Shown here piece after piece: positions 1 through 64,000 of a stretch of DNA of 64,000 bases. The position numbers and the translations under genes were made by a program. The stretch comes from Leucoraja erinacea. Its lineage: Eukaryota. The stretch lies in the NCBI RefSeq assembly GCF_028641065.1, contig NC_073387.1:15934001-15998000 (forward strand), written 5' to 3'. Within the stretch, counting starts at the first letter, position 1; each line of letters begins with the position of its first letter. Under the pieces are notes generated by a model. The model had not been told where the DNA came from, did not search any database, and saw only the letters and a program-made list of their open reading frames with translations.

Positions 1-2290
1 TTCAGTCCCTTGCAAGGAAGACATAGGGACTGACGAGGTAGAGTCACTGTGGATTGAGTTGAGGAATTGTAAAGGCAAGAAGACACTAATTGGTGTTATC
101 TACAGACCCCCAAATAGTAGCCCGGATGTAGGGTGTAAGGAGTTAAAACTGGCATGTAACAAAGGTAATGCCACTATGGTGATGAGGGATTTCAATATGC
201 AGGTAGACTGGGAAAATCAGGTTGGTTCAGGACCCCAAGAAAGAGAGTTTGTAGAATGCCTCTGAGATGGATTCTTAGAGCAGCTTGTAATGGAGCCGAC
301 CAGAGAAAAGGCAATGCTGGATTTAATGTTGTCCAATGAACCAGATATGATAAGAGAATTTGAGGTAAAGGAACCGCTTGGAGGTAGTGATCATAATATG
401 ATTAGTTTTAATCTGCAATTTGAGAAGGAGAAGGTTAAATCGGCAGTGTCAGTAATGCAGTTGAACAAAGGGGTCTATGAAGGCATGAGAGGGAAGCTGG
501 CCAAGGTAGACTGGAAAGGGATCCAAGCAGGAATGACGGTGGAACAGCAATGGCAGGAATTTCCGGGCATACTCCGGAAGAATCAGGATCATTTCATTCC
601 ACAAAGGAAGAAAGATTCTTAGGGGAGTAGGAGGCAATCGTGGCTGACAAGAGAAGTTAGGAATAGAATAAAACTAAAAGAAAAGATGTATAACACAGCA
701 AAGAGTAGCCGGAAGCCAGAGGATTGGGAAACTTTCATAGGACAACAGAAGTAAACTAAACGGGTAATACGGCTGAAAAGATGACGTACGAGGAGAAGCT
801 GGCCAAGAATATAAAGATGACAGTAAAAGCTTCTTTAGATATGTTAAGGGAAAAAGAGTAGCAAAGTCAAAGTGGGTCCCTTGAAGGCAGACATGGGTGA
901 AATTATTATGGGCAACAAGGAAATGGCAGAAGAGTTGAATAGATACTTCGGATCTGTCTTCACTAACGAAGACACAAACAATCTCCCTATTGTGCTGGAG
1001 GACAGAGCATCTAAGGGGGTAGATGAACTGAAATAAATTTTAATTAGGCGAGAAATATTATTGGGTAGGCTAATGGGATTGAAGGATGATAAATCCCCTG
1101 GTGGTCTGATGGTCTGCATCCCAGGGTCCTCAGGGAGGTGGCTCTAGAAATAGTGGACGCATTGGTGATCATTTTCCAATGTTCAATAAATTCAAGATCA
1201 GTTCCTATGGATTGGAGGATAGCTAATGTTATCCCACTTTTCAAGAAAAGAGCAAGAGAGAAAACGGGGAATTACAGACCAGTTAGCCTGCCTTCGGTGG
1301 TGGGAAAGTCAATTATTAAAGAGGTAATAATGGGGTATTTGGATAGCAGTAAAAGGATTAGTCCAAGTCAACATGGATTTATGAAAGGGAAATCATGCTT
1401 GACTAATCTTTTGCAATTTTTTGAGGACAAGTAAGATGGATGAAGGGGTGCCAGTGGATGTAGCGTATGTAGACTTTCAGAAAGCCTTTGATAAGGTCCC
1501 GCACGGGAGACTGGTGACCAACATTAGAGCACATGGTATTGGATGTAGGGTGTTGACATGGATAGAAAATTGGTTGGCAGACCGGAAGCAAAGAGTAGGA
1601 GTGAACGGGTCCTTTTCAGAATGGCAGGCAGTGGCGCGTGGAGTGCCGCAAGGCTCGGTGATGGGGCCGCAACTGTTTACCAAATATATTAATGATTTGG
1701 AAGAGTGAATTAGGAGCAACACCAGCAAGTTTGTGGATGACACAAAGCTGGGTGGCAGTGTGAACTGTGCAGAGGATGTTAGGAGGTTGCAGGGTGACCT
1801 GGACAGGTTGAGTGAGTGGGCAGATGTGTGGCAGATGCAGTATAATATAGATAAATGTGAGGTTATCCACTTTGGTGGCAAAAACAAGGGGGCAGATTAT
1901 TATCTCAATGGGGTTAGGTTAGGTAAGGGGGAGGTGCAGCGAGACCTGGGCGTCCTTGTACACCGGTCACTGAAAGTGGGCTGACAGGTACAGCAGGCAG
2001 TGAAGAAAGCTAATGGAATGTAGGCCTTCATAACAAGAGGATTTCAGTATAGGAGTAAAGAGGTTCTTCTGCATTTGTATAGGGCTCTGGTGAGACCACA
2101 TCTGGAGTATTGTGTACAGTTTTGGTCTCCTAATTTGAGGAAGGACATCCTTGTGATTGAGGCGGTGCAGCGTAGGTTCACGAGATTGATCCCTGGGATG
2201 GTGGGACTGTCATATGAGGAAAGATTGAAAAGGCTAGGTTTGTACTCACTGGAGTTTAGAAGGTTGAGGGGGTTCTTATAGAAACATATA
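1..2290 (+). mobile_element. CR1 LINE (subfamily A) ORF2 remnant, 5' part; interrupted by a DIRS element and resuming at 11678
   Basis: Broken ORFs with APE motifs (VIYRPPN, DFN, GSDHNMI) and RT motifs ([33 protein letters not shown]); multiple stops and frameshifts. Confidence 0.93.
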
Positions 2291-2513
2291 TAATAGTAAG
2301 ATGAAATGAGAACTTACTAGTTTGATCTTTATTTTATGAGGAGTGACAATGAGCGATTACGCGAAGAAGGCCGTCAGAACGCATGCGCGTCAACTTTCAA
2401 AGCAGCGGTGTGAAATCACAGATAACAGTAGTTGAACTGAACATAGTAAGATTGGAGAGAACTACAACCTACCAGATGACCTTTATAATATGAGGGTGGG
2501 AGCGGTAGGCACA

Positions 2514-2620
2514 TAATCGCTCATCGTAACTCCGCATAAAATAAAGATAAAACTTCAAACTGGTAAGCTCGTTTAATCTTACTATTTTACTTCGGAGTCA
2601 CGTGAGTGACTACGTGAAGA
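2514..2620. repeat. DIRS internal complementary region (ICR)
   Basis: 2585-2620 is the exact reverse complement of 11642-11677 (36/36); 2514-2584 is an imperfect reverse complement of ~2293-2359. Confidence 0.88.
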
Positions 2621-4302
2621 TTTTAAAGCTGTGATTTCATGCCGTGTAAACGAGTCGACACAAGCACAACCGCAACCGTTGACCACAGATAAGGGAAACA
2701 TTCATAATGCATACAGACATGACATAGATTTGAAACATGCTGATGCTTTTGAAATGAACAAATAATAATTATAGCAACCCCTCTCTTCGGGGAGGAAACT
2801 ATAAAATAGAACCTAAGATAGAGTTGGCAAATACCCCTGGTCTGGCAATGGGTTACTATAAAATGTTTGGAGTTCATTTCTTAAACTATCCTGCAGCCGC
2901 TAGGATGTGGTCCAGCGGAACGTACAGAACCCTTGCTGCTGATGTTGTAGTAGCCCGGATGGAGTGAGATTAGAAAATATTAGAATCTACTCCTGCATGA
3001 GCCAAAACTCCCTTTTAACCACCTAGAGATGGTCTGAATTGATACCTTCTTATTAGGTTATTGTAACTACAAAATACTGCTAGTATCAAAGCCTGTAATG
3101 CTCTAGGTGACCTAACATATTGTAGTAAATGTGTGACCACACATAACCGTAGGTCCATAGGGTATGCCATGAGAATTGGTTCGAGACCTGACACCCCTGG
3201 GCTGGTCTGCTTAACTGAGTCATAAACATAAAATATTGTATTATTTGCAGATGTAACCATCCTGTCCAGTCGCAATTTATGTAGTGACTGGACCCGTTGC
3301 GCTATGACCAGCACCATGAGGATAGCCACCTTTAGAGAGCTGGGCCAAAGATGAGGATGTAGCTGGAGCCCCCTGTTGAAGTAGTGTTAACACAAAGTCA
3401 ATATCCCATACGTCCGTGTACTTGGGCCTGGGAGAACTTGTGTTAAAGATATCCTTTATAAACTGGATATCAGTGGGTGAGACCCAACCGTGTGGGTCCT
3501 GCTTGCTGTAGCAAATATGATGAGAAGGCACGTTTGGCACAGTAAATGGCACTATAACTTAATTTATTGTCAAATACCCATTTGAAAATGAACTCCACGA
3601 CGTCAGCAGTCCGTGCCGTATTATATGTAACATTAGCATTTAAAAAAAAACGCTTCCCATCTGCTGAAGAGGAAATGTAATGCTTTTTTGGGGCTATCCC
3701 TGCACTCTGCAGTGAGAACTTACCTGGATCGGTCTGAAAACCCGAGCCGCAGGAGCAGTTTACTCAGAATCTGCAAGTCAATAAATTGATTTTATCATGC
3801 AGAGGCTGGTTTCCCAAGCCACAGGCAGAACCAGCAAAGTTTTATGTTTAGAATAACCATATAAGTTTGTATTATTATTCCCGACGAATGCGGGAACCAT
3901 GGTTGCATAGGCCAGTCAGACAGTATGAAAGCCTGAAGCGGGATTGCTGACTTTATTGCAAGACCCGATTGATGAGGCAAAATGGAGAAAAGACATAAAA
4001 TAACTATCCTCCTCCGAGTAGCGAGAATGTATCTCTCGCCACTGTTATGCCCCATATTTTTGCAACTGGTGAATGAGCCTGGATGCAAACACATCGATAT
4101 TTGGTGTTCCATCGAGCCATAATTTCATAAAATACCTTGTGATCCAACACCCATTCTGTGTTGTCATTGATTTTACGTGATGATACACCAGTGCCAAATG
4201 AGATAAGGTAAATTATTGCAGGATACTATGACTTGATTGCACCCATATGACTAACATATGCCACCACCATAGTAGAGCATGCAGATTATTCGCACAATAA
4301 CC

Positions 4303-4713
4303 GTTTTTTTTAAAAATCAAAATCTTTTTATTTAGTTTTCAAGACATAACAAGGTGCAAAGTTGTCCATTTGTTACAGACAGAGTGTAGGAAAAGAATAA
4401 ATTAAAAAAAACTTATGCCAACATATAACAAGAAAACGACAATAAAAGAAAAATGAGATACCAAAAATAATCCCTCCCCAGTCACTGCCAGTGAGCAAAT
4501 ATCAGCCTGTCACAGCAATAATCCCCGATAAATGAATGGGTAGACTGTTAATGTTAAACTGTACTTGATGATCAATCATTTACAAAGCCTGGAATGCATT
4601 TAAAAAAGGTCCCCACGCTTTCTGAAACCTTCCATTTGAATGTTGAAGTGAGTACCTGATTTTCTCGAGCTTTAGGCAGGACATAATATCTGTCAGCCAT
4701 TGTGTATGAGTGG
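4303..4713 (-). mobile_element. 5'-truncated L1-clade LINE (ORF2 C-terminus, 3' UTR, polyA) inside the DIRS element
   Basis: Minus strand reads DIMSCLKLEKIRYSL...FQKAWGPFL; T-run at 4304-4311; 11-bp TSD gcacaataacc at 4292-4302 and 4714-4724. Confidence 0.8.
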
Positions 4714-5643
4714 GCACAATAACCCTTTAACCCATAGAATGCACCCAGTGTCTATAGGTAGTTGATACCAATAACTGAAGAATTGGTAACTCATGCAAAT
4801 CTTATTTGTCTCTGAACTAGAGATGGCATTCGTAATTTTCCATCTTTGAGCATTAGCAGCAGTTTGTGATATAACTGATGATTTACTGACCAAAACTACT
4901 GGAGCAATGCTGAATACTGTTTGTCCACCATTGTGACTTTGGTAGCTTCAGCTGGTAATATCATAGGTCAATGAACAATGGCCTACATGGCACTTGAGAG
5001 GTTTCTACTTTGCATGATGTAAGTTCTGATTATGCAAAAGCCCCACTTACACAGCTGAATCACAGCTACTATATTGCCAATTACACTTGATGAATAGAAA
5101 GCTGTTTTATAACAACAAGGTTGTTACAGGCTTCTATTAATTCCAATCTCTTGCCCCAGGGCGGAATCACAAGCAAATTAATAGTTAAAGGTAAATCCCA
5201 ATAATCAATAAGTCTAGTTGGTATCAACTTAAATTTAACTGGATGGATGAGGAACCCCAATTTCTCAAATATAGTTTAAGGCAGAAACAATTAATTTTAG
5301 CAAAATACAGTGTTAACATTTCATCCAGACAAGATATAACAAGTGTTTTTAAGCTCTGAGCAGTCCAAGTTACAAGATTTTAGTAAATAACTTGGGAGCT
5401 GAAGTTAGCCCATTTTGCAATGCTTTAACTGTTATCATTGCCTCATCCAGATAAATTTCAAATGTCCCCGGTGATCCCTGTGAATGGGAACTGAATAGAA
5501 TGTATCTTTGAGATCGAAGCATGCAAAAAAGATACTATTGAAATCAGTTGTTAGTCAGTAACGAAGTTTTCTATTCTGAAGTTTATGCTGCACATGCGAG
5601 TTAAACGACAACCTCCATCTTTCACAATGAACAGGTCACGCCT

Positions 5644-5740
5644 GCCACAATTCCGTGCCTGCCTCGAATGACAACTCTGGCCATAATTCTGAGCCTGCCT
5701 CGAAAGACAACTCTGGCCCCAATTCCAAGCCAGCTTGGAA
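5644..5740. repeat. 36-bp tandem repeat, about 2.7 copies
   Basis: Unit gccacaattccgtgcctgcctcgaatgacaactctg, with variant copies starting at 5644, 5680 and 5716. Confidence 0.75.
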
Positions 5741-7065
5741 CCCTAGTATTGTGCAGTTTAACGGTTAGATGCCACCAAGTGATGGCAATGCCTTAACCAT
5801 TTGTATGTTGTAAGGCCACTAGGGCCCCTTCCATCCTTATCAAGGGGAGTGCTTTCATACAACACATAAACTAATCACGTGTTATCATTATCATTTGTAC
5901 AAAAAACAAGTGTAAATATTACCAACTTGTAAGTGGTTCACATACCCCATGTTTTGGAAGTGCCAGACCTGCCTTCCTGCATGGTTACCTTGGTTGGAGA
6001 GTAGGACTGGTAGGGTGCGTGGATTCCATATTTTTCCTGAGACCGACTTGGGCCTTTGCTTAAAAGGCCTCTGCCCAGCTTTCACGCTGCCACCAGCTTC
6101 AGTGAACCGCTTACTGCCGATGGAGGTGTGGGGTGTGTTGTCACCGAAACGATGAAGCTTTGCTCGTCGTTGGTACCTTGATTGGTCTGACAACTTTTCT
6201 TTCCTCATCCAGGTCTTACCTGTTGAATAGGTCTTACCTGAAGAGAAGATTTGGCGGCTCCTCTAATGTCACCCCTGATAGCACTGTTCACTGCCGGCAC
6301 TTTTAGCGTGAGGGGAACTCTGGCCCCTTCCAGGTATTCTGCCAATGGCTGGTAACCGACTTTTCTGGCAGCAACACCTTCGTTTGCGAGGATTGCCTTG
6401 AAGACATGCGCATGTGCTCCAGTATGACATACTTTAGAATTTAAAGTCAGTTACACACTGACCACTTGCACTCCCCTCCACAGAGAGGAAGGTTGGTAGG
6501 CAGCCCTGAAACAGGTGCTGCCGCAGGCCCCTGAGGATACCTGCACTGATATGGCCCCTCCTACGGACCTATACCAGGATGGGACATCACATTTGTGAGA
6601 TAAACGCCCGAGGGCGCTATCCATGCTCCATTTTACCCATAGCTCATGAGTCAGAAAACTGACCTGAATGCTCCCCTTCGCAGAGAGGGAGACATTGTGC
6701 AGCCCTGTAACAGGTGCCGCTGCCGCAGGCTCCTGAGGAGTCCCGGAATGATAGCTCCCTTCTTTGTACTGCCGTAGATTTGGGAGGAACAACAGCAGCA
6801 ACAGATTAGCAAGAGATACCACTGATTGGCTCTAGCCCAAGTGTGAGGGGAGGGGTGAAAACAGTTGAAAACTGAGGAAATGGCTGTGTAAATTGGTAAA
6901 TCAGGCAATTTATCAGTCAATTTAAGCAGGACAGGTCTTTGCGAGCGGCAGTGAGTGAGCGGCCTAGTGAGGGAAGTGCCCTGTGAGAAAAGTGTGAGTC
7001 TTTGGCTCGAGAGTCTTCGGAGAGGAGACCACGCAATACGCTTGAGAGGGAGACGAAAGAAGGAG

Positions 7066-7983
7066 ATGTCAGGCAAGCTGATTCAGTGCGATGCTTGCAG
7101 TATGTGGGAGGTTAAGGACACCGCTGGTGCCTCTGGCTGCTACAAATGCGAAAAATGCATCCAGGTAGAGCTCCTGAAGGGCCGTGTTGGGGAACTGGAG
7201 AAGCAAGTGGATGACCTCCGGTTCGTAGGAGAAACGGAGTCGTTCCTCGACAAGTCCTACAGTACGATTGTTACACCTAAGGTACTGGAAGAGAGAAGGT
7301 GGGAGACAGTGAGAAAGGGAGGGAAGCATGGAATGCCAACGTCCCCGGGTGATGTACCTCTTGTAAACAGGTTCATCCGTTTAGAAGCTGTTGGGACAGA
7401 AGACGTGAGCGGTGGACTGGCCTGTGATGCGAATAGGGCTGTTGAGACAAAACCAAAAAGGCCTAAGGCAGGCAAGGCCATTGTAGTGGGAGACTCCATC
7501 GTAAGAGGTACGGACAGGGGTTTCTGCGGCAACAGACGGGATGCGAGGATGGTGTGCTGCCTTCCCGGTGCCAGGATCCAGGATGTCACGGACAGAGTGC
7601 AGAAAATCCTCAAGGGCGACGGTGAACATCCGGAAGTGGTTGTGCATGTCGGCACAAACGATGTCGGAAAGAAGGGGATGAATATTCTGCAACGTGACTT
7701 TAGAGAGCTCGGAAAAATGTTGAAAAGCAGGACCTCCAGGGTTGTTATCTCCGGTTTGCTTCCAGTTCCCCGTGCTGGCGAGAGCAGGAACAGGGAGATA
7801 CGGGACCTGAACGTGTGGCTGAGGATCTGGTGCACGGGGCAGGGATTTAGATTCTTAGATCACTGGGATCTGTTTTGGGGTAAGGGGGAACTGTACAAAA
7901 GGGACGGATTGCATCTTAACAGGTGTGGGACCAGCATTCTGGCAGGCAAGTTTGCCACTGCTACACGGGTGGCTTTAAACTGA
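7066..7983 (+). CDS. CR1 ORF1p: zinc finger/leucine zipper plus SGNH esterase domain, intact (305 aa from ATG 7066)
   Basis: CDAC...CEKC, heptad leucines, and SGNH blocks GDSIVR, HVGTND and DGLHLN. Confidence 0.9.
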   Translation: MSGKLIQCDACSMWEVKDTAGASGCYKCEKCIQVELLKGRVGELEKQVDDLRFVGETESFLDKSYSTIVTPKVLEERRWETVRKGGKHGMPTSPGDVPLVNRFIRLEAVGTEDVSGGLACDANRAVETKPKRPKAGKAIVVGDSIVRGTDRGFCGNRRDARMVCCLPGARIQDVTDRVQKILKGDGEHPEVVVHVGTNDVGKKGMNILQRDFRELGKMLKSRTSRVVISGLLPVPRAGESRNREIRDLNVWLRIWCTGQGFRFLDHWDLFWGKGELYKRDGLHLNRCGTSILAGKFATATRVALN

Positions 7984-7999
7984 ATAAGGGGGGGGGGGT

Positions 8000-10900
8000 G
8001 TTGAATGGGACAGTGGAGGATGGAGTTAAAGGGAAAGGGTTTCTTAAATGTGTGAGCGTAGAGACCGAAGGGTGTAAAATGAGGGTAGAAGAAATAGGTA
8101 GCAAGGTGAAAAGTAAAAGTGGCAGGCAGACAAAACCAGGGCAAAAATCAAAAAGGGCCACTTTTCAACATAATTGTGTAAGGGGTAAGAGTGTTGTAAA
8201 AACAAGCCTGAAGGCTTTGTGTCTCAATGCAAGGAGCATTCGTAATAAGGTGGATGAGTTGAATGTGCAGATAGCTATTAATGACTATGATATAGTTGGG
8301 ATCACGGAGACATGGCTCCAGGGTGACCAAGGCTGGGAGCTGAACATCCAGGGATATTCAATATTCAGGAGGGATAGACAGAAAGGAAAAGGAGGTGGGG
8401 TAGCGTTACTGATTAGATAGGGGATTAATGCAATGGAAAGGAAGGACATTAGTTTGGAGGATGTGGAATCGGTATGGGTAGAGCTGCACAACACTAAGGG
8501 GCAGAAAACGCTGGTGGGTGTTGTGTACAGGCCACCTAACAGTAGTAGTGAAGTTGGAGATGGTATCAAACAGGAAATTAGAAATGCGTGCGACAAAGGC
8601 AAAACGGTTATAATGGGTGACTTCAATCTACATATAGATTGGGTGAATCAAATTGGCAGGGGTGCTGAGGAAGAGGATTTCTTGGAATGTATGCAGGATA
8701 GTTATCTAAATCAACATGTAGAGGAACCAACGAGAGAGCAGGCTATTTTAGACTGGGTATTGAGTAATGAGGAAGGGTTAGTTAGCAATCTTGTTGTACG
8801 TGCCCCCTTGGGCAAGAGTGACCATAATATGGTTGAGTTCTTCATTAGGATGGAGAGTGACATTGTTAATTCAGAAACAATGGTTCTGAACTTAAAGAAA
8901 GGTAACTTTGAGGGTATGAGACGTGAATTGGCCAAGATTGACTGGCAATTAATTCTAAAAGGGTTGACGGTGGATATGCAATGGAAGACATATAAAGACT
9001 GCATGGATGAACTACAAAAATTGTTTATCCCAGTTTGGCAAAAGAATAAATCAGGGAAGGTAGTACATCCATGGATAACAAGGGAAATCAGGGATAGTAT
9101 CAAAGCGAAGGATGATGCGTACAAATTAGCCAGAAAAAGCAGCATACCGGAGGACTTGGATAAATTCAAAGACCAGCAGAGGAGGACAAAGGGCTTAATT
9201 AGGAAAGGAAAAATAGATTATGAAAGAAAACTGGCAGGGAACATAAAAACTGACTGCAAAAGTTTTTATAGATATGTGAAAAGAAAGAGATTAGTTAAAA
9301 CAAATGTAGGTCCCTTGCAGTCAGAAACAGGGGAGTTGATCATGGGGAACAAGGATATGGCGGACCAATTGAATAACTACTTTGGTTCCGTCTTCACTAA
9401 GGAAGACATAAATAATTTGCCGGAAATAGCAGGGGACCGCGGGTCAAAGGAGTTGGAGGAATTGAGTGAAATCCAGGTTAGCCGGGAAGTGGTGTTGGGT
9501 AAATTGAATGGATTAAAGGCCGATAAATCCCCAGGGCCAGATAGGCTGCATCCCAGAGTACTTAAGGAATTAGCTCCAGAAATAGTGGGTGCATTAGTAA
9601 TAATCTTTCAAAACTCTTTAGATTCTGGAGTAGTTCCTGAAGATTGGCGGGTAGCAAACGTAACCCCACTTTTTAAGAAGGGAGGGAGAGAGAAAATGGG
9701 GAATTACAGACCAGTTAGTCTAACTTCGGTAGTGGGGAAACTGCTAGAGTCAGTTATTAAAGATGGGATAGCAGCACATTTGGAAAGTGGTGAAATCATT
9801 GGACAAAGTCAGCATGGATTTACGAAAGGTAAATCATGTCTGACGAATCTTATAGAATTTTTCGAGGATGTAACTAGTAGCGTGGATAGGGGAGAACCAG
9901 TGGATGTGGTGTATCTGGACTTCCAGAAGGCTTTCGACAAGGTCCCAGATAAGAAATTAGTATACAAACTTAAAGCACAAGGCATTGGGGGTTCAGTATT
10001 GATGTGGATAGAGAACTGGCTGGCAAACAGGAAGCAAAGAGTAGGAGTAAACGGGTCCTTTTCACAATGGCAGGCAGTGACTAGTGGGGTACCCCAAGGC
10101 TCAGTACTGGGACCCCAGGTATTTACAATATATATTAATGATCTGGATGAGGGAATTGATGGCAATATCTCCATGTTTGCGGATGACACTAAGCTGGGGG
10201 GCAGTGTTAGCTGTGAGGAGGATGCTAGGAGACTGCAGGGTGACTTGGATAGGCTGGGTGAGTGGGCAAATGTTTGGCAGATGCAGTATAATGTGGATAA
10301 ATGTGAGGTTATCCATTTTGGTGGCAAAAAAAAAACAGGAAAGCAGACTATTATCTAAATGGTGGCCGATTGGGAAAGGGGGAGATGCAGCGAGACCTGG
10401 GTGTCATGGTACACCAGTCATTGAAGGTAGGCATGCAGGTGCAGCAGGCAGTAAAGAAAGCGAATGGTATGTTAGCTTTCATTGCAAAAGGATTTGAGTA
10501 TAGGAGCAGAGAGGTTCTACTGCAGTTGTACAGGGTCTTGGTGAGACCACACCTGGAGTATTGCGTACAGTTTTGGTCTCCAAATCAGAGGAAGGACATT
10601 ATTGCCATAGAGGGAGCGCAGAGACGGTTCACCAGACTGATTCCTGGGATGTCAGGACTGTCTTATGAAGAAAGACTGGATAGACTTGGTTTATACTCTC
10701 TAGAATTTAGAAGATTGAGAGGGGATCTTATAGAAACTTACAAAATTCTGAAGGGGTTGGACAGGCTAGATGCAGGAAGATTGTTCCCGATGTTAGGGAA
10801 GTCCAGGACAAGGGGTCACAGCTTAAGGATAAAGGGGAAATCCTTTAAAACCGAGATGAGAAGAACTTTTTTCACGCAGAGAGTGGTGAATCTCTGGAAC

Positions 10901-11020
10901 TCTCTGCCACAGAGGGTAGTTGAGGCCACTTCATTGGCTATATTTAAGAGGGAGTTAGATGTGGCCCTTGTGGCTAAGGGGATCAGGGGGTATGGAGAGA
11001 AGGCAGGTACGGGATACTGA
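8000..11020 (+). pseudogene. CR1 ORF2p (APE endonuclease + reverse transcriptase) with two lesions; start approximate
   Basis: CLNARSI, GITETW, GDFN, SDHN, QGSVLGP, FADDTKL; premature TAG at 8418-8420 (GAG in the copy near 45970) and a frameshift in the A-run at 10326-10335. Confidence 0.92.
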
Positions 11021-11677
11021 GTTGGATGATCAGCCATGATCATATTGAATGGCGGTGCAGGCTCGAAGGGCCGAATGGCCTACTCCTGCACCTAATTTCT
11101 ATGTTTCTATATCATTGTGGAGCAAACTCTCCATTAGGTGCTCTATGTGGGTTAGACGTCCGAAGACACTACCCATTCAAGGAGAGGAACCCTCATGGCC
11201 TGACTTGCCCGAGTCCATAGGCCTGACCGGCATTGTTGGTTTTACCCCCTTTCAAGGGTACCACAGCAGTCTGGGAGCCGCTGATCACACTGTCAGCGAC
11301 TGGTGTGACTTCTCCTGGATTTACCCCCTCCACGGGAACCACAGCATCTGGGAACCGCTGACCGCATGTCTGGGACTGGGGTAACGAACCCGCACTTCCG
11401 CGGTCCGGACCAGAATCCACCCACGGCCCAAAACTTCCCGCAGCCCGTCCGGACTTCGCTCCGAAAATATCCAGCAGGAAACCTCTGTAAAAAGAGGTTC
11501 CTGCAAGAAAAAACAGAACCTGGTAAGGAATACAAAACTTACCTGCAGGTTTAAACTTACCGCTGGCAGGAGAGACGTGCCTGCCAGTCAGTCGTTGCAT
11601 AATGCGTCTGCGTAATTGACGCGCATGCGTTCTGACGACCCTCTTCACGTAGTCACTCACGTGACTCCGAAGTAAAA

Positions 11678-12040
11678 TTATAAAAGGACTGGACAAGCTA
11701 GATGCAGGAAAAATGTTCCCAATGTGGGGCGAGTCCAGAACCAGGGGCCACAGCCTTAGAAAAAAGGGGAGGTCATTTAAGACTGAGGTGAGAAAAAACT
11801 TTTCCCAGAACGTTGTGAATTTATGGAATTCCCTGCCACAGAGGGCAGTGGAGGCCAAGCCACTGGATGGATATAAGAGAGAGTTAGATAGAGCTCTAGG
11901 GGCTAGTGGAGTCAAGGGATATAGGGAGAAGGCAGGCACGGGTTATTGATAGGGGATGATCAGCCATGATCATGATGAATGGCGGTGCTGGCTCAAAGTG
12001 CCGAATGTCCTCCTCCTGCACCTATTTTCTATGTTTCTAT
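11678..12040 (+). mobile_element. 3' end of the CR1 (subfamily A) that starts upstream of position 1
   Basis: Continues the sequence interrupted at 2290 (compare uninterrupted gaaacatataaaattataaaaggact near 48875); ends in tttctatgtttctat. Confidence 0.9.
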
Positions 12041-12401
12041 ATGCTGCTTGCAGAGTAACCTGTTACAACAATAGTGGTCACTATTCTGAACGTCTCACTC
12101 AGATGCTCCTCAAATAATGTCCATATTCCTCTTTTCCACCGGAAGTTGCTGATTAATCTTTGGAGTCATCTTGAAATATGAAAAAGCCTACAATTCATGG
12201 AGGGTGTTGTGTCCAGCACTGTGGGTAGTGGGAGCATTGTGGGAAGTGGTGTTTTTTCTCAAAGTTGGTGTTCTCAACGTTGGTGCAAAAGCTTGTCAGT
12301 GATCCTTTGGATTAGTTCTACAGGCATCAGGGTTTAAAAAAAAACATTGGGCAGAAACTCCTGCTGTTGTTTTTCTTATCAGTGAATTTCTTGTTTCCCA
12401 G

Positions 12402-12674
12402 CTGAACAATCTAATGCAGCGACTGAGGGAGACAACGTTACCCTGACCTGCTCTGTGTCAAAGGTCACTAAGTCAATGAGACTTGTTTGCATCAATGGTG
12501 ATGGCAAAATAGTGGGAGAGAAAATTTCCAAGGAGCCAAGGCAGGAAGAGACATCTTTACAGCTGATCATTCCAAAAGCTGTTGCAGACAAAAGGAATCA
12601 TCGCTGCGGTTTGTTTCTTCAAAATACTCCCAAGGTTTTAATTCCATATGGTCTGAATGCATTGCAATCCAATG
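12402..12674 (+). CDS. Gene A exon: membrane-proximal C2-like Ig domain of an ITIM-bearing IgSF receptor
   Basis: Acceptor ttgtttcccag, donor g|gtaagt, phase 1/1; reads EQSNAATEGDNVTLTCSVS...SLQLII...NHRCGLF; paralogous to 51208-51468. Confidence 0.88.
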
Positions 12675-14229
12675 GTAAGTGTCTTGTCTTCTGCTGTTTG
12701 TAATTTCCACAGAAACGGAATATTATTTATTTCTTCTAACGTATCATATTTCATAACCCACTGCGGTTAGTATCTCTGGTAACTCCTGCCCACTCTGTGG
12801 AAGGGTCTGTGGATCCCACATTGTCATCAACAGTAACATCTGAATCCGCAAAACTGGAGAATTAAAAAAAAAACATTCTCAGGATATCACCCATTCCTTG
12901 GGCATTAAGTGTGTGGCGTAGTTACTCCTAGTATCCAATGACTGCCTCCTCAAGATCACAAATGGGATGAGAATTAATTTCAAAATTAGCTTTTGGACAT
13001 TTTTGTCCTGAAACAACAGAGGAGTTGTGTCATTATCATTGGGGCGATGGGTGTGTCCTATCACACACAGACATGAATTCAAGACAACGCTCAGACACAC
13101 AATGAGCACTGTTGCATTTGAGATATATTTTATCAAGCCCTTCCTCATGTCTCCATCTGCACTTTCATTCAATGGTTCAGAAGTCAAGTGAACTCAATAA
13201 ATATCCAACAATATTTAATGCTTTCTGCTTTAACACTTCTTCGGGAAAGCTTTGTTTTGCCGACCCTGCAGTTTCAATACACCAACACATGTAAAACTCT
13301 CCTGGAAACAGCAACTTTCTTCATGATGGTAACTGTGAGCTTTTCGTTGCTGTTTATTTTCTCCTGCAGAGCAGCAGTCTCCCTCTGGGTGAGGACAATA
13401 GGGCTCTGACTACAGTCGGCTGAGAGTCCACCGAGGAATGAAGACTTTGTTTGTGCTCTGCCTGTGCCTCAGTGACAGTAGAACCCTGCTCCAGCAGCCG
13501 CTGCACCAGGGGAGAGGCCACCCCCACACCCACTCCCACTGTTGTATCCCCAACCCTTTGATTGGAAACCTGTGCTCATGGCTCTACAGAAAGCCGTGCG
13601 GAAGGTTGGAGATGGGATCTCTGACAGTCCTTGACATCTCTTCCATGCTGTAAGGCAGAAAAACCTTCCCATGTACTCATCCTCATCACAGTTTCCATCA
13701 GACTCCTCTGGGGCAGATCTGAATTTGAACCCTGACCTCCAAGGAGTTGCTATACAAACCTCCCAATCCTTTGGTCTAACTACAGCCGACTGCTGCCCAG
13801 TCTGAAGTGTCCAGCAAGTGATGGAGCCTTAAACTACATGGGTTTGTGAACAGATTGGCAGGTGTGCAGCATTGATGAACTGGTCAACCTTACTAGAAGA
13901 AATGAAAGATTATGCACAAAAATGCACAGAAGAATTTTCTGCTGCATTGCAATAGAATAGCAATAGGTTGGTCTAGTTCTTGATCAAAAGAAAAATAAGT
14001 ACATCTGATTAAATATGAAATAAAATCAGAGAATGCTGGAAGCATTCATCAGGTCAGAAAGCATCTGTAGAAAGATGAATATAATGAAGGTTGCTGATTG
14101 AAAATGTTTTGTGAGAATCCGTCAAAGTATTTTCAGACAAAAAAAATAAATTTACACTACTTCAATCTGCACTACAATCTGTGCACCATTTTGCTATTTT
14201 GGGCATTCCTTGTAGGAATCCTTATAGCA

Positions 14230-15490
14230 TTTGTCACGCACACTGTCAAAAAGGCTTTCAGTACATTCGCCTTGATCAGTCAAAGGATTGTGTATAGAAG
14301 TTGGGATGTTATGTTACAGTGTACAAGATGTTGATGAGGCCGCACTTAGAATATTGTTCTCAGTTTTGGTCACCCTGCTATAGGAAAGATTTTGTTAAAC
14401 TGGAAGGAATCAGAAAAAATTCATGAGGACATTGCCAGCACCTGAGGGCCTGAGCTATAGGGAGAAGTTACCAGGCTTGGACATTATTCCGTGGACGGCA
14501 GGAAAGTGAGGAATGATATTATAAAGATGTTTAAGATTATATGGGGAATAAATGGGGTAAATGCACAGTCTTTTAACCAGAGTAAGGGAATTAAGCTGAG
14601 AAGGGAAAGATTAATAGGATATTGAGAGGCAACATTTTCACACAGAGGGAGCTGGGTATATACATTAATAGACATTAGCCAATAGGTGCAGGAGTAGGCC
14701 ATTCAGCCCTTTGAGCCAGCACTGCCATTCAATGTGATCATGGCTGATCATAGCCCATCAGTACCCCGTTCCTGCCTTCTCCCCATATTCCCCAACTCCG
14801 CTATCTTTAAGAGCCCTATCTTGCTCTCTCTTGAAAGTATCCAGAGAACCGGCCTCCACCGCCCTCTGAGGCAGAGAATTCCACAGACTCACAACTCTCT
14901 GTGAGAAAAAGTGTTTCCTCGTCTCCGTTCTAAATGGCTTACTCCTTATTCTTAAACTGTGACCTCTGGTTCCGGACTCCCCCAAAATCGGGAACATGTT
15001 TCCTGCCTCTAGCATGTCCAAACCCTTAACAACCTTCTATGTTTCAATAAGATCCCCTCTCATCCATCTAAATTCCAGAGTGTACAAGCCCAGCTGCTCC
15101 ATTCTCTCAGCATATGACAGTCCCGTCATCCCGGGGTTTAACCTTGTATTAGCTGCCAGAGGAGTTCGATGAGGCATGTATGATAACATTTAAAAGACAT
15201 TTTGGCAAGTGCATGGATAATGAAGGTTTAGAGCAGTGGTTCTTAACGTTTTTGGCAACAAATTGATATGTTATTTATGACCCCTTCATGACCCCTTGCA
15301 AAGCCCCAAATGAATGACACCCCCCCCCCCCCCCCCCCCCCACCCCCACAGGGGGTCATCACCCCCACGTTAAGAACCACTGGTTTAGAGGGATATGTGC
15401 CAAATGGGTCCAAGTAGGACTCGAGTGGATGGGGCAGCTTAGTTGTCATAGGCAAGTAACGGGGAAGATCCTGTTTCCCTGCAGTTTGAA
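14230..15490 (+). mobile_element. Old CR1 3' fragment interrupted by a younger minus-strand CR1 (14667-15150) and a MITE
   Basis: Degenerate RPHLEYC-like region at ~14335-14370; minus-strand ORF 14758-15021 is the CR1 C-terminus (TRGHSL, VVSLWNSLP). Confidence 0.75.
15234..15382. mobile_element. hAT (Charlie-like) MITE, 149 bp
   Basis: Perfect 16-bp TIR cagtggttcttaacgt / acgttaagaaccactg; 8-bp TSD gtttagag at 15226-15233 and 15383-15390. Confidence 0.9.
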
Positions 15491-15833
15491 TTTATCATTA
15501 TAGAACCCTTGGACAATGGGCAGCATCACAGCTGACTTGGATCGAGCTATCTGCACATATCTCACGCCAGACAGGGTCGCCGAATTGAAAGCAGGAACAA
15601 TAACCTGGTGTCATTTGTTTCCTGTTGTTAACTGATGGGTACTGAGGTCAGTTATAGCTCTCAGATCTTCCTGAGCGAGGTCTGTTAACCTGGATCAGGA
15701 AGTAAGTCCAGGACCTCTGGACTCTGCTGGTTAATTATAAACTAGACCACATGATTACAGCTGGAAGATTGGAAATGCTTTGGAATGATGGTTTAGAAAC
15801 TCAAAGTAATATCTGTGCTTATTCTTCTGACAG

Positions 15834-15941
15834 ATTTTTCCCCTTCAAAGGAAATTATTATTATTATTATTAGCATCGTGGCTTCTCTGCTCTTCATTAT
15901 CCTGACAGTGGTGGTGTGTTGGGGAATTCGTAAGTGGAGAG
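15834..15941 (+). CDS. Gene A transmembrane exon (uncharged TM)
   Basis: Acceptor ttcttctgacag, donor g|gtaagg, phase 1/1; DFSPSKEIIIIIISIVASLLFIILTVVVCWGIRKWR. Confidence 0.88.
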
Positions 15942-16000
15942 GTAAGGTGCAATTTTTTTCTCAATGTGCTGAAGAGAAAAGAACAGTTACTGGAATTAAA

Positions 16001-16850
16001 TGAATGAATGAATAAATGTATTGCCCAAGTATATTCACATACAAGGAATTTGCCTTGGTGCTCCGCCAAGTGACAACATGACATACAGTGACAGTTAGGA
16101 ATGACACATAAAACTTTAAACGTTAATAAAGGAACATTATCGATTAAATGTGAATGAAATAAAATACCAGAGCAAAAGGAGGCTACAGATTTTTGGATAC
16201 TGAGTAGAGCTACTACTCGTGTGAAAAAGCTGTTTTTATGTCTGGCTGTGGCAGCTTTGACAGTCCGGAGTCGCCTTCCAGAGGAAGTGATTCAAAGGGT
16301 TTATGGCCAGGGTGAGAGGGGCCAGAGTGAGAGATCCTGGCCCTTGCATTGTACAATTTGTCAATGGAGGGAAGGTTGCAGCCAATTACCTTCTCAGCTG
16401 ATCGGACAATTAGCTGCAGCCTCCGGATGTCGTGCTTGGTGGCTGAGCCAAACCAAACCATGATGTAGAAGGTGAGGACAAACTCTACGATGAACATCTA
16501 CGAATTGGACCATGTGCCTGTGGTAGATTGTGCTTCCTCAGCTGCCGCAGGAAGTGCATCCTCTGTTGTGCCTTTTTGAATGTGGAGTCGATGGTGTGCC
16601 CCCCCCCCCCCCCCCCCATTTAAGGTCCTTGGAAACTATGGTTCCCAGAAACTTAAAAGATGCCACAGATGTGATTGTGGTATTGTTGATGGTGAGTGGG
16701 GTGAGGGGAGGGGGAGCTCTCCTAAAGTCCGCAATCAATTCCACTGTCTTAAGAGCATTGAGCTCCAGGTTGTTACGATGGCACCAGGATGCCAGCTGTG
16801 TCACTTCCTGTCTGTAGGCAGATTCCTCCCCATCCTGGATCAGTCCATAA
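16001..16850 (-). mobile_element. Rex1/Babar-like LINE 3' fragment
   Basis: WCHRNNLELNALKTVELIADFRR, FKFLG, VWFG motifs; (attc)n-type tail at ~16001-16016; second copy at 41533-43355. Confidence 0.8.
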
Positions 16851-17705
16851 ATGTGTTTGTGTTTCTGTTGTTGAGAAGGTGGATTTCACTTTTTTCAGTT
16901 TGCTAAAACATTATTGTCTGAGCTATCAATGTTGTCATGACCAATCTCCTTTGCCTTCAGATCACTTGTGTCCAACTGAGAGGGCAGAAAGATCTTAGTT
17001 TTACAAATAATCACAATGATAATCTCTGATCAGGTGGTACTTCCAATACAGCAGCAATCCCATAATACGGCAGTAGAGTGTCAGCTTCTATTGTATGATC
17101 AGATACTCTTCCAATCTGGTGTGCATCTTTCTATGTTATGGCACATGGAGTCTATCAGAGAGATACCAGGGTATGAACAGAACATTCTTTACTGAAAGCA
17201 GTAGCTCTCAACTAAACAGCAGTGCCTGGAGCACTGATCATGTGCATGGTGCCGCCCCTCCATTGGTCTGGCCACTCCTGTGATGCTGACCATCAAACAG
17301 CCTGATTGATGTTGCCCTCATGTTAGATTGGTTGCTGCCTCAGTGCTGAATCTCCATGGGCCTGGCCATTCCCCTCAACATCATCCTCCACAGACCTAAA
17401 TGCTGAAAATTCTGCTCCAAAGTTCCCAGCAACAAAAGAGACACATTTATTGGAACAATATTCAATGTTAATTTAATTTAGAAGTAATCCCATTCTTATT
17501 TTGCTCTATGTAATCAGACTTTATCGGATTTCAATATTCCATATATCCCTAAATGTTGTCCCTGTTTTCCTTGATCTATGCACTGTGGAAAGCTTGATTG
17601 TATTCATGTATTATACTTTTCCTTGACTGGAAAGCACACAAACAATAATGTATTTCAGTGGTCTAGTCTAGTCTAGTCTAGTCTAGTCAACATGAAGGTC
17701 TCAAA

Positions 17706-17905
17706 AAGCTGGAGTAACTCAGCGGGACAGGCAGCATCTCTAGAAAGAAGGAATGGGTGACGTTTCAAGTCGAGACTCTTCTTCAGATCCAAAACGTGAC
17801 CCATTTCTTCTCTCCAGAGATGCTGCCTGCCTGCCTCGCTGAATTACTCCAGCATTTTGAGTCCATCTTCGCTTTAAACCAGCATCTGCAGTTCCTTCCT
17901 ATACT
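17706..17905. repeat. Penelope-type short repeat, two copies in inverted arrangement, with a degenerate hammerhead core; preceded by (ctagt)n
   Basis: gctggagtaactcagc...gcagcatctct mirrored by agagatgctgcc...gctgaattactccagc; gacgtttc...tcttcag at ~17759-17786. Confidence 0.7.
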
Positions 17906-17947
17906 AAACGAAGGCCTTGACACATATAAATTGATTCTTCATTTCAG

Positions 17948-18013
17948 TCCCTGCAGAAACAGAAGAAGATATCCATTATGGATCTATCACCTTCCAGAAA
18001 AAAGCGGCAACAG
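17948..18013 (+). CDS. Gene A cytoplasmic exon 1, containing an ITIM
   Basis: Acceptor ttcttcatttcag, donor g|gtaaat, phase 1/1; VPAETEEDIHYGSITFQKKAAT (IxYxxI). Confidence 0.85.
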
Positions 18014-18422
18014 GTAAATCACTATTTTTCTTTTTTTTAAATCATTTTTTAGTTCTTTTTATCAACTGATTGTTGGCACTGGGTCTGAAATCTTGAATGT
18101 TTGTGCATCTTAGAAACACATTCAGCATTCCAGGACCCTCACGCTGCCCATTGACATGTTCTAGGACAGTCAGTTGAGACTTCGTTGATACGTCAATATT
18201 CTCTGAGTGGGTTCAGGACCCCTCCAGAGATCTGAGCACTGACATCCGAGCTGATGTCACAACGACAGATTGCAAATGAGATTTCTGAACATCAATGTCT
18301 AGCTGGCCCTTTATAATTAAGTGGAAAGCTGTACGTTTCAGACATTTGTATTCCATCATCACGTCCTTTGTCAGTGGGATCCACCAGTCATCGTTTAATT
18401 GCGATGTTTCCAATTATCACAG

Positions 18423-18466
18423 GGCGCCGTGATGGAAAATCACCCTCCAACCAAGAGATAGATATG
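18423..18466 (+). CDS. Gene A cytoplasmic exon 2 (44 nt)
   Basis: Acceptor caattatcacag, donor atg|gtcagt, phase 1 to 0; GRRDGKSPSNQEIDM; this exon is needed to put the final exon in the ITIM frame. Confidence 0.75.
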
Positions 18467-18597
18467 GTCAGTACATTCATTCCTTGTGGTGAAATACCAA
18501 GTAGCGCATTCTCAATTTCTGGAAGCTTCTGCAAAGTTTCGCTGATATAAGAATATACGGCAACAAATTGTATTAAGGTGATCATTTTCTCTTTTAG

Positions 18598-18666
18598 TAC
18601 CTGGCTTCTTCAAGGAACGACGATTCATCTGTCATCTATGCGGGAATAGCACAAACAAAGATGTGA
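18598..18666 (+). CDS. Gene A terminal coding exon with a second ITIM and stop
   Basis: Acceptor ttttctcttttag, phase 0; YLASSRNDDSSVIYAGIAQTKM* (VxYxxI). Confidence 0.82.
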   Translation, partial: YLASSRNDDSSVIYAGIAQTKM

Positions 18667-20279
18667 ATGAAGCGGAAAAAAAGTTCCACACATTGAGACG
18701 GAAATGTAGAATGAAGCTTTTTTGTGAACTGAATTTTTACTTTCCAACTGCTGCAGCTTTTATCTTTTGTACTGCGGGGAAGCTGGGGCTCAGAACACTC
18801 GGGTTTGGGGAGAACTTTGAATATGGCCAGAGGGATCATTTTAGATGTGAATGCAAACAATCCAAAGGAAAAGGAGGACAGGGTGGATATTCTGAACTTT
18901 TTTCCCAGGATGGAAATACTGGAGGGTATAGCCTTAAGATGGGTGTGGGGAGCGTTCGGGGGGGTGGGGGCTGGGGGATGTGGGGTGCAAAGTTTAAAGG
19001 AGATGTGTGAGGCTACTTTTTTCACAAGAGTGTGGGTGCCAAGAACGCGCTGCCGAGGGTGGTGATGGGGGCAGATAGAATAGTGATATTCAAAAGAAAT
19101 TTGGATAGGCAAAGGGATATGCAGATTATGGAGGGTTATAATGACAGGCAGATAAAGGTTGGTCTTGGCATCATGTTTGGTAGTGCTTAAGGAGATGCAC
19201 GGGGCAACTGTTTTACACAAGGGTGCTGAGTGCCGCTAATCTATTAACAAATATCACAAACACAAGCATGATTTAAAAGAAAAAATATGTTTCTCTCTGA
19301 CATAGCAGTGTAGAATGTAGACTTTTGTGAACTGAATTCTTCGTTTTTCAGCAACATAGAAAGCAGTTAAATAGCTTTTATATTTTGTTTATGCTCTGAT
19401 TTAACATTGCACCAAGCTTACAATAGATCAATGCTGTTCCTGACGAATGACTTACAAATCAGTACCAGTTTTCTTAATATTGATTCAACATCTGTATTCA
19501 GCGTCTGAAGATGTTCTGTCAAAGATTGCAGATGCATTAATCAAAATAAATGCACCATTGCAGGTAATGTTAGTGTCCTTACAGCTTGTATCTCTGAATT
19601 ATAATTAGTAAAAGTAATGATTTAACTGAAACACAAAAATCCTAGTTATCAGCCAGATGTAAGAGTGCGAGAGAACTGGACTGTCAGAGGATTGGACAGA
19701 CACTACTATTTTGTCTGCTCTCTTAACAGATCACCAGACTCTGCTCAATGGGCTTTGTGACCATTTCTGGGACTGACCTTGATCACAATGGGCTTTGTGA
19801 CCATTTGTGGGACTACTGCGGGAAGGTTGTGGAAGGTTATGCTGCAGCAGGCTGGCACCTTCGCTGAGATTGTGCAGGAAGGAGCAGAATGGGAGTGGGA
19901 TGAGGCTGCAAGGAAGCTGACGTGAAACTCAGACAAGACCAAAGAGCCAGACAGACAGGGGAAGGAAGAGTTTGTGTTGAATCCATAATTTGGCCAGGAG
20001 AAGGTTGAATGCACAATGGAGTTTAAGATCAATGGGGACCTGCAGTTACTGCTGATAACATCCACTCAAGATCTACCTGAATGTGAAGTATCTCAGCTAC
20101 AAGACCACTGCCATTGGGAAGGATGAACTAATCTGTTACAAGAAGTTGTACCTCAAAGGACTGACAGAGATTGACCCTAAAGTTGATTATGAGTCACTGA
20201 ACATAGCACAGCGGGTAGAGAGGAATGATGTAATAACATCCATTGTTAAATTAATGTTACTGAAATTGCTCCACACCAG

Positions 20280-20280
<1 letters not shown>

Positions 20281-20338
<58 letters not shown>

Positions 20339-21735
20339 CTTTATTACGGATTCGAGATCCAGACAAGGGGCAACATTACATTTTAAAAAATGCATTGCAT
20401 ATTAAATATCATAAAGTACATATCAAATCTTAGTATATCACTTATAAAAGCATCAAAAATTATATATATTTTTAAAGCACAATACATAAGTTAAAAATCC
20501 AGATTAAATGAATGATCAGTGTCCTATAACGAGACAAAGACACCAGTGTCTCCACAGCTGGGATTCATAGCGTGTAGTACTAACCCTTATGTTTGACAAG
20601 GCCACAACAATTACATTTTTAGAGTCATATATCCTGCAAATGAATTTATACATGTGATGTCTTAGGCTAGTTAAAGTACTGACTCCTGCAGCCACAAACA
20701 TATTACTGGCACTACACCATCTACGTTTCCTTAGCAGTGTTCTCATGGCATCGTTATATGCCACCTTTAGTCTCTGCAAACTTGTCTTTCCATAGTTCGA
20801 ACACAGGTGTGCAGTGTAGAGTGGTGTGCAGTATGCTCTAAGTAGCAACATTTTCACCACATCTGCACATGCACCAAATTTACGCAAGAGAATATTCGCC
20901 TGTACATACAGCATGCGTCGTTGCCTATAAATATCCTTATCATCTGTTATTTGTTCTGTAATAATATGCCCTAGATATTTTACCTTATTACAGACACTAA
21001 GATTACTGTCAGACAATTTAAAATCAGAAATTTTAGACATTTATCCTCTTTGGTTCTACAGATCATAACAGGACTCTTACTAGCATTATATTTAATGTCA
21101 TGTTCCACACCATACACAGAACATATAGTAAGGAGCTGCTGGAGACCAGCGCTAGATGGACTAAAGACCACAAGATCATCTGCATACATAATATGGTTCA
21201 TAAAATATCACCAATCACGCACCCAGCGTTACAGGCTTTCAATTGTTTAGACACATCATCAATATATAGATTAAAAAGGACTGGGAACAAAATTCCCCCT
21301 TGTCTAACACCATTGCTAACCCCAAATGGGGCTGAGACCCTATTGCCCCATTTTATTTGCATAGTCTGGTGGACATACCAGTAGGCCAGAATTCTAACAA
21401 TGTATTTAGGCACCCCTCTTTGACTCATTTTACGAAACAGCTTTCTGTGATTAACACGGTCAAAGGCTTTGGAAGCATTAATAAAGCACATAAGGATTGA
21501 AGAGTTTTTGCCTCTATATGTGTTTACAATCTCCTTTAGGGCATATATGCATAAGTCAGTGCCATGTTTAGCTTTAAAGCCAAACTGGTTATCTGTGGAG
21601 TTAACAAACTAATTTATTCTATCCAGCAGAACTCTTTCTAAAACTTTTGACAATTATCTGGCTAAAGCTAGGTGCCTGTAATTAATTAGGTTGCCTACTT
21701 TACCAGCTTTGTCCTTAATGACCGGAACTAACTAA
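20281..21735 (-). mobile_element. 5'-truncated non-LTR retrotransposon, RTE-group (Proto2/RTEX-like), with trinucleotide tail
   Basis: ASKAFDRVNH, NGVRQGGIL, MYADDLVV, KYLG, RQRRMLYVQANILLRKF; (aat)n at 20281-20337 is its 3' tail; clade call from memory. Confidence 0.75.
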
Positions 21736-22292
21736 ATTCTAGATAAATCTAGAATACCACAAATTTCAGCCTTTGAGACACAGGCCAAGTCATCTCTTGA
21801 ATACTGAGACATTAATATGTGCACATAACTCAATGTTATAAACTGTGGCTGATGTTATTCAGACCAAGACAGATAATCGCTCATTAATTGCAGTAAACTC
21901 ACTTTCCTCACATTGCTATCACTGTGAATCATGGACACAGTATCTCATCTTTAGGTAAATCTTGTTATATTGCTGTTTAATAATTTTGCAATAATGGGGT
22001 GGCAGCTTTTCTCATTCATCTCGAATAATTTATTTTCACTATTCATGGGAAGGTCTGAAAGACAATGGATCAGAGCACAACTCCTGGATTCAAAGAGATT
22101 GCAGGCACTGTAATCTAGAGTAACAACCCATCTACTGGATGAAACCAGACAACACGACAACATGGCTGGGAAAAACCTGCGATTATTCTCAATCTAACTT
22201 TCAGTTTTGGCACCAGCTTCTCACTTTCATCATCAAGGTTTGTATGGAGACATCTCCTCTCAATCTCCATTCATTGGCCTCCTGTCTTGCAG

Positions 22293-24297
22293 GAGGCCAA
22301 TGGATGCATTAGTGATAATTTTTCAAAACTCTTTAGATTCTGTAGTAGTTCCTGAGGATTGGAGGGTAGCTAATGTAACCCCACTTTTTAAAAAAGGGAG
22401 GGAGAGAGAAAACGGGGAATTACAGACCAGTTAATCTTAACATCGGTTGTGGCAGTCAGTTATTAAAGATGGGATAGCAGCACATTTGGAAAGTGGTGAA
22501 ATCATTGGACAAAATCTGCATGGATTTACGAAAGGTATATCATGTCTGACAAACCTTATAGAATTTTTCGAGGATGTAACTAGTAGAGTGGATAAGGGTG
22601 AACCAGTGGATGTGTTATATCTGGACTTTCAGAAAGCTTTCGACAAGGTGCCACATAAGAGATTAGTATACAAACTTAAAGCACACGGTATTGGGGGTCC
22701 AGTATTGATGTGGATAGAGAACTGGCTAGCAAACAGGAAGCAAAGAATAGGAGTAAACAGGTCCCTTTCAGAATGGCAGGGAGTAACTAGTGGGGTACCG
22801 CAAGGCTCAGTGCTGGGACCCCAGCTATTTACAATATATATTAATGATTTGGACGAGAGAATTGAATGCAACATCTCCAAGTTTGTGGATGACACAAAGC
22901 TGGGGGGCAGTGTTAGCTGTGCGGAGGATGCTAGGAGGCTGCAAGGTAACTTGGATAGGCTGGGTGAGTGGGCAAATGCATGGCAGATGCAGTATAATGT
23001 GGATAAATGTGAGGTTATCCACTTTGGTGGCAAAAACAGGAAAGTAGACTATTATCAAAATGGTGGCCGATTAGGAAATGGGGAGGTGCAACGAGACCTG
23101 GATGTCATGGTACACCAGTCATTGAAAGCAGGCGTGCAGGTGCAGCAGGCAGTGAAGAAAGCGAATGGTATGTTATCATTCATAGCAAATGGATTTGAAT
23201 ATAGGAGCAGGGAGTATAGGAGCATTTGTATAGCATATTGGTGAGACCACACCTGGAGTATTGTGTACAGTTTTGGTCTCTAAATCTGAGGAAAGACATT
23301 CTTGCCATAGAGGGAGTACAGAGAATGTTCACCAAACTGAGTCCTGGGATGTCTGGACTTTCATATAAAGAAAGACTGGATAGACTCGGCTTGTACTCGC
23401 TAGAATTTAGAAGATTGAGGGGGGATCTTATAGAAACTTACAAAATTCTTAAGGGGTTACAACTAAGTTACAACAACTAAGTTACAGAGATAGGTTGAAT
23501 AAGTTAGGTCTTTATTCTCTGGAGCGCAAAAGGTTAAGGGGGGACTTGATAGAGGTCTTTAAAATGATGAGAGGGATAGACAGAGTTGATGTGGACAAGC
23601 TTTTCCCTTTGAGAATAGGGAAGATTCAAGCAAGAGGACATGACTTCAGAATTAAGGGACAGAAGTTTAGGGGTAATATGAGGGGGAACTTCTTTACTCA
23701 GAGAGTGGTAGCGGTGTGGAATGAGCTTCCAGTGGAAGTGGTGGAGGCAGGTTCATTGGTATCATTTAAAAATAAATTGGATAGGCATATGGATGAGAAG
23801 GGAATGGAGGGTTATGGTATGAGTGCAGGCAGGTGGGATTAAGGGGGAAAAAAATTTGTTCGGCACGGACTTGTAGGGCCGAGATGGCCTGTTTCCGTGT
23901 TGTAATTGTTATATGGTTATATGGTTATATGGTTGGACAGGCTGGATGCAGGAAGATTGTTCCCGATGTTGGGGAAGTCCAGGACAAGGGGTCACAGTTT
24001 AAGGATAAAGGGGAAATCCTTTAGGACCGAGATGAGAAAAATATTTTTCACACAGAGAGTGGTGAATCTCTGGAACTCTCTGCCACAGAAGATAGTTGAG
24101 GCCAGTTCATTGGCTATATTTAAGAGGGAGTTAGATGTGGCCCTTGTGGCTAAAGGGATCAGGGGGTATGCAGAGAATGCAGGTTCAGGATACTGAGTTG
24201 GATGATCAGCCATGATCATATTGAATGTCGGTGCAGGCTCGAAGGGCCGAATGGCCTACTCCTGCACCTATTTTCTATGTTTCTATGTTTCTATGTC
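22293..24297 (+). mobile_element. 5'-truncated CR1 (subfamily B) with a different CR1 3' fragment nested at ~23459-23930
   Basis: RT ORF 22447-23244; the insert splits cttaagggg|ttggacagg and ends in (atatggtt)n; the outer element ends in (tttctatg)3. Confidence 0.9.
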
Positions 24298-24487
24298 TTG
24301 GTGAGTGGAGTACTGAGGTCACTCCTGCAGCAGATCTCCATTGGCAGCTTTGTGTGATATTTTCCAGGAATTGGATTCATGGCCACAACCTCACACCAGA
24401 TTGTGCAACAGATGTCCATGTTCCGTGTTGGTTGGTCAAGCACCAAAACATTGATGAATCCCCCATCAACAAGCTCTTGTGGGTGGC

Positions 24488-24620
24488 AAGTGGTGCAGTA
24501 GATGGCTCGGTGGTTGGTAGAGCTGCTGCCTCACAGCACCAGAGACCGGGTTCAATCATGATCTCGGGTGCTGTCTGTGTGGAGTTTGCATGTTCTGCCT
24601 ATGACCGCATGGGTTTCAGA
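24488..24620 (+). mobile_element. tRNA-derived SINE (HE1-like), 5' part
   Basis: ggtagagctgctgcctcacagc...gggttcaatc (B box)...gtctgtgtggagtttgcatgttc; similar to 63251-63550. Confidence 0.7.
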
Positions 24621-24689
24621 AACATTTCTGGAAATGACTAAGGTTTGACTGAGCAAATTAATGAATCAAGCCTACCGCAAAGGAAGTGG

Positions 24690-24935
24690 GTGGCATCCGA
24701 GATGTCCTATTTCTTTGGTAAATATGGTTTCTGTCCTGCAGTTGTAGATAGATCCCTCACACACATCTCCTCTGTGTCCAGTAGTTCTGCTCTCACTCCC
24801 GCTCAGTCCAGACAGAACCAGGACAAAGTTACCTTTCACTCCACCAGCCACCACATCCAACATTATTCTGATATTTCTGCTACCTTCAACGTGATCCCAC
24901 CACCGGTCACATCTTCCCATCACCACCACTTTCAG
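24690..24935 (+). mobile_element. Penelope-like element ORF fragment
   Basis: SEMSYFFGKYGFCPAVVDRSLTHISSVSSSSAL...TFHSTSHHIQH resembles the PLE RT/GIY-YIG linker region (recognition from memory). Confidence 0.6.
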
Positions 24936-27900
24936 CACCTGGCTGCTGGAAAACACCAGCACCCTATACTGAGCTGTAGCCACAGTCATGTGAGCCACGG
25001 CTGTGTCCAATTCGCCAGAAATGGATCAACTCACCTGCACCTCAGCCTCCTCTTTATAAATCCAGGCAGTTCCAGCCACAGGGATGGTGATGCTTTCCTT
25101 AAAGCAAGTGGGCATCTTAGATAGGATGAGCAAGAGGTTAAAGATGTCTCCAAATACTCCCGTCACCTAGTCTTTATTGGTCCAGAGGACACAGCTGGGG
25201 ACTCCATCTGGGCCAGGTGCTTTCAGCGTGTTTGGGATGATTCCATTTGCAAGAGAGTGGTCAAGGTGTATGAGGGGAAGTTTATGGTAGATGATAGAAT
25301 AAAATCTGAAATACTAGAAGATAAGAATGCAAACAACTGAATACTAGAAATGTAAGAGGCATGGGTGAAATAGCTCACTATCTAAAATTATTACATTTGA
25401 ACCTGAGTCCTGATGGCCACAATGTGCTGTGTTAAAAGCTGAGGCGATTTCCTTCCATCACTTTGTGGAGCCACAAGGATGGCAGATGCTGGAATCTGGA
25501 TTAAAGCACCAACTGCTAGAGTTGTTATCTTCTGGTTCAGGATCTCAGCCTAAAACGTGACAATCCCTCTGTCACCACAGATGCTGCTTGATCCGATGGG
25601 TTCCTCCAATAGTTTGTTTTTATTCCTTTAAGTTATGTTGGGTTTCCATGGGAACAATGTAGGAAACATAAGAGGAGGCAGACTTAGGGAGGGAGAAGTA
25701 AAATCACCCTTGAAGCACCCTGCACAATCTTGACTACAACCCTGACAGCAACAAACTACTTACGGACGTTGCAGTAATAATGTTGCACTAGATACTTTAG
25801 CTTGCACTATCATGGTCTGGTTTTCCTGGAATAATTAATAATATTATTGGGACAGCAGTTCGCAGGACGACCAAAATGACGGCAACGGCTGCAACAGGCC
25901 TTTGTGGCCAGCTATAGCTGGGACTGCAAAATGGTGCCAAAATGTTGCCCCTTGCATTTGGTCTCAGGGGGCTATTGTGAACATTCTGTACTTACTGGGG
26001 GATTGTGCTCATATCCGGAGATAGTCTTACTGAGCTGTATGTTAAAAAAAAGTATTTCACTGTACCTTGGTACACGTGATAATAAAGAAACCATTGAACC
26101 AGTGACCTTATTATAGATTTATTTGTGTGATTGTTATGTTTAATGTGTCTATAAAGCAGCAGCAAGTAAGATTTTCATTGTTTTGGTCTGGTCATATAAC
26201 ATTTAAACATTCCCGACTTTTGGTAATTCAGTTAGTAACCCATCGTAAACATTAGTTGTCAGGAGGAGATGCCAGAGCCACACACTGAAGCATCGCACCA
26301 CAACCGAATGGGAAGTTTGGGGTTTCCCACAATGTGTTTGCCAGCTTCCTATCGGTGGGCTAGTGGTGAAAATCAGAAGTCTATTGAGTTGATCACATCC
26401 ACTCTGTGTGATGCACTGTGGTGAATGGAATTCAAGAGCAGGTGCCATGTGAAGTGCAGAACTACTATTCATGTCATTTATTCCCATTCTGTTCTCCTGT
26501 TGATGGCACAGCCTCAGCCTTGGAAATGGTTGGAGAACACTTTGGGCCTGGGCTGTTTTCTCACATCTTGGAGGAATGCGAGGTTAATGTGCCAAAGGTC
26601 ATAGGGTGTTTCTGGGTTATAATTTTAGCCGGTGATTTGCCACATGTACACAAACCATAGCATAAAAGAATGGGTCAGGCAGCATCTCTGGAGAACATGC
26701 ATAGGTGATGTTTCAGTCGGGGTCTTTCCTCAGAGTTAGGTAGCAGAATTAATCCAAGGATGAATCCCGACCAAATATATTAATTTAAATTCCCCTAGTT
26801 TTGACAAACTGACCTCACTTCAGGTCATATGATGAACCGTAAAGCAGCCGATGTTGGTTTTAGAGTTACAGCTTGGGCAGTTTGCTGCAGGATAATGAAT
26901 AATGTGGTTCATCACAGACCGTGACATGGTGAGAACTACAGTACGTGACCTTAGAAAAGAGCAGTTATTGTTCAGCATGGGTTTTGTAGTTATAGTTTAA
27001 CTTTTAAACAGATCAGTGACTGAACACTTATGTTTCAGAGATGCTTGAATTTGTTTTTAATTTTAATTTAAAACTGATGAAAAGGGTGTCGTGTTTGGAT
27101 TGGAAATCAGTTACTGGTGTGGTCTCAGTGGGATCAACTATTTACACTGAACATTAACAGTGCACTGTAGATACATGTGTAAATGACTCATATGTTATGG
27201 ATGAGGACACCAACAGTAAGTAAAGCATGGGCTGCGGATCCGGGGATGGGGGCTGCAGCCCTTCCACATTTTTGGGGAGAGACGATTCATAACCCGAAAT
27301 TATCCCGCCCGCAGGTGTATTTTTCTCGTCTTCTGAGGACCTCCGACATCCAGAATCACAGAACAAGTGCAATGATCATTGTTCTTGAGGGAAGGGCACA
27401 TCTTTAGGTGTTGGTTGATTATTGTCCTGTACTGCAGTACAGTGCTAATATTAGTTTTGCATGCTATCCAATCAAATCAGATACTACTATAAAATAAAAC
27501 ATTCAAACAAGCCAAATTCAAGTACAATAAGAAGAAAAGAGGGTTAAAACATTGGGGCGATTATATTGAATGATAGTAGGTCCTCCTCTGTGACCAACAC
27601 ACAAAGACTCGCCACTCTCCGGTGCCATCTTGCATCTCTATGATTCCAGAGGGCAGTCAGAGTTAACTACTTTGTGTGGATCACGACCCCCTTTTAAGCC
27701 TCTTCTCTGGCTATCGGATTTTACCCTTTTTTGGTTCAATGAATATGTGCGACATTTCACACTGATGGAATCTCCATTAAAAATTGTGAAATGAGCAAAG
27801 ATACCTTGCAAGCAGCAACACTAGACTTTAGACATAGAGACACTCAATACAGGAAACCCGCGAGGTTCCCATCGGCAGTTGCATCAGAATCTTGTAAATG

Positions 27901-28764
27901 TTACGTATTTGCTAGGGTAATCACTGGGAAGGGCATCAAACCCTCCCCATGGTGGATAAGCAGCGCTAAATCCAGCTCAACTCTTCCTGTTAACCCACCA
28001 GCCCTATCTGGACTTACGGAATGACAACACAGGTTTATTAATTACCATCCACAGGGCCCACGTGAAGCCTCCGAAGCCTCGCGTGTGTGTGAGTGTTCGC
28101 ATGCGCATGCGGCCGCCAAGACATTGTGTCCCCCCCCCCCCCCCCCCCCCCCCCCCTCGGTCCTCCGGTCCCCCCCATGTTTTGATAGCTATTTCCGTGC
28201 CTGGTGAATGACCAATATACTGTGCACTTCTTACCCAGGCACGTGCCGTGAGTAATTACTCAGGGTCTGCAGTCAGTCGGCTTTTAAAAAAATCTTAAAC
28301 TTTGCATGTGTAGATTGCTCACCTCTCCGTAAAAATAAAAAATAAAAATAAAGAAAGTAACAATTCAATTTGTCCAAGGCTTCCAAATTTCCTTCATTCT
28401 GAATGACTGAATAGGTGAGGGGTGGAGGGTGATGGCAGGTGGAGAGATGGTGAGAAAAACAGGAGCACACCGGGACAAGTTGAATCAGTTGTGATCTTAT
28501 TGAATGACAATACTAGTTCAAGGGACCTATTGGGGGGAGAGTTCCATGTGGGGAGTCTGGCCATGGGTAAAGTTGCGGGGAGGGCAGCAGTGTTGAGAAG
28601 AAAGGGGTCGGGGATCATGCCAGTAACCCACTCACTCACCGCTGCCATGGCGCTCCGGGCGCAGAGCCACCGCATTGTGGCAGGGAAGGGAAGTAGCTTG
28701 TGTGGCTGCGAGTGGCTGCCGAGACCTCAGCGCCTTCTGCTGATCGGCTCACCTCTGCCAGTCT

Positions 28765-28936
28765 CTCATACACTCACACTCATACATTCACACTCAAACT
28801 CACACTCACACATACACTCACACATACACTCACACATACACTTACACATACAATCACACCCTACACTCACACACACATATACACTCACATACACTCACAT
28901 ACAGTCACACACATACACACTCACACACACAGATAT

Positions 28937-28986
<50 letters not shown>

Positions 28987-29445
28987 TCTCACACACACGC
29001 ATATACTCTCTCACACACACACACATGTACACACTAAAAACTCACACTCATACATACACTCACACATACACTNNNNNNNNNNNNNNNNNNNNNNNNNNNN
29101 NNNNNNNNNNNNNNNNNNNNNNNNNNNNNNNNNNNNNNNNNNNNNNNNNNNNNNNNNNNNNNNNNNNNNNNNNNNNNNNNNNNNNNNNNNNNNNNNNNNN
29201 NNNNNNNNNNNNNNNNNNNNNNNNNNNNNNNNNNNNNNNNNNNNNNNNNNNNNNNNNNNNNNNNNNNNNNNNNNNNNNNNNNNNNCAAACGCAGACACAC
29301 AGACACACATTCACACAGACACACACACACAGACACACACTTACATAGACACACAGACACTCACACACACAGAAACTCACACACACAGACATACACACAC
29401 ACAGACACTCACACACACACTCACACAAACACTCACATACCATAT
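28765..29445. repeat. Degenerate (CA)n microsatellite spanning an assembly gap
   Basis: CA-rich repeat on both sides of the N run. Confidence 0.95.
29073..29285. other. Assembly gap
   Basis: Run of N. Confidence 0.99.
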
Positions 29446-30024
29446 ATATGACAGTAAACTTTCTTGAATTTGCTCACACGACCTCTGCACTCATCGGAAA
29501 TTTACGCAATCAGCGAGACCTGTCCACCAAGCGGAAAGCACGAAATGAGAGGGACTTTTGGAGTAAACACTGTCGGACCTAATAACCCATTTATTCCTTC
29601 CAAACAGAGTTCCATATAAAGCACATAACCACATAAACCACATAAACCACATAAAAGGTAGACTCACATTTCAGTAGACTCACAATGTTCTGTAGATTCA
29701 CAGCAGAATGAGAGTCGTGGCCCTTCCCTCGCGATCTTGCAGCGAGACTGAGTACGTCCAGGCAACCGTGTTTTTATAGTCCTGCCCCCTCCCCCCCCCT
29801 CCCCCCCCCCCGCTTCAATCGTGAATTTACTGAGCTAAAAAATGCATTGGATGTGTTTTGACGTAACCTCGTCATTTTAAAGGTTTTTGGAAGGAAGCAA
29901 AATGTCTATGACTATGGGAAATTAGATCATTTACTGTTATGCACAGTTAATGTGTCAATGTTCTTGCATTGCAGCGAAGTTATTGATTTGGTTCACTTTG
30001 GTTTAAGTTAGTTTATTTCAGTTT

Positions 30025-30340
30025 AGAGATACAACAGGGAAATAGGCGATTCGGGCCTCCAATCCTCGCCGACCATAGGTCACCTGTAACTGGACACACT
30101 AGTTTTGTGTTATCACACTTCCTACTTCACTCCTTACACATTGCTGGGAACATATGGAGGCCAATTAAGCCACAACCCCACACAACTTTGGGATGTGGGA
30201 GGAAAAGAGGAGCACCCGGAGGAAATCCACTCGGTCATGGAGAGAATGTGTAAACTCCATACAGATAGTACCCAAGGTCAGGATTGAACCTGGGTCTCTC
30301 GCCCCGTGAGGCAGCAGCTCTTCCAAATGTGCCACTGTGA
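30025..30340 (-). mobile_element. tRNA-derived SINE (HE1-like)
   Basis: ggattgaacctgggtctctc...gtgaggcagcagctc...gccactgtg is the reverse complement of the SINE head at 63251. Confidence 0.75.
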
Positions 30341-30701
30341 TATGGGTGGTTCATGGTGAATTATTGGTTTAGGAGATGTGCTGGAATTGATAATAAAAAT
30401 ACCGTATTTTGTTTAGTAAGTCCAAGATTGAGTGTAAGTTTCTCCTGAGTTCCCATTTTCTTCATTAAACCTTCAGCCACCATCTTCATAATCATCCAAT
30501 TTTTCCGGCATCTTTCTCCAAGTCTAACCTCACAGATTGCACCAAGACCTTTGCAGTCTCAACGAATAACTCACGTGACCTCTCAGTTATCCAAAGCAAA
30601 TTTCTCTACTTGAAGCGATTTTGGTTTGTAATATCATTTTCAGCTATTTGAGCCTACATTATTCCCAAGTAAATACAATCAAAACCATTCCACTTGCATA
30701 G

Positions 30702-30850
30702 TGTTCAAGAAGGAACTGCAGATGCAGGAATAGTGATTATGTTTATTCATTGGTAGGCAAAAATGCTGGAGAAACTCAGCGGTGAGGCATCATCTATGGA
30801 GCGAAGGAAATAGCCGACGTTTCGGGTTGAGACCCTTCTTCAGACTGATG
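30702..30850 (-). mobile_element. Penelope-type short repeat with a hammerhead ribozyme core (30816-30843)
   Basis: Minus strand reads CTGAAGA-a-gggt-ctca-accc-GAAAC-GTC; homologous to 45467-45600. Confidence 0.72.
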
Positions 30851-31896
30851 TGAGGGTGGGAAGGGGGTGGGGGGAAGAAGAAAGAAAGAGAATCAATAAG
30901 CAAAATGGGAGAGTGTGCTATTGCTTGCTGACAAACATATATCAATTGTCAAAGATAGACCAGTGTTTTTGGCCACAAACGAAGGAAAATAACACGACTG
31001 TATAGAAGTATGTACTGGGGAGAGTGACAGGATTGTAGATGTACCTTTGGAAGGACCAAATGTACAGGGACTGTAGGTGGATGGAACAAGGAAATATTAT
31101 AATGATGAGCAATCTGTCAAGATCTAAATAACCCAACTTGTTTGAGAAACTCAGTACAACTGCCTGAAATTTACTTTGTATGTTGTCCTGATCTGAGCCA
31201 TGATCAAGAGAGCAAATAGACCCCAGGTGAAAACCAGATTCAAAACACATATCCCTCCAACATCTCCCTCATTTGTGAGTGCCCACTGAATTAAGTGAGT
31301 GACTTTGTGAGTGCCCACATGCCCCCTGAAATCTGGTGTCTTGAGTAACCACGTACCACATGTAGTGACCCAATCTCATGAAAAAAACTAGCACTGTCTG
31401 CAAACTGGTCCCTAACACATAAACACTGTCACACACCTCTTACATCAAACCCTACAACTCTCCACAGTGTTTATTAGCACCTCCCTTGGTTGTTTGTCTG
31501 AACAGATCTAAGCATGTAGATCTAAGATCTACATATAAAAATACTCATCCCTTAGTCTGCTGAAGCTGCTGGTCTTATAGTGGGTCACAACTGTATTACA
31601 GCCGGCATGTATTCTGGTTGAGCCCCAAATGTTGTGATGACAACAGGCATTCTTTTGCCACACTGTCAGTAGAAGCTCCCTGAACTCAAAGACATTTAGT
31701 TTATTTATTCTGATGAACAAAGAAAACAGCAAATGATTCACTACAGTTTCAAAGGTGACAAAGACGTTGTTTCTTCAATATTTTGAGTCTGTCAAATGGT
31801 TTAAATGAAAGACGTACTTGCAATGGAAGAACAATGTAACTGGCAAGATATTTCTTAACGTTCAGCCATGTTTGCTGGGTAAAAGTAATTAACTGT

Positions 31897-32205
31897 GGGC
31901 AGCACGGCAGCTAAGCGGTGGAGCTGCTGCTTCACAATGCAAGAGACTCGAGTTCAAAGCTGATCTCGGGTGCTGCCTATGTGGCGTTTTTATATTCTCC
32001 TTTTGACTGAACGGGTTTCCTCCAAGTGCTTTGGTTCCCTCCCATATCCCAAATATATGCTGATTTGTAGATCAATTAGTCTCTTTTGAGTAAATTGCCC
32101 CAAACATATAAGGAGCAGACGGGAAAATGGGATAACAAAGAACATTGATCAATAATCAGTGTGGACTCGATGGACCGAAGGGATTGGTTCAGTGAATTAT
32201 CTCTA
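31897..32205 (+). mobile_element. tRNA-derived SINE (HE1-like)
   Basis: gggcagcacgg...ggagctgctgcttcacaatgc...gagttcaaa; body similar to 63251-63550. Confidence 0.72.
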
Positions 32206-34494
32206 AAATAAAAAAATGACTTCTGAGGTCAGAGAGTCCAGACATGCAGAATTGTGAGGACTGACAATTTGGGAACACAAAAATCCCAATTATTGAAGAA
32301 TTAATCCTGTGGCCATGTTTGATGTGCTCAGTGACAAAATAAGTCTGTTTTGGAAGCTTTCTTGATCTCATTAACCATAGTGAAATAAAAGGTCATTAAA
32401 AATGGCTGATGCTAAGTTTGATGCAGACCTGTTAACCTTACCATATTGTCTTACTTTTGCTTGAAACATCAAATCAAATAAGATCGAGTAGAACAAGTTG
32501 TCCTACAACTTTAGGCTGTGCATGCCATACACAAGAAGAAGAAGGCTGCAACATCTCATGGTCAAGTTGGTTTGCAAACCAACTCTCCCGAGCAGTCTCC
32601 TGCTGTGGGGCTGTGACTTGTGCTCTGCAGACAGCACAGTTTGTTTACAAAACTATCCTTTTCAATTCAAAACTAATTACTGCATGTAGCCTACATTTGA
32701 ATTACATTTGAAATCTGTTTTTCATTTGTACTAATGCTTACCTACCACAATAACTTAAAGAATAACTTTGTTGAACAACCTCTATAATGTGTTCGCTGCA
32801 TTCAACTGGGACTGGAGTTGGGGCTGCAGAAAGGCAGGGAGCAGTAGGGGGAGGAGTGGGGTTCAAGCGTTGAATGGTGGACCTCAGTCACCATGGCAAT
32901 GGGTTCATGTGAGAAACTGAATCATTTAACTATTGCAAAAGTATGTGGCTTTTATTTCATTTAAAAATATATTGGGTAATATTCCTGAAAGCATAAACAT
33001 TATCTTTATTAATTTAAGTGTGTCCAACTGAGCTGGTCCAAGGCATGTTTTGGGGTCAGTGACATTCCAATAAGTTTGGGTAGAATTTGGATAAATGCTG
33101 TTTTGAAACTCTTTGATATTGGGCGTTGTTTTCTTTGAACTGCTGATTTCATACAAAGCTGAAAAAATTGACCGCACAGTTCAGTCATTATTTGCTCTTT
33201 GCTTCTAACATAACAGTGAACAGCCAAACTTTCATGGCTTTTGCAAATGACCCATGTGATATTCCACTTATATCAATGTCACTTCATCGACCACACAGTT
33301 ACTGTTCTTTCTCAGAAATCTATTTATGGCAAAATCGCACTGAACAAACATCCTTAACTGCTCCTGACATACTGGAGGACGGGACCGTCTCACATGGCAG
33401 TTCAGAGCCAACCACATTGCTATGGGCCTGGAATCACGTGGATGTCAATTCAGGTGAGTTTTCCTCACCAGAAGGGCATTGTGATCTGGTTGGGTTTGCC
33501 AGCAATCTGGTGTCTTCACAATCACCATCATTGAATCTGGATTCATGAAATAATTATTCATTTTTATATCAATGCCTGAGATTCCAAAGCAATATTAGGA
33601 TTAATATCTCCAGATCGAGAATCAAGCCCTCTTCATATTGAACCACCAGGACACTACACTGTTGTCTCTATAGACTCTCTATTATTTTCTCACTGAGCTG
33701 TGTTTTTCCAAGGTAATACTCTTTGAAAACTGGTGGATAAATTGCTCCCAGTGTCTCAGTAAACAAATGTGCATGTGGAATGGTATAGAAGCTATATAGA
33801 ATGTATATAGAAGAAACACGTTATTCTTAAATTTTGCCAATATGTTAAAACATTTAGTAAAGCTCGCAGATGTCAGCTATTTTTATGTGATCAGAAGTCA
33901 AGGCCCAAAAACATGTTATTGCTTAGTTTATTTTGCTTTAGCTTAAGAACAGCATGGTAACTCAGAGATTGGAGATAAAGGGCAAGGACAGTGAGAGGTT
34001 AAAGTTAGTAAAAACATGCATGCTAAGCAGCCAAAGATAAGAACTGAAATTGTAATAAAACGCTGCTTGAAATTATGGATCAGAGAACATTTGGAGAGTG
34101 GGCAAGCTGTACTATCTCTGAATGTTCCAGGCCCAGATTTGTGCAAATTAAAGGCTTCTCATCTTCTTGAAGAATTCTCCGTGTCTGTGTCATCTTATCA
34201 TTAATTTGAGTCTTGTAAACCATGACAATGTCCACAATGTTTGTGTGTCCAATCCAGAAAATACATGCCCTTTCTGCAAGGACAATCCGCACCCAGAAAT
34301 GCTCGGTCACGTTAGCGGAGTGGCACAAATAGACCCGTAAACTCGTTATAATCCTGTTCAATTCTCACAAATGGTTTTATAAAATGTGAAAGTGCTCAGG
34401 AATATGATTGATTTTCACAATGCAAACTGCTTGATCATTGATCATTAAGTTCCAAATTGTATACGGGTTATGAACAAACAAACTTGGCTGGAGA

Positions 34495-35310
34495 TGGCAA
34501 GCGAAGCTACAGTATGTGTCCTTACTGCAGCATGTGGGAGTTAGTGATCAGTGCAACTCTCTTCGGGATGTCCATGTCTGCATGAAAGGATTCTCGCTTC
34601 ACGCGCTTGGGCTCCACATCAGTGATGTAGTCAACTATTTACAATATATATTAATGATTTAGATGATGGAATTAAAAATACCATTATCAAATTTGCAGAT
34701 GACACAAAGCTGGGTGGCAGTGTGAACTGCGAAGAGGATGCTACAGTTGAGTGAATGGCAGATGCATGGCAGATGCAGTATAATGTAGATAAATGTGAGA
34801 TTATAATGGTGGCAAGAACAAGGAGGCAGATTATTATCTCAATGGTGTCAGATTAGGAAAAAGAGAAGTGCAATGAGACCTGGGTGCCCTTGTACACCAG
34901 TCACTGAAAGTAAACATGCAGGTACAGCAGGCAGTGAAGAAAGCTAATGGCAAGTTGGCCTTCATAATGAGATGATTTGAGTATAGGTCCTTCTGCAGTT
35001 TTTTTTGCACAGTCTAAAAATAAAGGGGAGGCCATTTAAAACTGAGATTAGAAACAACTTTTTCACCCAGAGAGTTGTGAATCTGTGAAATTCTTTGCCA
35101 CTGAAAGCAGTGGAGGCCAATTCGCAGGACATTTTCAAGAGAGAGTTAGATTTAGCTCTTAGGGCTAACAGAGTCAATGGATATGGGGAGAAAGCAGGCA
35201 CGGACTACTGATTGTGGATGATCAGCCATGATCACAATGAATGGCGGTGCGGGCTCGAAGGGCCAAATGGCCTCCTTCTTCCCTATTTTCTATGTTTCTC
35301 TGTTTCTATG
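34495..35310 (+). mobile_element. Internally deleted CR1 (ORF1 zinc-finger remnant joined to RT and 3' end)
   Basis: tgcagcatgtgggag (CSMWE) at ~34525, FADDTKL at ~34693, 3' UTR with tttctatg repeats. Confidence 0.75.
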
Positions 35311-35628
35311 TCAGGTGAGATATGGGAACATGAGGTTAATCACAAGAGGGAGAGGAGAAACTTGGATCATTTTAAACTGAACAATTTCACTCTGTGGATT
35401 TGACAAAAGTAAAGAAAAGAAGGTTGAGGTTGTTAGGAATCTGGGTAGTAGAGATTTAAGAGAGATGGGAAGAGTTTCAATTGACACTGCTCCCTTTACA
35501 AGTGTTGTGATACGTCCAAAATTATAAAGTATTTGTAAGTATTTGAATATCATTAATCAAGCTGTACTTGATTGTACTTGTGTAGCATTTCTTTACTCAT
35601 TCAGATATTCTCGACAATTTGAGCATCA

Positions 35629-36278
35629 TAGAAACATAAAAAAATAGGTTCAGGAGGAGGCCATTCAGCCCTTCGAACCTGCACAGTCATTCATTGTGAT
35701 CATGGCTGGTCGTCCCCAATCAATAACCCGTGCCTGCCTTTTCCCCATATCACTTGATTCCACTAGCTCCAAGAGCTCAATCTAACTCTCTCTTAAATCC
35801 ATCCAGTGATTTGGCCTCCACTGTCCTCTGTGGCAGGGAATTCCACAAGATCACAACTCTCTGGGTGAAAACATTTTTTCTCACCTCAGTCTTAAATGGC
35901 CTCCCCTTTATTCTAAGACTGTGGCCCCTCATCCTTCTAAACTCCAGTGAATACAAGCCTAGTATTTTCAATCTTTCCTCAAATGACAGCCCCGCCATCC
36001 CACGGATCAATCTCGTGAACCTACGCTGCACTGCCTCAATCAAAACGATATCCTTCCTCAAATTATGAGACCAAAACTGTACACAATACTCCTGATGTGG
36101 TCTTACCAGAGGCCTATACAACTGTAGAAGAATCTCTCTACTCTGATACTGAAATCCTTTTGTTATGAAGGCCAACAATCCATTAGCTTTCTTCACTGCC
36201 TGCTGTACCTGCACACCAACTTTCAGTGACCAGTGCACAAGGACATCCAGGCCTCGCTGTACCTCCCCCTTACCTAAC
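35629..36278 (-). mobile_element. CR1 3' fragment
   Basis: ORF 35777-36238 (VRPHQEYC, VILWNSLP); catagaaacata tail. Confidence 0.88.
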
Positions 36279-37897
36279 TGTCAAGGTTAGTGATTTCCCC
36301 CCTCAAGACAATGCTTTCCTAAACCTTTCCGTTCCTTCCGGTGAAAGTACTCCCACAGTTATACTAGGGAGGGAGTTGCAGCATCAAGAAGCAGTATCTA
36401 TAAAGGAAAGGTGATTCATTTCTTGTTATCATGGGGCAAGCAATTCCTGACAGCACAAAACCTCTCCATCAGCGGCAAGGCCCAATTCAGGAGTGTGCAA
36501 TGCCTTGATGAATGAACCTCCAGCGATACTGAAGAAGCTCAACATCATCCAGGACATAGCATGTCCCCATCTACTACTGTAATCTTCGTTGTTTCCACCA
36601 CTTGTGTACCGTGTCTTCGGTCTCAATCAACCACCGCAAGGTGTCTCAATGTTCATTGCCAAGTCCACTTCAATAACACCTCTCATATCAGTGATCCCAT
36701 AAACCAAGAAAGACAATGTCAACAGGCCCATGGGATCACCACATGCTGTGGGTGCCTCTCCGGTCATGACTTGGAAATCCATTGCTGTTCCTTCATTCCT
36801 CTCAAGAGCACTGTGGGAGCATCGTTCACCGGCTAAATAAGGATGTTCACATCCTCATGGGCTAAAAATGGAAGCCTGAGCAGTGATTCCCACATGTTAA
36901 ACAATTGATTTCTAAGCAAACAATCTGGATGGAATCAGAAAGGGCACCTCATCATCAGCTCAGCAGTTAGTCTTGTCCGCATCATGAGAAGAAATCTAAT
37001 GTCTACTTCCTTGATCAGTGTTCACAACTCATTGCCCCCCATATTGTGTGCATTCTGCAGAGAAATAAAGTTCCTTTTTATTGCTGCTTCACCCTCTGTT
37101 TTGATATTTTTCCCAGCTCCTGAATCTTTCTCTTCGTAATTAATTTAATCGCCCCTTGAAACTCACACAGTCGTCACTCTCACATTCTAAACACTGGGAT
37201 CACCAACTGTCTACTCTAGTGCAAATGTCTCTGTTGGGGCACTTGCTGAGTTTCACAGCAGAAGTGAGAACTGGATGTAACACAGATCCTTCCTCTTTTA
37301 CACTGACCTTATCTTCAGAAATACTTCTGTATTTCCCCTTTTCATTTAAAAATAATTCCTTATAATTCTATTTGTGTACTTTAAAAAAAATACTTTGAGA
37401 ACTGACCATATCTGTGTGTGCTGAGGATGTATTTATTATAATGATAGTAACTAACAGAAAGAGTAATTCAAGTATCTTTGTCGGTGATTGGGATAAATTG
37501 TGGCAGATAATCTACAGTGTGGTACAAAAGAGAAGGTTTATTCCAAATAGTTTTTACTTAGTATTCAGCATCAGAGTCAATATTTATTATCCATCCCTAA
37601 CTGCTTTGGAGAAGATGGTGGTGAGATGCCTTCTTGAAGTTCTGCAATACTTTTTATTGAAGATGCTCTCACACAGCTATCAGGACTTAGTCAGAGTCAT
37701 GGAATCATAGAGTCGTACTGCACAGCTGCAACTCGTCCATGCTGATCAAGTTTCCTCATCAAATTTAATTCCATTTGCCGCTTATCGCTCTAAAATGTTC
37801 CTTTCCATGAACCTGTCCAAGTGTCTTTTAATTGAAATTTTAGTATCTGCTTCAACTACCTTCTCTGGCAGCTCATCACATATACCTACTTCCCTTT

Positions 37898-38735
37898 ATA
37901 GACAATAGGTGCAGGAGTAGCCCTTCAAGCCAGCACCTCCATTCAATATGATCATGGCTGATCATCTACAATCAGTACCCCGTTCCTGCCTTCTCCCCAT
38001 ATCCTCTGACTCCACTATTTTTAAGAGCCCTATCTAGCTCTCTCTTGAAAGCATCCAGAGAACCTGCCTCCACCACCCTCTGAGGCAGAGAATTCCACAG
38101 ACTCACCACTGTGAGAAAAAGTGTTTCCTCGTCTCCATTCTAAATGACTTACTCCTTATTCTTAAACTGTGGCCCCTGGTTCTGGACTCCCCCAACATCG
38201 GGAACATGTTTCCTACCTCCAGCATGTCCAAACCCTTAACAAACCTATATGTTTCAATGTGATATACTCTCATCCTTCTAAACTCCAGAGTGTACAGGTC
38301 CCGCTGCTCCATTCTCTCAGCATATGACAGTCCCGCCATCCCGGGAATTAATCTTGTAAACCTACGCTGCACTCCCTCAATAGCAAGAATGTCCTTCCTG
38401 AAATTAGGGGACCAAAACTGCACACAATACTCCAGGTGTGGTCTCACTACGGCTCTGTGCAACTGCAGAAGGACCTATATTCGATTCCTCTTGTTTTAAA
38501 GACCAACATTCCATTTGCTTTCTTCACTTCCTGCTATACCTGCATGCTTACTCATAGACTGATGTACAAGGACCCCCAGATCCCGTTGTACTTCCATTTT
38601 CCCAACGACGCCATTAAGATAGTAAACTGCTTTCCTGCTTTTGCTACCAAAGTGGATAACCTCACATTTATCCGCATTAAACTTCATCTGCCATGCATCT
38701 GCCCACTCCCCCAACCTGTCCAAGGCACCCTGTAG
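37898..38735 (-). mobile_element. CR1 3' fragment
   Basis: ORFs 38103-38462 and 38496-38807 ([18 protein letters not shown]). Confidence 0.88.
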
Positions 38736-40259
38736 TCTCAAATTTGCTAATGTTACTTTCCCACTTTCCCCACATCTCCTGACTTCTGTAGAGATATAGT
38801 CAATCATCCTCTACCTTGAACAATGTCAATGTCTCAGCCTCTGCAGCTCCAAAAACTGTTTTGCCAGTCAGAGCAATATGGGATGACTTTGGTGTAATGA
38901 CAAAAAATGGTCTTCAATGAGAACTGTGCAATGGTCTTCTGATTTCTGCCAAAGCCATGGTCAAAAGATTCACCTGTTGCAGGTGGACAGGAGAGGAGGA
39001 GGTCAAGTAGGTCAATCCCTTGTGTTGGCTCATTCTCTACCTGCTGTAGAAAGAGCCTGGCAGACACATCCTTCAGGGTTTGGCCATCTCAGTTAGTGGT
39101 CGAGTGTCCAAGCCACTCCCAATGATGGATCCTGAGATCCACGCTCAGTGTACACTCAGTACTCGTTTTTTAATGTAATTCGAGATTTTGTTCAGCTGAC
39201 CAATAATTCTGGGCATTTATTAGGACAGTGAAAGCCTCCCATGGTGAAATCTGTCGGCTCGTTCCCATGAAGGGGCAAGTGAGGAAACATTATGTTCTTT
39301 CTCCTTTCACCAGGACTAGTCCTCTCTCCGGGAATGGTTCAGTTTATCCTAATGGGTGCAATGGAATTGCCAGCACGTTTAATGAACACAACCCTCTATG
39401 GAGGTTTTTTCATCATAAAATGGCAGGACCTTGCTGGACTGCTTGTACTCTCTCGTGGAACATCAGGCCCACCAGAATTCAGCAAAGCACCTGGAGCTCT
39501 CCCATTTGAGATCCATTCGAAATGTTCAAAAACGCAAAGGTGCAAATTTGATTCCAGATGAAATGTCCTTGAGCTCAGAACTTTCCCATTTTAAACGTCT
39601 TTCTCTTTATTAGTTGTATAATTCTATATCTTAACCCATTTGTATCAACACCAGTGGTGCTGGAACCCTGAGCTGGAGGGGGAGTGTCATTTGGTTTGAC
39701 AAGAGGCAGCGTCAGTTACTGTGCAGAGTGAGGGAACCTCAGTTTGTCCTGTGCTTGCTCAAAGCCACGTTGCTGCTTCTCCAGAATTCCAAACAAATTC
39801 CTCTGCAGAAGGTCGGTAAACTTCAGACATTATTCTTCATTAGTAATAATGGATTAAATGAACGGGATTAAATGAATGAAATGTAGTTTGCAAAACTGAT
39901 GTACTTCTTCAAATTTTATTTTTAAATGTGTTCTCCTATTGCAATGATGGTGTCTTGACTAAAAAGGGAACACATTTTATTATTTTTGCTACATCCTACT
40001 GATCAAAATCTAAAATGGCGGTGTTTCTCTTGACTATTCGCATGCATTTTATTCTTTCCCACATTTCAAATTTCCTGTTTTCTACCTGCTGTAAGAAACT
40101 ATTTCAATATCTAACCTTGTTTGGTGTTTCTGTTTTCCAAAACAATGTTTTGATCTTTAAAAAAAAGTAATTGTTGGATTAATAATTTTCATCTACAGAC
40201 GCTGCCTGAGCCGCTAGTTCCTCCAGGAGTTTTTTTTTTTGCTTCTGGGACAAAAAGTG

Positions 40260-41530
40260 GATGTGTTGAATTTTCAGAAAGTCTTTGATAAAGTTGTGCA
40301 TAAAAGATCAACAAGGAATATTAAAATATGTGAATTTGGCAATGTTCCACTGGGATGGATTGAAAATTCTTTGGCAGGCTGGGTACCGAGACTTCTTTTG
40401 GGCGGCACATGGTGACTAATGAGCCGTCATTGAAACCTTTGTATGAACTTGTTATTTTCAAAGTACATTAATGATTTTGGCAAGGAAGTAAATTTAAAAT
40501 TTCAAAGTTTGATTACATGAAACTGAGAGTAATTAGGAGAAGCAAAGGATGCAAAGAGATTTCTAGGTGATCTCAATCATTTGAGCTTGTGTCTAAATAT
40601 ACACACAGATGCGGCATAGAGTCATAGAGCTGTACAGCATGGAAATAGGCCCATCGGCCCAATGCATACATGCTGACCAAGTTATCTATCTGAGCCAGTT
40701 CCAACAGCCTGCACCTAACCCATGCCCCTCCATTCATTTCCGATCCATAATATTGTGGATAAACATGATGTTTTGTTGAAAAAGCTGAAAGACAGAACTA
40801 TATGAATTGTGATCGATTCAGAAATATTGATAAAGGTATCTGAAGATATCTGCGTCTTTGTGCACTAGTCACTGAAAGCAGACATGTGATGCAGCACGCA
40901 GTATGTGGGCAAGTGATTTTTGTTTGTCTTCTCTTCTGGAGGTTTTGAGCACAGTAACAATATGTCTTGTTGCCATATTACAGGATATTCCTGAGACCAC
41001 CCCTTTGGTGTACTGCTTTGTTTTCCTTACCCGATAAAGGGTTTTCCTGCCACAGAAGGAATTCAGCCAAAGCTGACCAGACTGATTCTTGGAATGTCAA
41101 GGCTAACGTGTGAGGAGAAGAGGAGCCACTGGGCCAGTAGTCACTGGCATTTCGTAGACATAAATGGGACCTCACTAAATCCAACAACATTCAGGCAGAG
41201 CTAGACAAACTCCATATGTAAGGATTTTTTTCAGCGACAGGAGGATCTAGAACAAGGGGTTCTAGAACAAGGACTTCAGACCTGAAGGGCTGAGATGTGG
41301 AAACATTTCATCATTCTGAATATAGTAAGCCTTTAAAATTCACCCCACGGAAAAAATGGTTGATGACAAGTAACTGAATCCAGGGAAATCTAGGGGATAG
41401 ATTTTTTATTTTGGCACAAATGGCATCAATGATTATAGGCACAGAATTGTAATATGTGATTGACAGAGAAGATTGTGTTGAATGACAGAACAGGCTTTAA
41501 GTGCCAAATAATCCACTCCTGCATGTTTCA
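40260..41530 (+). mobile_element. Highly decayed CR1 ORF2 remnant
   Basis: Residual ttttcagaaagtctttgataa (FQK.FDK), cactagtcactgaaag and CR1-like 3' UTR. Confidence 0.6.
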
Positions 41531-41532
41531 AT

Positions 41533-43355
41533 AAGTACGTAAGTAAGTTTATTGGCCAAGTATTGACATACAAGGAATTTGCCTTGGTACTCCACCCACA
41601 AGTAACAACATGACATACAGTGACAGTTACAAATGACTCAGAAAACAGTAAACATTAATAATAATTAAACATTAATGATAAAACACCATTGATCAAGCAT
41701 ATGGACCAACAAAATACCAGATCAAAGGCAGGCTAAAGATTTATGGCAGTTGAGTAGAGCAACTACTCGTGGATAAAAACTGTTTTTATATCAGGCTGTG
41801 GCAGCATTGCCAGTCCGGAGTAGCCTTCCAGAGGGAAGTGATTCAAAGAGTTTGTGGCCAGGTTGAGAGGGGTCAGAGATGATCTTGCCCGCTAACTTCC
41901 TGGCTCTTGCAGTGTACAGTTCAATAATCCACTAGGGGTGCCGCATTGAAGGCAGCCTCTGCCTACAGTCCGTTTGTTTTTCAATCTTTTAAAAAAATGT
42001 TATTCAGTTTACAGTTTGTTTTGGGGAATCTTTAAATTTTCTATGCGGGGGAGGAGGGAAGGGTAAGGGGGGAACTGTCCCCCAGTCGCTTCCTGGCAAG
42101 GATCCGACAATTTCTCCGAGTCACGTCCTCGTCCCCCCCCCCCCCCCCCCCCCCATCCCCCCTCCTCGTGGCCTACACCTACCTTTCCTGCTGGGGACCG
42201 GGAACCGGACCAGAGCTTCAACAGCGGTGGCGCAGCGCTGGATTCACTGCGGAGCAGGCGATGCCTACGTGGAACGCAGTTTGAAGCTCTGGAGCGTTGG
42301 GCCGCTGCTCCAACATCGCTGAGTTGTGGTTTGGGAGAGCTTCCAGCGCGGGCGGTGCTGAACAACATCGCAGAGTCCCTGTAGTCCTTTGCAGAGGGCC
42401 ACCTGTGTTGCATCTCCGCCCAGCACGGCCTGAGGACTTTGGGAGCCGCGAACTCCGGTAGAAGGTGCCCGACTCGGATGTCCAGGCCGCTGAGGAGTTC
42501 CTCCAGTCCTGATGTCGGAATGCCAACATCCCGGTGAGCGAGCCTGAATGTCGGGCCGCCCGGAGCGGCGACAGCGGAGGCCCTGACCACGGGTGAACAT
42601 CAGGAACACTAGAGGAAGATGACTGACTTTGGTCCCTTCCCTCACAGTGGGAAACTTTTGATTCTGCTGGGTGGGGATGTTTTATGTTGAACTCTATTGT
42701 GTGTTGTGTTCTTTATTTTTATTGTATGACTGTATGGCGATCACATTTCACTGTGCCAACTGGCACATGTGACAAATAAATGTGTCTTGTATCTTGTATC
42801 TCGGAGGGAAGGTTGCAGCTAATAACCTTCTCAGCTGATCGGATGATTCGCTGCAGCCTCCAGGTGTCGTGCTTGGTGACTGAGCCAAACCAGACCATGA
42901 TGGAGAAGGTGAGAACAGGCTCTACGATGGCCGTGTAGAATTGGACCATCATTGTCTGTGGCAGATTGTGCTTCCTCAGCTGCCGTAGGAAGTACATCCT
43001 CTGTTGTGTCTTTTTGACTTTGGAGTCGATGGTAGTCCCCCACTTAAGGTCCTTGGAGGTGATGGTTCCCAGGACCTTAAAAGATTCCATAGATGCGACT
43101 GTGGTGTTGTTGATGGTGAGTGGGGTGAGGGGAGGGGAAGCTCTCCTAAAGTCTACAATCAATTCCACTGAACAATTCAAGAGCATTGAGCTCTAGGTTG
43201 TTGCGATGGCACCAGGACGTCAGTTGTGAATTTTCCTGTCAGTAGGCAGATTCCTCCCCATCCTGGATCAGTCCAATCAGGGTTGTGTCTGCCGCAAACA
43301 TGAGAAATTTGACAGAGGTGCCAATGGAGGTCCGAGAGGTGCAATCATTGGTGTA
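41533..43355 (-). mobile_element. Rex1/Babar-like LINE 3' fragment with a plus-strand GC-rich insertion at ~41925-42800
   Basis: VELIVDFRR, FKVLG, QQRMYFLRQLRK, VWFG; homologous to 16001-16850; the insert ends aataaa...(tcttgta)n. Confidence 0.8.
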
Positions 43356-46300
43356 ACATAGAAACATAGAAACATAGAAATTAGTTGCAGGTGTAGGCCA
43401 TTCGGCCCTTCGAGCCTACACCGCCATTCAATATGATCATGGCTGATCATCCAACTCAGTATCCCGTACCTGCCTTCTCTCCATACCCCCTGATCCCCTT
43501 AGCCACAAGGGCCACATCTAACTCCCTCTTAAATATAGCCAATGAACTGGCCTCAACTACCCTCTGCGGCAGAGAGTTCCAGAGAGTCACCACTCTCTGT
43601 GTGAAAAAAGTTCTTCTCATCTCGGTTTTAAAGTATTTCCCCCTGATCCTTAAGCTGTGACCCCTTGTCCTGGACTTCCCTAACATCGGGAACAATCTTC
43701 CTGCATCTAGCCTGTCCAACCCCTTAAGAATTTTGTAAGTTTCTATAAGATCCCCTCTCAATCTCCTAAATTCTAGAGAGTATAAACCAAGTCTATCCAG
43801 TCTTTCTTCATAAGACAGTCCTGACATCCCAGGAATCAGTCTGGTGAACCGTCTCTGCACTCCCTCTATGGTAATAATGTCCTTCCTCAGATTTGGAGAC
43901 CAAAACTGTACGCAATACTCCAGGTGTGGTCTCACCAAGACCCTGTGCAACTGCAGTAGAACTTCCCTGCTCCTATACTCAAATCCTTTTGCAATGAAAG
44001 CTAACATACCATTCGCTTTCTTTACTGCCTGCTGCACCTGCATGCCTACCTTCAATGACTGGTGTACCATGACACCCAGGTCTCGCTGCATCTCCCCCTT
44101 TCCCAATCGGCCACGATTTAGATAATAGTCTTCTTTCCCGTTTTTGCCACCAAAATGGATAACCTCACATTTATCCACATTATACTGCATCTGCCAAACA
44201 TTTGCCCACTCACCAAGCCTATCCAGGTCCCCTTAGAGTCTCCTAGCACCCTCCTCACAGCTAACACTGCCCCCCAGCTTAGTGTCATCCGCAAACTTGG
44301 AGATATTCCCTTCAATTCCCTCATCCAATATATATTGTAAATAGCTGGGGTCGCAGCACTGAGCCTTGCGGTACCCCACTAGTCACTGCCTGCCATTGTG
44401 AAAAGGACCCGTTTACTCCTACTCTTTGCTTCCTGTTTGCAAGCCAGTTCTCTATCCACATCAATACTGAACCCCCAATGCCGTGTACTAATCTCTTATG
44501 TGGGACCTTGTCGAAAGCCTTCTGGAAGTCCAGATACACCACATCCACTGGTTCTCCCCTATCCACGCTACTAGTTACATCCTCAAAAAATTCTATAAGA
44601 TTCGTCAGACATGATTTACCTTTCGTAAATCCATGCTGACTTTGTCCAATGATTTCACCACTTTCCAAATGTGCTGCTATCCCATCTTTAATAACTGACT
44701 CTAGCAGTTTTCCCACTACTGATGTTAGACTAACTGGTCTGTAATTCCCCGTTTTCTCTCTCCCTCCCTTCTTAAAAAGTGGGGTTACGTTTGCTACCCG
44801 CCAATCCTCAAGAACTACTCCAGAATCTTTATGTCTTCCTTAGTGAAGACCGAACCAAAGTGGTTATTCAATTGGTCCGCCATATTCTTGTTCCCCATGA
44901 TCAACTCACCTGTTTCTGACTGCAAGTGACCTACATTTGTTTTAACTAATCTCTTTCTTTTCACATATCTATAAAAACTTTTGCAGTCAGTTTTTATGTT
45001 CCCTGCCAGTTTTCTTTCATAATCTATTTTTCCTTTCCTAATTAAGCCCTTTGTCCTCCTCTGCTGGTCTCTGAATTTCTCCCAGTCCTCCGGTATGCTG
45101 CTTTTCCTGGCTAATTTGTACGCATCATCCTTCGCTTTGATACTATGCCTGATTTCCCTTGTTATCCACGGATGTACTACCTTCCCTGATGTATTCTTTT
45201 GCCAAACTGGGATGAACAATTTTTGTAGTTCATCCATGCAGTCTTTAAATGTCTTCCATTGCATATCCACCGTCAACCCTTTTAGAATTAATTGCCAGTC
45301 AACCTTGGCCAATTCACGTCTCATACCCTCAAAGTTACCTTTCTTTAAGTTCAGAAACATTGTTTCTGAATTAACAATGTCACACTCCATCCTAATGAAG
45401 AACTCAACCATATTATGGTCACTATTGCCCAAGGGGGCATGTACAACAAGACTGCTAACCAACCCTACCATCTGAAGAAGGGTTTCGGCCCGAAACGTTG
45501 CCTATTTCCTTCGCTCCATAGATGCTGCTGCACCCGCTGAGTTTCTCCAGCTTTTTTGTGTAACCTTCGATTCTCCAGCATCTGCAGTTCCCTCTTAAAC
45601 ACTGCTAAGCAACCCTTCCTCATTACTCAATACCCAGTCTAAAATAGCCTGCTCTCTCGTTGGTTCCTCTACATGTTGATTTAGATAACTATCCCGCATA
45701 CATTCCAAGAAATCCTCTTCCTCAGCACCCCTGCCAATTTGATTCACCCAATCTATATGTAGATTGATGTCACCCATTATAACTGTTTTGCCTTTGTCGA
45801 TCGCATTTCTAATTTCCTGTTTGATACCATCTCCAACTTCACTACTACTGTTAGGTGGCCTGTACACAACACCCACCAGCGTTTTCTGCCCCTTAGTGTT
45901 TCGCAGCTCTACCCATACCGATTCCACATCCTCCAAACTAATGTCCTTCCTTTCCATTGCATTAATCTCCTCTCTAATCAGTAACGCTACCCCACCTCCT
46001 TTTCCTTTCTCTCTATCCCTCCTGAATATTGAATATCCCTGGATGTTCAGCTCCCAGCCTTGGTCACCCTGGAGCCATGTCTCCATGATCCCAACTATAT
46101 CATAGTCATTAATAGCTATCTGCACATTCAACTCATCCACCTTATTACGAATGCTCCTTGCATTGAGACACAAAACCTTCAGGCTTGTTTTTACAACACT
46201 CTTACCCCTTATACAATTATGTTGAAAAGTGGCCCTTTTTGATTTTTGCCCTGGTTTTGTCTGCCTGCCACGTTTACTTTTCACCTTGCTACCTATTGCT

Positions 46301-46393
46301 TCTACCCTCATTTTACACCCCTCGGTCTCTACGCTCACACATTTAAGAAACCCTTTCCCATTAACTCCATCCTCCACTATCCCATTCGAAACC
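43356..46393 (-). mobile_element. CR1 (subfamily B) ORF2 with internal deletions
   Basis: ORFs 45595-46617, 44815-45471, 44321-44716 and 43456-44190 are nearly identical to 8000-11020; (catagaaa)3 tail. Confidence 0.93.
45467..45600 (+). mobile_element. 134-bp Penelope-type insertion with a hammerhead ribozyme core
   Basis: CTGAAGA-a-gggt-ttcg-gccc-GAAAC-GTT at 45472-45499; 16-bp TSD actgctaa(c/g)caaccct at 45451-45466 and 45601-45616. Confidence 0.8.
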
Positions 46394-46399
46394 TTATCT

Positions 46400-47298
46400 C
46401 GAGGAAACTTATCAAAGGCTTTCTGAAAGTCTAGATACACTACATCCACTGGCACCCCTTCATTCATTTTACTTGTCACATCCTCAAAATATTCCAGAAG
46501 ATTAGTCAAGCATGATTTCCCTTTCATAAAACCATGTTGACTTGGACTAATCCTTTTACTGCTATCCAAATGCCCCATTGTCACATCTTTAATAATTGAC
46601 TCTATCATCTTTCCCATTACCGGTCAGGCTAACTGGTCTGTAATTCCCCATTTTATCTCTCCTTTCTTGAAAAGTGGGATAACTTTGGATAGCTATCCTC
46701 CAATCCACAGGAACTGATCCTGAATCTATTGAACATTGGAAAATGATCACCAATGTGTCCACTATTGCTGGAGCCACCTTCCTGAGAACCCTAAGATGCA
46801 GACCATCAGGCCCAGGGGATTTATCATCTCTCAGTCCCATTAGCCTACCCAAAACTATTTCTCACCTAAATAAAATTTATTTCAGTTCCTCTACCCCCTT
46901 AGATCCTCAATCCTCCAGTACATCTGGGAGATTGTTTGTGACTTCCTTAGTGAAGACAGATCCGAAGTACCTGTTCAACTCTTCTGCCATTTCCTTGTTA
47001 CCCATAATAATTTCACCCATGTCTGCATTCAAGGGGCCCACATTTGACTTTGCTACTCTTTTTCCCCTTAACAAATCTAAAGAAGCTTTTTAATGTCCTT
47101 CTTTATACTCCTGGCCAGCTTCCCATCGTACTTCATCTTTTCAGCTCGTATTGCCTGTTTAGTTTCCTTCTGTTGTCCTATGAAAGTTTCCCAATCCTCT
47201 GGCTTCCGGCTACTCTTTGCTGTGTTATACATCTTTTCTTTTAGTTTTATTCTAACCCTAACTTCTCTTGTCAGCCACGGTTGCCTCCTACTCCTCTT
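46400..47298 (-). mobile_element. CR1 (subfamily A) internal ORF2 fragment
   Basis: Homologous to ~620-1500 (SSKRISPSQHGF, KSSRKPEDWETF). Confidence 0.88.
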
Positions 47299-48393
47299 AG
47301 TTGAAAAAAAAAACAGGAAGTAAAACAGCCCAGAGCTCAAAATAGACGCATTATTGTGGTTGAACTGGACAAAACCTCCTAATGCAGCCTTAACCATTGC
47401 TCTTAATTTTGCTTCCGGTCCTGAATGTGATATGGGGAAAGGCAAAATCCCTCATTTTTCTTGGGATCAGTCAAATCTATATTATCTTCTGAAGGAGCTT
47501 GGAAAACACAATAATGACACCTTGTGCCCTTCTAACCTCACATTTAAGAAAAAAAAATAATAATAAACTTTAGGCAGAATAAAAACCATTTACAAAACTA
47601 TTTTTTAAGAAAACGGTCCTGACCCAAAACATCACCTAGCCATGTTCTCTATGGATGCTGCCTGACATGCTGAGTTACTCCATTATTTTGTGTTTTTCCT
47701 TGGTAAGCCAGAATCTGTAGTTCCTTGTTTTATACAAATCTAAAACAACATAAAAACATCTTCAGACACTTCCAGTGTCCTTACATTCAATAGTATCATA
47801 CTCAATAGCATTAGCATTTATCTTTACAATTAAACACCCTTACCACTCATGTGGTGATATTCTTTCCCTAGTATGAGGGATGTTCCCACCAGACTAATCC
47901 CTCAATGTCCAGCAGGAGAAGGTCCCTAGACTGTGGTCCTTCCCCACAGAGTTTTTATGTTGGTTGCAACAAGCTTCTGTTCATCCCTCAGCACATTTTC
48001 CTGCAGTCTGTAGTGGGTCAGGTGGCAACATTCCATGATGGACCTCATTTTGACATATCAATGCTTCATTCCTCAGCACAGTAACAGTGTGTGGGAGATG
48101 GGGCAACGTTCCTGTCCTTATAATCCAGCCTTTGACCCACAGTGAGCAGCATCAGAACAGTAGAATTGCCATTGAAGTATTATCTTTAGAAACAAAAAAG
48201 ACACTTCCTCACTCTTACGTTCAATGGGCTTAGCATTGAAGGCAAGCATAACATAAGCCTTCTTCAGTACCCTAACTACTTGTGTTGCCACCTTCTGTGA
48301 GCTATGAACGTGGACTCCAAATGTACTGAAGATATGTGGCTCAAACAGGCTCAGTCTAAAACTTGATGTTATTTCCCACAGGGAATCCACAAG

Positions 48394-48481
48394 ATGAAGC
48401 CCAGGTTTATCTGCAGCAGTTTGCCAGGTGGTTTGATGTTCGGTTTCTTTGTTTTCCTGCTTCGACCTGTTTCCAACCAGA
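48394..48481 (+). CDS. Gene B first coding exon: signal peptide
   Basis: Upstream acceptor atttcccacag (48381), aagATGa start context, MKPRFICSSLPGGLMFGFFVFLLRPVSNQ, phase-1 donor a|gtaagt. Confidence 0.75.
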
Positions 48482-48854
48482 GTAAGTGCTTTCTCTTCAC
48501 CGGTCACAATCACGTTGCTTTACTTTATCATTGTCCGTGTAAATCCGCACCCCATTGTCAATCTCACTTTTTCAATTCAATTCAACTTTAATGTCATCGC
48601 ACAAATACAAGTATGACTACAACGAAATGCAGTTTTGCGCCAGTCCGTAGTAGTTGTGCATAAAGAAATAAAAAAAATAGAAAGAGAGAAGATACAGAAT
48701 AATCAAAAAATACAGAATAATTAAACAATGGGGACGGAGGGACCGGAGAAATCTATCGGCGGGACTCCGAGTTCAGTAATGTGATTGTATTGTTGTAGAA
48801 GCTGTTCCTCATCCTACTAGTACGTGACCTGAGGCTCCTGTACCGCCTCCCAGA

Positions 48855-49255
48855 AGGATGAGGGGGTTCTTATAGAAACATATAAAATTATAAAAGGACT
48901 GGACAGCTAGATGCAAGAAAAATGTTCCCAATTTAGGGCTACAGAACCAGGAGCCACAGTCTTAGAATAAAGGGGAGGTCATTTACGACTGAGGTGAGAA
49001 AAAACTTTTTCATCCAGAGAATTGTGAATTTGTGGAATTCCCTGTCACAGAGGGCAGTGGAGGCCAAATCACTGGATGGATTTAAGAGAGAGTTAGATAG
49101 AGCTCCAGAGGCTAGTGGAATCAAGGGATATGGGGAGAAGGCAGGCACGGATTATTGATTGGGGATGATCAGCCATGATGACAATGAATGGCGGTGCTGG
49201 TACGAAGGGGTGAATGGCCTCCTCCTGCACCTATGTTTCTATGTATCTATATTTC
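48855..49255 (+). mobile_element. CR1 (subfamily A) 3' fragment in a gene B intron
   Basis: Matches 11678-12040 and shows the uninterrupted DIRS target site. Confidence 0.85.
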
Positions 49256-49513
49256 TAAAAGCACACCAGCTCAAAGATGCAGAGATTGTAGTGTAGTCTG
49301 AAGTAATGCAAAATAAAACTAATGTTTATGAAAATGCCCCAGGGGATGATTGGTTTAACGTATGATGAGTGTTTGTGGCTCTGGGCTTGGACTAGCTGGA
49401 GTTTAGAAGAATGAGGGGCGGGTCTAGTTTGTCAGCTGAGGTGAGATTGAGCCCAGTCATTGGACTGTCCACACCACTACTCACTCTGAATCTCATTGAT
49501 CTGTTTTTCACAG

Positions 49514-49783
49514 TTGAGGCAAGTCCACAGCGCCCTCTGCTGGGCAGTGACGTCACACTCAGCTGCACCATCTCCAGACTCTCAGATACAGTCAGTCTTC
49601 ACTGGAGACCAATGGTTTCATCCCAGAAGAACACGAGCAACACTGATCAGACCCGCCTGAATAACACGGTCTATCTGATGATCCGACATGTTACAGTGGA
49701 GGATGGGAAGTTGTATGTGTGTGATGTGCAGGAAAACGGAAACATTGTTCTCACCAGTAATGGAGATTTTACTGTAAACAACA
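49514..49783 (+). CDS. Gene B Ig domain 1 (C2/I-like)
   Basis: Acceptor tgtttttcacag, donor a|gtgagt, phase 1/1; EASPQRPLLGSDVTLSC...SLHW...YLMIRHVTVEDGKLYVC. Confidence 0.9.
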
Positions 49784-50760
49784 GTGAGTGTAAACACCTC
49801 CCATTACATATCAAGTAGACACTTGTATCACGGTGCTTCTTGGAATGTTATGCGTGCGCCCTGTGAAGAACTGTAGACAAGCAACTGCTCTCCTGTATAA
49901 AATGCTGCAATGATCAGGGAGAATTTTCCAGAAAGTCTCTCTGTGGAGCAGCTGTCTGCTTGTCTCTGTGTGACAGACACACAACACAGGAGTGATGATG
50001 TATTTCTGTAACGTTCAGTAAAGTATTTTGTCAGTTTAACTTGCCATCAATGCTCCAGTATCTGAGACTGAGATACTGATACAGGACTCGCGTCAAAGTG
50101 TCAGATAGAAGGTGTAGTCACCATGACAACCACCAGCACTTGCTGCTCACACTCACACTGGGGGTCCCGGTGCACACATCAGCACTGAACAACAATCCGT
50201 ACTCCCTCCCCTCACTGACCCTTCTCTCCGAGTCCTGCTGCTGTTTGAAGTGATTCCAGCTGCTGCAGACTCGGGCTTCAGATCAGCATTGAGCTGGGAG
50301 CAGGACCCAGGAACAGGGAAGGGCAGGGAATCAATGGGTGTGAATGGGAGAGTGATGGTGGGAATAATGGTAATGAAGGGACGGGAAGACCCGACCCACT
50401 TGAACTGCCAACCTGTCCGGATCTGGCCCCGCGCAGGCATTCTCTGGGCTGCTGCTGTCACCAGCCTCGACCTGCACCACCTCCCGCAGACTGACAGAGA
50501 GATTCACCTCCCGGGCCGCTCTCGGGAGTCTCCGGGAGGGTTCATTCCATCATGGAAGATTCCTGGACCGTCTGTGAAATATCCAAGCTTTACTGCAATT
50601 TACTACTTTACAGGAAATTTTGTAAAGATCTGATGAGTTTTGATGTAAAATTAATTTACATTTGAAGCTTGATCAGCTGAACAAAACACTGCAAATATAT
50701 ATGAGAATTTAGTTGTAACTGTAATACTGAAATGAGTTATCCTCTGTCTCTCCGATACAG

Positions 50761-51129
50761 TTTTATTTAAAACGGAATACACAGTTTACCGCTCCAGTAC
50801 AGATCATAGTGAACTTCACCTGGTTTGCTATAACAGTCGTGGGGATTCCAATACTGCCATGACCTGGACATCACGTCGCCTTCAACAGCAACAACAGCAA
50901 GTATTAGCATCAGCAACACACTCTCAGCCCATCAATGTCAAAGGGGCCAACTTCGGGAATCGACTGGTGACGTCAGTGAAACATTTCGATGGCAAGGATT
51001 TCAGTTTGAGGATTGTCCCCGTTTTATTTCAAGATGCCGGATGTTACAAATGTTTTCTTGGAAAAGACACATCAGTGAACAACGCGGGAAGGTCTCCATT
51101 TCTCACCGTTGATCTAATCGCAGTGAAAG
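50761..51129 (+). CDS. Gene B Ig domain 2 (V-set)
   Basis: Acceptor ctctccgatacag, donor g|gtagga, phase 1/1; LHLVC...MTW...NRL...DFSLRI...DAGCYKC. Confidence 0.9.
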
Positions 51130-51207
51130 GTAGGAGACAGAATGCCGCCAGTGTTTTCACTGATGAACTCATTGTTTAAAATGTAAACAACCTGCTTGTT
51201 TCCACAG

Positions 51208-51468
51208 TCACAGCTGAACCGTCCGATGCAGTGACTGAGGGAGACAACGTTACCCTGACCTGCTCTGTGTCTCACGTCACTGAGTCAATGAGACTGATTT
51301 GGATCAATGGCGATGACAAAAGTGTTGGAGAAAAGACACTGACCGTGGAAGAGAAATCACTGAGTCTGGTTATTCAGAAAGTTGAGAGGGGCAGAGGGAA
51401 TTGGAGATGTGGTTTGTTTCATCAAGACCTGCTCCGGCATTTTGTCCCGTACTATCAGGAGCCCAGTG
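51208..51468 (+). CDS. Gene B Ig domain 3 (C2 with WxC F-strand motif)
   Basis: Acceptor ttgtttccacag (in-frame alternative 6 nt downstream), donor g|gtaagc; VTEGDNVTLTCSVS...LIWING...SLSLVI...GNWRCGLF. Confidence 0.9.
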
Positions 51469-51624
51469 GTAAGCGACTCAGGGTTTGCTCTTCATACTTA
51501 GAATTATGGTCACATTTTGACGTGACTTATTATTGTCCTATTTGCCAGCACTCACTCCTCCTTTATAGCCTGTGTGGGACACTGCTGTGGTGCAGTGCCT
51601 GGGAATATGGACAGTGGGATAACT

Positions 51625-51809
51625 CACTGGAAACCAAGAGGCTCATCTCAGTAGAACAGGAGGAACAATTGATCAGATCCATCTGATTAACACCATCTAT
51701 CTGATGGTCCAACATGTTGGAGCAGGAAATCCCAATCTGTACACATGGGAAGTGCAGGAAAATGGCTCCATTGTTCTCACTGGAGACACCAATGTTGAAG
51801 TGGATCAGG
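51625..51809 (+). pseudogene. Decayed duplicate of the gene B domain-1 exon (pseudo-exon)
   Basis: HWKPRGSSQ*NRRNN / DQIHLINTIYLMVQHV...LYTWEVQENGSIVLT aligns to 49600-49783; TAG at 51652, +1 frameshift, Cys to Trp; donor g|gtgagt retained. Confidence 0.85.
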
Positions 51810-54649
51810 GTGAGTCCAAAGCTGCCTTGCAGCAGGTATTAAATAGTTCCTGATATCAAACTGTTCCACATATTGTACAGTGAGCACTGTCTCCACCGTG
51901 GGCTTTCACTGCAGGATGTGGGCATTGCCTTTAACCTGGGACATGGTGTAATTATAAAATGTTGGCACTAAGATTGATGGAGCCACACAGGAGAACCAAG
52001 GTATACATTTAATTGTGTTTGCATGAATCAAAGGGGATAAAATCCATCAATAGAGAGAAGCAAGTAGTCTTCTGTCTAGAATGGAGGAGGCAAATAAAAG
52101 TTAATTAAAGATAGAAGTACAGCTGTTCTGAGATTTGGGTCTTTTCTGAGCCATTCACATGGGTCAAGTGTTGTTCTTCACTCACTCCAGTGATCTGTCA
52201 TTTTACTTCAGAGTCACGTGAGTGACTATATGAAGAACCCTGTTCAGCCGCACGTGCGTCATTATGTCAGACGCATTGGTGCAGGTGCCCGGTTGGAGCA
52301 GCAGAGCTCCTCCAGCGGGTAAGTTTAAAACACCTCGAGGTAAGTGGAAATCTTAGTCTTGAGGTCGCTTTCTGTGCCGGTGGTTGGTTTTTTGAGTTTG
52401 ACGATGCAGAAAGCAAGTAAGGTGAAGGGGAGGCGACCCATGGCGAAAAGTGTGGAGGACCGCGGGAATGCGGTTAGCAGGTGCCCGCCTAGTTCACCGA
52501 CTTTGTCGCAAGCAGGGGATCTTGCGACTGCAGACTCGTTGCCTGGGAGCAGCTTTGCCGCGTCGGTAGGGTGTAAGGCCACATTCAAGTCTGCCAGACC
52601 TATAGATCCAGAGTCGGGCCAGGAGGTTTAACATCCAGGAGAGTCCGTTTGCTCACAGCTCTCACAAATCAAGCACCTAATGGAGAGGTTGCTCGAGAAG
52701 GACCCACTCCGGGAGGAGGAGTGTAGTTCTTGCCAAGCTGTTGGAGAGCCTGTGCCAGCAGCGCCTGTAGTAGGGCTACATAATCGCCCCCTTCTGGAGG
52801 AGGAGGGTATGCTGGGTCAGGATTATGCTGATGCCGAGGTAATGGTTGCACATAGCCCAAAGGGTGAAGGGCAAGAGGTCTTTTTGGCTGCTAAGTTTGC
52901 AATCCCCAAAGAAGCAGGGGAGCCATTGGAGGAGGAGTTGGCTACTATAATCAATTATATGCTCACCCATCAGCTCCAGGAGCTGACAATGGATGATACG
53001 GCTAAAAAAATATGAAACCCCAGTTAACTGTGGGTTGTTGAAGGTGCTGGTGGTTAACCATGTGATATGGGGCCAAATGGGGGTTGCAGTGAGAACACAA
53101 GAATTGAAGGTCCAGAGGGTGCTTAAATTGCTAGCAGCAGGTAACACTACATTCGCCAGATCGGTGGACGAGGGACACATGACTGAAGTTCACCAGGATG
53201 CTCTGGGGCTTTTGTGCAGTGCACATTTTGAAATGAACTGCCTTAGAAAGAGTGCCATACGCCCCGCCATTCACCCAAAATTTGCAGCCCCATAATGTTC
53301 AGTTACCAAATCTGTTGTTTGGGGAGGACCTCGCAAAGCGAGTCAAAGAACTGGATGAAGAGACCTCATCAAAGTGCCAATAAGCAGCAGAATGGGCAAA
53401 AGGTTTTTCCCCTATCGACGGGATGCTATCACAGAAACTGGTGAAGGGGCGAGTCGTTCTTTCTCAAACACACAAGCCTGGTATCCTGCCACAGGCACAA
53501 GGGCAAAGATGAATTTCCCTACGAGGGGCCGGGGCAACAAGCTCAGTCAGGAAATGTGCAGGTAAGAGACTTTGCTCCTGAAGGAAATAAATTAAGTGGG
53601 GAAGATGTTCAAGTTGGGGGCAGGTTACACTTGTTTCTCAAAGAATGGCAGGAGATAACATCTGATCTATTTGTTTTGGGCAGTATAGAGGGGTTTCGAA
53701 TTGAATTCTGCCCTACTGTGTGTCCGCCCACTTAGCATGTCCCACGTCGGACTCTCGTGTTTTCACACAAAGAGAATATACAGATACAGGCAGAGCTTGG
53801 GATATTGTGCAAAAAAGAGGTTATTGAGAAATTGGTTCGTCAATCCCATCAGTTTGTGTCAAGTATTTTTCCTAGGTCTAAAACGGATGGGGGATGAAGG
53901 ATGGAGAATCATTCTGGACCTGACGAGCCTGATCCCTTTTGTGCAGTGTAGACATTTCAAAATGGAAACTTTTTCGACTGCTAATCAGATGGTTTCCAAA
54001 GGGTGTTATATGGCAAGCATAGATCTCAAGGATGCTTATTACACAATGTCTGTTCATTGTGATGATAGGAGATATTTGAAATTTAGCTGGATGAGTCAAT
54101 TGTGGCAATTCAAAGCACTGCCTAATGCGTTAACCTCAGATCCGAGATTGTTTACCAAATTGTAAAAACCAATGATTGGCTTACTCCGAACTCAGGGTCA
54201 TGTGGTAATGGCCTATTTGGATGATATTTTTATTGTAGGGCACACTCGAGAGGCAGCTGAATCATCTGTGTCAGTTGTTAAACTCACTTTTGAGCAGTTG
54301 GGGGTTCATTATCCATCCAGATAAATCCAAATTAACACCAGTTAAAGTTATTGATTACTTGGGCATCACCATTAACTCAGATCACATGTTAGTGACTATG
54401 CCGAGTGATAAAAAGCAGCAGTAAATTGAAGAATGTGTCAAGCTTTTTGAGGAACAACTACCCTCAATTAGACAGGTGGCCAAGTTGATTGGCAAGCTGG
54501 TGGCTGTTTTTCCAGCAGTACAGTTTGGGCCTCTGCATTATCAACAATTACAATGAGCAAAAGATCAAGCATTGGGAGCACATGCTGGCCATTTTGACAG
54601 GCCTATGAAGTTGCCAACAGAAGCCATTTCTGAGATACAATGGTGGATC

Positions 54650-56335
54650 TTCTAAAAGTCTAAAATGGAGGAGTATCGCAACGTGCACTGGTCTAGACAC
54701 CTTATCTCCCTCGGACCCTTTGGAATTTAACTCAAGGACACTCTTTGTTCAAAATGAAGGAAAGACTGATTTAACAACGGAGAGACGAACAGGAGAGCCG
54801 AACGTGGAAAACATCACAAGGACAAATGGCGGTTTAAGATCTTAAAATCGTTTTACAAAACACAGAGAATTAATAATAATTAACAACACTAATATAGAAA
54901 TAGAAATGGAAACTAACCAGAACTATATAATGGGGCAAAATGTAATAATGTGTTAAAAAGACAGACTATCCAGTATATAGAGCGAGACAGTTAAGCAGAG
55001 ATAAAGAAATAACAAATAACAAATTTTAGAACTAACGTAGACAATATCATAAGTTTTAGTGCTATGTACTTTGTGTGGGGAAGGGAGGAGACTCAGGCAT
55101 CTGGCATAGTTCCAGGAGCCTGATTCTGGTTAACCCTTTCAGCCGACAACTGACTATTATCAAAGGTATAACTAACTATAAATAGTTAGTAGATAAAAGT
55201 GTTAGATATATAAGTTTCACAGTAGCTGAACATACGATTTGATAAGTCTTAATGAAATATATATATATAGTGCAATTGGGTGAAATACAACTGATTTTGA
55301 AAGGTCCCGCCCTCCTAGGCTAAGAGTAATAAAGGGAGCGGAGCCCAAGCAATCAATTGTATAACATCAACATTGGAAGTCGAATTGATGTCAAACCCCA
55401 CAGTGTGTGGGACACTCATTACAGTGTCGACTACTCTAGACACTGTAATTTCACTTGTTCAATTTTTTTTAAATCACAATATGTCACAACTATGTGTTTC
55501 TTTTTTTAAGGACAATCGTAAAAGGGATCTAACAAAGGAAGTCAATAACATAAACGTTCCCCAAATATCCAGAGTCCTGACGTATGGATGCACCATAATA
55601 ATTAAGGGTATTAAAATCAGCGAAAATGCATGACGATAAACTAAAGAAAATGGGAGGAATCGCATTCTGCAGCTAGAACATAAGGGGTATTAATGAACCA
55701 ATCAAAAGGGGCAAGATAATAGCTCAGTTGAAATCATACAACACGGACATTACTTTTTTACAAGAAACGCATCTTAAACACCAAGATCAGATCAGGTTGA
55801 GGGCGAATTGGATAGGCCAAACATATCACTCTTCACACACCTCGAAATCCAGAGGTACCGCAATTATTATTCGCAAAGGAATACCATTTAAATCTAAGAA
55901 CATTATATCAGATAAGGAAGGGAGATATCTTATAGTTACAGGAAGATCTATGCTACGCCAATCACCTTGGTAAATATATACGCGCCCAATTTTGATAATC
56001 CTCAATTTTTCAATAAAATCTTGAATACAATCGCAGAGTTCAACTACCAAAATGTTATAATTGGAGGAGACTTCAACTGTGTTTTAGACCCATACTTAGA
56101 TAAATCGATGCAAAAACAAAGAGGTATTATGAAATCTAAAACTAGTGAACTCTTAAATACATACACAAAAAATACAAAAATAACAGACGTTTGGAGGATC
56201 GCGAATCCGACTGGAAGGGAATACTCGTTTTATTCAATGGTACACAAAACATACGTATAGATTATTTCCTAGTGGATACAAAACTAATCCCTTATACTAT
56301 GAACCCTAAATATCACACCAATACAATTTCAGATC
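54650..56335 (+). mobile_element. Internal L1-clade fragment (upstream spacer + ORF2 APE endonuclease) inside the second DIRS
   Basis: NIRGINEPIKR, FLQETHL, SDKEGRY, NIYAPN, GGDFN, DVWR, IDYFL. Confidence 0.82.
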
Positions 56336-57608
56336 CCTTCTGCGATTATGAGGGATCAATTATTTAGAGCTTCTGGGAACATTTTATGGGCTTAAAGCTT
56401 ATTGTTTTACCAAAAGTCAGGTGCATGTGCAGGTTCAAATTGACAACACTGCTGCAGTAGCATATCTGAATCATATGGGTGGTGTCAAGTTGAAAGCTTG
56501 TGATAGGTTGGCTAATCAGATCTGGAGCTGGTGTATTGACAGAAACATTTGGATTTCAGCAATCCATTTACCTAGTAGATTCAACATAGTCGCAGACACA
56601 AGGTCACGAAAATTCAATGACAACATAGAATGGAAGTTGAACCATGATATATTTGAAAGTGTTGTTGCTCGCTTTGGGATGCCAGATATCAATTTGTTTG
56701 CATCCAGACTAAACCACCAGTTGCCTAAATACATTTCATGGTAACCAGTTCCTGGGGCAGCAGCGGTTGATGCATTCTCGCTGCACTGGGGTGGAATGTT
56801 TTAATATGTATTTCCTCCATTCTGCCTCGTCAGTCGATGCCTGCAAAATATCAAGCAGGACTCCGCTTCAGGAGTATTGGTGGTACCCAACAGGCCTACT
56901 CAGCCATGGTATGCTCATGTTTTGGAGGTGGCTACTGAGCCTCACATGATTGTTCTAAAACACAAAAACCTAATAGTGAATCCTGTAACTGGTGATCAGC
57001 ATCCTTTACATGATCGTATTGATCTGTTAATTTGCAAATTCTAAGGAGACCATACCTGGGGAGAGGACTATCCAAGCGCACCATGGATATTATCACTGCA
57101 GTCTGGAGGGATAGTACCCAAAAGCAGTACATCTCTTCGATAAGAAAGTGGGACGTGTTCTGTTTATGGCAGAATATTTCATATCAAAATGCAGACATCC
57201 CAGATATGCTAGAGTTTTTGTCAACACTTTATTTCGATCAAAAGTTAAGCTATAGTGCGATCAAAACAGCCAGAAATGCTCTGTCTTCATATTTACCCAT
57301 GGTGTCAGAATTACATGCAGTGGGGACACATTCATTAGTCTCTAGATTCATGAAGGGAGTTTTTAATTCCCATCCTCCGAAGCCCAGGTATTCGGTTATC
57401 TGGAATATGAGCGAAGTTCTAATGCTGCTTCGCCAGTGGGCTCCTGTCACAGACCTATCTCTAGCCAAACTCACCATGAAGGTGGTCATGCTTTTGGCAT
57501 TGGTATCAGCCCAACGTGTGCAGACATTACAGATGCTGCGGCTAGACAGGATGGAGATATCAGCAGATGCCATCACTTTTTATGTTTATGATCGGCTCAA
57601 GCAGAGTA

Positions 57609-58332
57609 ATTGATACAAATACATCGATAGATGCTTCTGAACACATCATCAGTGGTGTAACCTGGGGTCAATGGGTGTTTCGGGTCTTTCAACATCAGAC
57701 ACCCTCACCCAGGTGACCCAGCCATGGTTGATCAGACCACGACTTGTGTTCAGGTGGCATTCGCTCCTTCCCATGGACCTCCTCTCCTGATCCAGAGCCA
57801 TCTCGAGGCCTTCTCCGCTACCTCTGTGGTGTTCTTGATGGCCTTTCTCCTTGCCACTCCGTTTATGCCTGGTGCACTGAAGGCTTTGTAGAGTGATTGC
57901 CCTGCAAAACCTCTGCAGCCAACCTCGATGGGCATACACCTTGCCTTCTAGCCCTGCTTGTGGCAGTCTATGACCAACTCTTCATACTTGGCCATCTTCC
58001 TCTTGTGGGCCTCTTCCAAACGGTCCTCCCATGGCACTGTCAGTTCCAACAAGACGATGCTTTTGGTCGCCTCTGAGACCAGGAGGATATCTGGCCGCAG
58101 GGTGGTCATGGCAAAGTGCCGTGGGAACTTCAGCTGTTTCACCAGGTCTACGGAAAGCTGCCAGTCCTGCGCAGTCGCCAGGATACCTGACTGATTCCTG
58201 GCTGCTGTGGTTCTTGGCAGCTGCACTCCAGCCTTCACGAAGGTGATCATCTGGGTGGTGGGGCGTTCTCGTCTACAGCTGCTGATTCCCATGCTGATGG
58301 CTTCTGCAATGGGTTTAAGAACCTGGTCGTGA
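57609..58332 (-). mobile_element. 5'-truncated HERO-like non-LTR retrotransposon (restriction-like endonuclease domain + 3' UTR)
   Basis: TTLRPDILL...LELTVPWE...KMAKY...PIEVGCRGF...ASRWLW; 7-bp TSD cagagta at 57602-57608 and 58333-58339; the DIRS YR frame resumes afterwards (DSRLCVV). Confidence 0.82.
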
Positions 58333-58767
58333 CAGAGTAGAATAGGGGTGACTGGGTTTAACATTATCTTTTCTGCATACTCCAAGGACTCCCGCCTGTG
58401 TGTAGTGTCATGTTTGTCTCAGTACATTGAGGCTACCAGAACCTTGAGGAGAACATTGTTCATTAGCCACAAAAATGCACAGTAAGGTGTCGGTGCAAAC
58501 TATCTCAAGGTGGCTAAAGCAGGTTCTGGTAAGCGCTGGGACACTGCTTCACTGGGGGTATGTTTCTCACATAGAAACATCAAAAATAGGTGCAGGAGTA
58601 GGCCATTTGGCCCTTCGTACCAGCACCATCATTCAATATGATCACGGCTGATCTTCCAAAATCAGTACCCTGTTAAGCTTTTACCCCATATCCCTCGATT
58701 CCCTTTGCCCTAAAAGCTGAATCTCGTGAAACCTCACAACTCACTGGGTAATGGATAGGACAGCTTT

Positions 58768-60775
58768 GAAACATAGAAACATAGAAAATAGGTGCAGGAG
58801 TAGGCCATTTGGCCCTTCGAGCCTGCACCGCCATTCAATATGATCATGGCTGATCATCCAAATCAGTATCCTGTACCTGCCTTCTCTCCATGCCCCCTGA
58901 TCCCTTTAGCCCCAAGGGCCACATCGAACTCCCTCTTAAATATAGCCAATGAACTGGCCTCAACTACCTTCTGTGGCAGAGAATTCCAGAAATTCACCAC
59001 TCTCTGTGTGAAAAATGTTTTCCTAATCTCGGTCGTAAAATATTTCCCCCTTATCCTTAAGCTGTGACCCCTTGTCCTGGACTTCCCTAACATCGGGAAC
59101 AATCTTCCTGCATCTAGCCTGTCCAATCCCTTAAGAATTTTGTAAGTTTCTATAAGATCCCCCCTCAATCTTCTAAATTCTAGCGAGCACAAACAAAGTC
59201 TATCCAGTCTTTCTTCATATGAAAGTCCTGACATCCCAGGAATCAGTTTGGTGAATCTTCTCTGTGCTCCCTCTATGGCAAGAATGTCTTTCCTCAGAAT
59301 AGGAGACCAAAACTGTACACAATACTCCAGGTGTGGTCTCACCAAGACCCTGTACAACTGCAGTAGAACCTCCCTGCTCCTATACTCAAATCCTTTTGCT
59401 ATGAATACTAACATACCATTCACCTTCCTCACTGCCTGCTGCACCTGCATGCCTACTTTTAATGATTGGTGTACCATGACACCCAGGTCTCGTTGCATCT
59501 CCCCTTTTCCTAATCGGCCACCATTCAGATAATAGTCTACTTTCCTGTTTTTGCCACCAAAGTGGATAACCTCACATTTATCCACATTATACTGCATCTG
59601 CCATGCATTTTCCCATTCACCCATCCTATCCATGTCACCGTGCAGCCTCCTAGCATCCTCCTCACAGCTAACACTGCTCCCCAGCTTCATGTCATCCGCA
59701 AACTTGGAGATGTTGCATTCAATTCCCTCGTCCAAATCATTAATATATATCGTAAATAGCTGGGGTCCTAGCACTGAGCCTTGCAGTACCCCACTAGTCA
59801 CTGCCTGCCATTGTGAAAAGGACCCGTTTAGTCCTACTCTTTTCTTCCTGTCTGCCAGCCAGTTCTCTATCCACATCAATACTGAACCCCCAATACCGTG
59901 TCCTATAAGTTTGTATACAAATCTCTTTTGTGGGACCTTGTCGAAAGCCTTCTGAAAGTCCAGATATAACACATCCACTGGTTCTCCCTTATCCATTCTA
60001 CTAGTTACATCCTCGAAAAATTCTATAAGATTCGTCAAATGATTTACCTTTCATAAATCCATGCTGACTTTGTCCAATGATTTCACCACATTCCTAAAGG
60101 TGCTGCAATCCCATCTTTAATAACTGATTCTAGCAGTTTCCCCACTACCGACGTTAGACTAACTGGTCTGTAATTCCCCATTTTCTCTCTCCCTCCCTTT
60201 TTAAAAAGTGGGGTTACATTAGCTACCCTCCAATCCTCAGGAACTACTCCAGAATCTAAAGAGTTTTGAAAAATTATCACTAATGCATCCACTATTTCTA
60301 GGGCTACTTCCTTAAGTACTCTGGGATGCAGCCTATCTGGACCTGGGGATTTATCAGCCCTTAATCCATTCAATTTACCTAACACCACTTCCCGGCTAAC
60401 CTGGATTTCACTCAGTTCCTCCATCTCATTTGCCCCGGTCCCCTGCTATTTCCAGCAGATTATTTATGTCTTCCTTAGTGAAGACAGAACCAAAGTAGTT
60501 TTTCAATTGGTCTGCCATGTCCTTGTTCCCCATGATTAATTCACCTGTTTCTGACTGCAAGGGACCTACATTTGTGTTAACTAATCTTTTTCTCTTCACA
60601 TATCTATAAAAACTCTTGCAGTCAGTTTTTAATGCTCCCTGCCAGTTTTCTTTCATAATCTATTTTCCCTTTCCTAATTAAGCCCGTTGTCCTCCTCTGC
60701 TGGTCTCTGAATTTCTCCCAGTCCTCCAACAGGCTGCTTTTTCTGGCTAATTTGTATGCTTCATCTTTTGTTTTG
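58768..60775 (-). mobile_element. 5'-truncated CR1 (subfamily B); another CR1 3' UTR piece at ~58570-58720
   Basis: 391-aa RT ORF 58863-60038; (catagaaa)n tail. Confidence 0.93.
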
Positions 60776-61315
60776 ATTTGGAGAGATTTGGACCAAATGC
60801 AAGCAGGTGTGACTAGTGTAGTCGGGACATGTTGGCCACAATGGGCAAGTTGGTCCAAAGGGCTTGTTTCCACTCTGTATCACTCCATTGGCTCTAATAG
60901 CTTCTCAGGCAATATGGCCAAGAGTGAGAATTCAGAGCCTGTAAAGTTTCAGCTGTGAATCTGTACCCAGTCCCTCTTGTGCAGACTCTGCAGTGTACAC
61001 CTAGTTGACATCAGTTTAGATAACGGATCAACCAATTTTGTGTACATTCTGACACATCTCATTCACCCAAAAAATATTCACAATGTTCCAAAAGTAATGA
61101 AGCAGAAAATATCAAAGCAAAGTCTCGGATGTTATGGATGAAACATAAAAGGTACCCAAGATTGGCACAATTATTTCTCACTCTTGACACAATATTTCTC
61201 ACTGTGTCCCACTGTCTAATGCAGAATGTTTATGATGTTACATCACAGATAGGAGTATTTAATTATGAAACAAGATGGAATATGAAACTGAAAATCTCAA
61301 CTTTGTCCTTCACAG

Positions 61316-61404
61316 ACATTAGGATCATCACAGTCCTTGGCTACTTGTCGATTAAACTGGCCGTTGCTCTTGGACTAATTTGCTGCTCGTGGAGGATGAA
61401 CCGG
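61316..61404 (+). CDS. Gene B transmembrane exon with an intramembrane lysine
   Basis: Acceptor ctttgtccttcacag, donor cgg|gtgaga, phase 1 to 0; DIRIITVLGYLSIKLAVALGLICCSWRMNR. Confidence 0.8.
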
Positions 61405-62408
61405 GTGAGAATTTCATGAGCTTTTCAATATATCAGAAACCAATGGCGTTGAAAAAATGGATGTTCACAGAACATATTAGAATGGTGACAATCTGTATTT
61501 TAGTGTTTGGCATTGAACAGTGCAACACAGAAATACATGATTTAAACTTATTCCTTTTGCCTGCTCTTGATCCAAATGTCTCCATTCTCAGCATATTAAT
61601 TAGCCAATCTAAAATCCTCTTAAACGCCACTATCATAACTATTTCTACCACAAACCTTCGATAAACTTCATAAAGGTTAAATGTGTGTTATTTGCTCTAT
61701 CTCAGGCTGCATCCTGGTCAACCTCTTCTGCGTTTTATCCAAAGCCTTCCCGTCCTTCCTTTAATGGGGCTACTAGAACTCCTAATGTGAATAATCAAAG
61801 TTTTTTTAAACATGCAGCATGACTTCCCAACTCCTATTCTCAATGGCCCAACCGATGAAGGCAAGCATACTTTGTGCATTCTTTACCATTTTATCTACTT
61901 GTGTTGTTACATTCAGAGAGCTATGGACATGAACCTTTAAACTTTTTCTATCCATTTACTTGTCCAATGTTTTTTAAATGCTGTTACAGAATCTTCCTCA
62001 GCTATCTCCTCTGGCAGCTCATTCCAGAAACCTATCACCATCTGATTGAAAAAATTGCCCCTCAGGTTCCTATTAAATCTTTCACCTCTCATTTTGAACC
62101 CATGTCCTCTGATTCTTGATACCCCAACCCGGGTAAAGACTTTGTTCATTCACATATCTATTCCTTTCTACAATCTAAACTTGTAATTTTGTAAGATATC
62201 AAATATGAAAGAACACTTTATCAACACAAATTGGAAAAAAATTCCACATTCAATATTCACGATGATATTGGTGTGTTTTTAGTTGAATTAAATGACCATG
62301 AAAATGTTTCTAACTTGGTCTGCAACCTCTTACCTATCACTTCCAGTCTATTGTTTATTATTGTTTATCTTTATTTAAAAGCATATTTGTTTCTCTTGTT
62401 TGATACAG

Positions 62409-62516
62409 AGCAGCAGATATTCACAGGAATTTCCAGGAAACACCACAAATAATTCAAGAGCTGTCGCATTGCAGACCCTGAATTCTGACCCTGATCTGAG
62501 AGATCAGAATGAATGA
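62409..62516 (+). CDS. Gene B terminal cytoplasmic exon (no ITIM or ITAM)
   Basis: Long pyrimidine tract and tgatacag acceptor, phase 0; SSRYSQEFPGNTTNNSRAVALQTLNSDPDLRDQNE*. Confidence 0.65.
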   Translation, partial: SSRYSQEFPGNTTNNSRAVALQTLNSDPDLRDQNE

Positions 62517-63250
62517 CCCAGCGTAGAAGATGACACAGCCCATCAAGCTCATGCCCAAGAAAATATGTGTTTCTGAAAAAATATTGAGCCGAATGGAGAC
62601 TTTGGAAATAGATTTGCGGATTTATTGCGGATTTGCTTTGTGATTGTTTGGTACGTTGCCAGTCAGTTGTATCCCACAGTGAACATGTTAACAGTCTCAG
62701 TATCAGTGTGGGCTATTTTGCTTTGCAAAGACCATCTCCTGAAGTGAAAATTATTCATTTGTCATCTTTGCCAAAAAAATACACTGAATTAATTGCAGAG
62801 AATGCAAAAGAAGACTTGGAAATGCAGAACGTAGCATTTTGGGGAATTGTATTATTTACTTTCAAACTAATTTGTAGCTTTCCTGCTTTGTTCCTGCTCA
62901 GATTTAACATAATCGTTGCACCAAGCTTTTATGTGCATCGCATTTCCTGCCTGATTACTTTCAAGTTGGAATCTGTTTTCTGCAAACTTGTACATCTGCA
63001 ACATCTGTATTCAGCTTCCAGAGATATTGTGAAAACATAATGAAGATGAATGATGCAACAATAAAAATGACCATTGCAGGGAAATTTCTGTCCCTTCAGC
63101 TTGTTTTTCAGAATTATAACAACTAACAATAATGATTTTACTGAAAATATATATTTCAGTTCTCACTCAGATGTAGAAAGTGGTGAACTGAACTGTTGGA
63201 GGTTGTATCTATAAGATTATATAATCACCCGTATGTCGCCTGTATTCTCT

Positions 63251-63550
63251 GGGCGGCACGGTGGTGCAGTGGTAGAGTTGCTGCCTTAACAGTGCCAGAG
63301 ACCCAGGTTAGATCCTGACTACGGGTGCTGTCTGTACCTAATTTGTACATTCTCCACTTGACCGCCTAGGTTTTCTCCGAGATCTTCGGTTTCCTCCCAC
63401 GCTCCAAAAATGTACAGATTTGTAGGATAATTGGCTTGGTATAAATGTGAATTGTCCTTAGAATGTGGATGTTAGTGTGTGGGGGTCGCTGGTTGGTTTC
63501 GTCTCAGTGTGCCTAGTGGCCTGTTTCTGTGCTGTCTCTCTAAACTAAAC
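63251..63550 (+). mobile_element. Full-length tRNA-derived SINE (HE1-like)
   Basis: gggcggcacggtggtgcagtggtagag (A box), ggttagatcc (B box), tail ctctaaactaaac. Confidence 0.8.
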
Positions 63551-64000
63551 TCACCTGCATTTCATGGATCTACAGATATCAATAGGGGAATTGTTGCCAT
63601 CGTCCTGACCATTATTTATCCACAAATCAACAGTTATTAATCTGAATATTAGCACATTGTGAGAACATTCCCTGTGGTGGTTGGTTGCTGAATTTTCTCC
63701 ATTCTCACCGGGGCTACTCCTGCCAGTGCCCATCATTTTGTCAGTGGACTTTCCACTGAGATGGTTGTGAGTACTGGGGTTTAGCTTTTGATGAGAAGTG
63801 TAGAGAGGGAGGATATCATAGTGCCAGCCATTATTTACAGTTATTGTAAACTTTCTATATCAACTAACGAAGAAATTGCAACGTGATGGAAACAGAGAGC
63901 TGAGCTACTGTAAAGAGCTGGGAGCTCTGGAGGCTGTGGGGATCCACTCAGGGAAGAATTTAATCAGAAATGAAATTTAGAAATTATTGAGTGCCAGTAG

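What the first reader, a model, noticed from the sequence alone, without database searches (positions are those of the whole stretch)
12402..62516. Candidate paired inhibitory/activating Ig-receptor cluster hidden among transposons
Seen: two tandem plus-strand genes share a clearly paralogous membrane-proximal C2 exon (12402-12674 vs 51208-51468) but have unrelated TM and tail exons. Gene A has an uncharged TM and two ITIM-consensus motifs; gene B has a Lys inside the TM (YLSIKLAV) and a tail with no ITIM. Every junction is GT-AG and phase-compatible. Established: this contrast is the signature of paired receptors such as KIR, CD300, Siglec-5/14, SIRP and teleost NITR/DICP, where ITIMs recruit SHP-1/2 and a TM Lys pairs with the Asp of DAP12/DAP10. 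Inference: this is part of a paired innate immune receptor family in a cartilaginous fish, and I do not recognise it as a named family.
Basis: partly seen in the sequence, partly recalled or inferred. Interest (0 to 1): 0.92.

Follow-up and report, generated by a model that had tools for sequence, protein, structure and literature searches.

The report
Skate paired receptors with CD4-like fold
Two neighbouring little-skate genes belong to a large, unnamed family of immune-type surface receptors that comes in "brake" (ITIM tail) and "accelerator" (lysine in the membrane span) versions, is found in all cartilaginous-fish groups sampled and in eels, and has an outer part shaped most like CD4 and LAG-3.

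Summary
Exons 12402-12674 and 51208-51468 are paralogous (57% aa identity, E 1e-24). All eleven exon models have AG/GT borders and matching phases.

The window is little skate (Leucoraja erinacea). Gene A's exon is the eighth Ig domain of NCBI locus LOC129701496; seven Ig exons lie before base 1. Its uncharged TM and two-ITIM tail match an Amblyraja model (94-95% on three exons) that carries the same TM and tail.

Gene B (leader, three Ig exons, TM with Lys, short tail) has no exact model. Its TM-Lys exon and tail recur, spliced to the same kind of C2 domain, in predicted proteins of sharks, skates, rays and sawfish.

Among 163 fetched proteins, 31 carry the TM-Lys motif, 29 the ITIM tail, none both. 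The two types interleave on a tree of the membrane-proximal domain.

Every member is labelled "uncharacterized" or given a borrowed name ("CD276 homolog"). The skate MDIR family could not be compared directly, but indirect tests speak against identity.

A predicted four-domain member matches CD4 and LAG-3 best among solved structures. Eels have colinear homologs.

Four RNA runs gave no verdict on gene B. The assembly gap lies in an intergenic CA repeat. Signalling and ligand are inferred.

The parts
12402..12674 (+). Gene A, membrane-proximal Ig C2 exon. It is domain 8 of LOC129701496. Phase 1-1.
   Evidence: 100% identical to residues 752-842 of P0090. Pfam Ig_3/Ig_2 hits below cut-off. AG/GT borders.
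15834..15941 (+). Gene A transmembrane exon. Uncharged span, phase 1-1.
   Evidence: Read. The same TM follows D8 in the Amblyraja model P0115 (compared by eye).
17948..18013 (+). Gene A cytoplasmic exon 1, holding ITIM 1 (EDIHYGSITF).
   Evidence: tblastn hits from P0002, P0035 and P0033. The motif is conserved in sharks and rays.
18423..18466 (+). Gene A cytoplasmic exon 2 (RRDGKSPSNQEIDM). Phase 1-0.
   Evidence: 94% identical to P0115 and P0002.
18598..18666 (+). Gene A last coding exon, holding ITIM 2 (SVIYAGI) and the stop codon.
   Evidence: 95% identical to the P0115 C-terminus.
29073..29285 (.). Assembly gap inside a CA-rich simple repeat, in the intergenic stretch between genes A and B.
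48394..48481 (+). Gene B start codon and signal peptide exon. Ends in phase 1.
   Evidence: 74-78% identical to the leaders of P0078, P0077 and P0081.
49514..49783 (+). Gene B Ig exon of family type D2 (I/C2-like, with the YVC motif).
   Evidence: 75-80% identical to Rhinoraja P0078 and P0024.
50761..51129 (+). Gene B V-set exon of family type D3.
   Evidence: Pfam V-set E 1.3e-07, above cut-off. Only 58 hits at E<=0.001 among 1.84 billion representatives.
51208..51468 (+). Gene B membrane-proximal C2 exon of family type D4, with the NWRC (WxC) motif.
   Evidence: 82-92% identical to skate family members.
51569..51810 (+). Decayed exon of the family's domain-6 type. Its pieces lie in three frames and carry two stops. 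An AG sits at 51567-51568.
   Evidence: The Amblyraja model P0001 ends at the same stop.
61316..61404 (+). Gene B transmembrane exon with a central Lys (GYLSIKLAV). Phase 1-0.
   Evidence: 91-97% identical to the TM of P0005, P0014 and P0015. The motif is present in 31 proteins.
62409..62516 (+). Gene B short tail exon with the conserved LQTLNSDPDL stretch and the stop codon.

Best explanation
The window holds the 3' end of one gene and the whole of a second gene. Both belong to a multigene family of type I Ig-superfamily receptors found in cartilaginous fish, with homologs in eels.

Full-length members have a leader and four domain types: D1 (V-like, no cysteines), D2 (I/C2), D3 (V) and D4 (C2 with WxC). 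Some members carry the set twice. They end in one of two alternative signalling modules.

Gene A (LOC129701496, eight Ig domains) carries the inhibitory module, an uncharged TM and a tail with two ITIMs. Once phosphorylated, these would recruit SH2 phosphatases (inferred).

Gene B (D2-D3-D4) carries the activating module, a TM with a central Lys and a short motif-poor tail. This would pair with the TM Asp of an ITAM adaptor such as DAP12 (inferred).

Shown here: the exons, their phases, their homology, and the conservation and interleaving of the two modules.

Inferred: expression, adaptor and phosphatase binding, ligand, and cell type.
For: Exons and phases.

Gene A: identity with LOC129701496. 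The Amblyraja model P0115 has the same D8-TM-ITIM tail; tblastn gave 94-95% identity on three of the exons.

TM-Lys module: the exon plus the LQTLNSDPDL tail is joined to D4 in models from Amblyraja, Leucoraja, Rhinoraja, Pristis, Pristiophorus, Cetorhinus, Scyliorhinus, Heptranchias, Hypanus, Hemitrygon and Mobula.

Census: 31 TM-Lys forms, 29 ITIM forms, none with both.

Tree of the membrane-proximal domain: 16 label changes over 60 rows, at least 6 of them forced by well-supported branches. Within-species activating/inhibitory sister pairs occur.

Rarity: the V domain finds only 58 relatives at E<=0.001 among 1.84 billion representatives.
Against: - Four RNA runs put under one to about four reads of depth on gene B's exons. 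The reads on D4 carry two fixed differences from the window. No junction reads were seen.
- Gene B lacks D1.
- Gene B has a decayed exon with an intact AG just after D4. The likely Amblyraja ortholog's model ends inside that exon.
- NCBI's model of gene A stops by reading into the intron after 12674, without TM or tail.
- Genes A and B are only 57% alike in the shared domain, so they are not each other's counterpart.
- No adaptor or phosphatase binding was tested.
Confidence: 0.75

Rival explanations
1. Gene B is a decaying copy, or makes only a soluble or truncated product. Its D4 exon would be read through or spliced to the nearby decayed exon, and the TM-Lys exon 10 kb away would not be used.
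For: - No junction reads and almost no depth on gene B's exons in four RNA runs.
- D1 is missing.
- An AG sits at 51567-51568 ahead of the decayed exon.
- The Amblyraja model P0001 ends in that decayed exon, and the skate paralog model P0107 reads through the D4 donor.
Against: - All six coding exons are open, with consensus borders and matching phases.
- The TM exon is 91-97% identical to TM exons used in other models.
- The tissues of the four runs are unknown.
- Automatic models often end by read-through when the next exon is far away.
Confidence: 0.2
2. The family is the already described MDIR family (modular domain immune-type receptors) of the clearnose skate. The finding would then be known biology under a name that the databases do not carry over.
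For: From my recollection of Cannon et al. 2006 (PMID 16738934), which could not be read here: MDIRs form a large skate multigene family with four Ig domain subfamilies, one to six domains, one form with a charged TM and forms with ITIMs. That description resembles this family.
Against: - PMC3031540 describes MDIRs as structurally similar to CD300/TREM/pIgR, and gives the CD300 V domain a YWCR motif and two disulfides.
- None of 48 members here has WC[RK]. Each domain has at most one Cys pair.
- No CD300, TREM or pIgR chain is among the top 50 structural matches.
- No clearnose-skate or MDIR-named protein was among the 98 profile hits or in the 30 clusters opened.
Confidence: 0.1
3. These are CD4/LAG-3-type co-receptors or adhesion molecules that bind MHC class II or a similar ligand on T-lineage cells, not NK- or myeloid-type innate paired receptors.
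For: - The best structural matches are CD4 and LAG-3.
- The family has a V-C2-V-C2 layout, continuous strands between D1-D2 and D3-D4, and a WxC in D4.
- CD4 and LAG-3 are themselves an activating/inhibitory pair (PMC10768021).
Against: - There is no Cx(C/H) Lck motif and no (F/Y)xxL(D/E) motif in either tail.
- D2 has YxC, not WxC.
- There are dozens of copies per genome, not one.
- A basic TM residue is a mark of adaptor-coupled receptors.
- Shark CD4 and LAG-3 are already identified as other genes (PMC10768021).
Confidence: 0.12

Closest known systems
CD4 / LAG-3 family
   Same: - Four-domain V-C2-V-C2 ectodomain.
- A continuous strand links D1 to D2 and D3 to D4 in the model.
- WxC motif in strand F of D4.
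- Best structural matches in the PDB. Four-domain CD4 gives Z 15.6-17.8. Rat CD4 D3-D4 gives Z 15.7, rmsd 2.7 A, 170 residues. LAG-3 D3-D4 gives Z 13.3 at 22% identity.
- A weak colinear profile hit to LAG-3 D3-D4, E 1e-4.
   Different: - Sequence identity is only 12-22%.
- D2 has YxC, not WxC.
- D1 has no cysteines.
- The tails lack the CD4 Cx(C/H) and the LAG-3 (F/Y)xxL(D/E) motifs. They carry canonical ITIMs or follow a TM Lys instead.
- It is a multigene family with 3-, 4-, 5- and 8-domain forms.
Mammalian paired Ig receptors (KIR, LILR, SIRP, CD300, Siglec-5/14)
   Same: - Related ectodomains are joined either to an ITIM tail or to a short tail with a basic TM residue.
- The genes are clustered.
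- The two types are exchanged repeatedly in evolution.
- The second ITIM, V-I-Y-A-Q/G-I/V, resembles VTYAQL of KIR, LILR and LAIR (from my own knowledge).
   Different: No detectable specific sequence relation. The domain types and layout differ. Adaptor and phosphatase use is untested.
Teleost NITR, DICP and LITR families
   Same: Lineage-expanded multigene Ig receptor families of fish with inhibitory and activating (charged TM) members.
   Different: None appeared among the sequence hits. Only NITR could be compared by structure, and only NITR11 appeared, as a single-domain match. No DICP or LITR sequence was available for a direct comparison.
Skate MDIR family (Cannon et al. 2006)
   Same: Same host group. 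Both are modular, multigene, and have charged-TM and ITIM forms (abstract recalled from memory; for what later authors say).
   Different: The CD300-like hallmarks reported for MDIR-type domains are absent here. No MDIR-named sequence was recovered. A direct comparison was not possible.
CD276 (B7-H3), the label NCBI gives some members
   Same: Weak local profile similarity across a V-to-C junction, E 1e-6.
   Different: CD276 has no ITIM tail or TM Lys. It is not among the top structural matches. The label is borrowed, not a family assignment.

Membership tests
Paired activating/inhibitory IgSF receptor family (the kind) | Members share related ectodomains | tested here: met
   D4/D8 exons are 57% identical within the window. 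Within-species activating/inhibitory sister pairs have near-identical D4.
Paired activating/inhibitory IgSF receptor family (the kind) | Inhibitory members have cytoplasmic ITIMs, (S/I/V/L)xYxx(I/V/L) | tested here: met
   IHYGSI and VIYAGI in gene A. The same two motifs occur in 29 proteins.
Paired activating/inhibitory IgSF receptor family (the kind) | Activating members have a basic TM residue and a short tail without ITIM | tested here: met
   Lys in GYLSIKL of gene B. The motif occurs in 31 proteins, none of which has an ITIM.
Paired activating/inhibitory IgSF receptor family (the kind) | Genes lie in clusters | tested here: met
   Genes A and B lie on one strand 30 kb apart, across a gap. 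Consecutive LOC numbers sit on one 60.4-Mb skate record and one 66-Mb Amblyraja record.
Paired activating/inhibitory IgSF receptor family (the kind) | Binding of SHP-1/2 or SHIP to the ITIMs, and of an ITAM adaptor to the TM Lys | not testable with these tools
This needs bench work.
CD4 | V-C2-V-C2 ectodomain | tested here: met
   Family model and fold matches. Gene B itself lacks D1.
CD4 | WxC in both D2 and D4 (PMC10768021) | tested here: not met
   D4 has NWRC. D2 has LYVC.
CD4 | Cx(C/H) Lck-binding motif in the tail (PMC10768021) | tested here: not met
   Neither tail has it.
LAG-3 | (F/Y)xxL(D/E) motif in the tail (PMC10768021) | tested here: not met
   Gene A's tail tyrosines read YGSIT, YLASS and YAGIA.
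MDIR | Ig domains with CD300/pIgR/TREM-like features (WCR motif, two disulfides), as later authors describe | tested here: not met
   0 of 48 members have WC[RK]. Each domain has at most one Cys pair. No CD300, TREM or pIgR chain is in the top 50 folds.
MDIR | Sequence identity with MDIR1-5 of the clearnose skate | tested here: inconclusive
   No such protein was among the 98 hits or in the 30 clusters opened. The MDIR sequences and paper could not be fetched.

The most novel reading that the evidence does not exclude
This family is the closest living relative of the stock from which CD4 and LAG-3 arose. Those two opposing co-receptors would then be survivors of an old paired-receptor multigene family with a V-C2-V-C2 rod. 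The shark, skate and eel members may still bind MHC class II-like ligands, acting as NK-type or myeloid receptors.
Probability: 0.2. Interest if true: 0.85.

Novelty: new member of a known kind. Interest (0 to 1): 0.62.

Why it matters
Little is known about which germline receptors regulate NK-like and myeloid cells in cartilaginous fish, the oldest animals with an antibody and T-cell system.

This family offers a concrete candidate. It has dozens of genes per skate genome. Both signalling types are conserved across sharks, skates, rays and sawfish. The Lys-bearing membrane span is kept almost letter for letter across those groups, and eel homologs also carry a Lys in theirs.

Its likeness to CD4 and LAG-3 also gives a testable route into how that opposing pair arose.

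The practical gain is a set of exact exons, junctions and motifs to test in skate immune tissue.

Tried and rejected
- CD4 or LAG-3 proper: my first idea, from the WxC motif and the tandem order. Rejected because the tails lack the defining motifs and the family has many copies.
- Sequence search of single exons against solved structures: only generic Ig hits.
- Pfam: generic Ig families only.
- RNA evidence: four RNA runs laid on 48300-52000 gave no verdict. Nearly all reads fall on transposon pieces in intron 1. The few on D4 and on the decayed exon carry fixed differences from the window, so they come from an allele or a paralog. No exon-exon joints were seen.
- Search with the TM exon for transcript-derived proteins: one hit only.
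- MDIR paper and a review by the same group: not held.
- Literature searches for a described family of this kind in cartilaginous fish: nothing found in the held library.
- Protein atlas: generic Ig clusters only.
- Search for a D1 exon remnant in the window: none down to E 50.
- The joined spliced proteins of genes A and B were neither built nor searched. Exons were handled one by one, by reference.
- No complex prediction was run, because no skate adaptor sequence was available.


Full report
**Observation.** They are clearly paralogous: 57% amino-acid identity, tblastn E 1e-24, and 85% nucleotide identity over the first 122 bases. I rebuilt every exon of both models and checked each one by itself. 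All have AG before and GT after, and the phases fit.
- Gene A: 12402-12674 (1-1), 15834-15941 (1-1), 17948-18013 (1-1), 18423-18466 (1-0), 18598-18666 (stop).
- Gene B: 48394-48481 (ATG, ends in phase 1), 49514-49783, 50761-51129, 51208-51468 (all 1-1), 61316-61404 (1-0), 62409-62516 (stop).

I did not build or search the joined proteins. Exons were searched one at a time, by reference.

**Signalling ends.** Gene A's TM is uncharged. Its tail holds IHYGSI and VIYAGI, with 39 residues between the tyrosines. Gene B's TM exon reads IRIITVLGYLSIKLAVALGLICC, with a central Lys. Its 35-residue tail has no ITIM or ITAM.

**The gap.** The N run at 29073-29285 lies in a CA-rich simple repeat that continues on both sides. 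It sits 10.4 kb after gene A's stop and 19.1 kb before gene B's start codon. It interrupts no exon or intron of either model. Whether the two sides are truly adjacent cannot be told from the window, so 'tandem' rests on the scaffold.

**Whose genome, which genes.** A search with gene B's C2 exon found 22 proteins, most of them from skates at 82-92% identity.
- Gene A. The last 100 residues of a little-skate (Leucoraja erinacea) protein, P0090 (LOC129701496, 851 aa), are identical to window 12401-12700, including nine residues read into the intron. Its other seven Ig exons lie before base 1. The first 12 kb of the window are LINE debris inside its last large intron.
- NCBI's model stops by read-through after 12674. 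The Amblyraja radiata protein P0115 carries D8, the same TM, and the same three tail pieces. Three of those exons scored 94-95% identity by tblastn.
- Gene B has no exact match among the fetched proteins. Its closest relative is Amblyraja P0001 (92-94%).

**The family.** Full-length members have a conserved leader and four domain types:
- D1, V-like and without cysteines;
- D2, I/C2-like, with the YxC motif;
- D3, V-set;
- D4, C2 with WxC.

Some members carry the set twice (eight domains) or an extra D4. Gene B has leader-D2-D3-D4. No D1 exon or remnant is in the window.

Right after gene B's D4 lies a decayed exon of the domain-6 type, at about 51569-51810. Its pieces lie in three frames and carry two stops. 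The Amblyraja model P0001 ends at the same stop. The decay is therefore probably older than the split of the two skates, if P0001 is gene B's ortholog.

**Two signalling modules.** Among the 163 proteins fetched:
- 31 carry the TM-Lys motif (GYLxxKL, after removing three chance matches);
- 29 carry the IHYGS/VIYAQ tail;
- none carries both.

The TM-Lys exon is nearly invariant from sixgill-type and saw sharks to skates and mantas. It is followed by a short tail with LQTLNSDPDL in many species.

On a tree of the membrane-proximal domain the two labels interleave. There are 16 changes over 60 rows, against about 20 for shuffled labels, and at least 6 are forced by well-supported branches. Within-species sister pairs of opposite sign occur in Rhinoraja, Pristiophorus, Cetorhinus and Scyliorhinus. 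The alignment is short (89 columns) and many forks are open, so only the interleaving itself is firm. This is the pattern of paired receptor families.

Genes A and B are members of opposite sign lying side by side, not each other's counterpart.

**Range.** The V-domain search over 1.84 billion representatives gave only 58 hits at E<=0.001. The profile search gave 98. The strong hits are sharks, skates, rays, sawfish and the elephant shark. All are labelled 'uncharacterized', 'hypothetical', 'CD276 antigen homolog' or, once, 'VCAM1-like'.

Outside cartilaginous fish, eel proteins (Anguilla) are colinear over all four domains (BLASTP E 6e-42, 28% identity). They also have a WxC in D4 and a TM with Lys. 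The family therefore predates the split of cartilaginous and bony fish, or is at least shared by both.

**What it resembles.** Sequence methods give only generic Ig matches. One weak colinear hit to LAG-3 D3-D4 appeared (E 1e-4).

An AlphaFold model of a four-domain member, built with 48 sequences, had mean pLDDT 81. It shows four Ig domains with long continuous strands running from D1 into D2 and from D3 into D4.
- Foldseek ranks LAG-3 and CD4 first.
- The second look puts four-domain CD4 in the top four places, at Z 15.6-17.8. The next match is at 13.9.
- A search of 48,161 representative chains that does not use Foldseek puts rat CD4 D3-D4 first (Z 15.7, rmsd 2.7 A, 170 of 177 residues). 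LAG-3 D3-D4 follows at Z 13.3 with 22% identity.

With the WxC in D4, which PMC10768021 calls very unusual and typical of CD4/LAG-3, this makes CD4/LAG-3 the closest known architecture. It is not CD4 or LAG-3:
- D2 lacks WxC;
- the tails lack Cx(C/H) and (F/Y)xxL(D/E);
- shark CD4 and LAG-3 are already identified as other genes.

**MDIR.** The one described skate family with charged-TM and ITIM forms is MDIR (PMID 16738934). I could not read that paper or fetch its sequences.

Later authors describe MDIRs as structurally similar to CD300/TREM/pIgR, whose V domains have a YWCR motif and two disulfides. None of 48 members here has WC[RK], and no domain has more than one Cys pair. No clearnose-skate or MDIR-named protein appeared among the hits or in the 30 clusters opened. 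I put identity with MDIR at about one in ten.

**RNA.** The run search listed no holder on record as RNA, but it added raw RNA runs that carry the same species label. Four of them, laid on 48300-52000, gave depth only on transposon pieces in intron 1.
- Gene B's exons had depth from under 1 to about 4.5.
- Read orientation fits a + strand RNA.
- The D4 reads carry two fixed differences from the window.
- No exon joints were seen.

The tissues are unknown, so this is no verdict.

**Mechanism.** Shown: the exon structure, the homology, the conservation of both modules and their interleaving. Inferred from established knowledge of paired receptors:
- gene A's phosphorylated ITIMs recruit SH2 phosphatases;
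- gene B's central TM Lys pairs with the TM Asp of an ITAM adaptor of the DAP12 type;
- the cells are leukocytes.

**Caveats for gene B.**
- D1 is missing.
- The intact AG before the decayed exon could compete with the distant TM exon.
- Its splicing has no RNA support yet.

Noticed in passing
window 51569-51810: This is a decayed Ig exon of the family's domain-6 type (LYTWEVQENGSIVLTGDTNVEVDQ, the variant lacking the second cysteine). It lies 100 bases after gene B's D4 exon, keeps an AG acceptor, and has pieces in three frames. The intact form of this Cys-less domain is conserved in eight-domain members from skates to mantas.
   Followed up: partly
window 12402-12674: Gene A's D8 has Cys where Ig domains keep their core Trp (RLVCING), and His where the WxC Trp sits (NHRC). 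The Trp-to-Cys change also occurs in the second D4 of Rhinoraja P0077 (RLVCMNG). It therefore looks like a conserved feature of this domain type, not decay.
   Followed up: partly
window 15852-15869: An (ATT)6 microsatellite encodes the six-isoleucine run at the start of gene A's TM. The Amblyraja ortholog has seven.
   Followed up: no
window 6955-10355, 22441-23241, 43459-47450 (-), 58866-60450 (-): Many LINE copies with endonuclease and reverse-transcriptase domains fill the introns and the intergenic space. One (6955-7980) has an ORF1 with a GDSL-type esterase domain.
   Followed up: partly
window 52300-58400 and 3000-4200 (-): These stretches hold retroelement pieces with a phage-integrase SAM-like domain (57023-57610). 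This suggests DIRS-like tyrosine-recombinase elements inside gene B's 9.8-kb intron.
   Followed up: no
window 48548-49415: Transposon fragments in gene B's first intron attract abundant RNA reads on both strands in all four runs. Most reads fit only partly, so they come from copies elsewhere in the genome.
   Followed up: no
P0027 and P0044 (Anguilla proteins): Eels carry long arrays of the same D1-D2-D3(-D4) units, with a Lys-bearing TM (GMLKVL) and a short tail. No ITIM form was seen among the two eel proteins read.
   Followed up: partly

What the first reader, a model, noticed from the sequence alone, without database searches (positions are those of the whole stretch)
15834..18666. Dual-ITIM tail of gene A assembled from three tiny exons invisible to the ORF track
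Seen: exons of 66, 44 and 69 nt give VPAETEEDIHYGSITFQKKAAT-GRRDGKSPSNQEIDM-YLASSRNDDSSVIYAGIAQTKM*. The two ITIM tyrosines are separated by 39 residues and each is preceded by acidic residues. Skipping the 44-nt exon shifts the frame, removes ITIM2 and reads on to a stop at 19010. Established: tandem ITIMs engage the tandem SH2 domains of SHP-1/2, and EEDIHYGSITF resembles the Siglec/CD22-type proximal ITIM context. Inference: a functional inhibitory tail that splicing could tune.
Basis: partly seen in the sequence, partly recalled or inferred. Interest (0 to 1): 0.7.

Follow-up and report, generated by a model that had tools for sequence, protein, structure and literature searches.

The report
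Spliced two-ITIM tail, skate paired receptor
Three tiny exons are really spliced together to give a skate cell-surface receptor a tail with two inhibitory-type motifs that the database gene model lacks, so it is likely an immune 'brake' in an apparently unnamed family of predicted CD4/LAG-3-shaped on/off receptors, while tuning by exon skipping is unproven for this gene.

Summary
Observation confirmed. Exons 17948-18013 (66 nt), 18423-18466 (44) and 18598-18666 (69) have AG/GT ends; both tyrosines fit the ITIM consensus, 39 residues apart. One contig of run X3 joins the transmembrane exon and all three exons at these sites; two intron-covering runs show no such joints. The RefSeq model of this gene (P0004) stops before the transmembrane exon; the thorny-skate orthologue model has this tail. 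Both motifs occur in 37 of 63 relatives, 34-41 residues apart. The gene encodes eight Ig domains, two V-C2-V-C2 units; a neighbour in the window has a transmembrane lysine and no ITIM. Relatives reach from chimaera to frogs, fold most like CD4/LAG-3 but branch apart from them; eight searches found no paper on them. Skipping is not seen for this gene, and the long read-through is not conserved (1 of 8 paralogues); two ray proteins do end in the skip frame. The tail anatomy is ordinary; the family is the interesting part. SHP binding is inferred.

The parts
12402..12674 (+). Gene A, exon of the eighth Ig domain (C2 type; the family's W-x-C is H-x-C here and the C-strand Trp is Cys)
   Evidence: 100% match to P0004 residues 752-851
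12675..12703 (+). Intron read-through where the RefSeq model P0004 ends (nine residues, then stop); would give a soluble ectodomain
   Evidence: an X3 contig of depth 12 runs 12645-14318 across this donor
15834..15941 (+). Gene A transmembrane exon, 108 nt, phase 1-1, no charged residue in the span
   Evidence: its 3' end is joined to 17948 in an X3 contig
17948..18013 (+). Tail exon 1, 66 nt, phase 1-1; ITIM1 (IHYGSI) at 17971-17988; second in-frame acceptor at 17957
18423..18466 (+). Tail exon 2, 44 nt, phase 1-0 linker; required to read ITIM2 in frame
   Evidence: homologous linker exons in paralogues C, D, E
18598..18666 (+). Coding part of last exon, 69 nt; ITIM2 (VIYAGI) at 18631-18648, stop 18664-18666
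18667..19550 (+). Likely 3' UTR to the first AATAAA at 19545; holds a LINE 3' fragment; the hypothetical skip frame runs through it to a stop ending at 19010
   Evidence: the 3' end is inferred from the signal only
48394..51470 (+). Gene B: leader exon 48394-48480 and three Ig exons (about 49513-49782, 50760-51128, 51208-51470); no first-domain exon found
   Evidence: 84, 60 and 92% identical to gene A domains 2-4
61316..62516 (+). Lysine-bearing transmembrane exon (61316-61404) and short ITIM-free last exon (62409-62516), assigned to gene B by position: predicted activating counterpart
   Evidence: splicing to gene B's Ig exons not tested

Best explanation
The three exons are spliced onto the transmembrane exon and encode a cytoplasmic tail with two ITIM-consensus motifs, which likely makes gene A an inhibitory member of a clustered family of predicted CD4/LAG-3-shaped paired immune receptors. 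Shown: the exons, the joints, the motifs, eight Ig exons upstream, lysine-TM siblings. [quoted passage not shown] The small exons are the family's ancestral modular tail; gene A is a shortened version lacking the YxN and EYxxV exons of longer paralogues. The linker exon is most likely included by default. The ligand is unknown; MHC-like or pathogen surface molecules are guesses.
For: Spliced contig across all four exons, absent from two intron-covering runs. Orthologue model P0027 has the same tail. 37 of 63 relatives carry both motifs, spacing 34-41, mode 38 (the 63 include isoforms). ITIM1 exon differences against three paralogues fall mostly on third codon positions (9, 7, 9) rather than second (2, 2, 3). 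Consensus S/I/V/L-x-Y-x-x-I/V/L, and SHP-1/SHP-2/SHP-2L binding residues conserved across jawed vertebrates (PMC12151841 passages). SHP-2's two sites lie about 50 A apart and short linkers lose activation (PMC7078208 passages); that 39 disordered residues span this is my inference (tail pLDDT under 50). Pairing: 9 of 63 relatives have the lysine TM, one lies in this window, and sawshark lysine-TM and ITIM proteins are 97% identical over 430 residues. Dual-tyrosine tails persist in eel, tarpon, knifefish, catfish and frog relatives.
Against: No binding, phosphorylation or expression-site data. Splicing rests on one contig of one run whose type is not on record. The joint between the last Ig exon and the TM exon is not displayed in any table. 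RefSeq's model for this gene has no TM or tail, and X3 also holds intron-covering contigs there. Gene A's last Ig domain has lost two conserved tryptophans, kept in 55 of 57 scored relatives for W-x-C (the two exceptions are gene A and its orthologue), and domain 6 lacks a cysteine, so the ectodomain may be partly decayed. The cluster contains broken copies.
Confidence: 0.8

Rival explanations
1. The tail is a regulated splice switch like CEACAM1-L/S: skipping the 44-nt exon makes a one-ITIM, weaker or dominant-negative form of gene A in a regulated share of transcripts.
For: Phase 1-0 geometry guarantees the shift and the stop lies in the last exon. CEACAM1 does this with a 53-nt exon (PMC2490704 passages). 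Two ray proteins (P0281, P0091) end in ITIM1 plus six residues that are the last exon in the shifted frame; random 7-mers fit 0 and 2 times in 100,000. The open frame of 136 codons is rarer than local composition predicts (0.00045 in a Markov test).
Against: No skip joint in X3. The read-through is 136 codons in 1 of 8 genes and 5-50 in the other seven, 31 in the 83%-identical paralogue C. Its last eight codons sit in a LINE reverse-transcriptase frame, which explains only the end. P0281 and P0091 also lack two Ig domains, so exon loss in a truncated gene is as likely as skipping.
Confidence: 0.2
2. Gene A mainly makes a soluble eight-Ig decoy by reading through the donor at 12674, as RefSeq models it; the tail exons are a minor or decaying product.
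For: P0004 ends this way, as do other cluster models such as P0007 and P0257. An X3 contig crosses the donor and runs to 14318, past AATAAA at 13196, 14019 and 14145.
Against: The fully spliced TM-tail contig exists in the same run. X3 contigs also cover the 3' end of this intron and part of the next long one, which fits unspliced precursor. Splice sites and motifs are intact and conserved. Contig depths cannot rank the forms.
Confidence: 0.12
3. The protein is an adhesion or thrombocyte receptor of G6F/G6B type rather than a leukocyte checkpoint, and the motifs act in haemostasis or endocytosis.
For: Nearest ESM Atlas clusters by features are G6f-like (0.96) and G6b-B (0.95). G6fL has four Ig domains, YxN and an ITAM (PMC3528668 passages); 23 of 37 dual-ITIM relatives carry YxN.
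Against: No ITAM and no YxN in gene A. None of the proteins named is called G6f-like, whereas CD4 and LAG-3 appear. Atlas scores for CEACAM and HEPACAM2 clusters are within 0.01. No G6fL sequence was compared directly.
Confidence: 0.15

Closest known systems
CD4 / LAG-3 family (PMC10768021, passages read)
   Same: V-C2-V-C2 unit with W-x-C in the fourth domain; CD4 and LAG-3 fill Foldseek ranks 1-7 for the orthologue's model; VIA-align Z 15.0, rmsd 3.2 over 175 residues for domains 3-4 against CD4 D1-D2; coelacanth CD4 and LAG-3 are hit at E about 1e-19.
   Different: No Cx(C/H) and no (F/Y)xxL(D/E); two canonical ITIMs; domain 2 has Y-x-C; domain 1 lacks the canonical cysteine pair; unit doubled; multigene cluster with lysine-TM siblings; 30 family rows split from 9 CD4/LAG-3 rows at 100/99 (7 of the 9 rows were labelled from their tails, one of these later named CD4; no outgroup).
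Paired IgSF families of fish: DICP and NITR (bioRxiv 10.1101/2021.06.11.448072, passages and section 13 read)
   Same: Clustered genes with ITIM, charged-TM, secreted and ambiguous forms; some DICPs double their two-domain unit.
   Different: DICP domains mostly carry four cysteines and bowfin activating forms use Arg; here one to three cysteines and Lys. No DICP sequence was compared.
CEACAM1-L/S (PMC2490704, passages read)
   Same: Two ITIMs behind a small frame-changing tail exon (53 nt there, 44 nt here).
   Different: In CEACAM1 skipping removes both ITIMs and is documented; here it would leave ITIM1 and is not observed. Ectodomain match is weak (E 2.5e-5).
G6f-like / G6b-B (PMC3528668, passages read)
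   Same: Four-Ig ectodomain in G6fL; YxN in longer family members; top Atlas look-alikes.
   Different: ITAM in G6fL against two ITIMs here; multigene cluster here.
CD33-related Siglecs / CD22 (features recalled, no call)
   Same: Acidic-x-Ile/Leu-His-Tyr-small-Ser-hydrophobic-x-Phe context of the proximal ITIM plus a distal tyrosine motif.
   Different: First domain lacks the sialic-acid-binding arginine position and the V-set cysteines; a Siglec (MAG) ranks below CD4/LAG-3 with TM 0.17.

Membership tests
ITIM-bearing inhibitory Ig receptor (kind) | Cytoplasmic S/I/V/L-x-Y-x-x-I/V/L motif(s) in a spliced transcript | tested here: met
   IHYGSI and VIYAGI; joints in X3; consensus
ITIM-bearing inhibitory Ig receptor (kind) | Single TM without charged residue, Ig ectodomain with leader | tested here: met
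   the Ig-to-TM joint itself is not displayed
ITIM-bearing inhibitory Ig receptor (kind) | Phosphorylation-dependent SHP-1/SHP-2/SHIP binding and inhibition | not testable with these tools
   needs pull-down and reporter assays
Paired receptor family (kind) | Linked siblings with similar ectodomain and a charged TM residue | tested here: met
   gene B in window; 9 of 63 relatives; 97% identical sawshark pair
CD4 | Cytoplasmic Cx(C/H) LCK-binding motif | tested here: not met
   no such motif after the TM span; definition
LAG-3 | Cytoplasmic (F/Y)xxL(D/E) motif | tested here: not met
   absent from the tail; definition
CD4 / LAG-3 | V-C2-V-C2 ectodomain | tested here: met
   two such units; predicted fold of the orthologue
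CD4 / LAG-3 | W-x-C in strand F of both D2 and D4 | tested here: not met
   D4 has it, D2 has Y-x-C, D8 has H-x-C
CD4 / LAG-3 | Groups with CD4/LAG-3 in a tree | tested here: not met
   separate side of a 100/99 branch; unrooted, so sisterhood is neither shown nor excluded
CD4 / LAG-3 | Conserved genomic neighbourhood | tested here: inconclusive
   marker searches for TIM and EMG1 found nothing in G000; flanking DNA not analysed
CD4 / LAG-3 | MHC class II binding | not testable with these tools
   no skate MHC II partner at hand
G6f-like | Cytoplasmic ITAM plus YxN | tested here: not met
   neither in gene A; definition
G6f-like / DICP | Linkage to the MHC | tested here: inconclusive
   0 of 15 MHC class I matches lie on C11; all lie on contigs numbered C633 or higher, whose chromosome is not given
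DICP | Four conserved cysteines in D1 and D2 | tested here: inconclusive
   gene A domains have 0-3 cysteines, but four-domain DICPs also lack most extra cysteines; no direct comparison
Siglec / CD22 | N-terminal V-set domain with the sialic-acid-binding arginine and disulfides (recalled) | tested here: not met
   domain 1 has one cysteine and no arginine in the F-strand stretch
CEACAM1-type L/S splice switch | Both inclusion and skip transcripts exist | tested here: inconclusive
   only inclusion seen; contigs drop rare forms; skip-frame ends in 2 ray proteins

The most novel reading that the evidence does not exclude
Gene A belongs to a third, overlooked branch beside CD4 and LAG-3: a paired on/off receptor family as old as jawed vertebrates, kept from chimaeras to frogs, whose exon-by-exon modular tail (YxN, EYxxV, ITIM1, frame-setting linker, ITIM2) is retuned by exon loss and skipping. 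If it is the sister group and reads MHC class II, it shows the innate paired-receptor stock from which the T-cell co-receptor and its checkpoint arose.
Probability: 0.3. Interest if true: 0.82.

Novelty: new variant of a known kind. Interest (0 to 1): 0.5.

Why it matters
A dual-ITIM tail spread over small exons is common among inhibitory Ig receptors and would not surprise a specialist. Two things lift it. The spliced contig shows that this gene makes a membrane receptor tail that its RefSeq model omits. And the tail identifies the gene as the inhibitory arm of a family that every database entry seen here leaves uncharacterized or labels only by generic likeness, that spans chimaera to frogs, and whose nearest solved folds are CD4 and LAG-3. 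That gives a testable handle on where CD4/LAG-3 came from and on innate inhibitory receptors of cartilaginous fish. Earlier notes of this scan reached the same family from other genomes, so the family is not new to the scan.

Tried and rejected
No RNA holder listed by the run search; X4 laid nothing on the tail exons, which is no evidence either way; X4 and X5 contigs on 19056-19519 and 19118-19386 have depth under 5 and are not used. The first laying was swamped by repeats. Processed pseudogene as the source of the joined contig: rejected, since X1 and X2 lack the joints and the 10 genome matches are genomic copies with flanking intron sequence where aligned. Contig from paralogue C: rejected, C is 83% identical while the contig differs by 2 letters. 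Long read-through as a conserved product: rejected. Remnants of the YxN and EYxxV exons in gene A's TM intron: none found; paralogue C keeps a YxN-exon homologue. Synteny: TIM and EMG1 searches blank; MHC I not placed; a LAG-3 query did not find the genome's own CD4/LAG-3 and gave only weak hits, best on this family (E 0.0013); 200 kb fetched was not analysed. Homologue search with LAG-3 gave 3 proteins and no help. Single-sequence PDB search gave only JAML at E 0.0014. No complex was predicted, since phosphotyrosine cannot be modelled there. Literature: looked for the family and found no description; PMC11372145 had 0 occurrences of five terms. The main supplement PDF of PMC3964593 could not be read and may describe these genes among its 'several CD4/LAG3-like molecules' (PMC6238376); subscription journals are not searched.

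Full report
1. Observation. The window is G000:C11:15934001-15998000. The transmembrane exon is 15834-15941 (108 nt) and the tail exons are 17948-18013 (66), 18423-18466 (44) and 18598-18666 (69 with the stop); each has AG before and GT after, phases 1-1, 1-1, 1-0 and 0. Leaving out the 44-nt exon shifts the frame and reads to a stop ending at 19010; leaving out the 66-nt exon keeps the frame and ITIM2.

2. Are the exons used? The run search listed three holders from one study, none on record as RNA. On 17925-18775, X1 and X2 cover exons and introns in 30 of 30 bins and show no splice joint. X3 covers 12 of 30 bins, the exons only; one 698-nt contig (depth 38.9) skips 409 and 131 nt with GT..AG ends, and its loose letters before 17946 are the end of the TM exon. 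It differs from the window by 2, 0 and 0 letters in the three pieces; the listed difference at 17979 is silent in the ITIM1 tyrosine codon. I read X3 as RNA because of these joints. A second X3 contig joins the linker exon of a paralogue to its last exon. No 18013-18598 joint is listed, but contigs drop rare forms. X4 laid nothing there.

3. The gene. A search with an upstream V exon gave 63 proteins, all from sharks, rays and skates. P0004, listed as LOC129701496 of Leucoraja erinacea, is 100% identical and lies on a contig of C11's length. Mapped back, it has a leader exon and eight Ig exons, seven upstream of the window and the eighth at 12402-12674, forming two V-C2-V-C2 units. That model then reads nine residues into the intron and stops, with no TM or tail. 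The Amblyraja orthologue model P0027 carries the TM and the same tail. Adding TM and tail gives about 937 residues (my arithmetic). The Ig-to-TM joint is not displayed; an X3 contig of depth 38.9 also covers 12622-12668, a weak hint, and X3 holds intron-covering contigs at 12645-14318, 15361-15842 and 16863-17256, which fit retained or unspliced long introns.

4. Conservation of the tail. Of the 63 proteins (isoforms included), 38 match my ITIM1 pattern, 38 my ITIM2 pattern and 37 both, spaced 34-41 residues; 9 have a lysine in the TM and a short tail. The patterns admit a few non-canonical ends such as Met or Gly at pY+3. Paralogues D and E place extra phase-1 exons with YxN and EYxxV motifs between TM and ITIM1; gene A has no trace of them, paralogue C keeps one homologue. 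So gene A's three exons are the conserved end of a longer modular tail. In the ITIM1 exon, differences against three paralogues favour third positions.

5. The splice-tuning idea. The shifted frame runs 136 codons in gene A but 31, 5, 7, 7, 50, 7 and 7 in seven paralogues (one of these has a stop in its ITIM1 exon). Openness of 136 codons is rare in a Markov test (0.00045), and a LINE frame accounts only for the last eight codons, so the length is not fully explained; lack of conservation argues against a selected product. For the idea: among 289 stored proteins, 65 carry ITIM1, 54 are followed by an ITIM2-type motif, and 2 of the other 11 (P0281 from Mobula, P0091 unnamed) end in six residues that are the last exon in the shifted frame; random 7-mers fit 0 and 2 times in 100,000. 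A third, P0245, looks similar but found no compatible start. These could be skipping or exon loss. CEACAM1 is the known precedent (PMC2490704, passages).

6. The family. The genome has 27 matches to the V exon among 35 candidates, 16 of them on C11 between 15.33 and 16.03 Mb. Gene B in this window is 84, 60 and 92% identical to gene A's domains 2-4 and is followed by a lysine-TM exon and an ITIM-free last exon. A profile search gave 406 proteins at E up to 0.001. Thirty were looked up by name: sharks, chimaera, bichir, sturgeon, bowfin, eels, tarpon, mormyrid, otophysans, herrings, pike and three frogs, labelled uncharacterized or hypothetical (one shark isoform CEACAM5-like), plus coelacanth CD4 and LAG-3, turtle CD4, one lamprey protein, one perlecan-like, one tilapia and one nameless entry. 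Many bony-fish and frog members keep two tyrosine motifs; bowfin and sturgeon have lysine-TM forms. The orthologue's model (mean pLDDT 80.2) matches CD4 and LAG-3 at Foldseek ranks 1-7 and CD4 D1-D2 at Z 15.0, rmsd 3.2, 175 residues; whole-chain rmsd is 12 or more, and MXRA8 and JAML single domains score within about 1 Z. A tree of 39 membrane-proximal V-C2 pairs separates 30 family rows from 9 CD4/LAG-3 rows at 100/99, without an outgroup. The Atlas puts G6f-like clusters first (0.96), with G6b-B, CEACAM and HEPACAM2 at 0.95.

7. Mechanism. Shown: spliced tail, two consensus ITIMs, conserved spacing, uncharged TM, lysine-TM siblings. Inferred from established ITIM biology: Src-kinase phosphorylation, two-site binding of SHP-1/SHP-2/SHP-2L, whose binding residues are conserved across jawed vertebrates (PMC12151841, passages), activation that depends on linker length (PMC7078208, passages), and damping of activating siblings. 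Ligand and cell type are unknown. Against full function: lost tryptophans in domain 8 and a lost cysteine in domain 6, shared with the orthologue.

8. Comparison and novelty. It works like other paired inhibitory Ig receptors; it is not CD4, LAG-3, G6fL or a Siglec by their defining motifs; DICP was not compared directly. Eight searches of the held library found no description. Papers seen as passages: PMC10768021, PMC3964593 (plus one supplement archive searched with 0 hits; its main PDF unreadable), PMC6238376, PMC3528668, PMC12151841, PMC5112662, PMC2490704, PMC7078208; bioRxiv 2021.06.11.448072 as passages and section 13; PMC11372145 searched for five terms with none found. PMC6238376 mentions several CD4/LAG3-like molecules in the elephant shark paper, and a nurse shark member is deposited as 'obscurin-like' (P0041), so prior mention is possible. 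Eight earlier AI notes describe the same family in other genomes; they are not independent support, and I found them after forming my reading. Searches by place and sequence found none.

9. Verdict. Real feature, confirmed at transcript level by one contig. Inhibitory reading 0.8; regulated skip switch in this gene 0.2. Interest 0.5: ordinary tail, corrected gene model, unnamed ancient family.

Noticed in passing
window 48394-62516: Gene B has a leader and three Ig exons but no first-domain exon was found; a partial extra C2 exon lies at 51671-51808, and a lysine-TM exon and short last exon follow about 10 kb later. Predicted activating sibling.
   Followed up: partly
window 12675-14318: RefSeq models of several cluster genes end by reading into an intron after an Ig exon; X3 has a contig across this donor. 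Possible soluble decoy forms or annotation artefacts.
   Followed up: partly
window 17948-17962: Tandem in-frame acceptors; X3 uses the upstream one, paralogues use the one at 17957. Runs X1 and X2 carry a 3-nt deletion at 17961, as does the orthologue model, while X3 does not.
   Followed up: partly
window 12402-12674: The eighth Ig domain has Cys for the C-strand Trp and His for the W-x-C Trp, in gene A and its orthologue only among 57 scored relatives.
   Followed up: partly
window 12622-12668: An X3 contig with the same depth (38.9) as the tail contig covers the end of the last Ig exon; the tail contig starts inside the TM exon and has 131 unplaced 3' letters.
   Followed up: no
L002:2822-2943 and window near 19309: A degenerate second copy of the last exon's end and the following UTR lies about 0.6 kb downstream in paralogue C, with a shorter remnant in gene A.
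   Followed up: no
G000:C11:15834372-15902262: Inverted and broken family exons upstream of gene A, including a copy with stops and a frameshift near 15869374-15870636: birth-and-death cluster.
   Followed up: no
L041-L042 (C1396): Paralogue H has a stop codon inside the ITIM1 exon; in I a second EYxxV-type exon lies before the TM exon.
   Followed up: no
P0245, P0056, P0057, P0157: Some relatives repeat the ITIM1-type exon two or three times, so ITIM number varies by exon duplication.
   Followed up: no
P0113, P0131: Multi-Ig membrane proteins, one named from a lamprey, score on the family profile (best domain about 50 bits, like CD4/LAG-3); possible jawless relatives.
   Followed up: no
window 7920-10355, 6955-7980 and many others: Near-intact and fragmentary LINE reverse-transcriptase frames fill much of the window; a tyrosine-recombinase-like frame at 57023-57610 suggests a DIRS-type element (labels recalled).
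   Followed up: no

Follow-up and report, generated by a model that had tools for sequence, protein, structure and literature searches.

The closest described systems to the locus considered here are CD4 and LAG-3, whose ectodomains are built from four immunoglobulin (Ig) domains in the order V-C2-V-C2, and in both of which the membrane-distal domain binds the ligand. In CD4 the fourth domain has a WxC motif together with the canonical B-F disulfide. A second point of comparison is the paired receptor families, such as KIR, LILR, SIRP, NITR and DICP, in whose tandem clusters long-tailed members bearing ITIMs stand beside short-tailed ones that have a charged residue in the transmembrane (TM) helix. 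We analysed a 64,000-nucleotide stretch of the genome of the skate Leucoraja erinacea (the window; all positions refer to it), which contains two genes of one receptor family and otherwise only mobile elements. For one of these, gene B, a first-pass annotation had proposed a complete gene with an unusual C2-V-C2 ectodomain, resembling CD4, LAG-3 and DICPs but being neither CD4 nor LAG-3.

Gene B lies on the + strand, where six exons of 88, 270, 369, 261, 89 and 108 nt add up, as first described, to an open frame of 1185 nt whose only stop is the terminal one (the 394-residue protein was obtained by joining the exons in silico with a local script). Every internal exon border has GT/AG, all ten internal splice sites being canonical, and the four 5′ introns are in phase 1, the common arrangement for Ig exons. 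Exon 1 (48394-48481; donor GTAAGT) provides the start codon, with A at -3, and the signal peptide in 29 codons plus one base; this leader is 90% identical to that of skate P0192 (LOC129701498), the closest relative overall at 88-92% identity per exon. Exon 2 (49514-49783; acceptor tttttcacag, donor GTGAGT) encodes a small C2/I-type domain (LSC...LHW...LYVC; generic Ig, Ig_3 and I-set matches in Pfam), corresponding to family domain D2 and sharing 90% identity with residues 145-233 of P0192 and 92% with D2 of P0162. Exon 3 (50761-51129) encodes the V-set domain D3 (LVC...WTS...DAGCYKC; Pfam V-set, 7.7e-8), 88% identical to P0192 residues 235-356, and exon 4 (51208-51468; donor GTAAGC) the C2 domain D4, with the F-strand WxC as NWRC (Pfam ig and Ig_3) and 92% identity to P0192 residues 358-443. 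Exon 5 (61316-61404; acceptor tccttcacag, donor GTGAGA) holds a TM helix with a central lysine, IITVLGYLSIKLAVALGLICCSW, and exon 6 (62409-62516; acceptor tttgatacag) a 35-residue cytoplasmic tail ending AVALQTLNSDPDLRDQNE, followed by the stop codon. A candidate poly(A) signal, AATAAA, found by pattern match, lies about 545 nt past the stop codon (63060-63065, + strand). The description as a complete gene stands for the exons and the open frame, but not for expression, considered below, nor for the 5′ border of exon 5, where two more in-frame acceptors give alternative exon starts at 61253 and 61256; the acceptor used here lies eight codons inside the stalk kept by paralogue models.

The exons place gene B in a large, unnamed family of IgSF receptors of jawed fish. 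A search with exon 4 found 315 relatives at E<=1e-3, and tblastn of family proteins against exons 2-4 gave values from 1e-30 to 1e-140, so that at the level of translated sequence the matches are far beyond chance. Sharks, rays and chimaera have named members, and so do coelacanth, sturgeon, bowfin, eel, cyprinids and salmonids, the signature of domains D1 to D4 being the same in all: a V-type D1 without cysteines, a small C2/I-type D2, a V-type D3 and a C2-type D4 with WxC. Members carry four or eight domains, and those such as skate LOC129701493-98, the nurse-shark ‘obscurin-like’ protein V9NJF3 and zebrafish si:ch73-7i4.3 have the leader, D2, D3, D4, lysine helix and tail in common with gene B. 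The residues invariant across the family (C161/W174/Y211/C213, C256/W269/D325/G327/Y329/C331 and C375/W388/W422/C424 in P0192 numbering) are all kept in exons 2-4. The tryptophan of the D4 F-strand is kept in 28 of 30 family members, and WxC is rare elsewhere: among 586 F-strand-like motifs from unrelated matches with several Ig domains it occurs once.

Unlike the members named above, gene B has no D1, carries a dead exon of D6 type after D4, and has no counterpart among the 353 database proteins fetched. The missing piece is the N-terminal cysteine-free V domain with its WEW motif, which LOC129701498 retains. Intron 1 (48482-49513, + strand, 1032 nt), where relatives have the D1 exon, contains repeat fragments and no V exon, as had been noted earlier: when D1 domains from six relatives, among them the roughly 90% identical paralogue, served as tblastn queries (E<0.02), neither the intron nor the 4.4 kb upstream yielded a D1 exon or a relic of one, the sole match around the intron being the start of exon 2. 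The D1 exon has been lost, and the leader of gene B therefore splices straight onto D2. The shark isoform P0017 has an identical D1-less layout, which argues that gene B is a trimmed family member and no outsider. With the omitted exon present in the closest relative and a shark protein trimmed alike, the idea of an unusual design falls away; judged by its exons, the C2-V-C2 order is that of the four-domain module minus its first exon, neither primitive nor specially designed. We lean towards a reading of gene B as a copy that arose by recent duplication in one of the tandem clusters of this family, has lost D1 and encodes a receptor with a lysine helix. The absence of D1, the membrane-distal domain, counts against gene B as a working receptor.

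The TM lysine is residue 11 of a 23-residue helix, and exon 5 shares 89-97% identity with the corresponding exons of P0218, P0215 and P0198, three skate paralogues. The helix motif GYLxVKL..A.GLI is found in sharks and skates, and the lysine is conserved across short-tailed family members. The lysine helix is a conserved cassette of the family, which supports this part of the first-pass annotation. The tail motif LQTLNSDPDL in exon 6 is likewise kept in skate paralogues P0010 and P0215 and in sharks (P0016, P0164, P0165 and P0167). The tail has no [SIVL]xYxx[ILV] motif and no YxxL pair, and, in keeping with the earlier description, SSRYSQEFPGNTTNNSRAVALQTLNSDPDLRDQNE holds neither the Cx(C/H) LCK motif of CD4 nor the LAG-3 inhibitory motif (both as defined in PMC10768021). 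A single basic residue in mid-membrane with a short tail free of ITIMs and ITAMs is the arrangement of receptors of the DAP12/FcR-gamma type, and the conservation of helix and tail from sharks to skates points to signalling via an adaptor. If expressed, gene B would be a type I membrane protein with D2-D3-D4 outside, a lysine in the middle of its helix and a short tail devoid of tyrosine signalling motifs. The lysine would pair with the aspartate found in ITAM adaptors of the DAP12 or FcR-gamma kind, and such pairing would make gene B the activating counterpart to ITIM-bearing neighbours.

One such neighbour is gene A (LOC129701496), an eight-domain gene in the same window to which the first-pass annotation assigned an ITIM tail. 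Its last C2 exon (12401-12676, + strand) matches residues 752-851 of P0159 with 100% identity, the read-through to 12700 included, and is 58% identical to exon 4 of gene B; a match to an ITIM tail lies at 17956-18021. The presence of this inhibitory neighbour suggests a paired-receptor cluster, the two genes resembling such a pair in the families named above, with the difference that the ectodomain of gene B is CD4/LAG-3-like and not KIR-, LILR- or NITR-like. Gene B would encode a shortened, three-domain surface immune receptor, probably of the activating kind. The analysis establishes the gene model, its place in the family, the loss of D1, the fossil exon described below, a conserved TM and tail cassette, and a family whose profile and fold resemble those of CD4 and LAG-3; expression, adaptor pairing, activating function and the ligand are inferred.

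A different picture emerges if gene B is taken as a copy that is silent or dying: unequal crossing-over in the cluster would have produced it, with loss of D1 and the distal module, and its frame would be open only because the duplication is young. The surroundings of the gene lend this some weight, as does the loss of D1. A dead Ig exon (51549-51809, + strand), of the D2 type of a second module (D6-like), sits 80 nt downstream of exon 4; its DNA aligns with exon 2 at 74% identity over 157 nt, with an indel of 1 nt, and it carries an in-frame TAG and a frameshift. At the protein level its 3′ half matches D6 of gene A (P0159 residues 593-638) and D2 of P0200 with 91-93% identity. The rest of intron 4 (51810-61315) is about 9.5 kb of mobile elements, including a tyrosine-recombinase element (+ strand) and a LINE reverse transcriptase (- strand), and queries with D5, D7 and D8 found no further Ig exon relics in it. 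The RNA evidence points the same way. In four runs with the same species label, of unspecified tissue and each read to an extent of 5-25%, there were no reads or splice joints specific to gene B; depth on its exons was below 1, except for about 4 on exon 4 in one run. The exon 4 reads carry other letters (9 of 9 at 51224 and 8 of 8 at 51247) and so come from a paralogue, while the reads in intron 1 have many differences and loose ends, like a pile-up from repeat copies. The lack of a database protein and the shifted acceptor of the TM exon, relative to paralogue models, also fit a silent copy. Against this, six exons are open with canonical splice sites, and every structural cysteine and tryptophan is kept although the protein differs by about 10% from that of the nearest paralogue, whereas the adjacent fossil has already acquired a stop and a frameshift; moreover, the absence of reads refers to only 5-25% of each of the four runs. 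We regard a silent copy as possible but doubtful, and continue to favour a trimmed receptor with an intact frame.

Rather less probable is that gene B encodes a secreted three-domain protein, with the exon 4 donor unused or only sometimes used, the frame reading on into intron 4 to a stop at 51684-51686, and exons 5 and 6 a remnant of another unit. In RefSeq, the models of two neighbouring genes run on past an Ig exon and stop there: that of P0192 ends in exactly this way, and that of gene A reads past its own last Ig exon. The frame 51231-51686 is open in the window, and exon 5 is about 10 kb away. However, the donor GTAAGC is canonical, and RefSeq models of skate paralogues P0010, P0215, P0198 and P0218 join D4 to the same type of TM exon, the TM and tail exons of gene B being intact and, respectively, 89-97% and about 65% identical to theirs. 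The read-through tail is intron sequence running into the fossil exon, and the tail of P0192 carries the same fossil.

The likeness to CD4 and LAG-3 was followed by profile search and by structure prediction with structural search, as the first-pass annotation had proposed, both of which place LAG-3 or CD4 first; the evidence on fold comes from the family profile and from P0192, the roughly 90% identical paralogue, rather than from the joined sequence of gene B itself. Against the PDB the family profile finds LAG-3 first (2e-12) and CD4 at 8e-8, and its alignment puts the D4 WxC and the V-to-C2 junction onto both D1-D2 and D3-D4 of LAG-3, with NWRC of gene B aligning to the LAG-3 WxC. In the AlphaFold model of P0192 (pLDDT 78.8) single, continuous G-to-A strands run across the D1/D2 and D3/D4 borders, like the continuous strand across each V/C2 border of CD4. 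The top seven Foldseek matches to this model are LAG-3 and CD4, with LAG-3 at the top. With VIA the highest scores are to four-domain CD4 (Z 15-17.5 over about 320 residues; 321 at Z 17.5), and D3-D4 matches both human LAG-3 D3-D4 (Z 13.0, rmsd 3.7 Å, 162 residues, 25% identity) and CD4 D1D2 (Z 13.5, rmsd 3.2 Å). CD4 D1D2 fits both D1-D2 and D3-D4 of the paralogue at 3.2-3.6 Å, and an Atlas structure search with D3-D4 returned a CD4 cluster first. The family module is thus predicted to fold as two rigid V-C2 rods, like those of CD4 and LAG-3. Single-sequence searches of the PDB gave LILRB1, CD276, PD-1, MXRA8 and antibodies first, not CD4 or LAG-3, and the CD4-specific Pfam families (C2-set PF05790 and CD4-extracel PF09191) had no match, the matches being to generic Ig, V-set and I-set.

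Since the profile ranks LAG-3 first and the paralogue model LAG-3 and CD4, the proposal that the domain set of gene B is CD4/LAG-3-like and yet neither is supported. LAG-3 shares the V-C2-V-C2 rods with the family, but is a single conserved gene where gene B belongs to a multigene tandem cluster; gene B moreover has three domains and not four, a D2 with YxC (YVC), no inhibitory tail motifs and a TM lysine. The D4 of the family resembles that of CD4 in combining WxC with the canonical B-F disulfide, but the cysteine-free V domain is D1 in the family and D3 in CD4, gene B has no LCK motif, and identity is 13-15%.

On the indirect evidence of cysteine patterns and gene names, it is improbable that gene B is a DICP of cartilaginous fish; reports of DICPs have so far come from teleosts, holosteans and coelacanth. 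These also come as D1-D2 or D1a-D2a-D1b-D2b, in inhibitory, activating and secreted forms, and they occur in bowfin and coelacanth, both of which have members of the gene B family. Published DICP D1 and D2 domains, however, each have C23 and C104 plus DICP-specific cysteines, where the family D1 has none, and none of the 86 listed teleost relatives is named dicp (carp UniProt entries are named after zebrafish si:ch73-7i4.3 and others are ‘uncharacterized’). Although CD4 and LAG-3 are the best profile and structure matches, it is very unlikely that gene B is their orthologue in the skate: it has many paralogues in tandem, in forms with an ITIM or with a TM lysine, has neither tail motif, has YxC and not WxC in D2, belongs to a family in which D1 and not D3 is without a disulfide, and is only 15-25% identical to LAG-3, and sharks have separate CD4 and LAG-3 genes (PMC10768021). 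The genomic region of CD4 and LAG-3 is marked by GPR162, COPS7A, PTPN6 and USP5; the window contains just the two family genes besides mobile elements.

Any bearing on the origin of CD4 and LAG-3, which had been attached to gene B itself, belongs instead to the whole family. Tentatively, and we would put it below an even chance, the family may represent a sister lineage of CD4 and LAG-3 that has survived, namely an ancient multigene group in which inhibitory and activating receptors, built from the same V-C2-V-C2 rods with WxC, are paired, present from chimaeras to teleosts, and of which CD4 and LAG-3 would be specialised single-copy offshoots. If so, gene B and its fossil exon would show modules being trimmed and re-joined by exon loss within a cluster.

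As modelled in the first-pass annotation, gene B, a six-exon receptor gene on the forward strand, proved exact to the base when its borders, frame and product were re-derived. A leader exon (48394-48481, donor GTAAGT) is followed by exons for an 89-residue Ig domain patterned LSC...LHW...YVC (D2; 49514-49783, donor GTGAGT), a 122-residue V domain (D3; 50761-51129, donor GTAGGA) and an 86-residue C2 domain with NWRC (D4; 51208-51468, donor GTAAGC), and then by a helix, IITVLGYLSIKLAVALGLICCSW (61316-61404, donor GTGAGA), and a 35-residue tail (62409-62516), all on the plus strand. Across 48300-52100 and the two distal exons every acceptor is an AG preceded by a pyrimidine run, introns 1-4 are in phase 1, and the joined exons give 1185 nt, which encode 394 residues and close with a single terminal stop, about 545 nt 3' of which there is an AATAAA. 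This join was used for the frame check only, all searches being run per exon or with database relatives. The acceptor of exon 5 lies eight codons inside a stalk (SLDISSFT) that the paralogue models retain, and two further in-frame starts for this exon are found at 61253 and 61256. A secreted read-through form is possible, as RefSeq models for two neighbours.

Searching 1.84 billion representatives with exon 4 identified 315 relatives at E<=1e-3, which place gene B in a large unnamed family of fish Ig receptors. Members occur in sharks (Scyliorhinus, Heptranchias, Pristiophorus, Cetorhinus, Carcharodon, Chiloscyllium, Rhincodon, Heterodontus and nurse shark), in rays and skates (Leucoraja, Amblyraja, Rhinoraja, Pristis, Mobula, Hypanus, Narcine and Hemitrygon), in the chimaera Callorhinchus, and in bony fishes (coelacanth, sturgeons, bowfin, eels, cyprinids, characins, catfishes, salmonids and mormyrids). 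Nearly all are called uncharacterized, with a few mis-named as CD276, CEACAM5-like, VCAM1-like or obscurin-like. They have four or eight domains, built on a module of a V-like D1 lacking cysteines (WEW...AG.F), D2 (C..W..YxC), a V domain D3 (YTLYR...C..W.W...DAG.Y.C) and D4 (LTC.VS...W...WxC), and their C-terminal part takes one of two forms: an uncharged helix together with ITIM-type tyrosines, or the helix GYLxVKL..A.GLI plus a short tail. The 916-residue nurse shark (Ginglymostoma cirratum) entry P0319 (V9NJF3), which carries the name “obscurin-like protein”, belongs to the family and has eight domains; literature searches found no paper on this entry or on zebrafish si:ch73-7i4.3.

For general identification, single-sequence searches were of little help. 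Pfam matched gene B only with generic Ig, V-set and I-set models, the CD4-specific models gave no match, and the best PDB matches of the three Ig exons were PD-1/LILR, MXRA8/VNAR and antibody VH. Whole proteins fared similarly, with LILRB1/CD276 best for P0192 (skate LOC129701498, the closest paralogue of gene B) and OBCAM/VEGFR1 best for a sturgeon member. We consider such matches (PD-1, LILRB1, MXRA8, VNAR, antibody VH, CD276) generic or misleading, and they probably explain why RefSeq names some paralogues “CD276 antigen homolog”.

A different picture emerged from the profile search and the structure prediction with structural search that had been proposed for this gene, both of which put LAG-3 or CD4 on top. 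Against PDB, the profile of 30 four-domain members (A1) found human LAG-3 first (2e-12), with CD4 at 8e-8; the alignments place the E-F-G strands of D3 together with D4 onto both D1-D2 and D3-D4 of LAG-3, with kWtC falling on PWGC and PWQC. P0192 was modelled with AlphaFold from A1 (pLDDT 78.8, pTM 0.74), and in the model single strands span residues 132-147, across the D1/D2 border, and 348-360, across the D3/D4 border. With this model, the first seven Foldseek matches in PDB are LAG-3 and CD4 (2.6e-17 to 4e-15, about 430 columns), and VIA-align gives Z 17.5-15.2 for four-domain CD4 and 13.7 for LAG-3. Its D3-D4 pair superposes on D1D2 of CD4 (Z 13.5, rmsd 3.2 A) and on D3-D4 of LAG-3 (Z 13.0, rmsd 3.7 A, 25% identity over 162 residues), and in the Atlas structure search retrieves a CD4 cluster first and a “G6F-like” cluster next. 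The WxC motif is found in 28 of 30 family D4 domains, whereas 112 unrelated multi-Ig hits yielded 586 F-strand-like motifs of which just one is WxC. A word search of a large database with the family profile returned family members only, CD4 and LAG-3 not being retrieved. The D1 of P0192 (residues 30-142), a domain absent from gene B, matches no Pfam Ig model, and can be superposed on the V domain of the SLAM-family protein NTB-A, which likewise has no disulfide (Z 13.5, rmsd 2.0 A).

The earlier view of gene B as CD4/LAG-3-like while being neither thus stands at the level of the profile and of the P0192 fold, though single-sequence searches show no such link. With CD4 and LAG-3 the family shares WxC (in D4), the two-rod fold and up to 25% identity (to LAG-3 D3-D4), but it differs in having YxC in D2, in the position of the cysteine-free V domain (D1 rather than D3), in its tails, and in its arrangement as tandem paralogues. 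Sharks, moreover, have separate CD4 and LAG-3 genes (PMC10768021). In profile and fold, then, the family resembles CD4 and LAG-3, to which it may be related, without being either of the two. Membership of the DICPs is unlikely, considering both the names of the relatives and the published description: reported DICPs come from teleosts, holosteans and coelacanth, and have D1-D2 or D1a-D2a-D1b-D2b layouts in which every domain carries C23/C104 and extra cysteines (bioRxiv 10.1101/2021.06.11.448072), and the name dicp does not occur among the 86 teleost relatives listed, where carp entries carry the zebrafish name si:ch73-7i4.3.

The ectodomain of gene B consists of D2-D3-D4, and its unusual domain order reflects trimming from a longer gene, not a primitive design. 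Its nearest relative, P0192 from the same species (90% identical in the leader, 90% in D2, 88% in D3 and 92% in D4), has a D1 between leader and D2, and the D1 domains of six relatives found no match across 44000-49600, which covers intron 1 and 4.4 kb upstream; the D1 exon was therefore lost from the gene B copy. Intron 1 is composed of repeat fragments, and the earlier observation that it holds no V exon agrees with this null search and with the repeat-like RNA signal there. A D1-less layout is also seen in isoform X3 of a Heptranchias gene (P0017), there with an ITIM tail. A dead Ig exon (51549-51809) lies 80 nt 3' of exon 4; it is 74% identical in DNA to exon 2, is disrupted by a 1-nt indel, a TAG and a frameshift, and in its 3' half is 91-93% identical in protein to D6 of gene A (the neighbouring eight-domain gene) and to D2 of LOC129701493. 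The same fossil lies in the read-through tail of P0192 and is thus older than the last duplication. Together, the fossil D6-type exon and the loss of D1 mark gene B as a cut-down descendant of a longer gene in the cluster. Relics of D5, D7 and D8 were sought in intron 4 (between exons 4 and 5) and none was found, the rest of this intron holding a tyrosine-recombinase element and a LINE. In detail, 52600-60900 contains a retroelement with a plus-strand tyrosine-recombinase ORF (Phage_int_SAM_4), broken by a LINE endonuclease fragment, and a LINE reverse transcriptase on the minus strand. Read on past exon 4, intron 4 is identical to P0192 residues 444-476 over its first 33 codons (51469-51570), compared to only 88-92% for the Ig exons; either divergence is faster in the Ig exons than in the adjoining intron (diversifying selection) or gene conversion has been patchy.

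Expression was considered over 47600-52300 in four RNA runs of unspecified tissue, 5-25% of each being read, and no splice joints were seen. Exons 2 and 3 are covered at a depth below 1. On exon 4 the depth rises to about 4 in one run, where all reads mismatch the window at 51224 and 51247 and thus come from a paralogue, and the pile-ups in intron 1 are repeat-derived, with many differences from the window. A few reads of run X6 fall on the fossil (51682-51838), all mismatching at 51715, 51729 and 51756, and derive from D6/D2-type exons expressed by paralogues, not from the fossil itself. The product is absent from the 353 proteins fetched, and RefSeq seems to have no prediction for gene B, which appears to be an example of a gene missed by automatic annotation. 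The frame is nevertheless intact and every structural residue is retained at roughly 10% divergence, whereas the adjoining fossil has decayed, which favours function. Gene B is best described as a D1-less member of the CD4/LAG-3-like family, probably activating and possibly silent.

The helix has one central lysine, and the tail neither ITIM nor ITAM. Skate paralogues and the sharks Pristiophorus and Heptranchias retain both the helix motif and a tail motif, A[VI]ALQTLN[SP]D[PT]D, and this conservation from skates to sharks argues for function of the cassette. KIR2DS, NKG2C, TREM and SIRP-beta couple to DAP12-type adaptors through a lysine in mid-membrane, which pairs with the adaptor's aspartate; by analogy, the lysine of gene B would do the same, and the receptor would stand in a paired relation to ITIM-bearing neighbours such as gene A. 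Lacking D1, the protein would have no membrane-distal site of the CD4/LAG-3 kind.

CD4 and LAG-3 are usually viewed as an isolated pair, with a V-C2-V-C2 design of single origin. The interest here lies mainly in the family, which spans jawed fishes in inhibitory (ITIM) and lysine-helix forms and provides a concrete outgroup for asking how CD4, the co-receptor for MHC class II, and the related checkpoint LAG-3 arose. Gene B adds less, namely that members can shed the membrane-distal domain and a whole distal module while retaining frame and activating cassette; if it is silent, the family-level point alone stands.

The DNA between genes A and B is mobile-element debris, and 213 N (29073-29285) lie inside a (CA/TG)-rich microsatellite region. 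The C2 exon of gene A (12401-12676) is 58% identical to exon 4 of gene B and, including read-through to 12700, 100% identical to the end of LOC129701496 (P0159, 851 aa; Leucoraja erinacea); the tail region of gene A has its match at 17956-18021. The RefSeq models of LOC129701496 and LOC129701498 both run past the donor of an Ig exon and stop within the intron behind it (12401-12700 and 51468-51686), so that the annotation probably lacks their transmembrane and tail exons. In the last C2 of gene A, Cys replaces the C-strand Trp (LVCING) and His the Trp of WxC (NHRC), which puts it among the few domains of the family that lack this motif.
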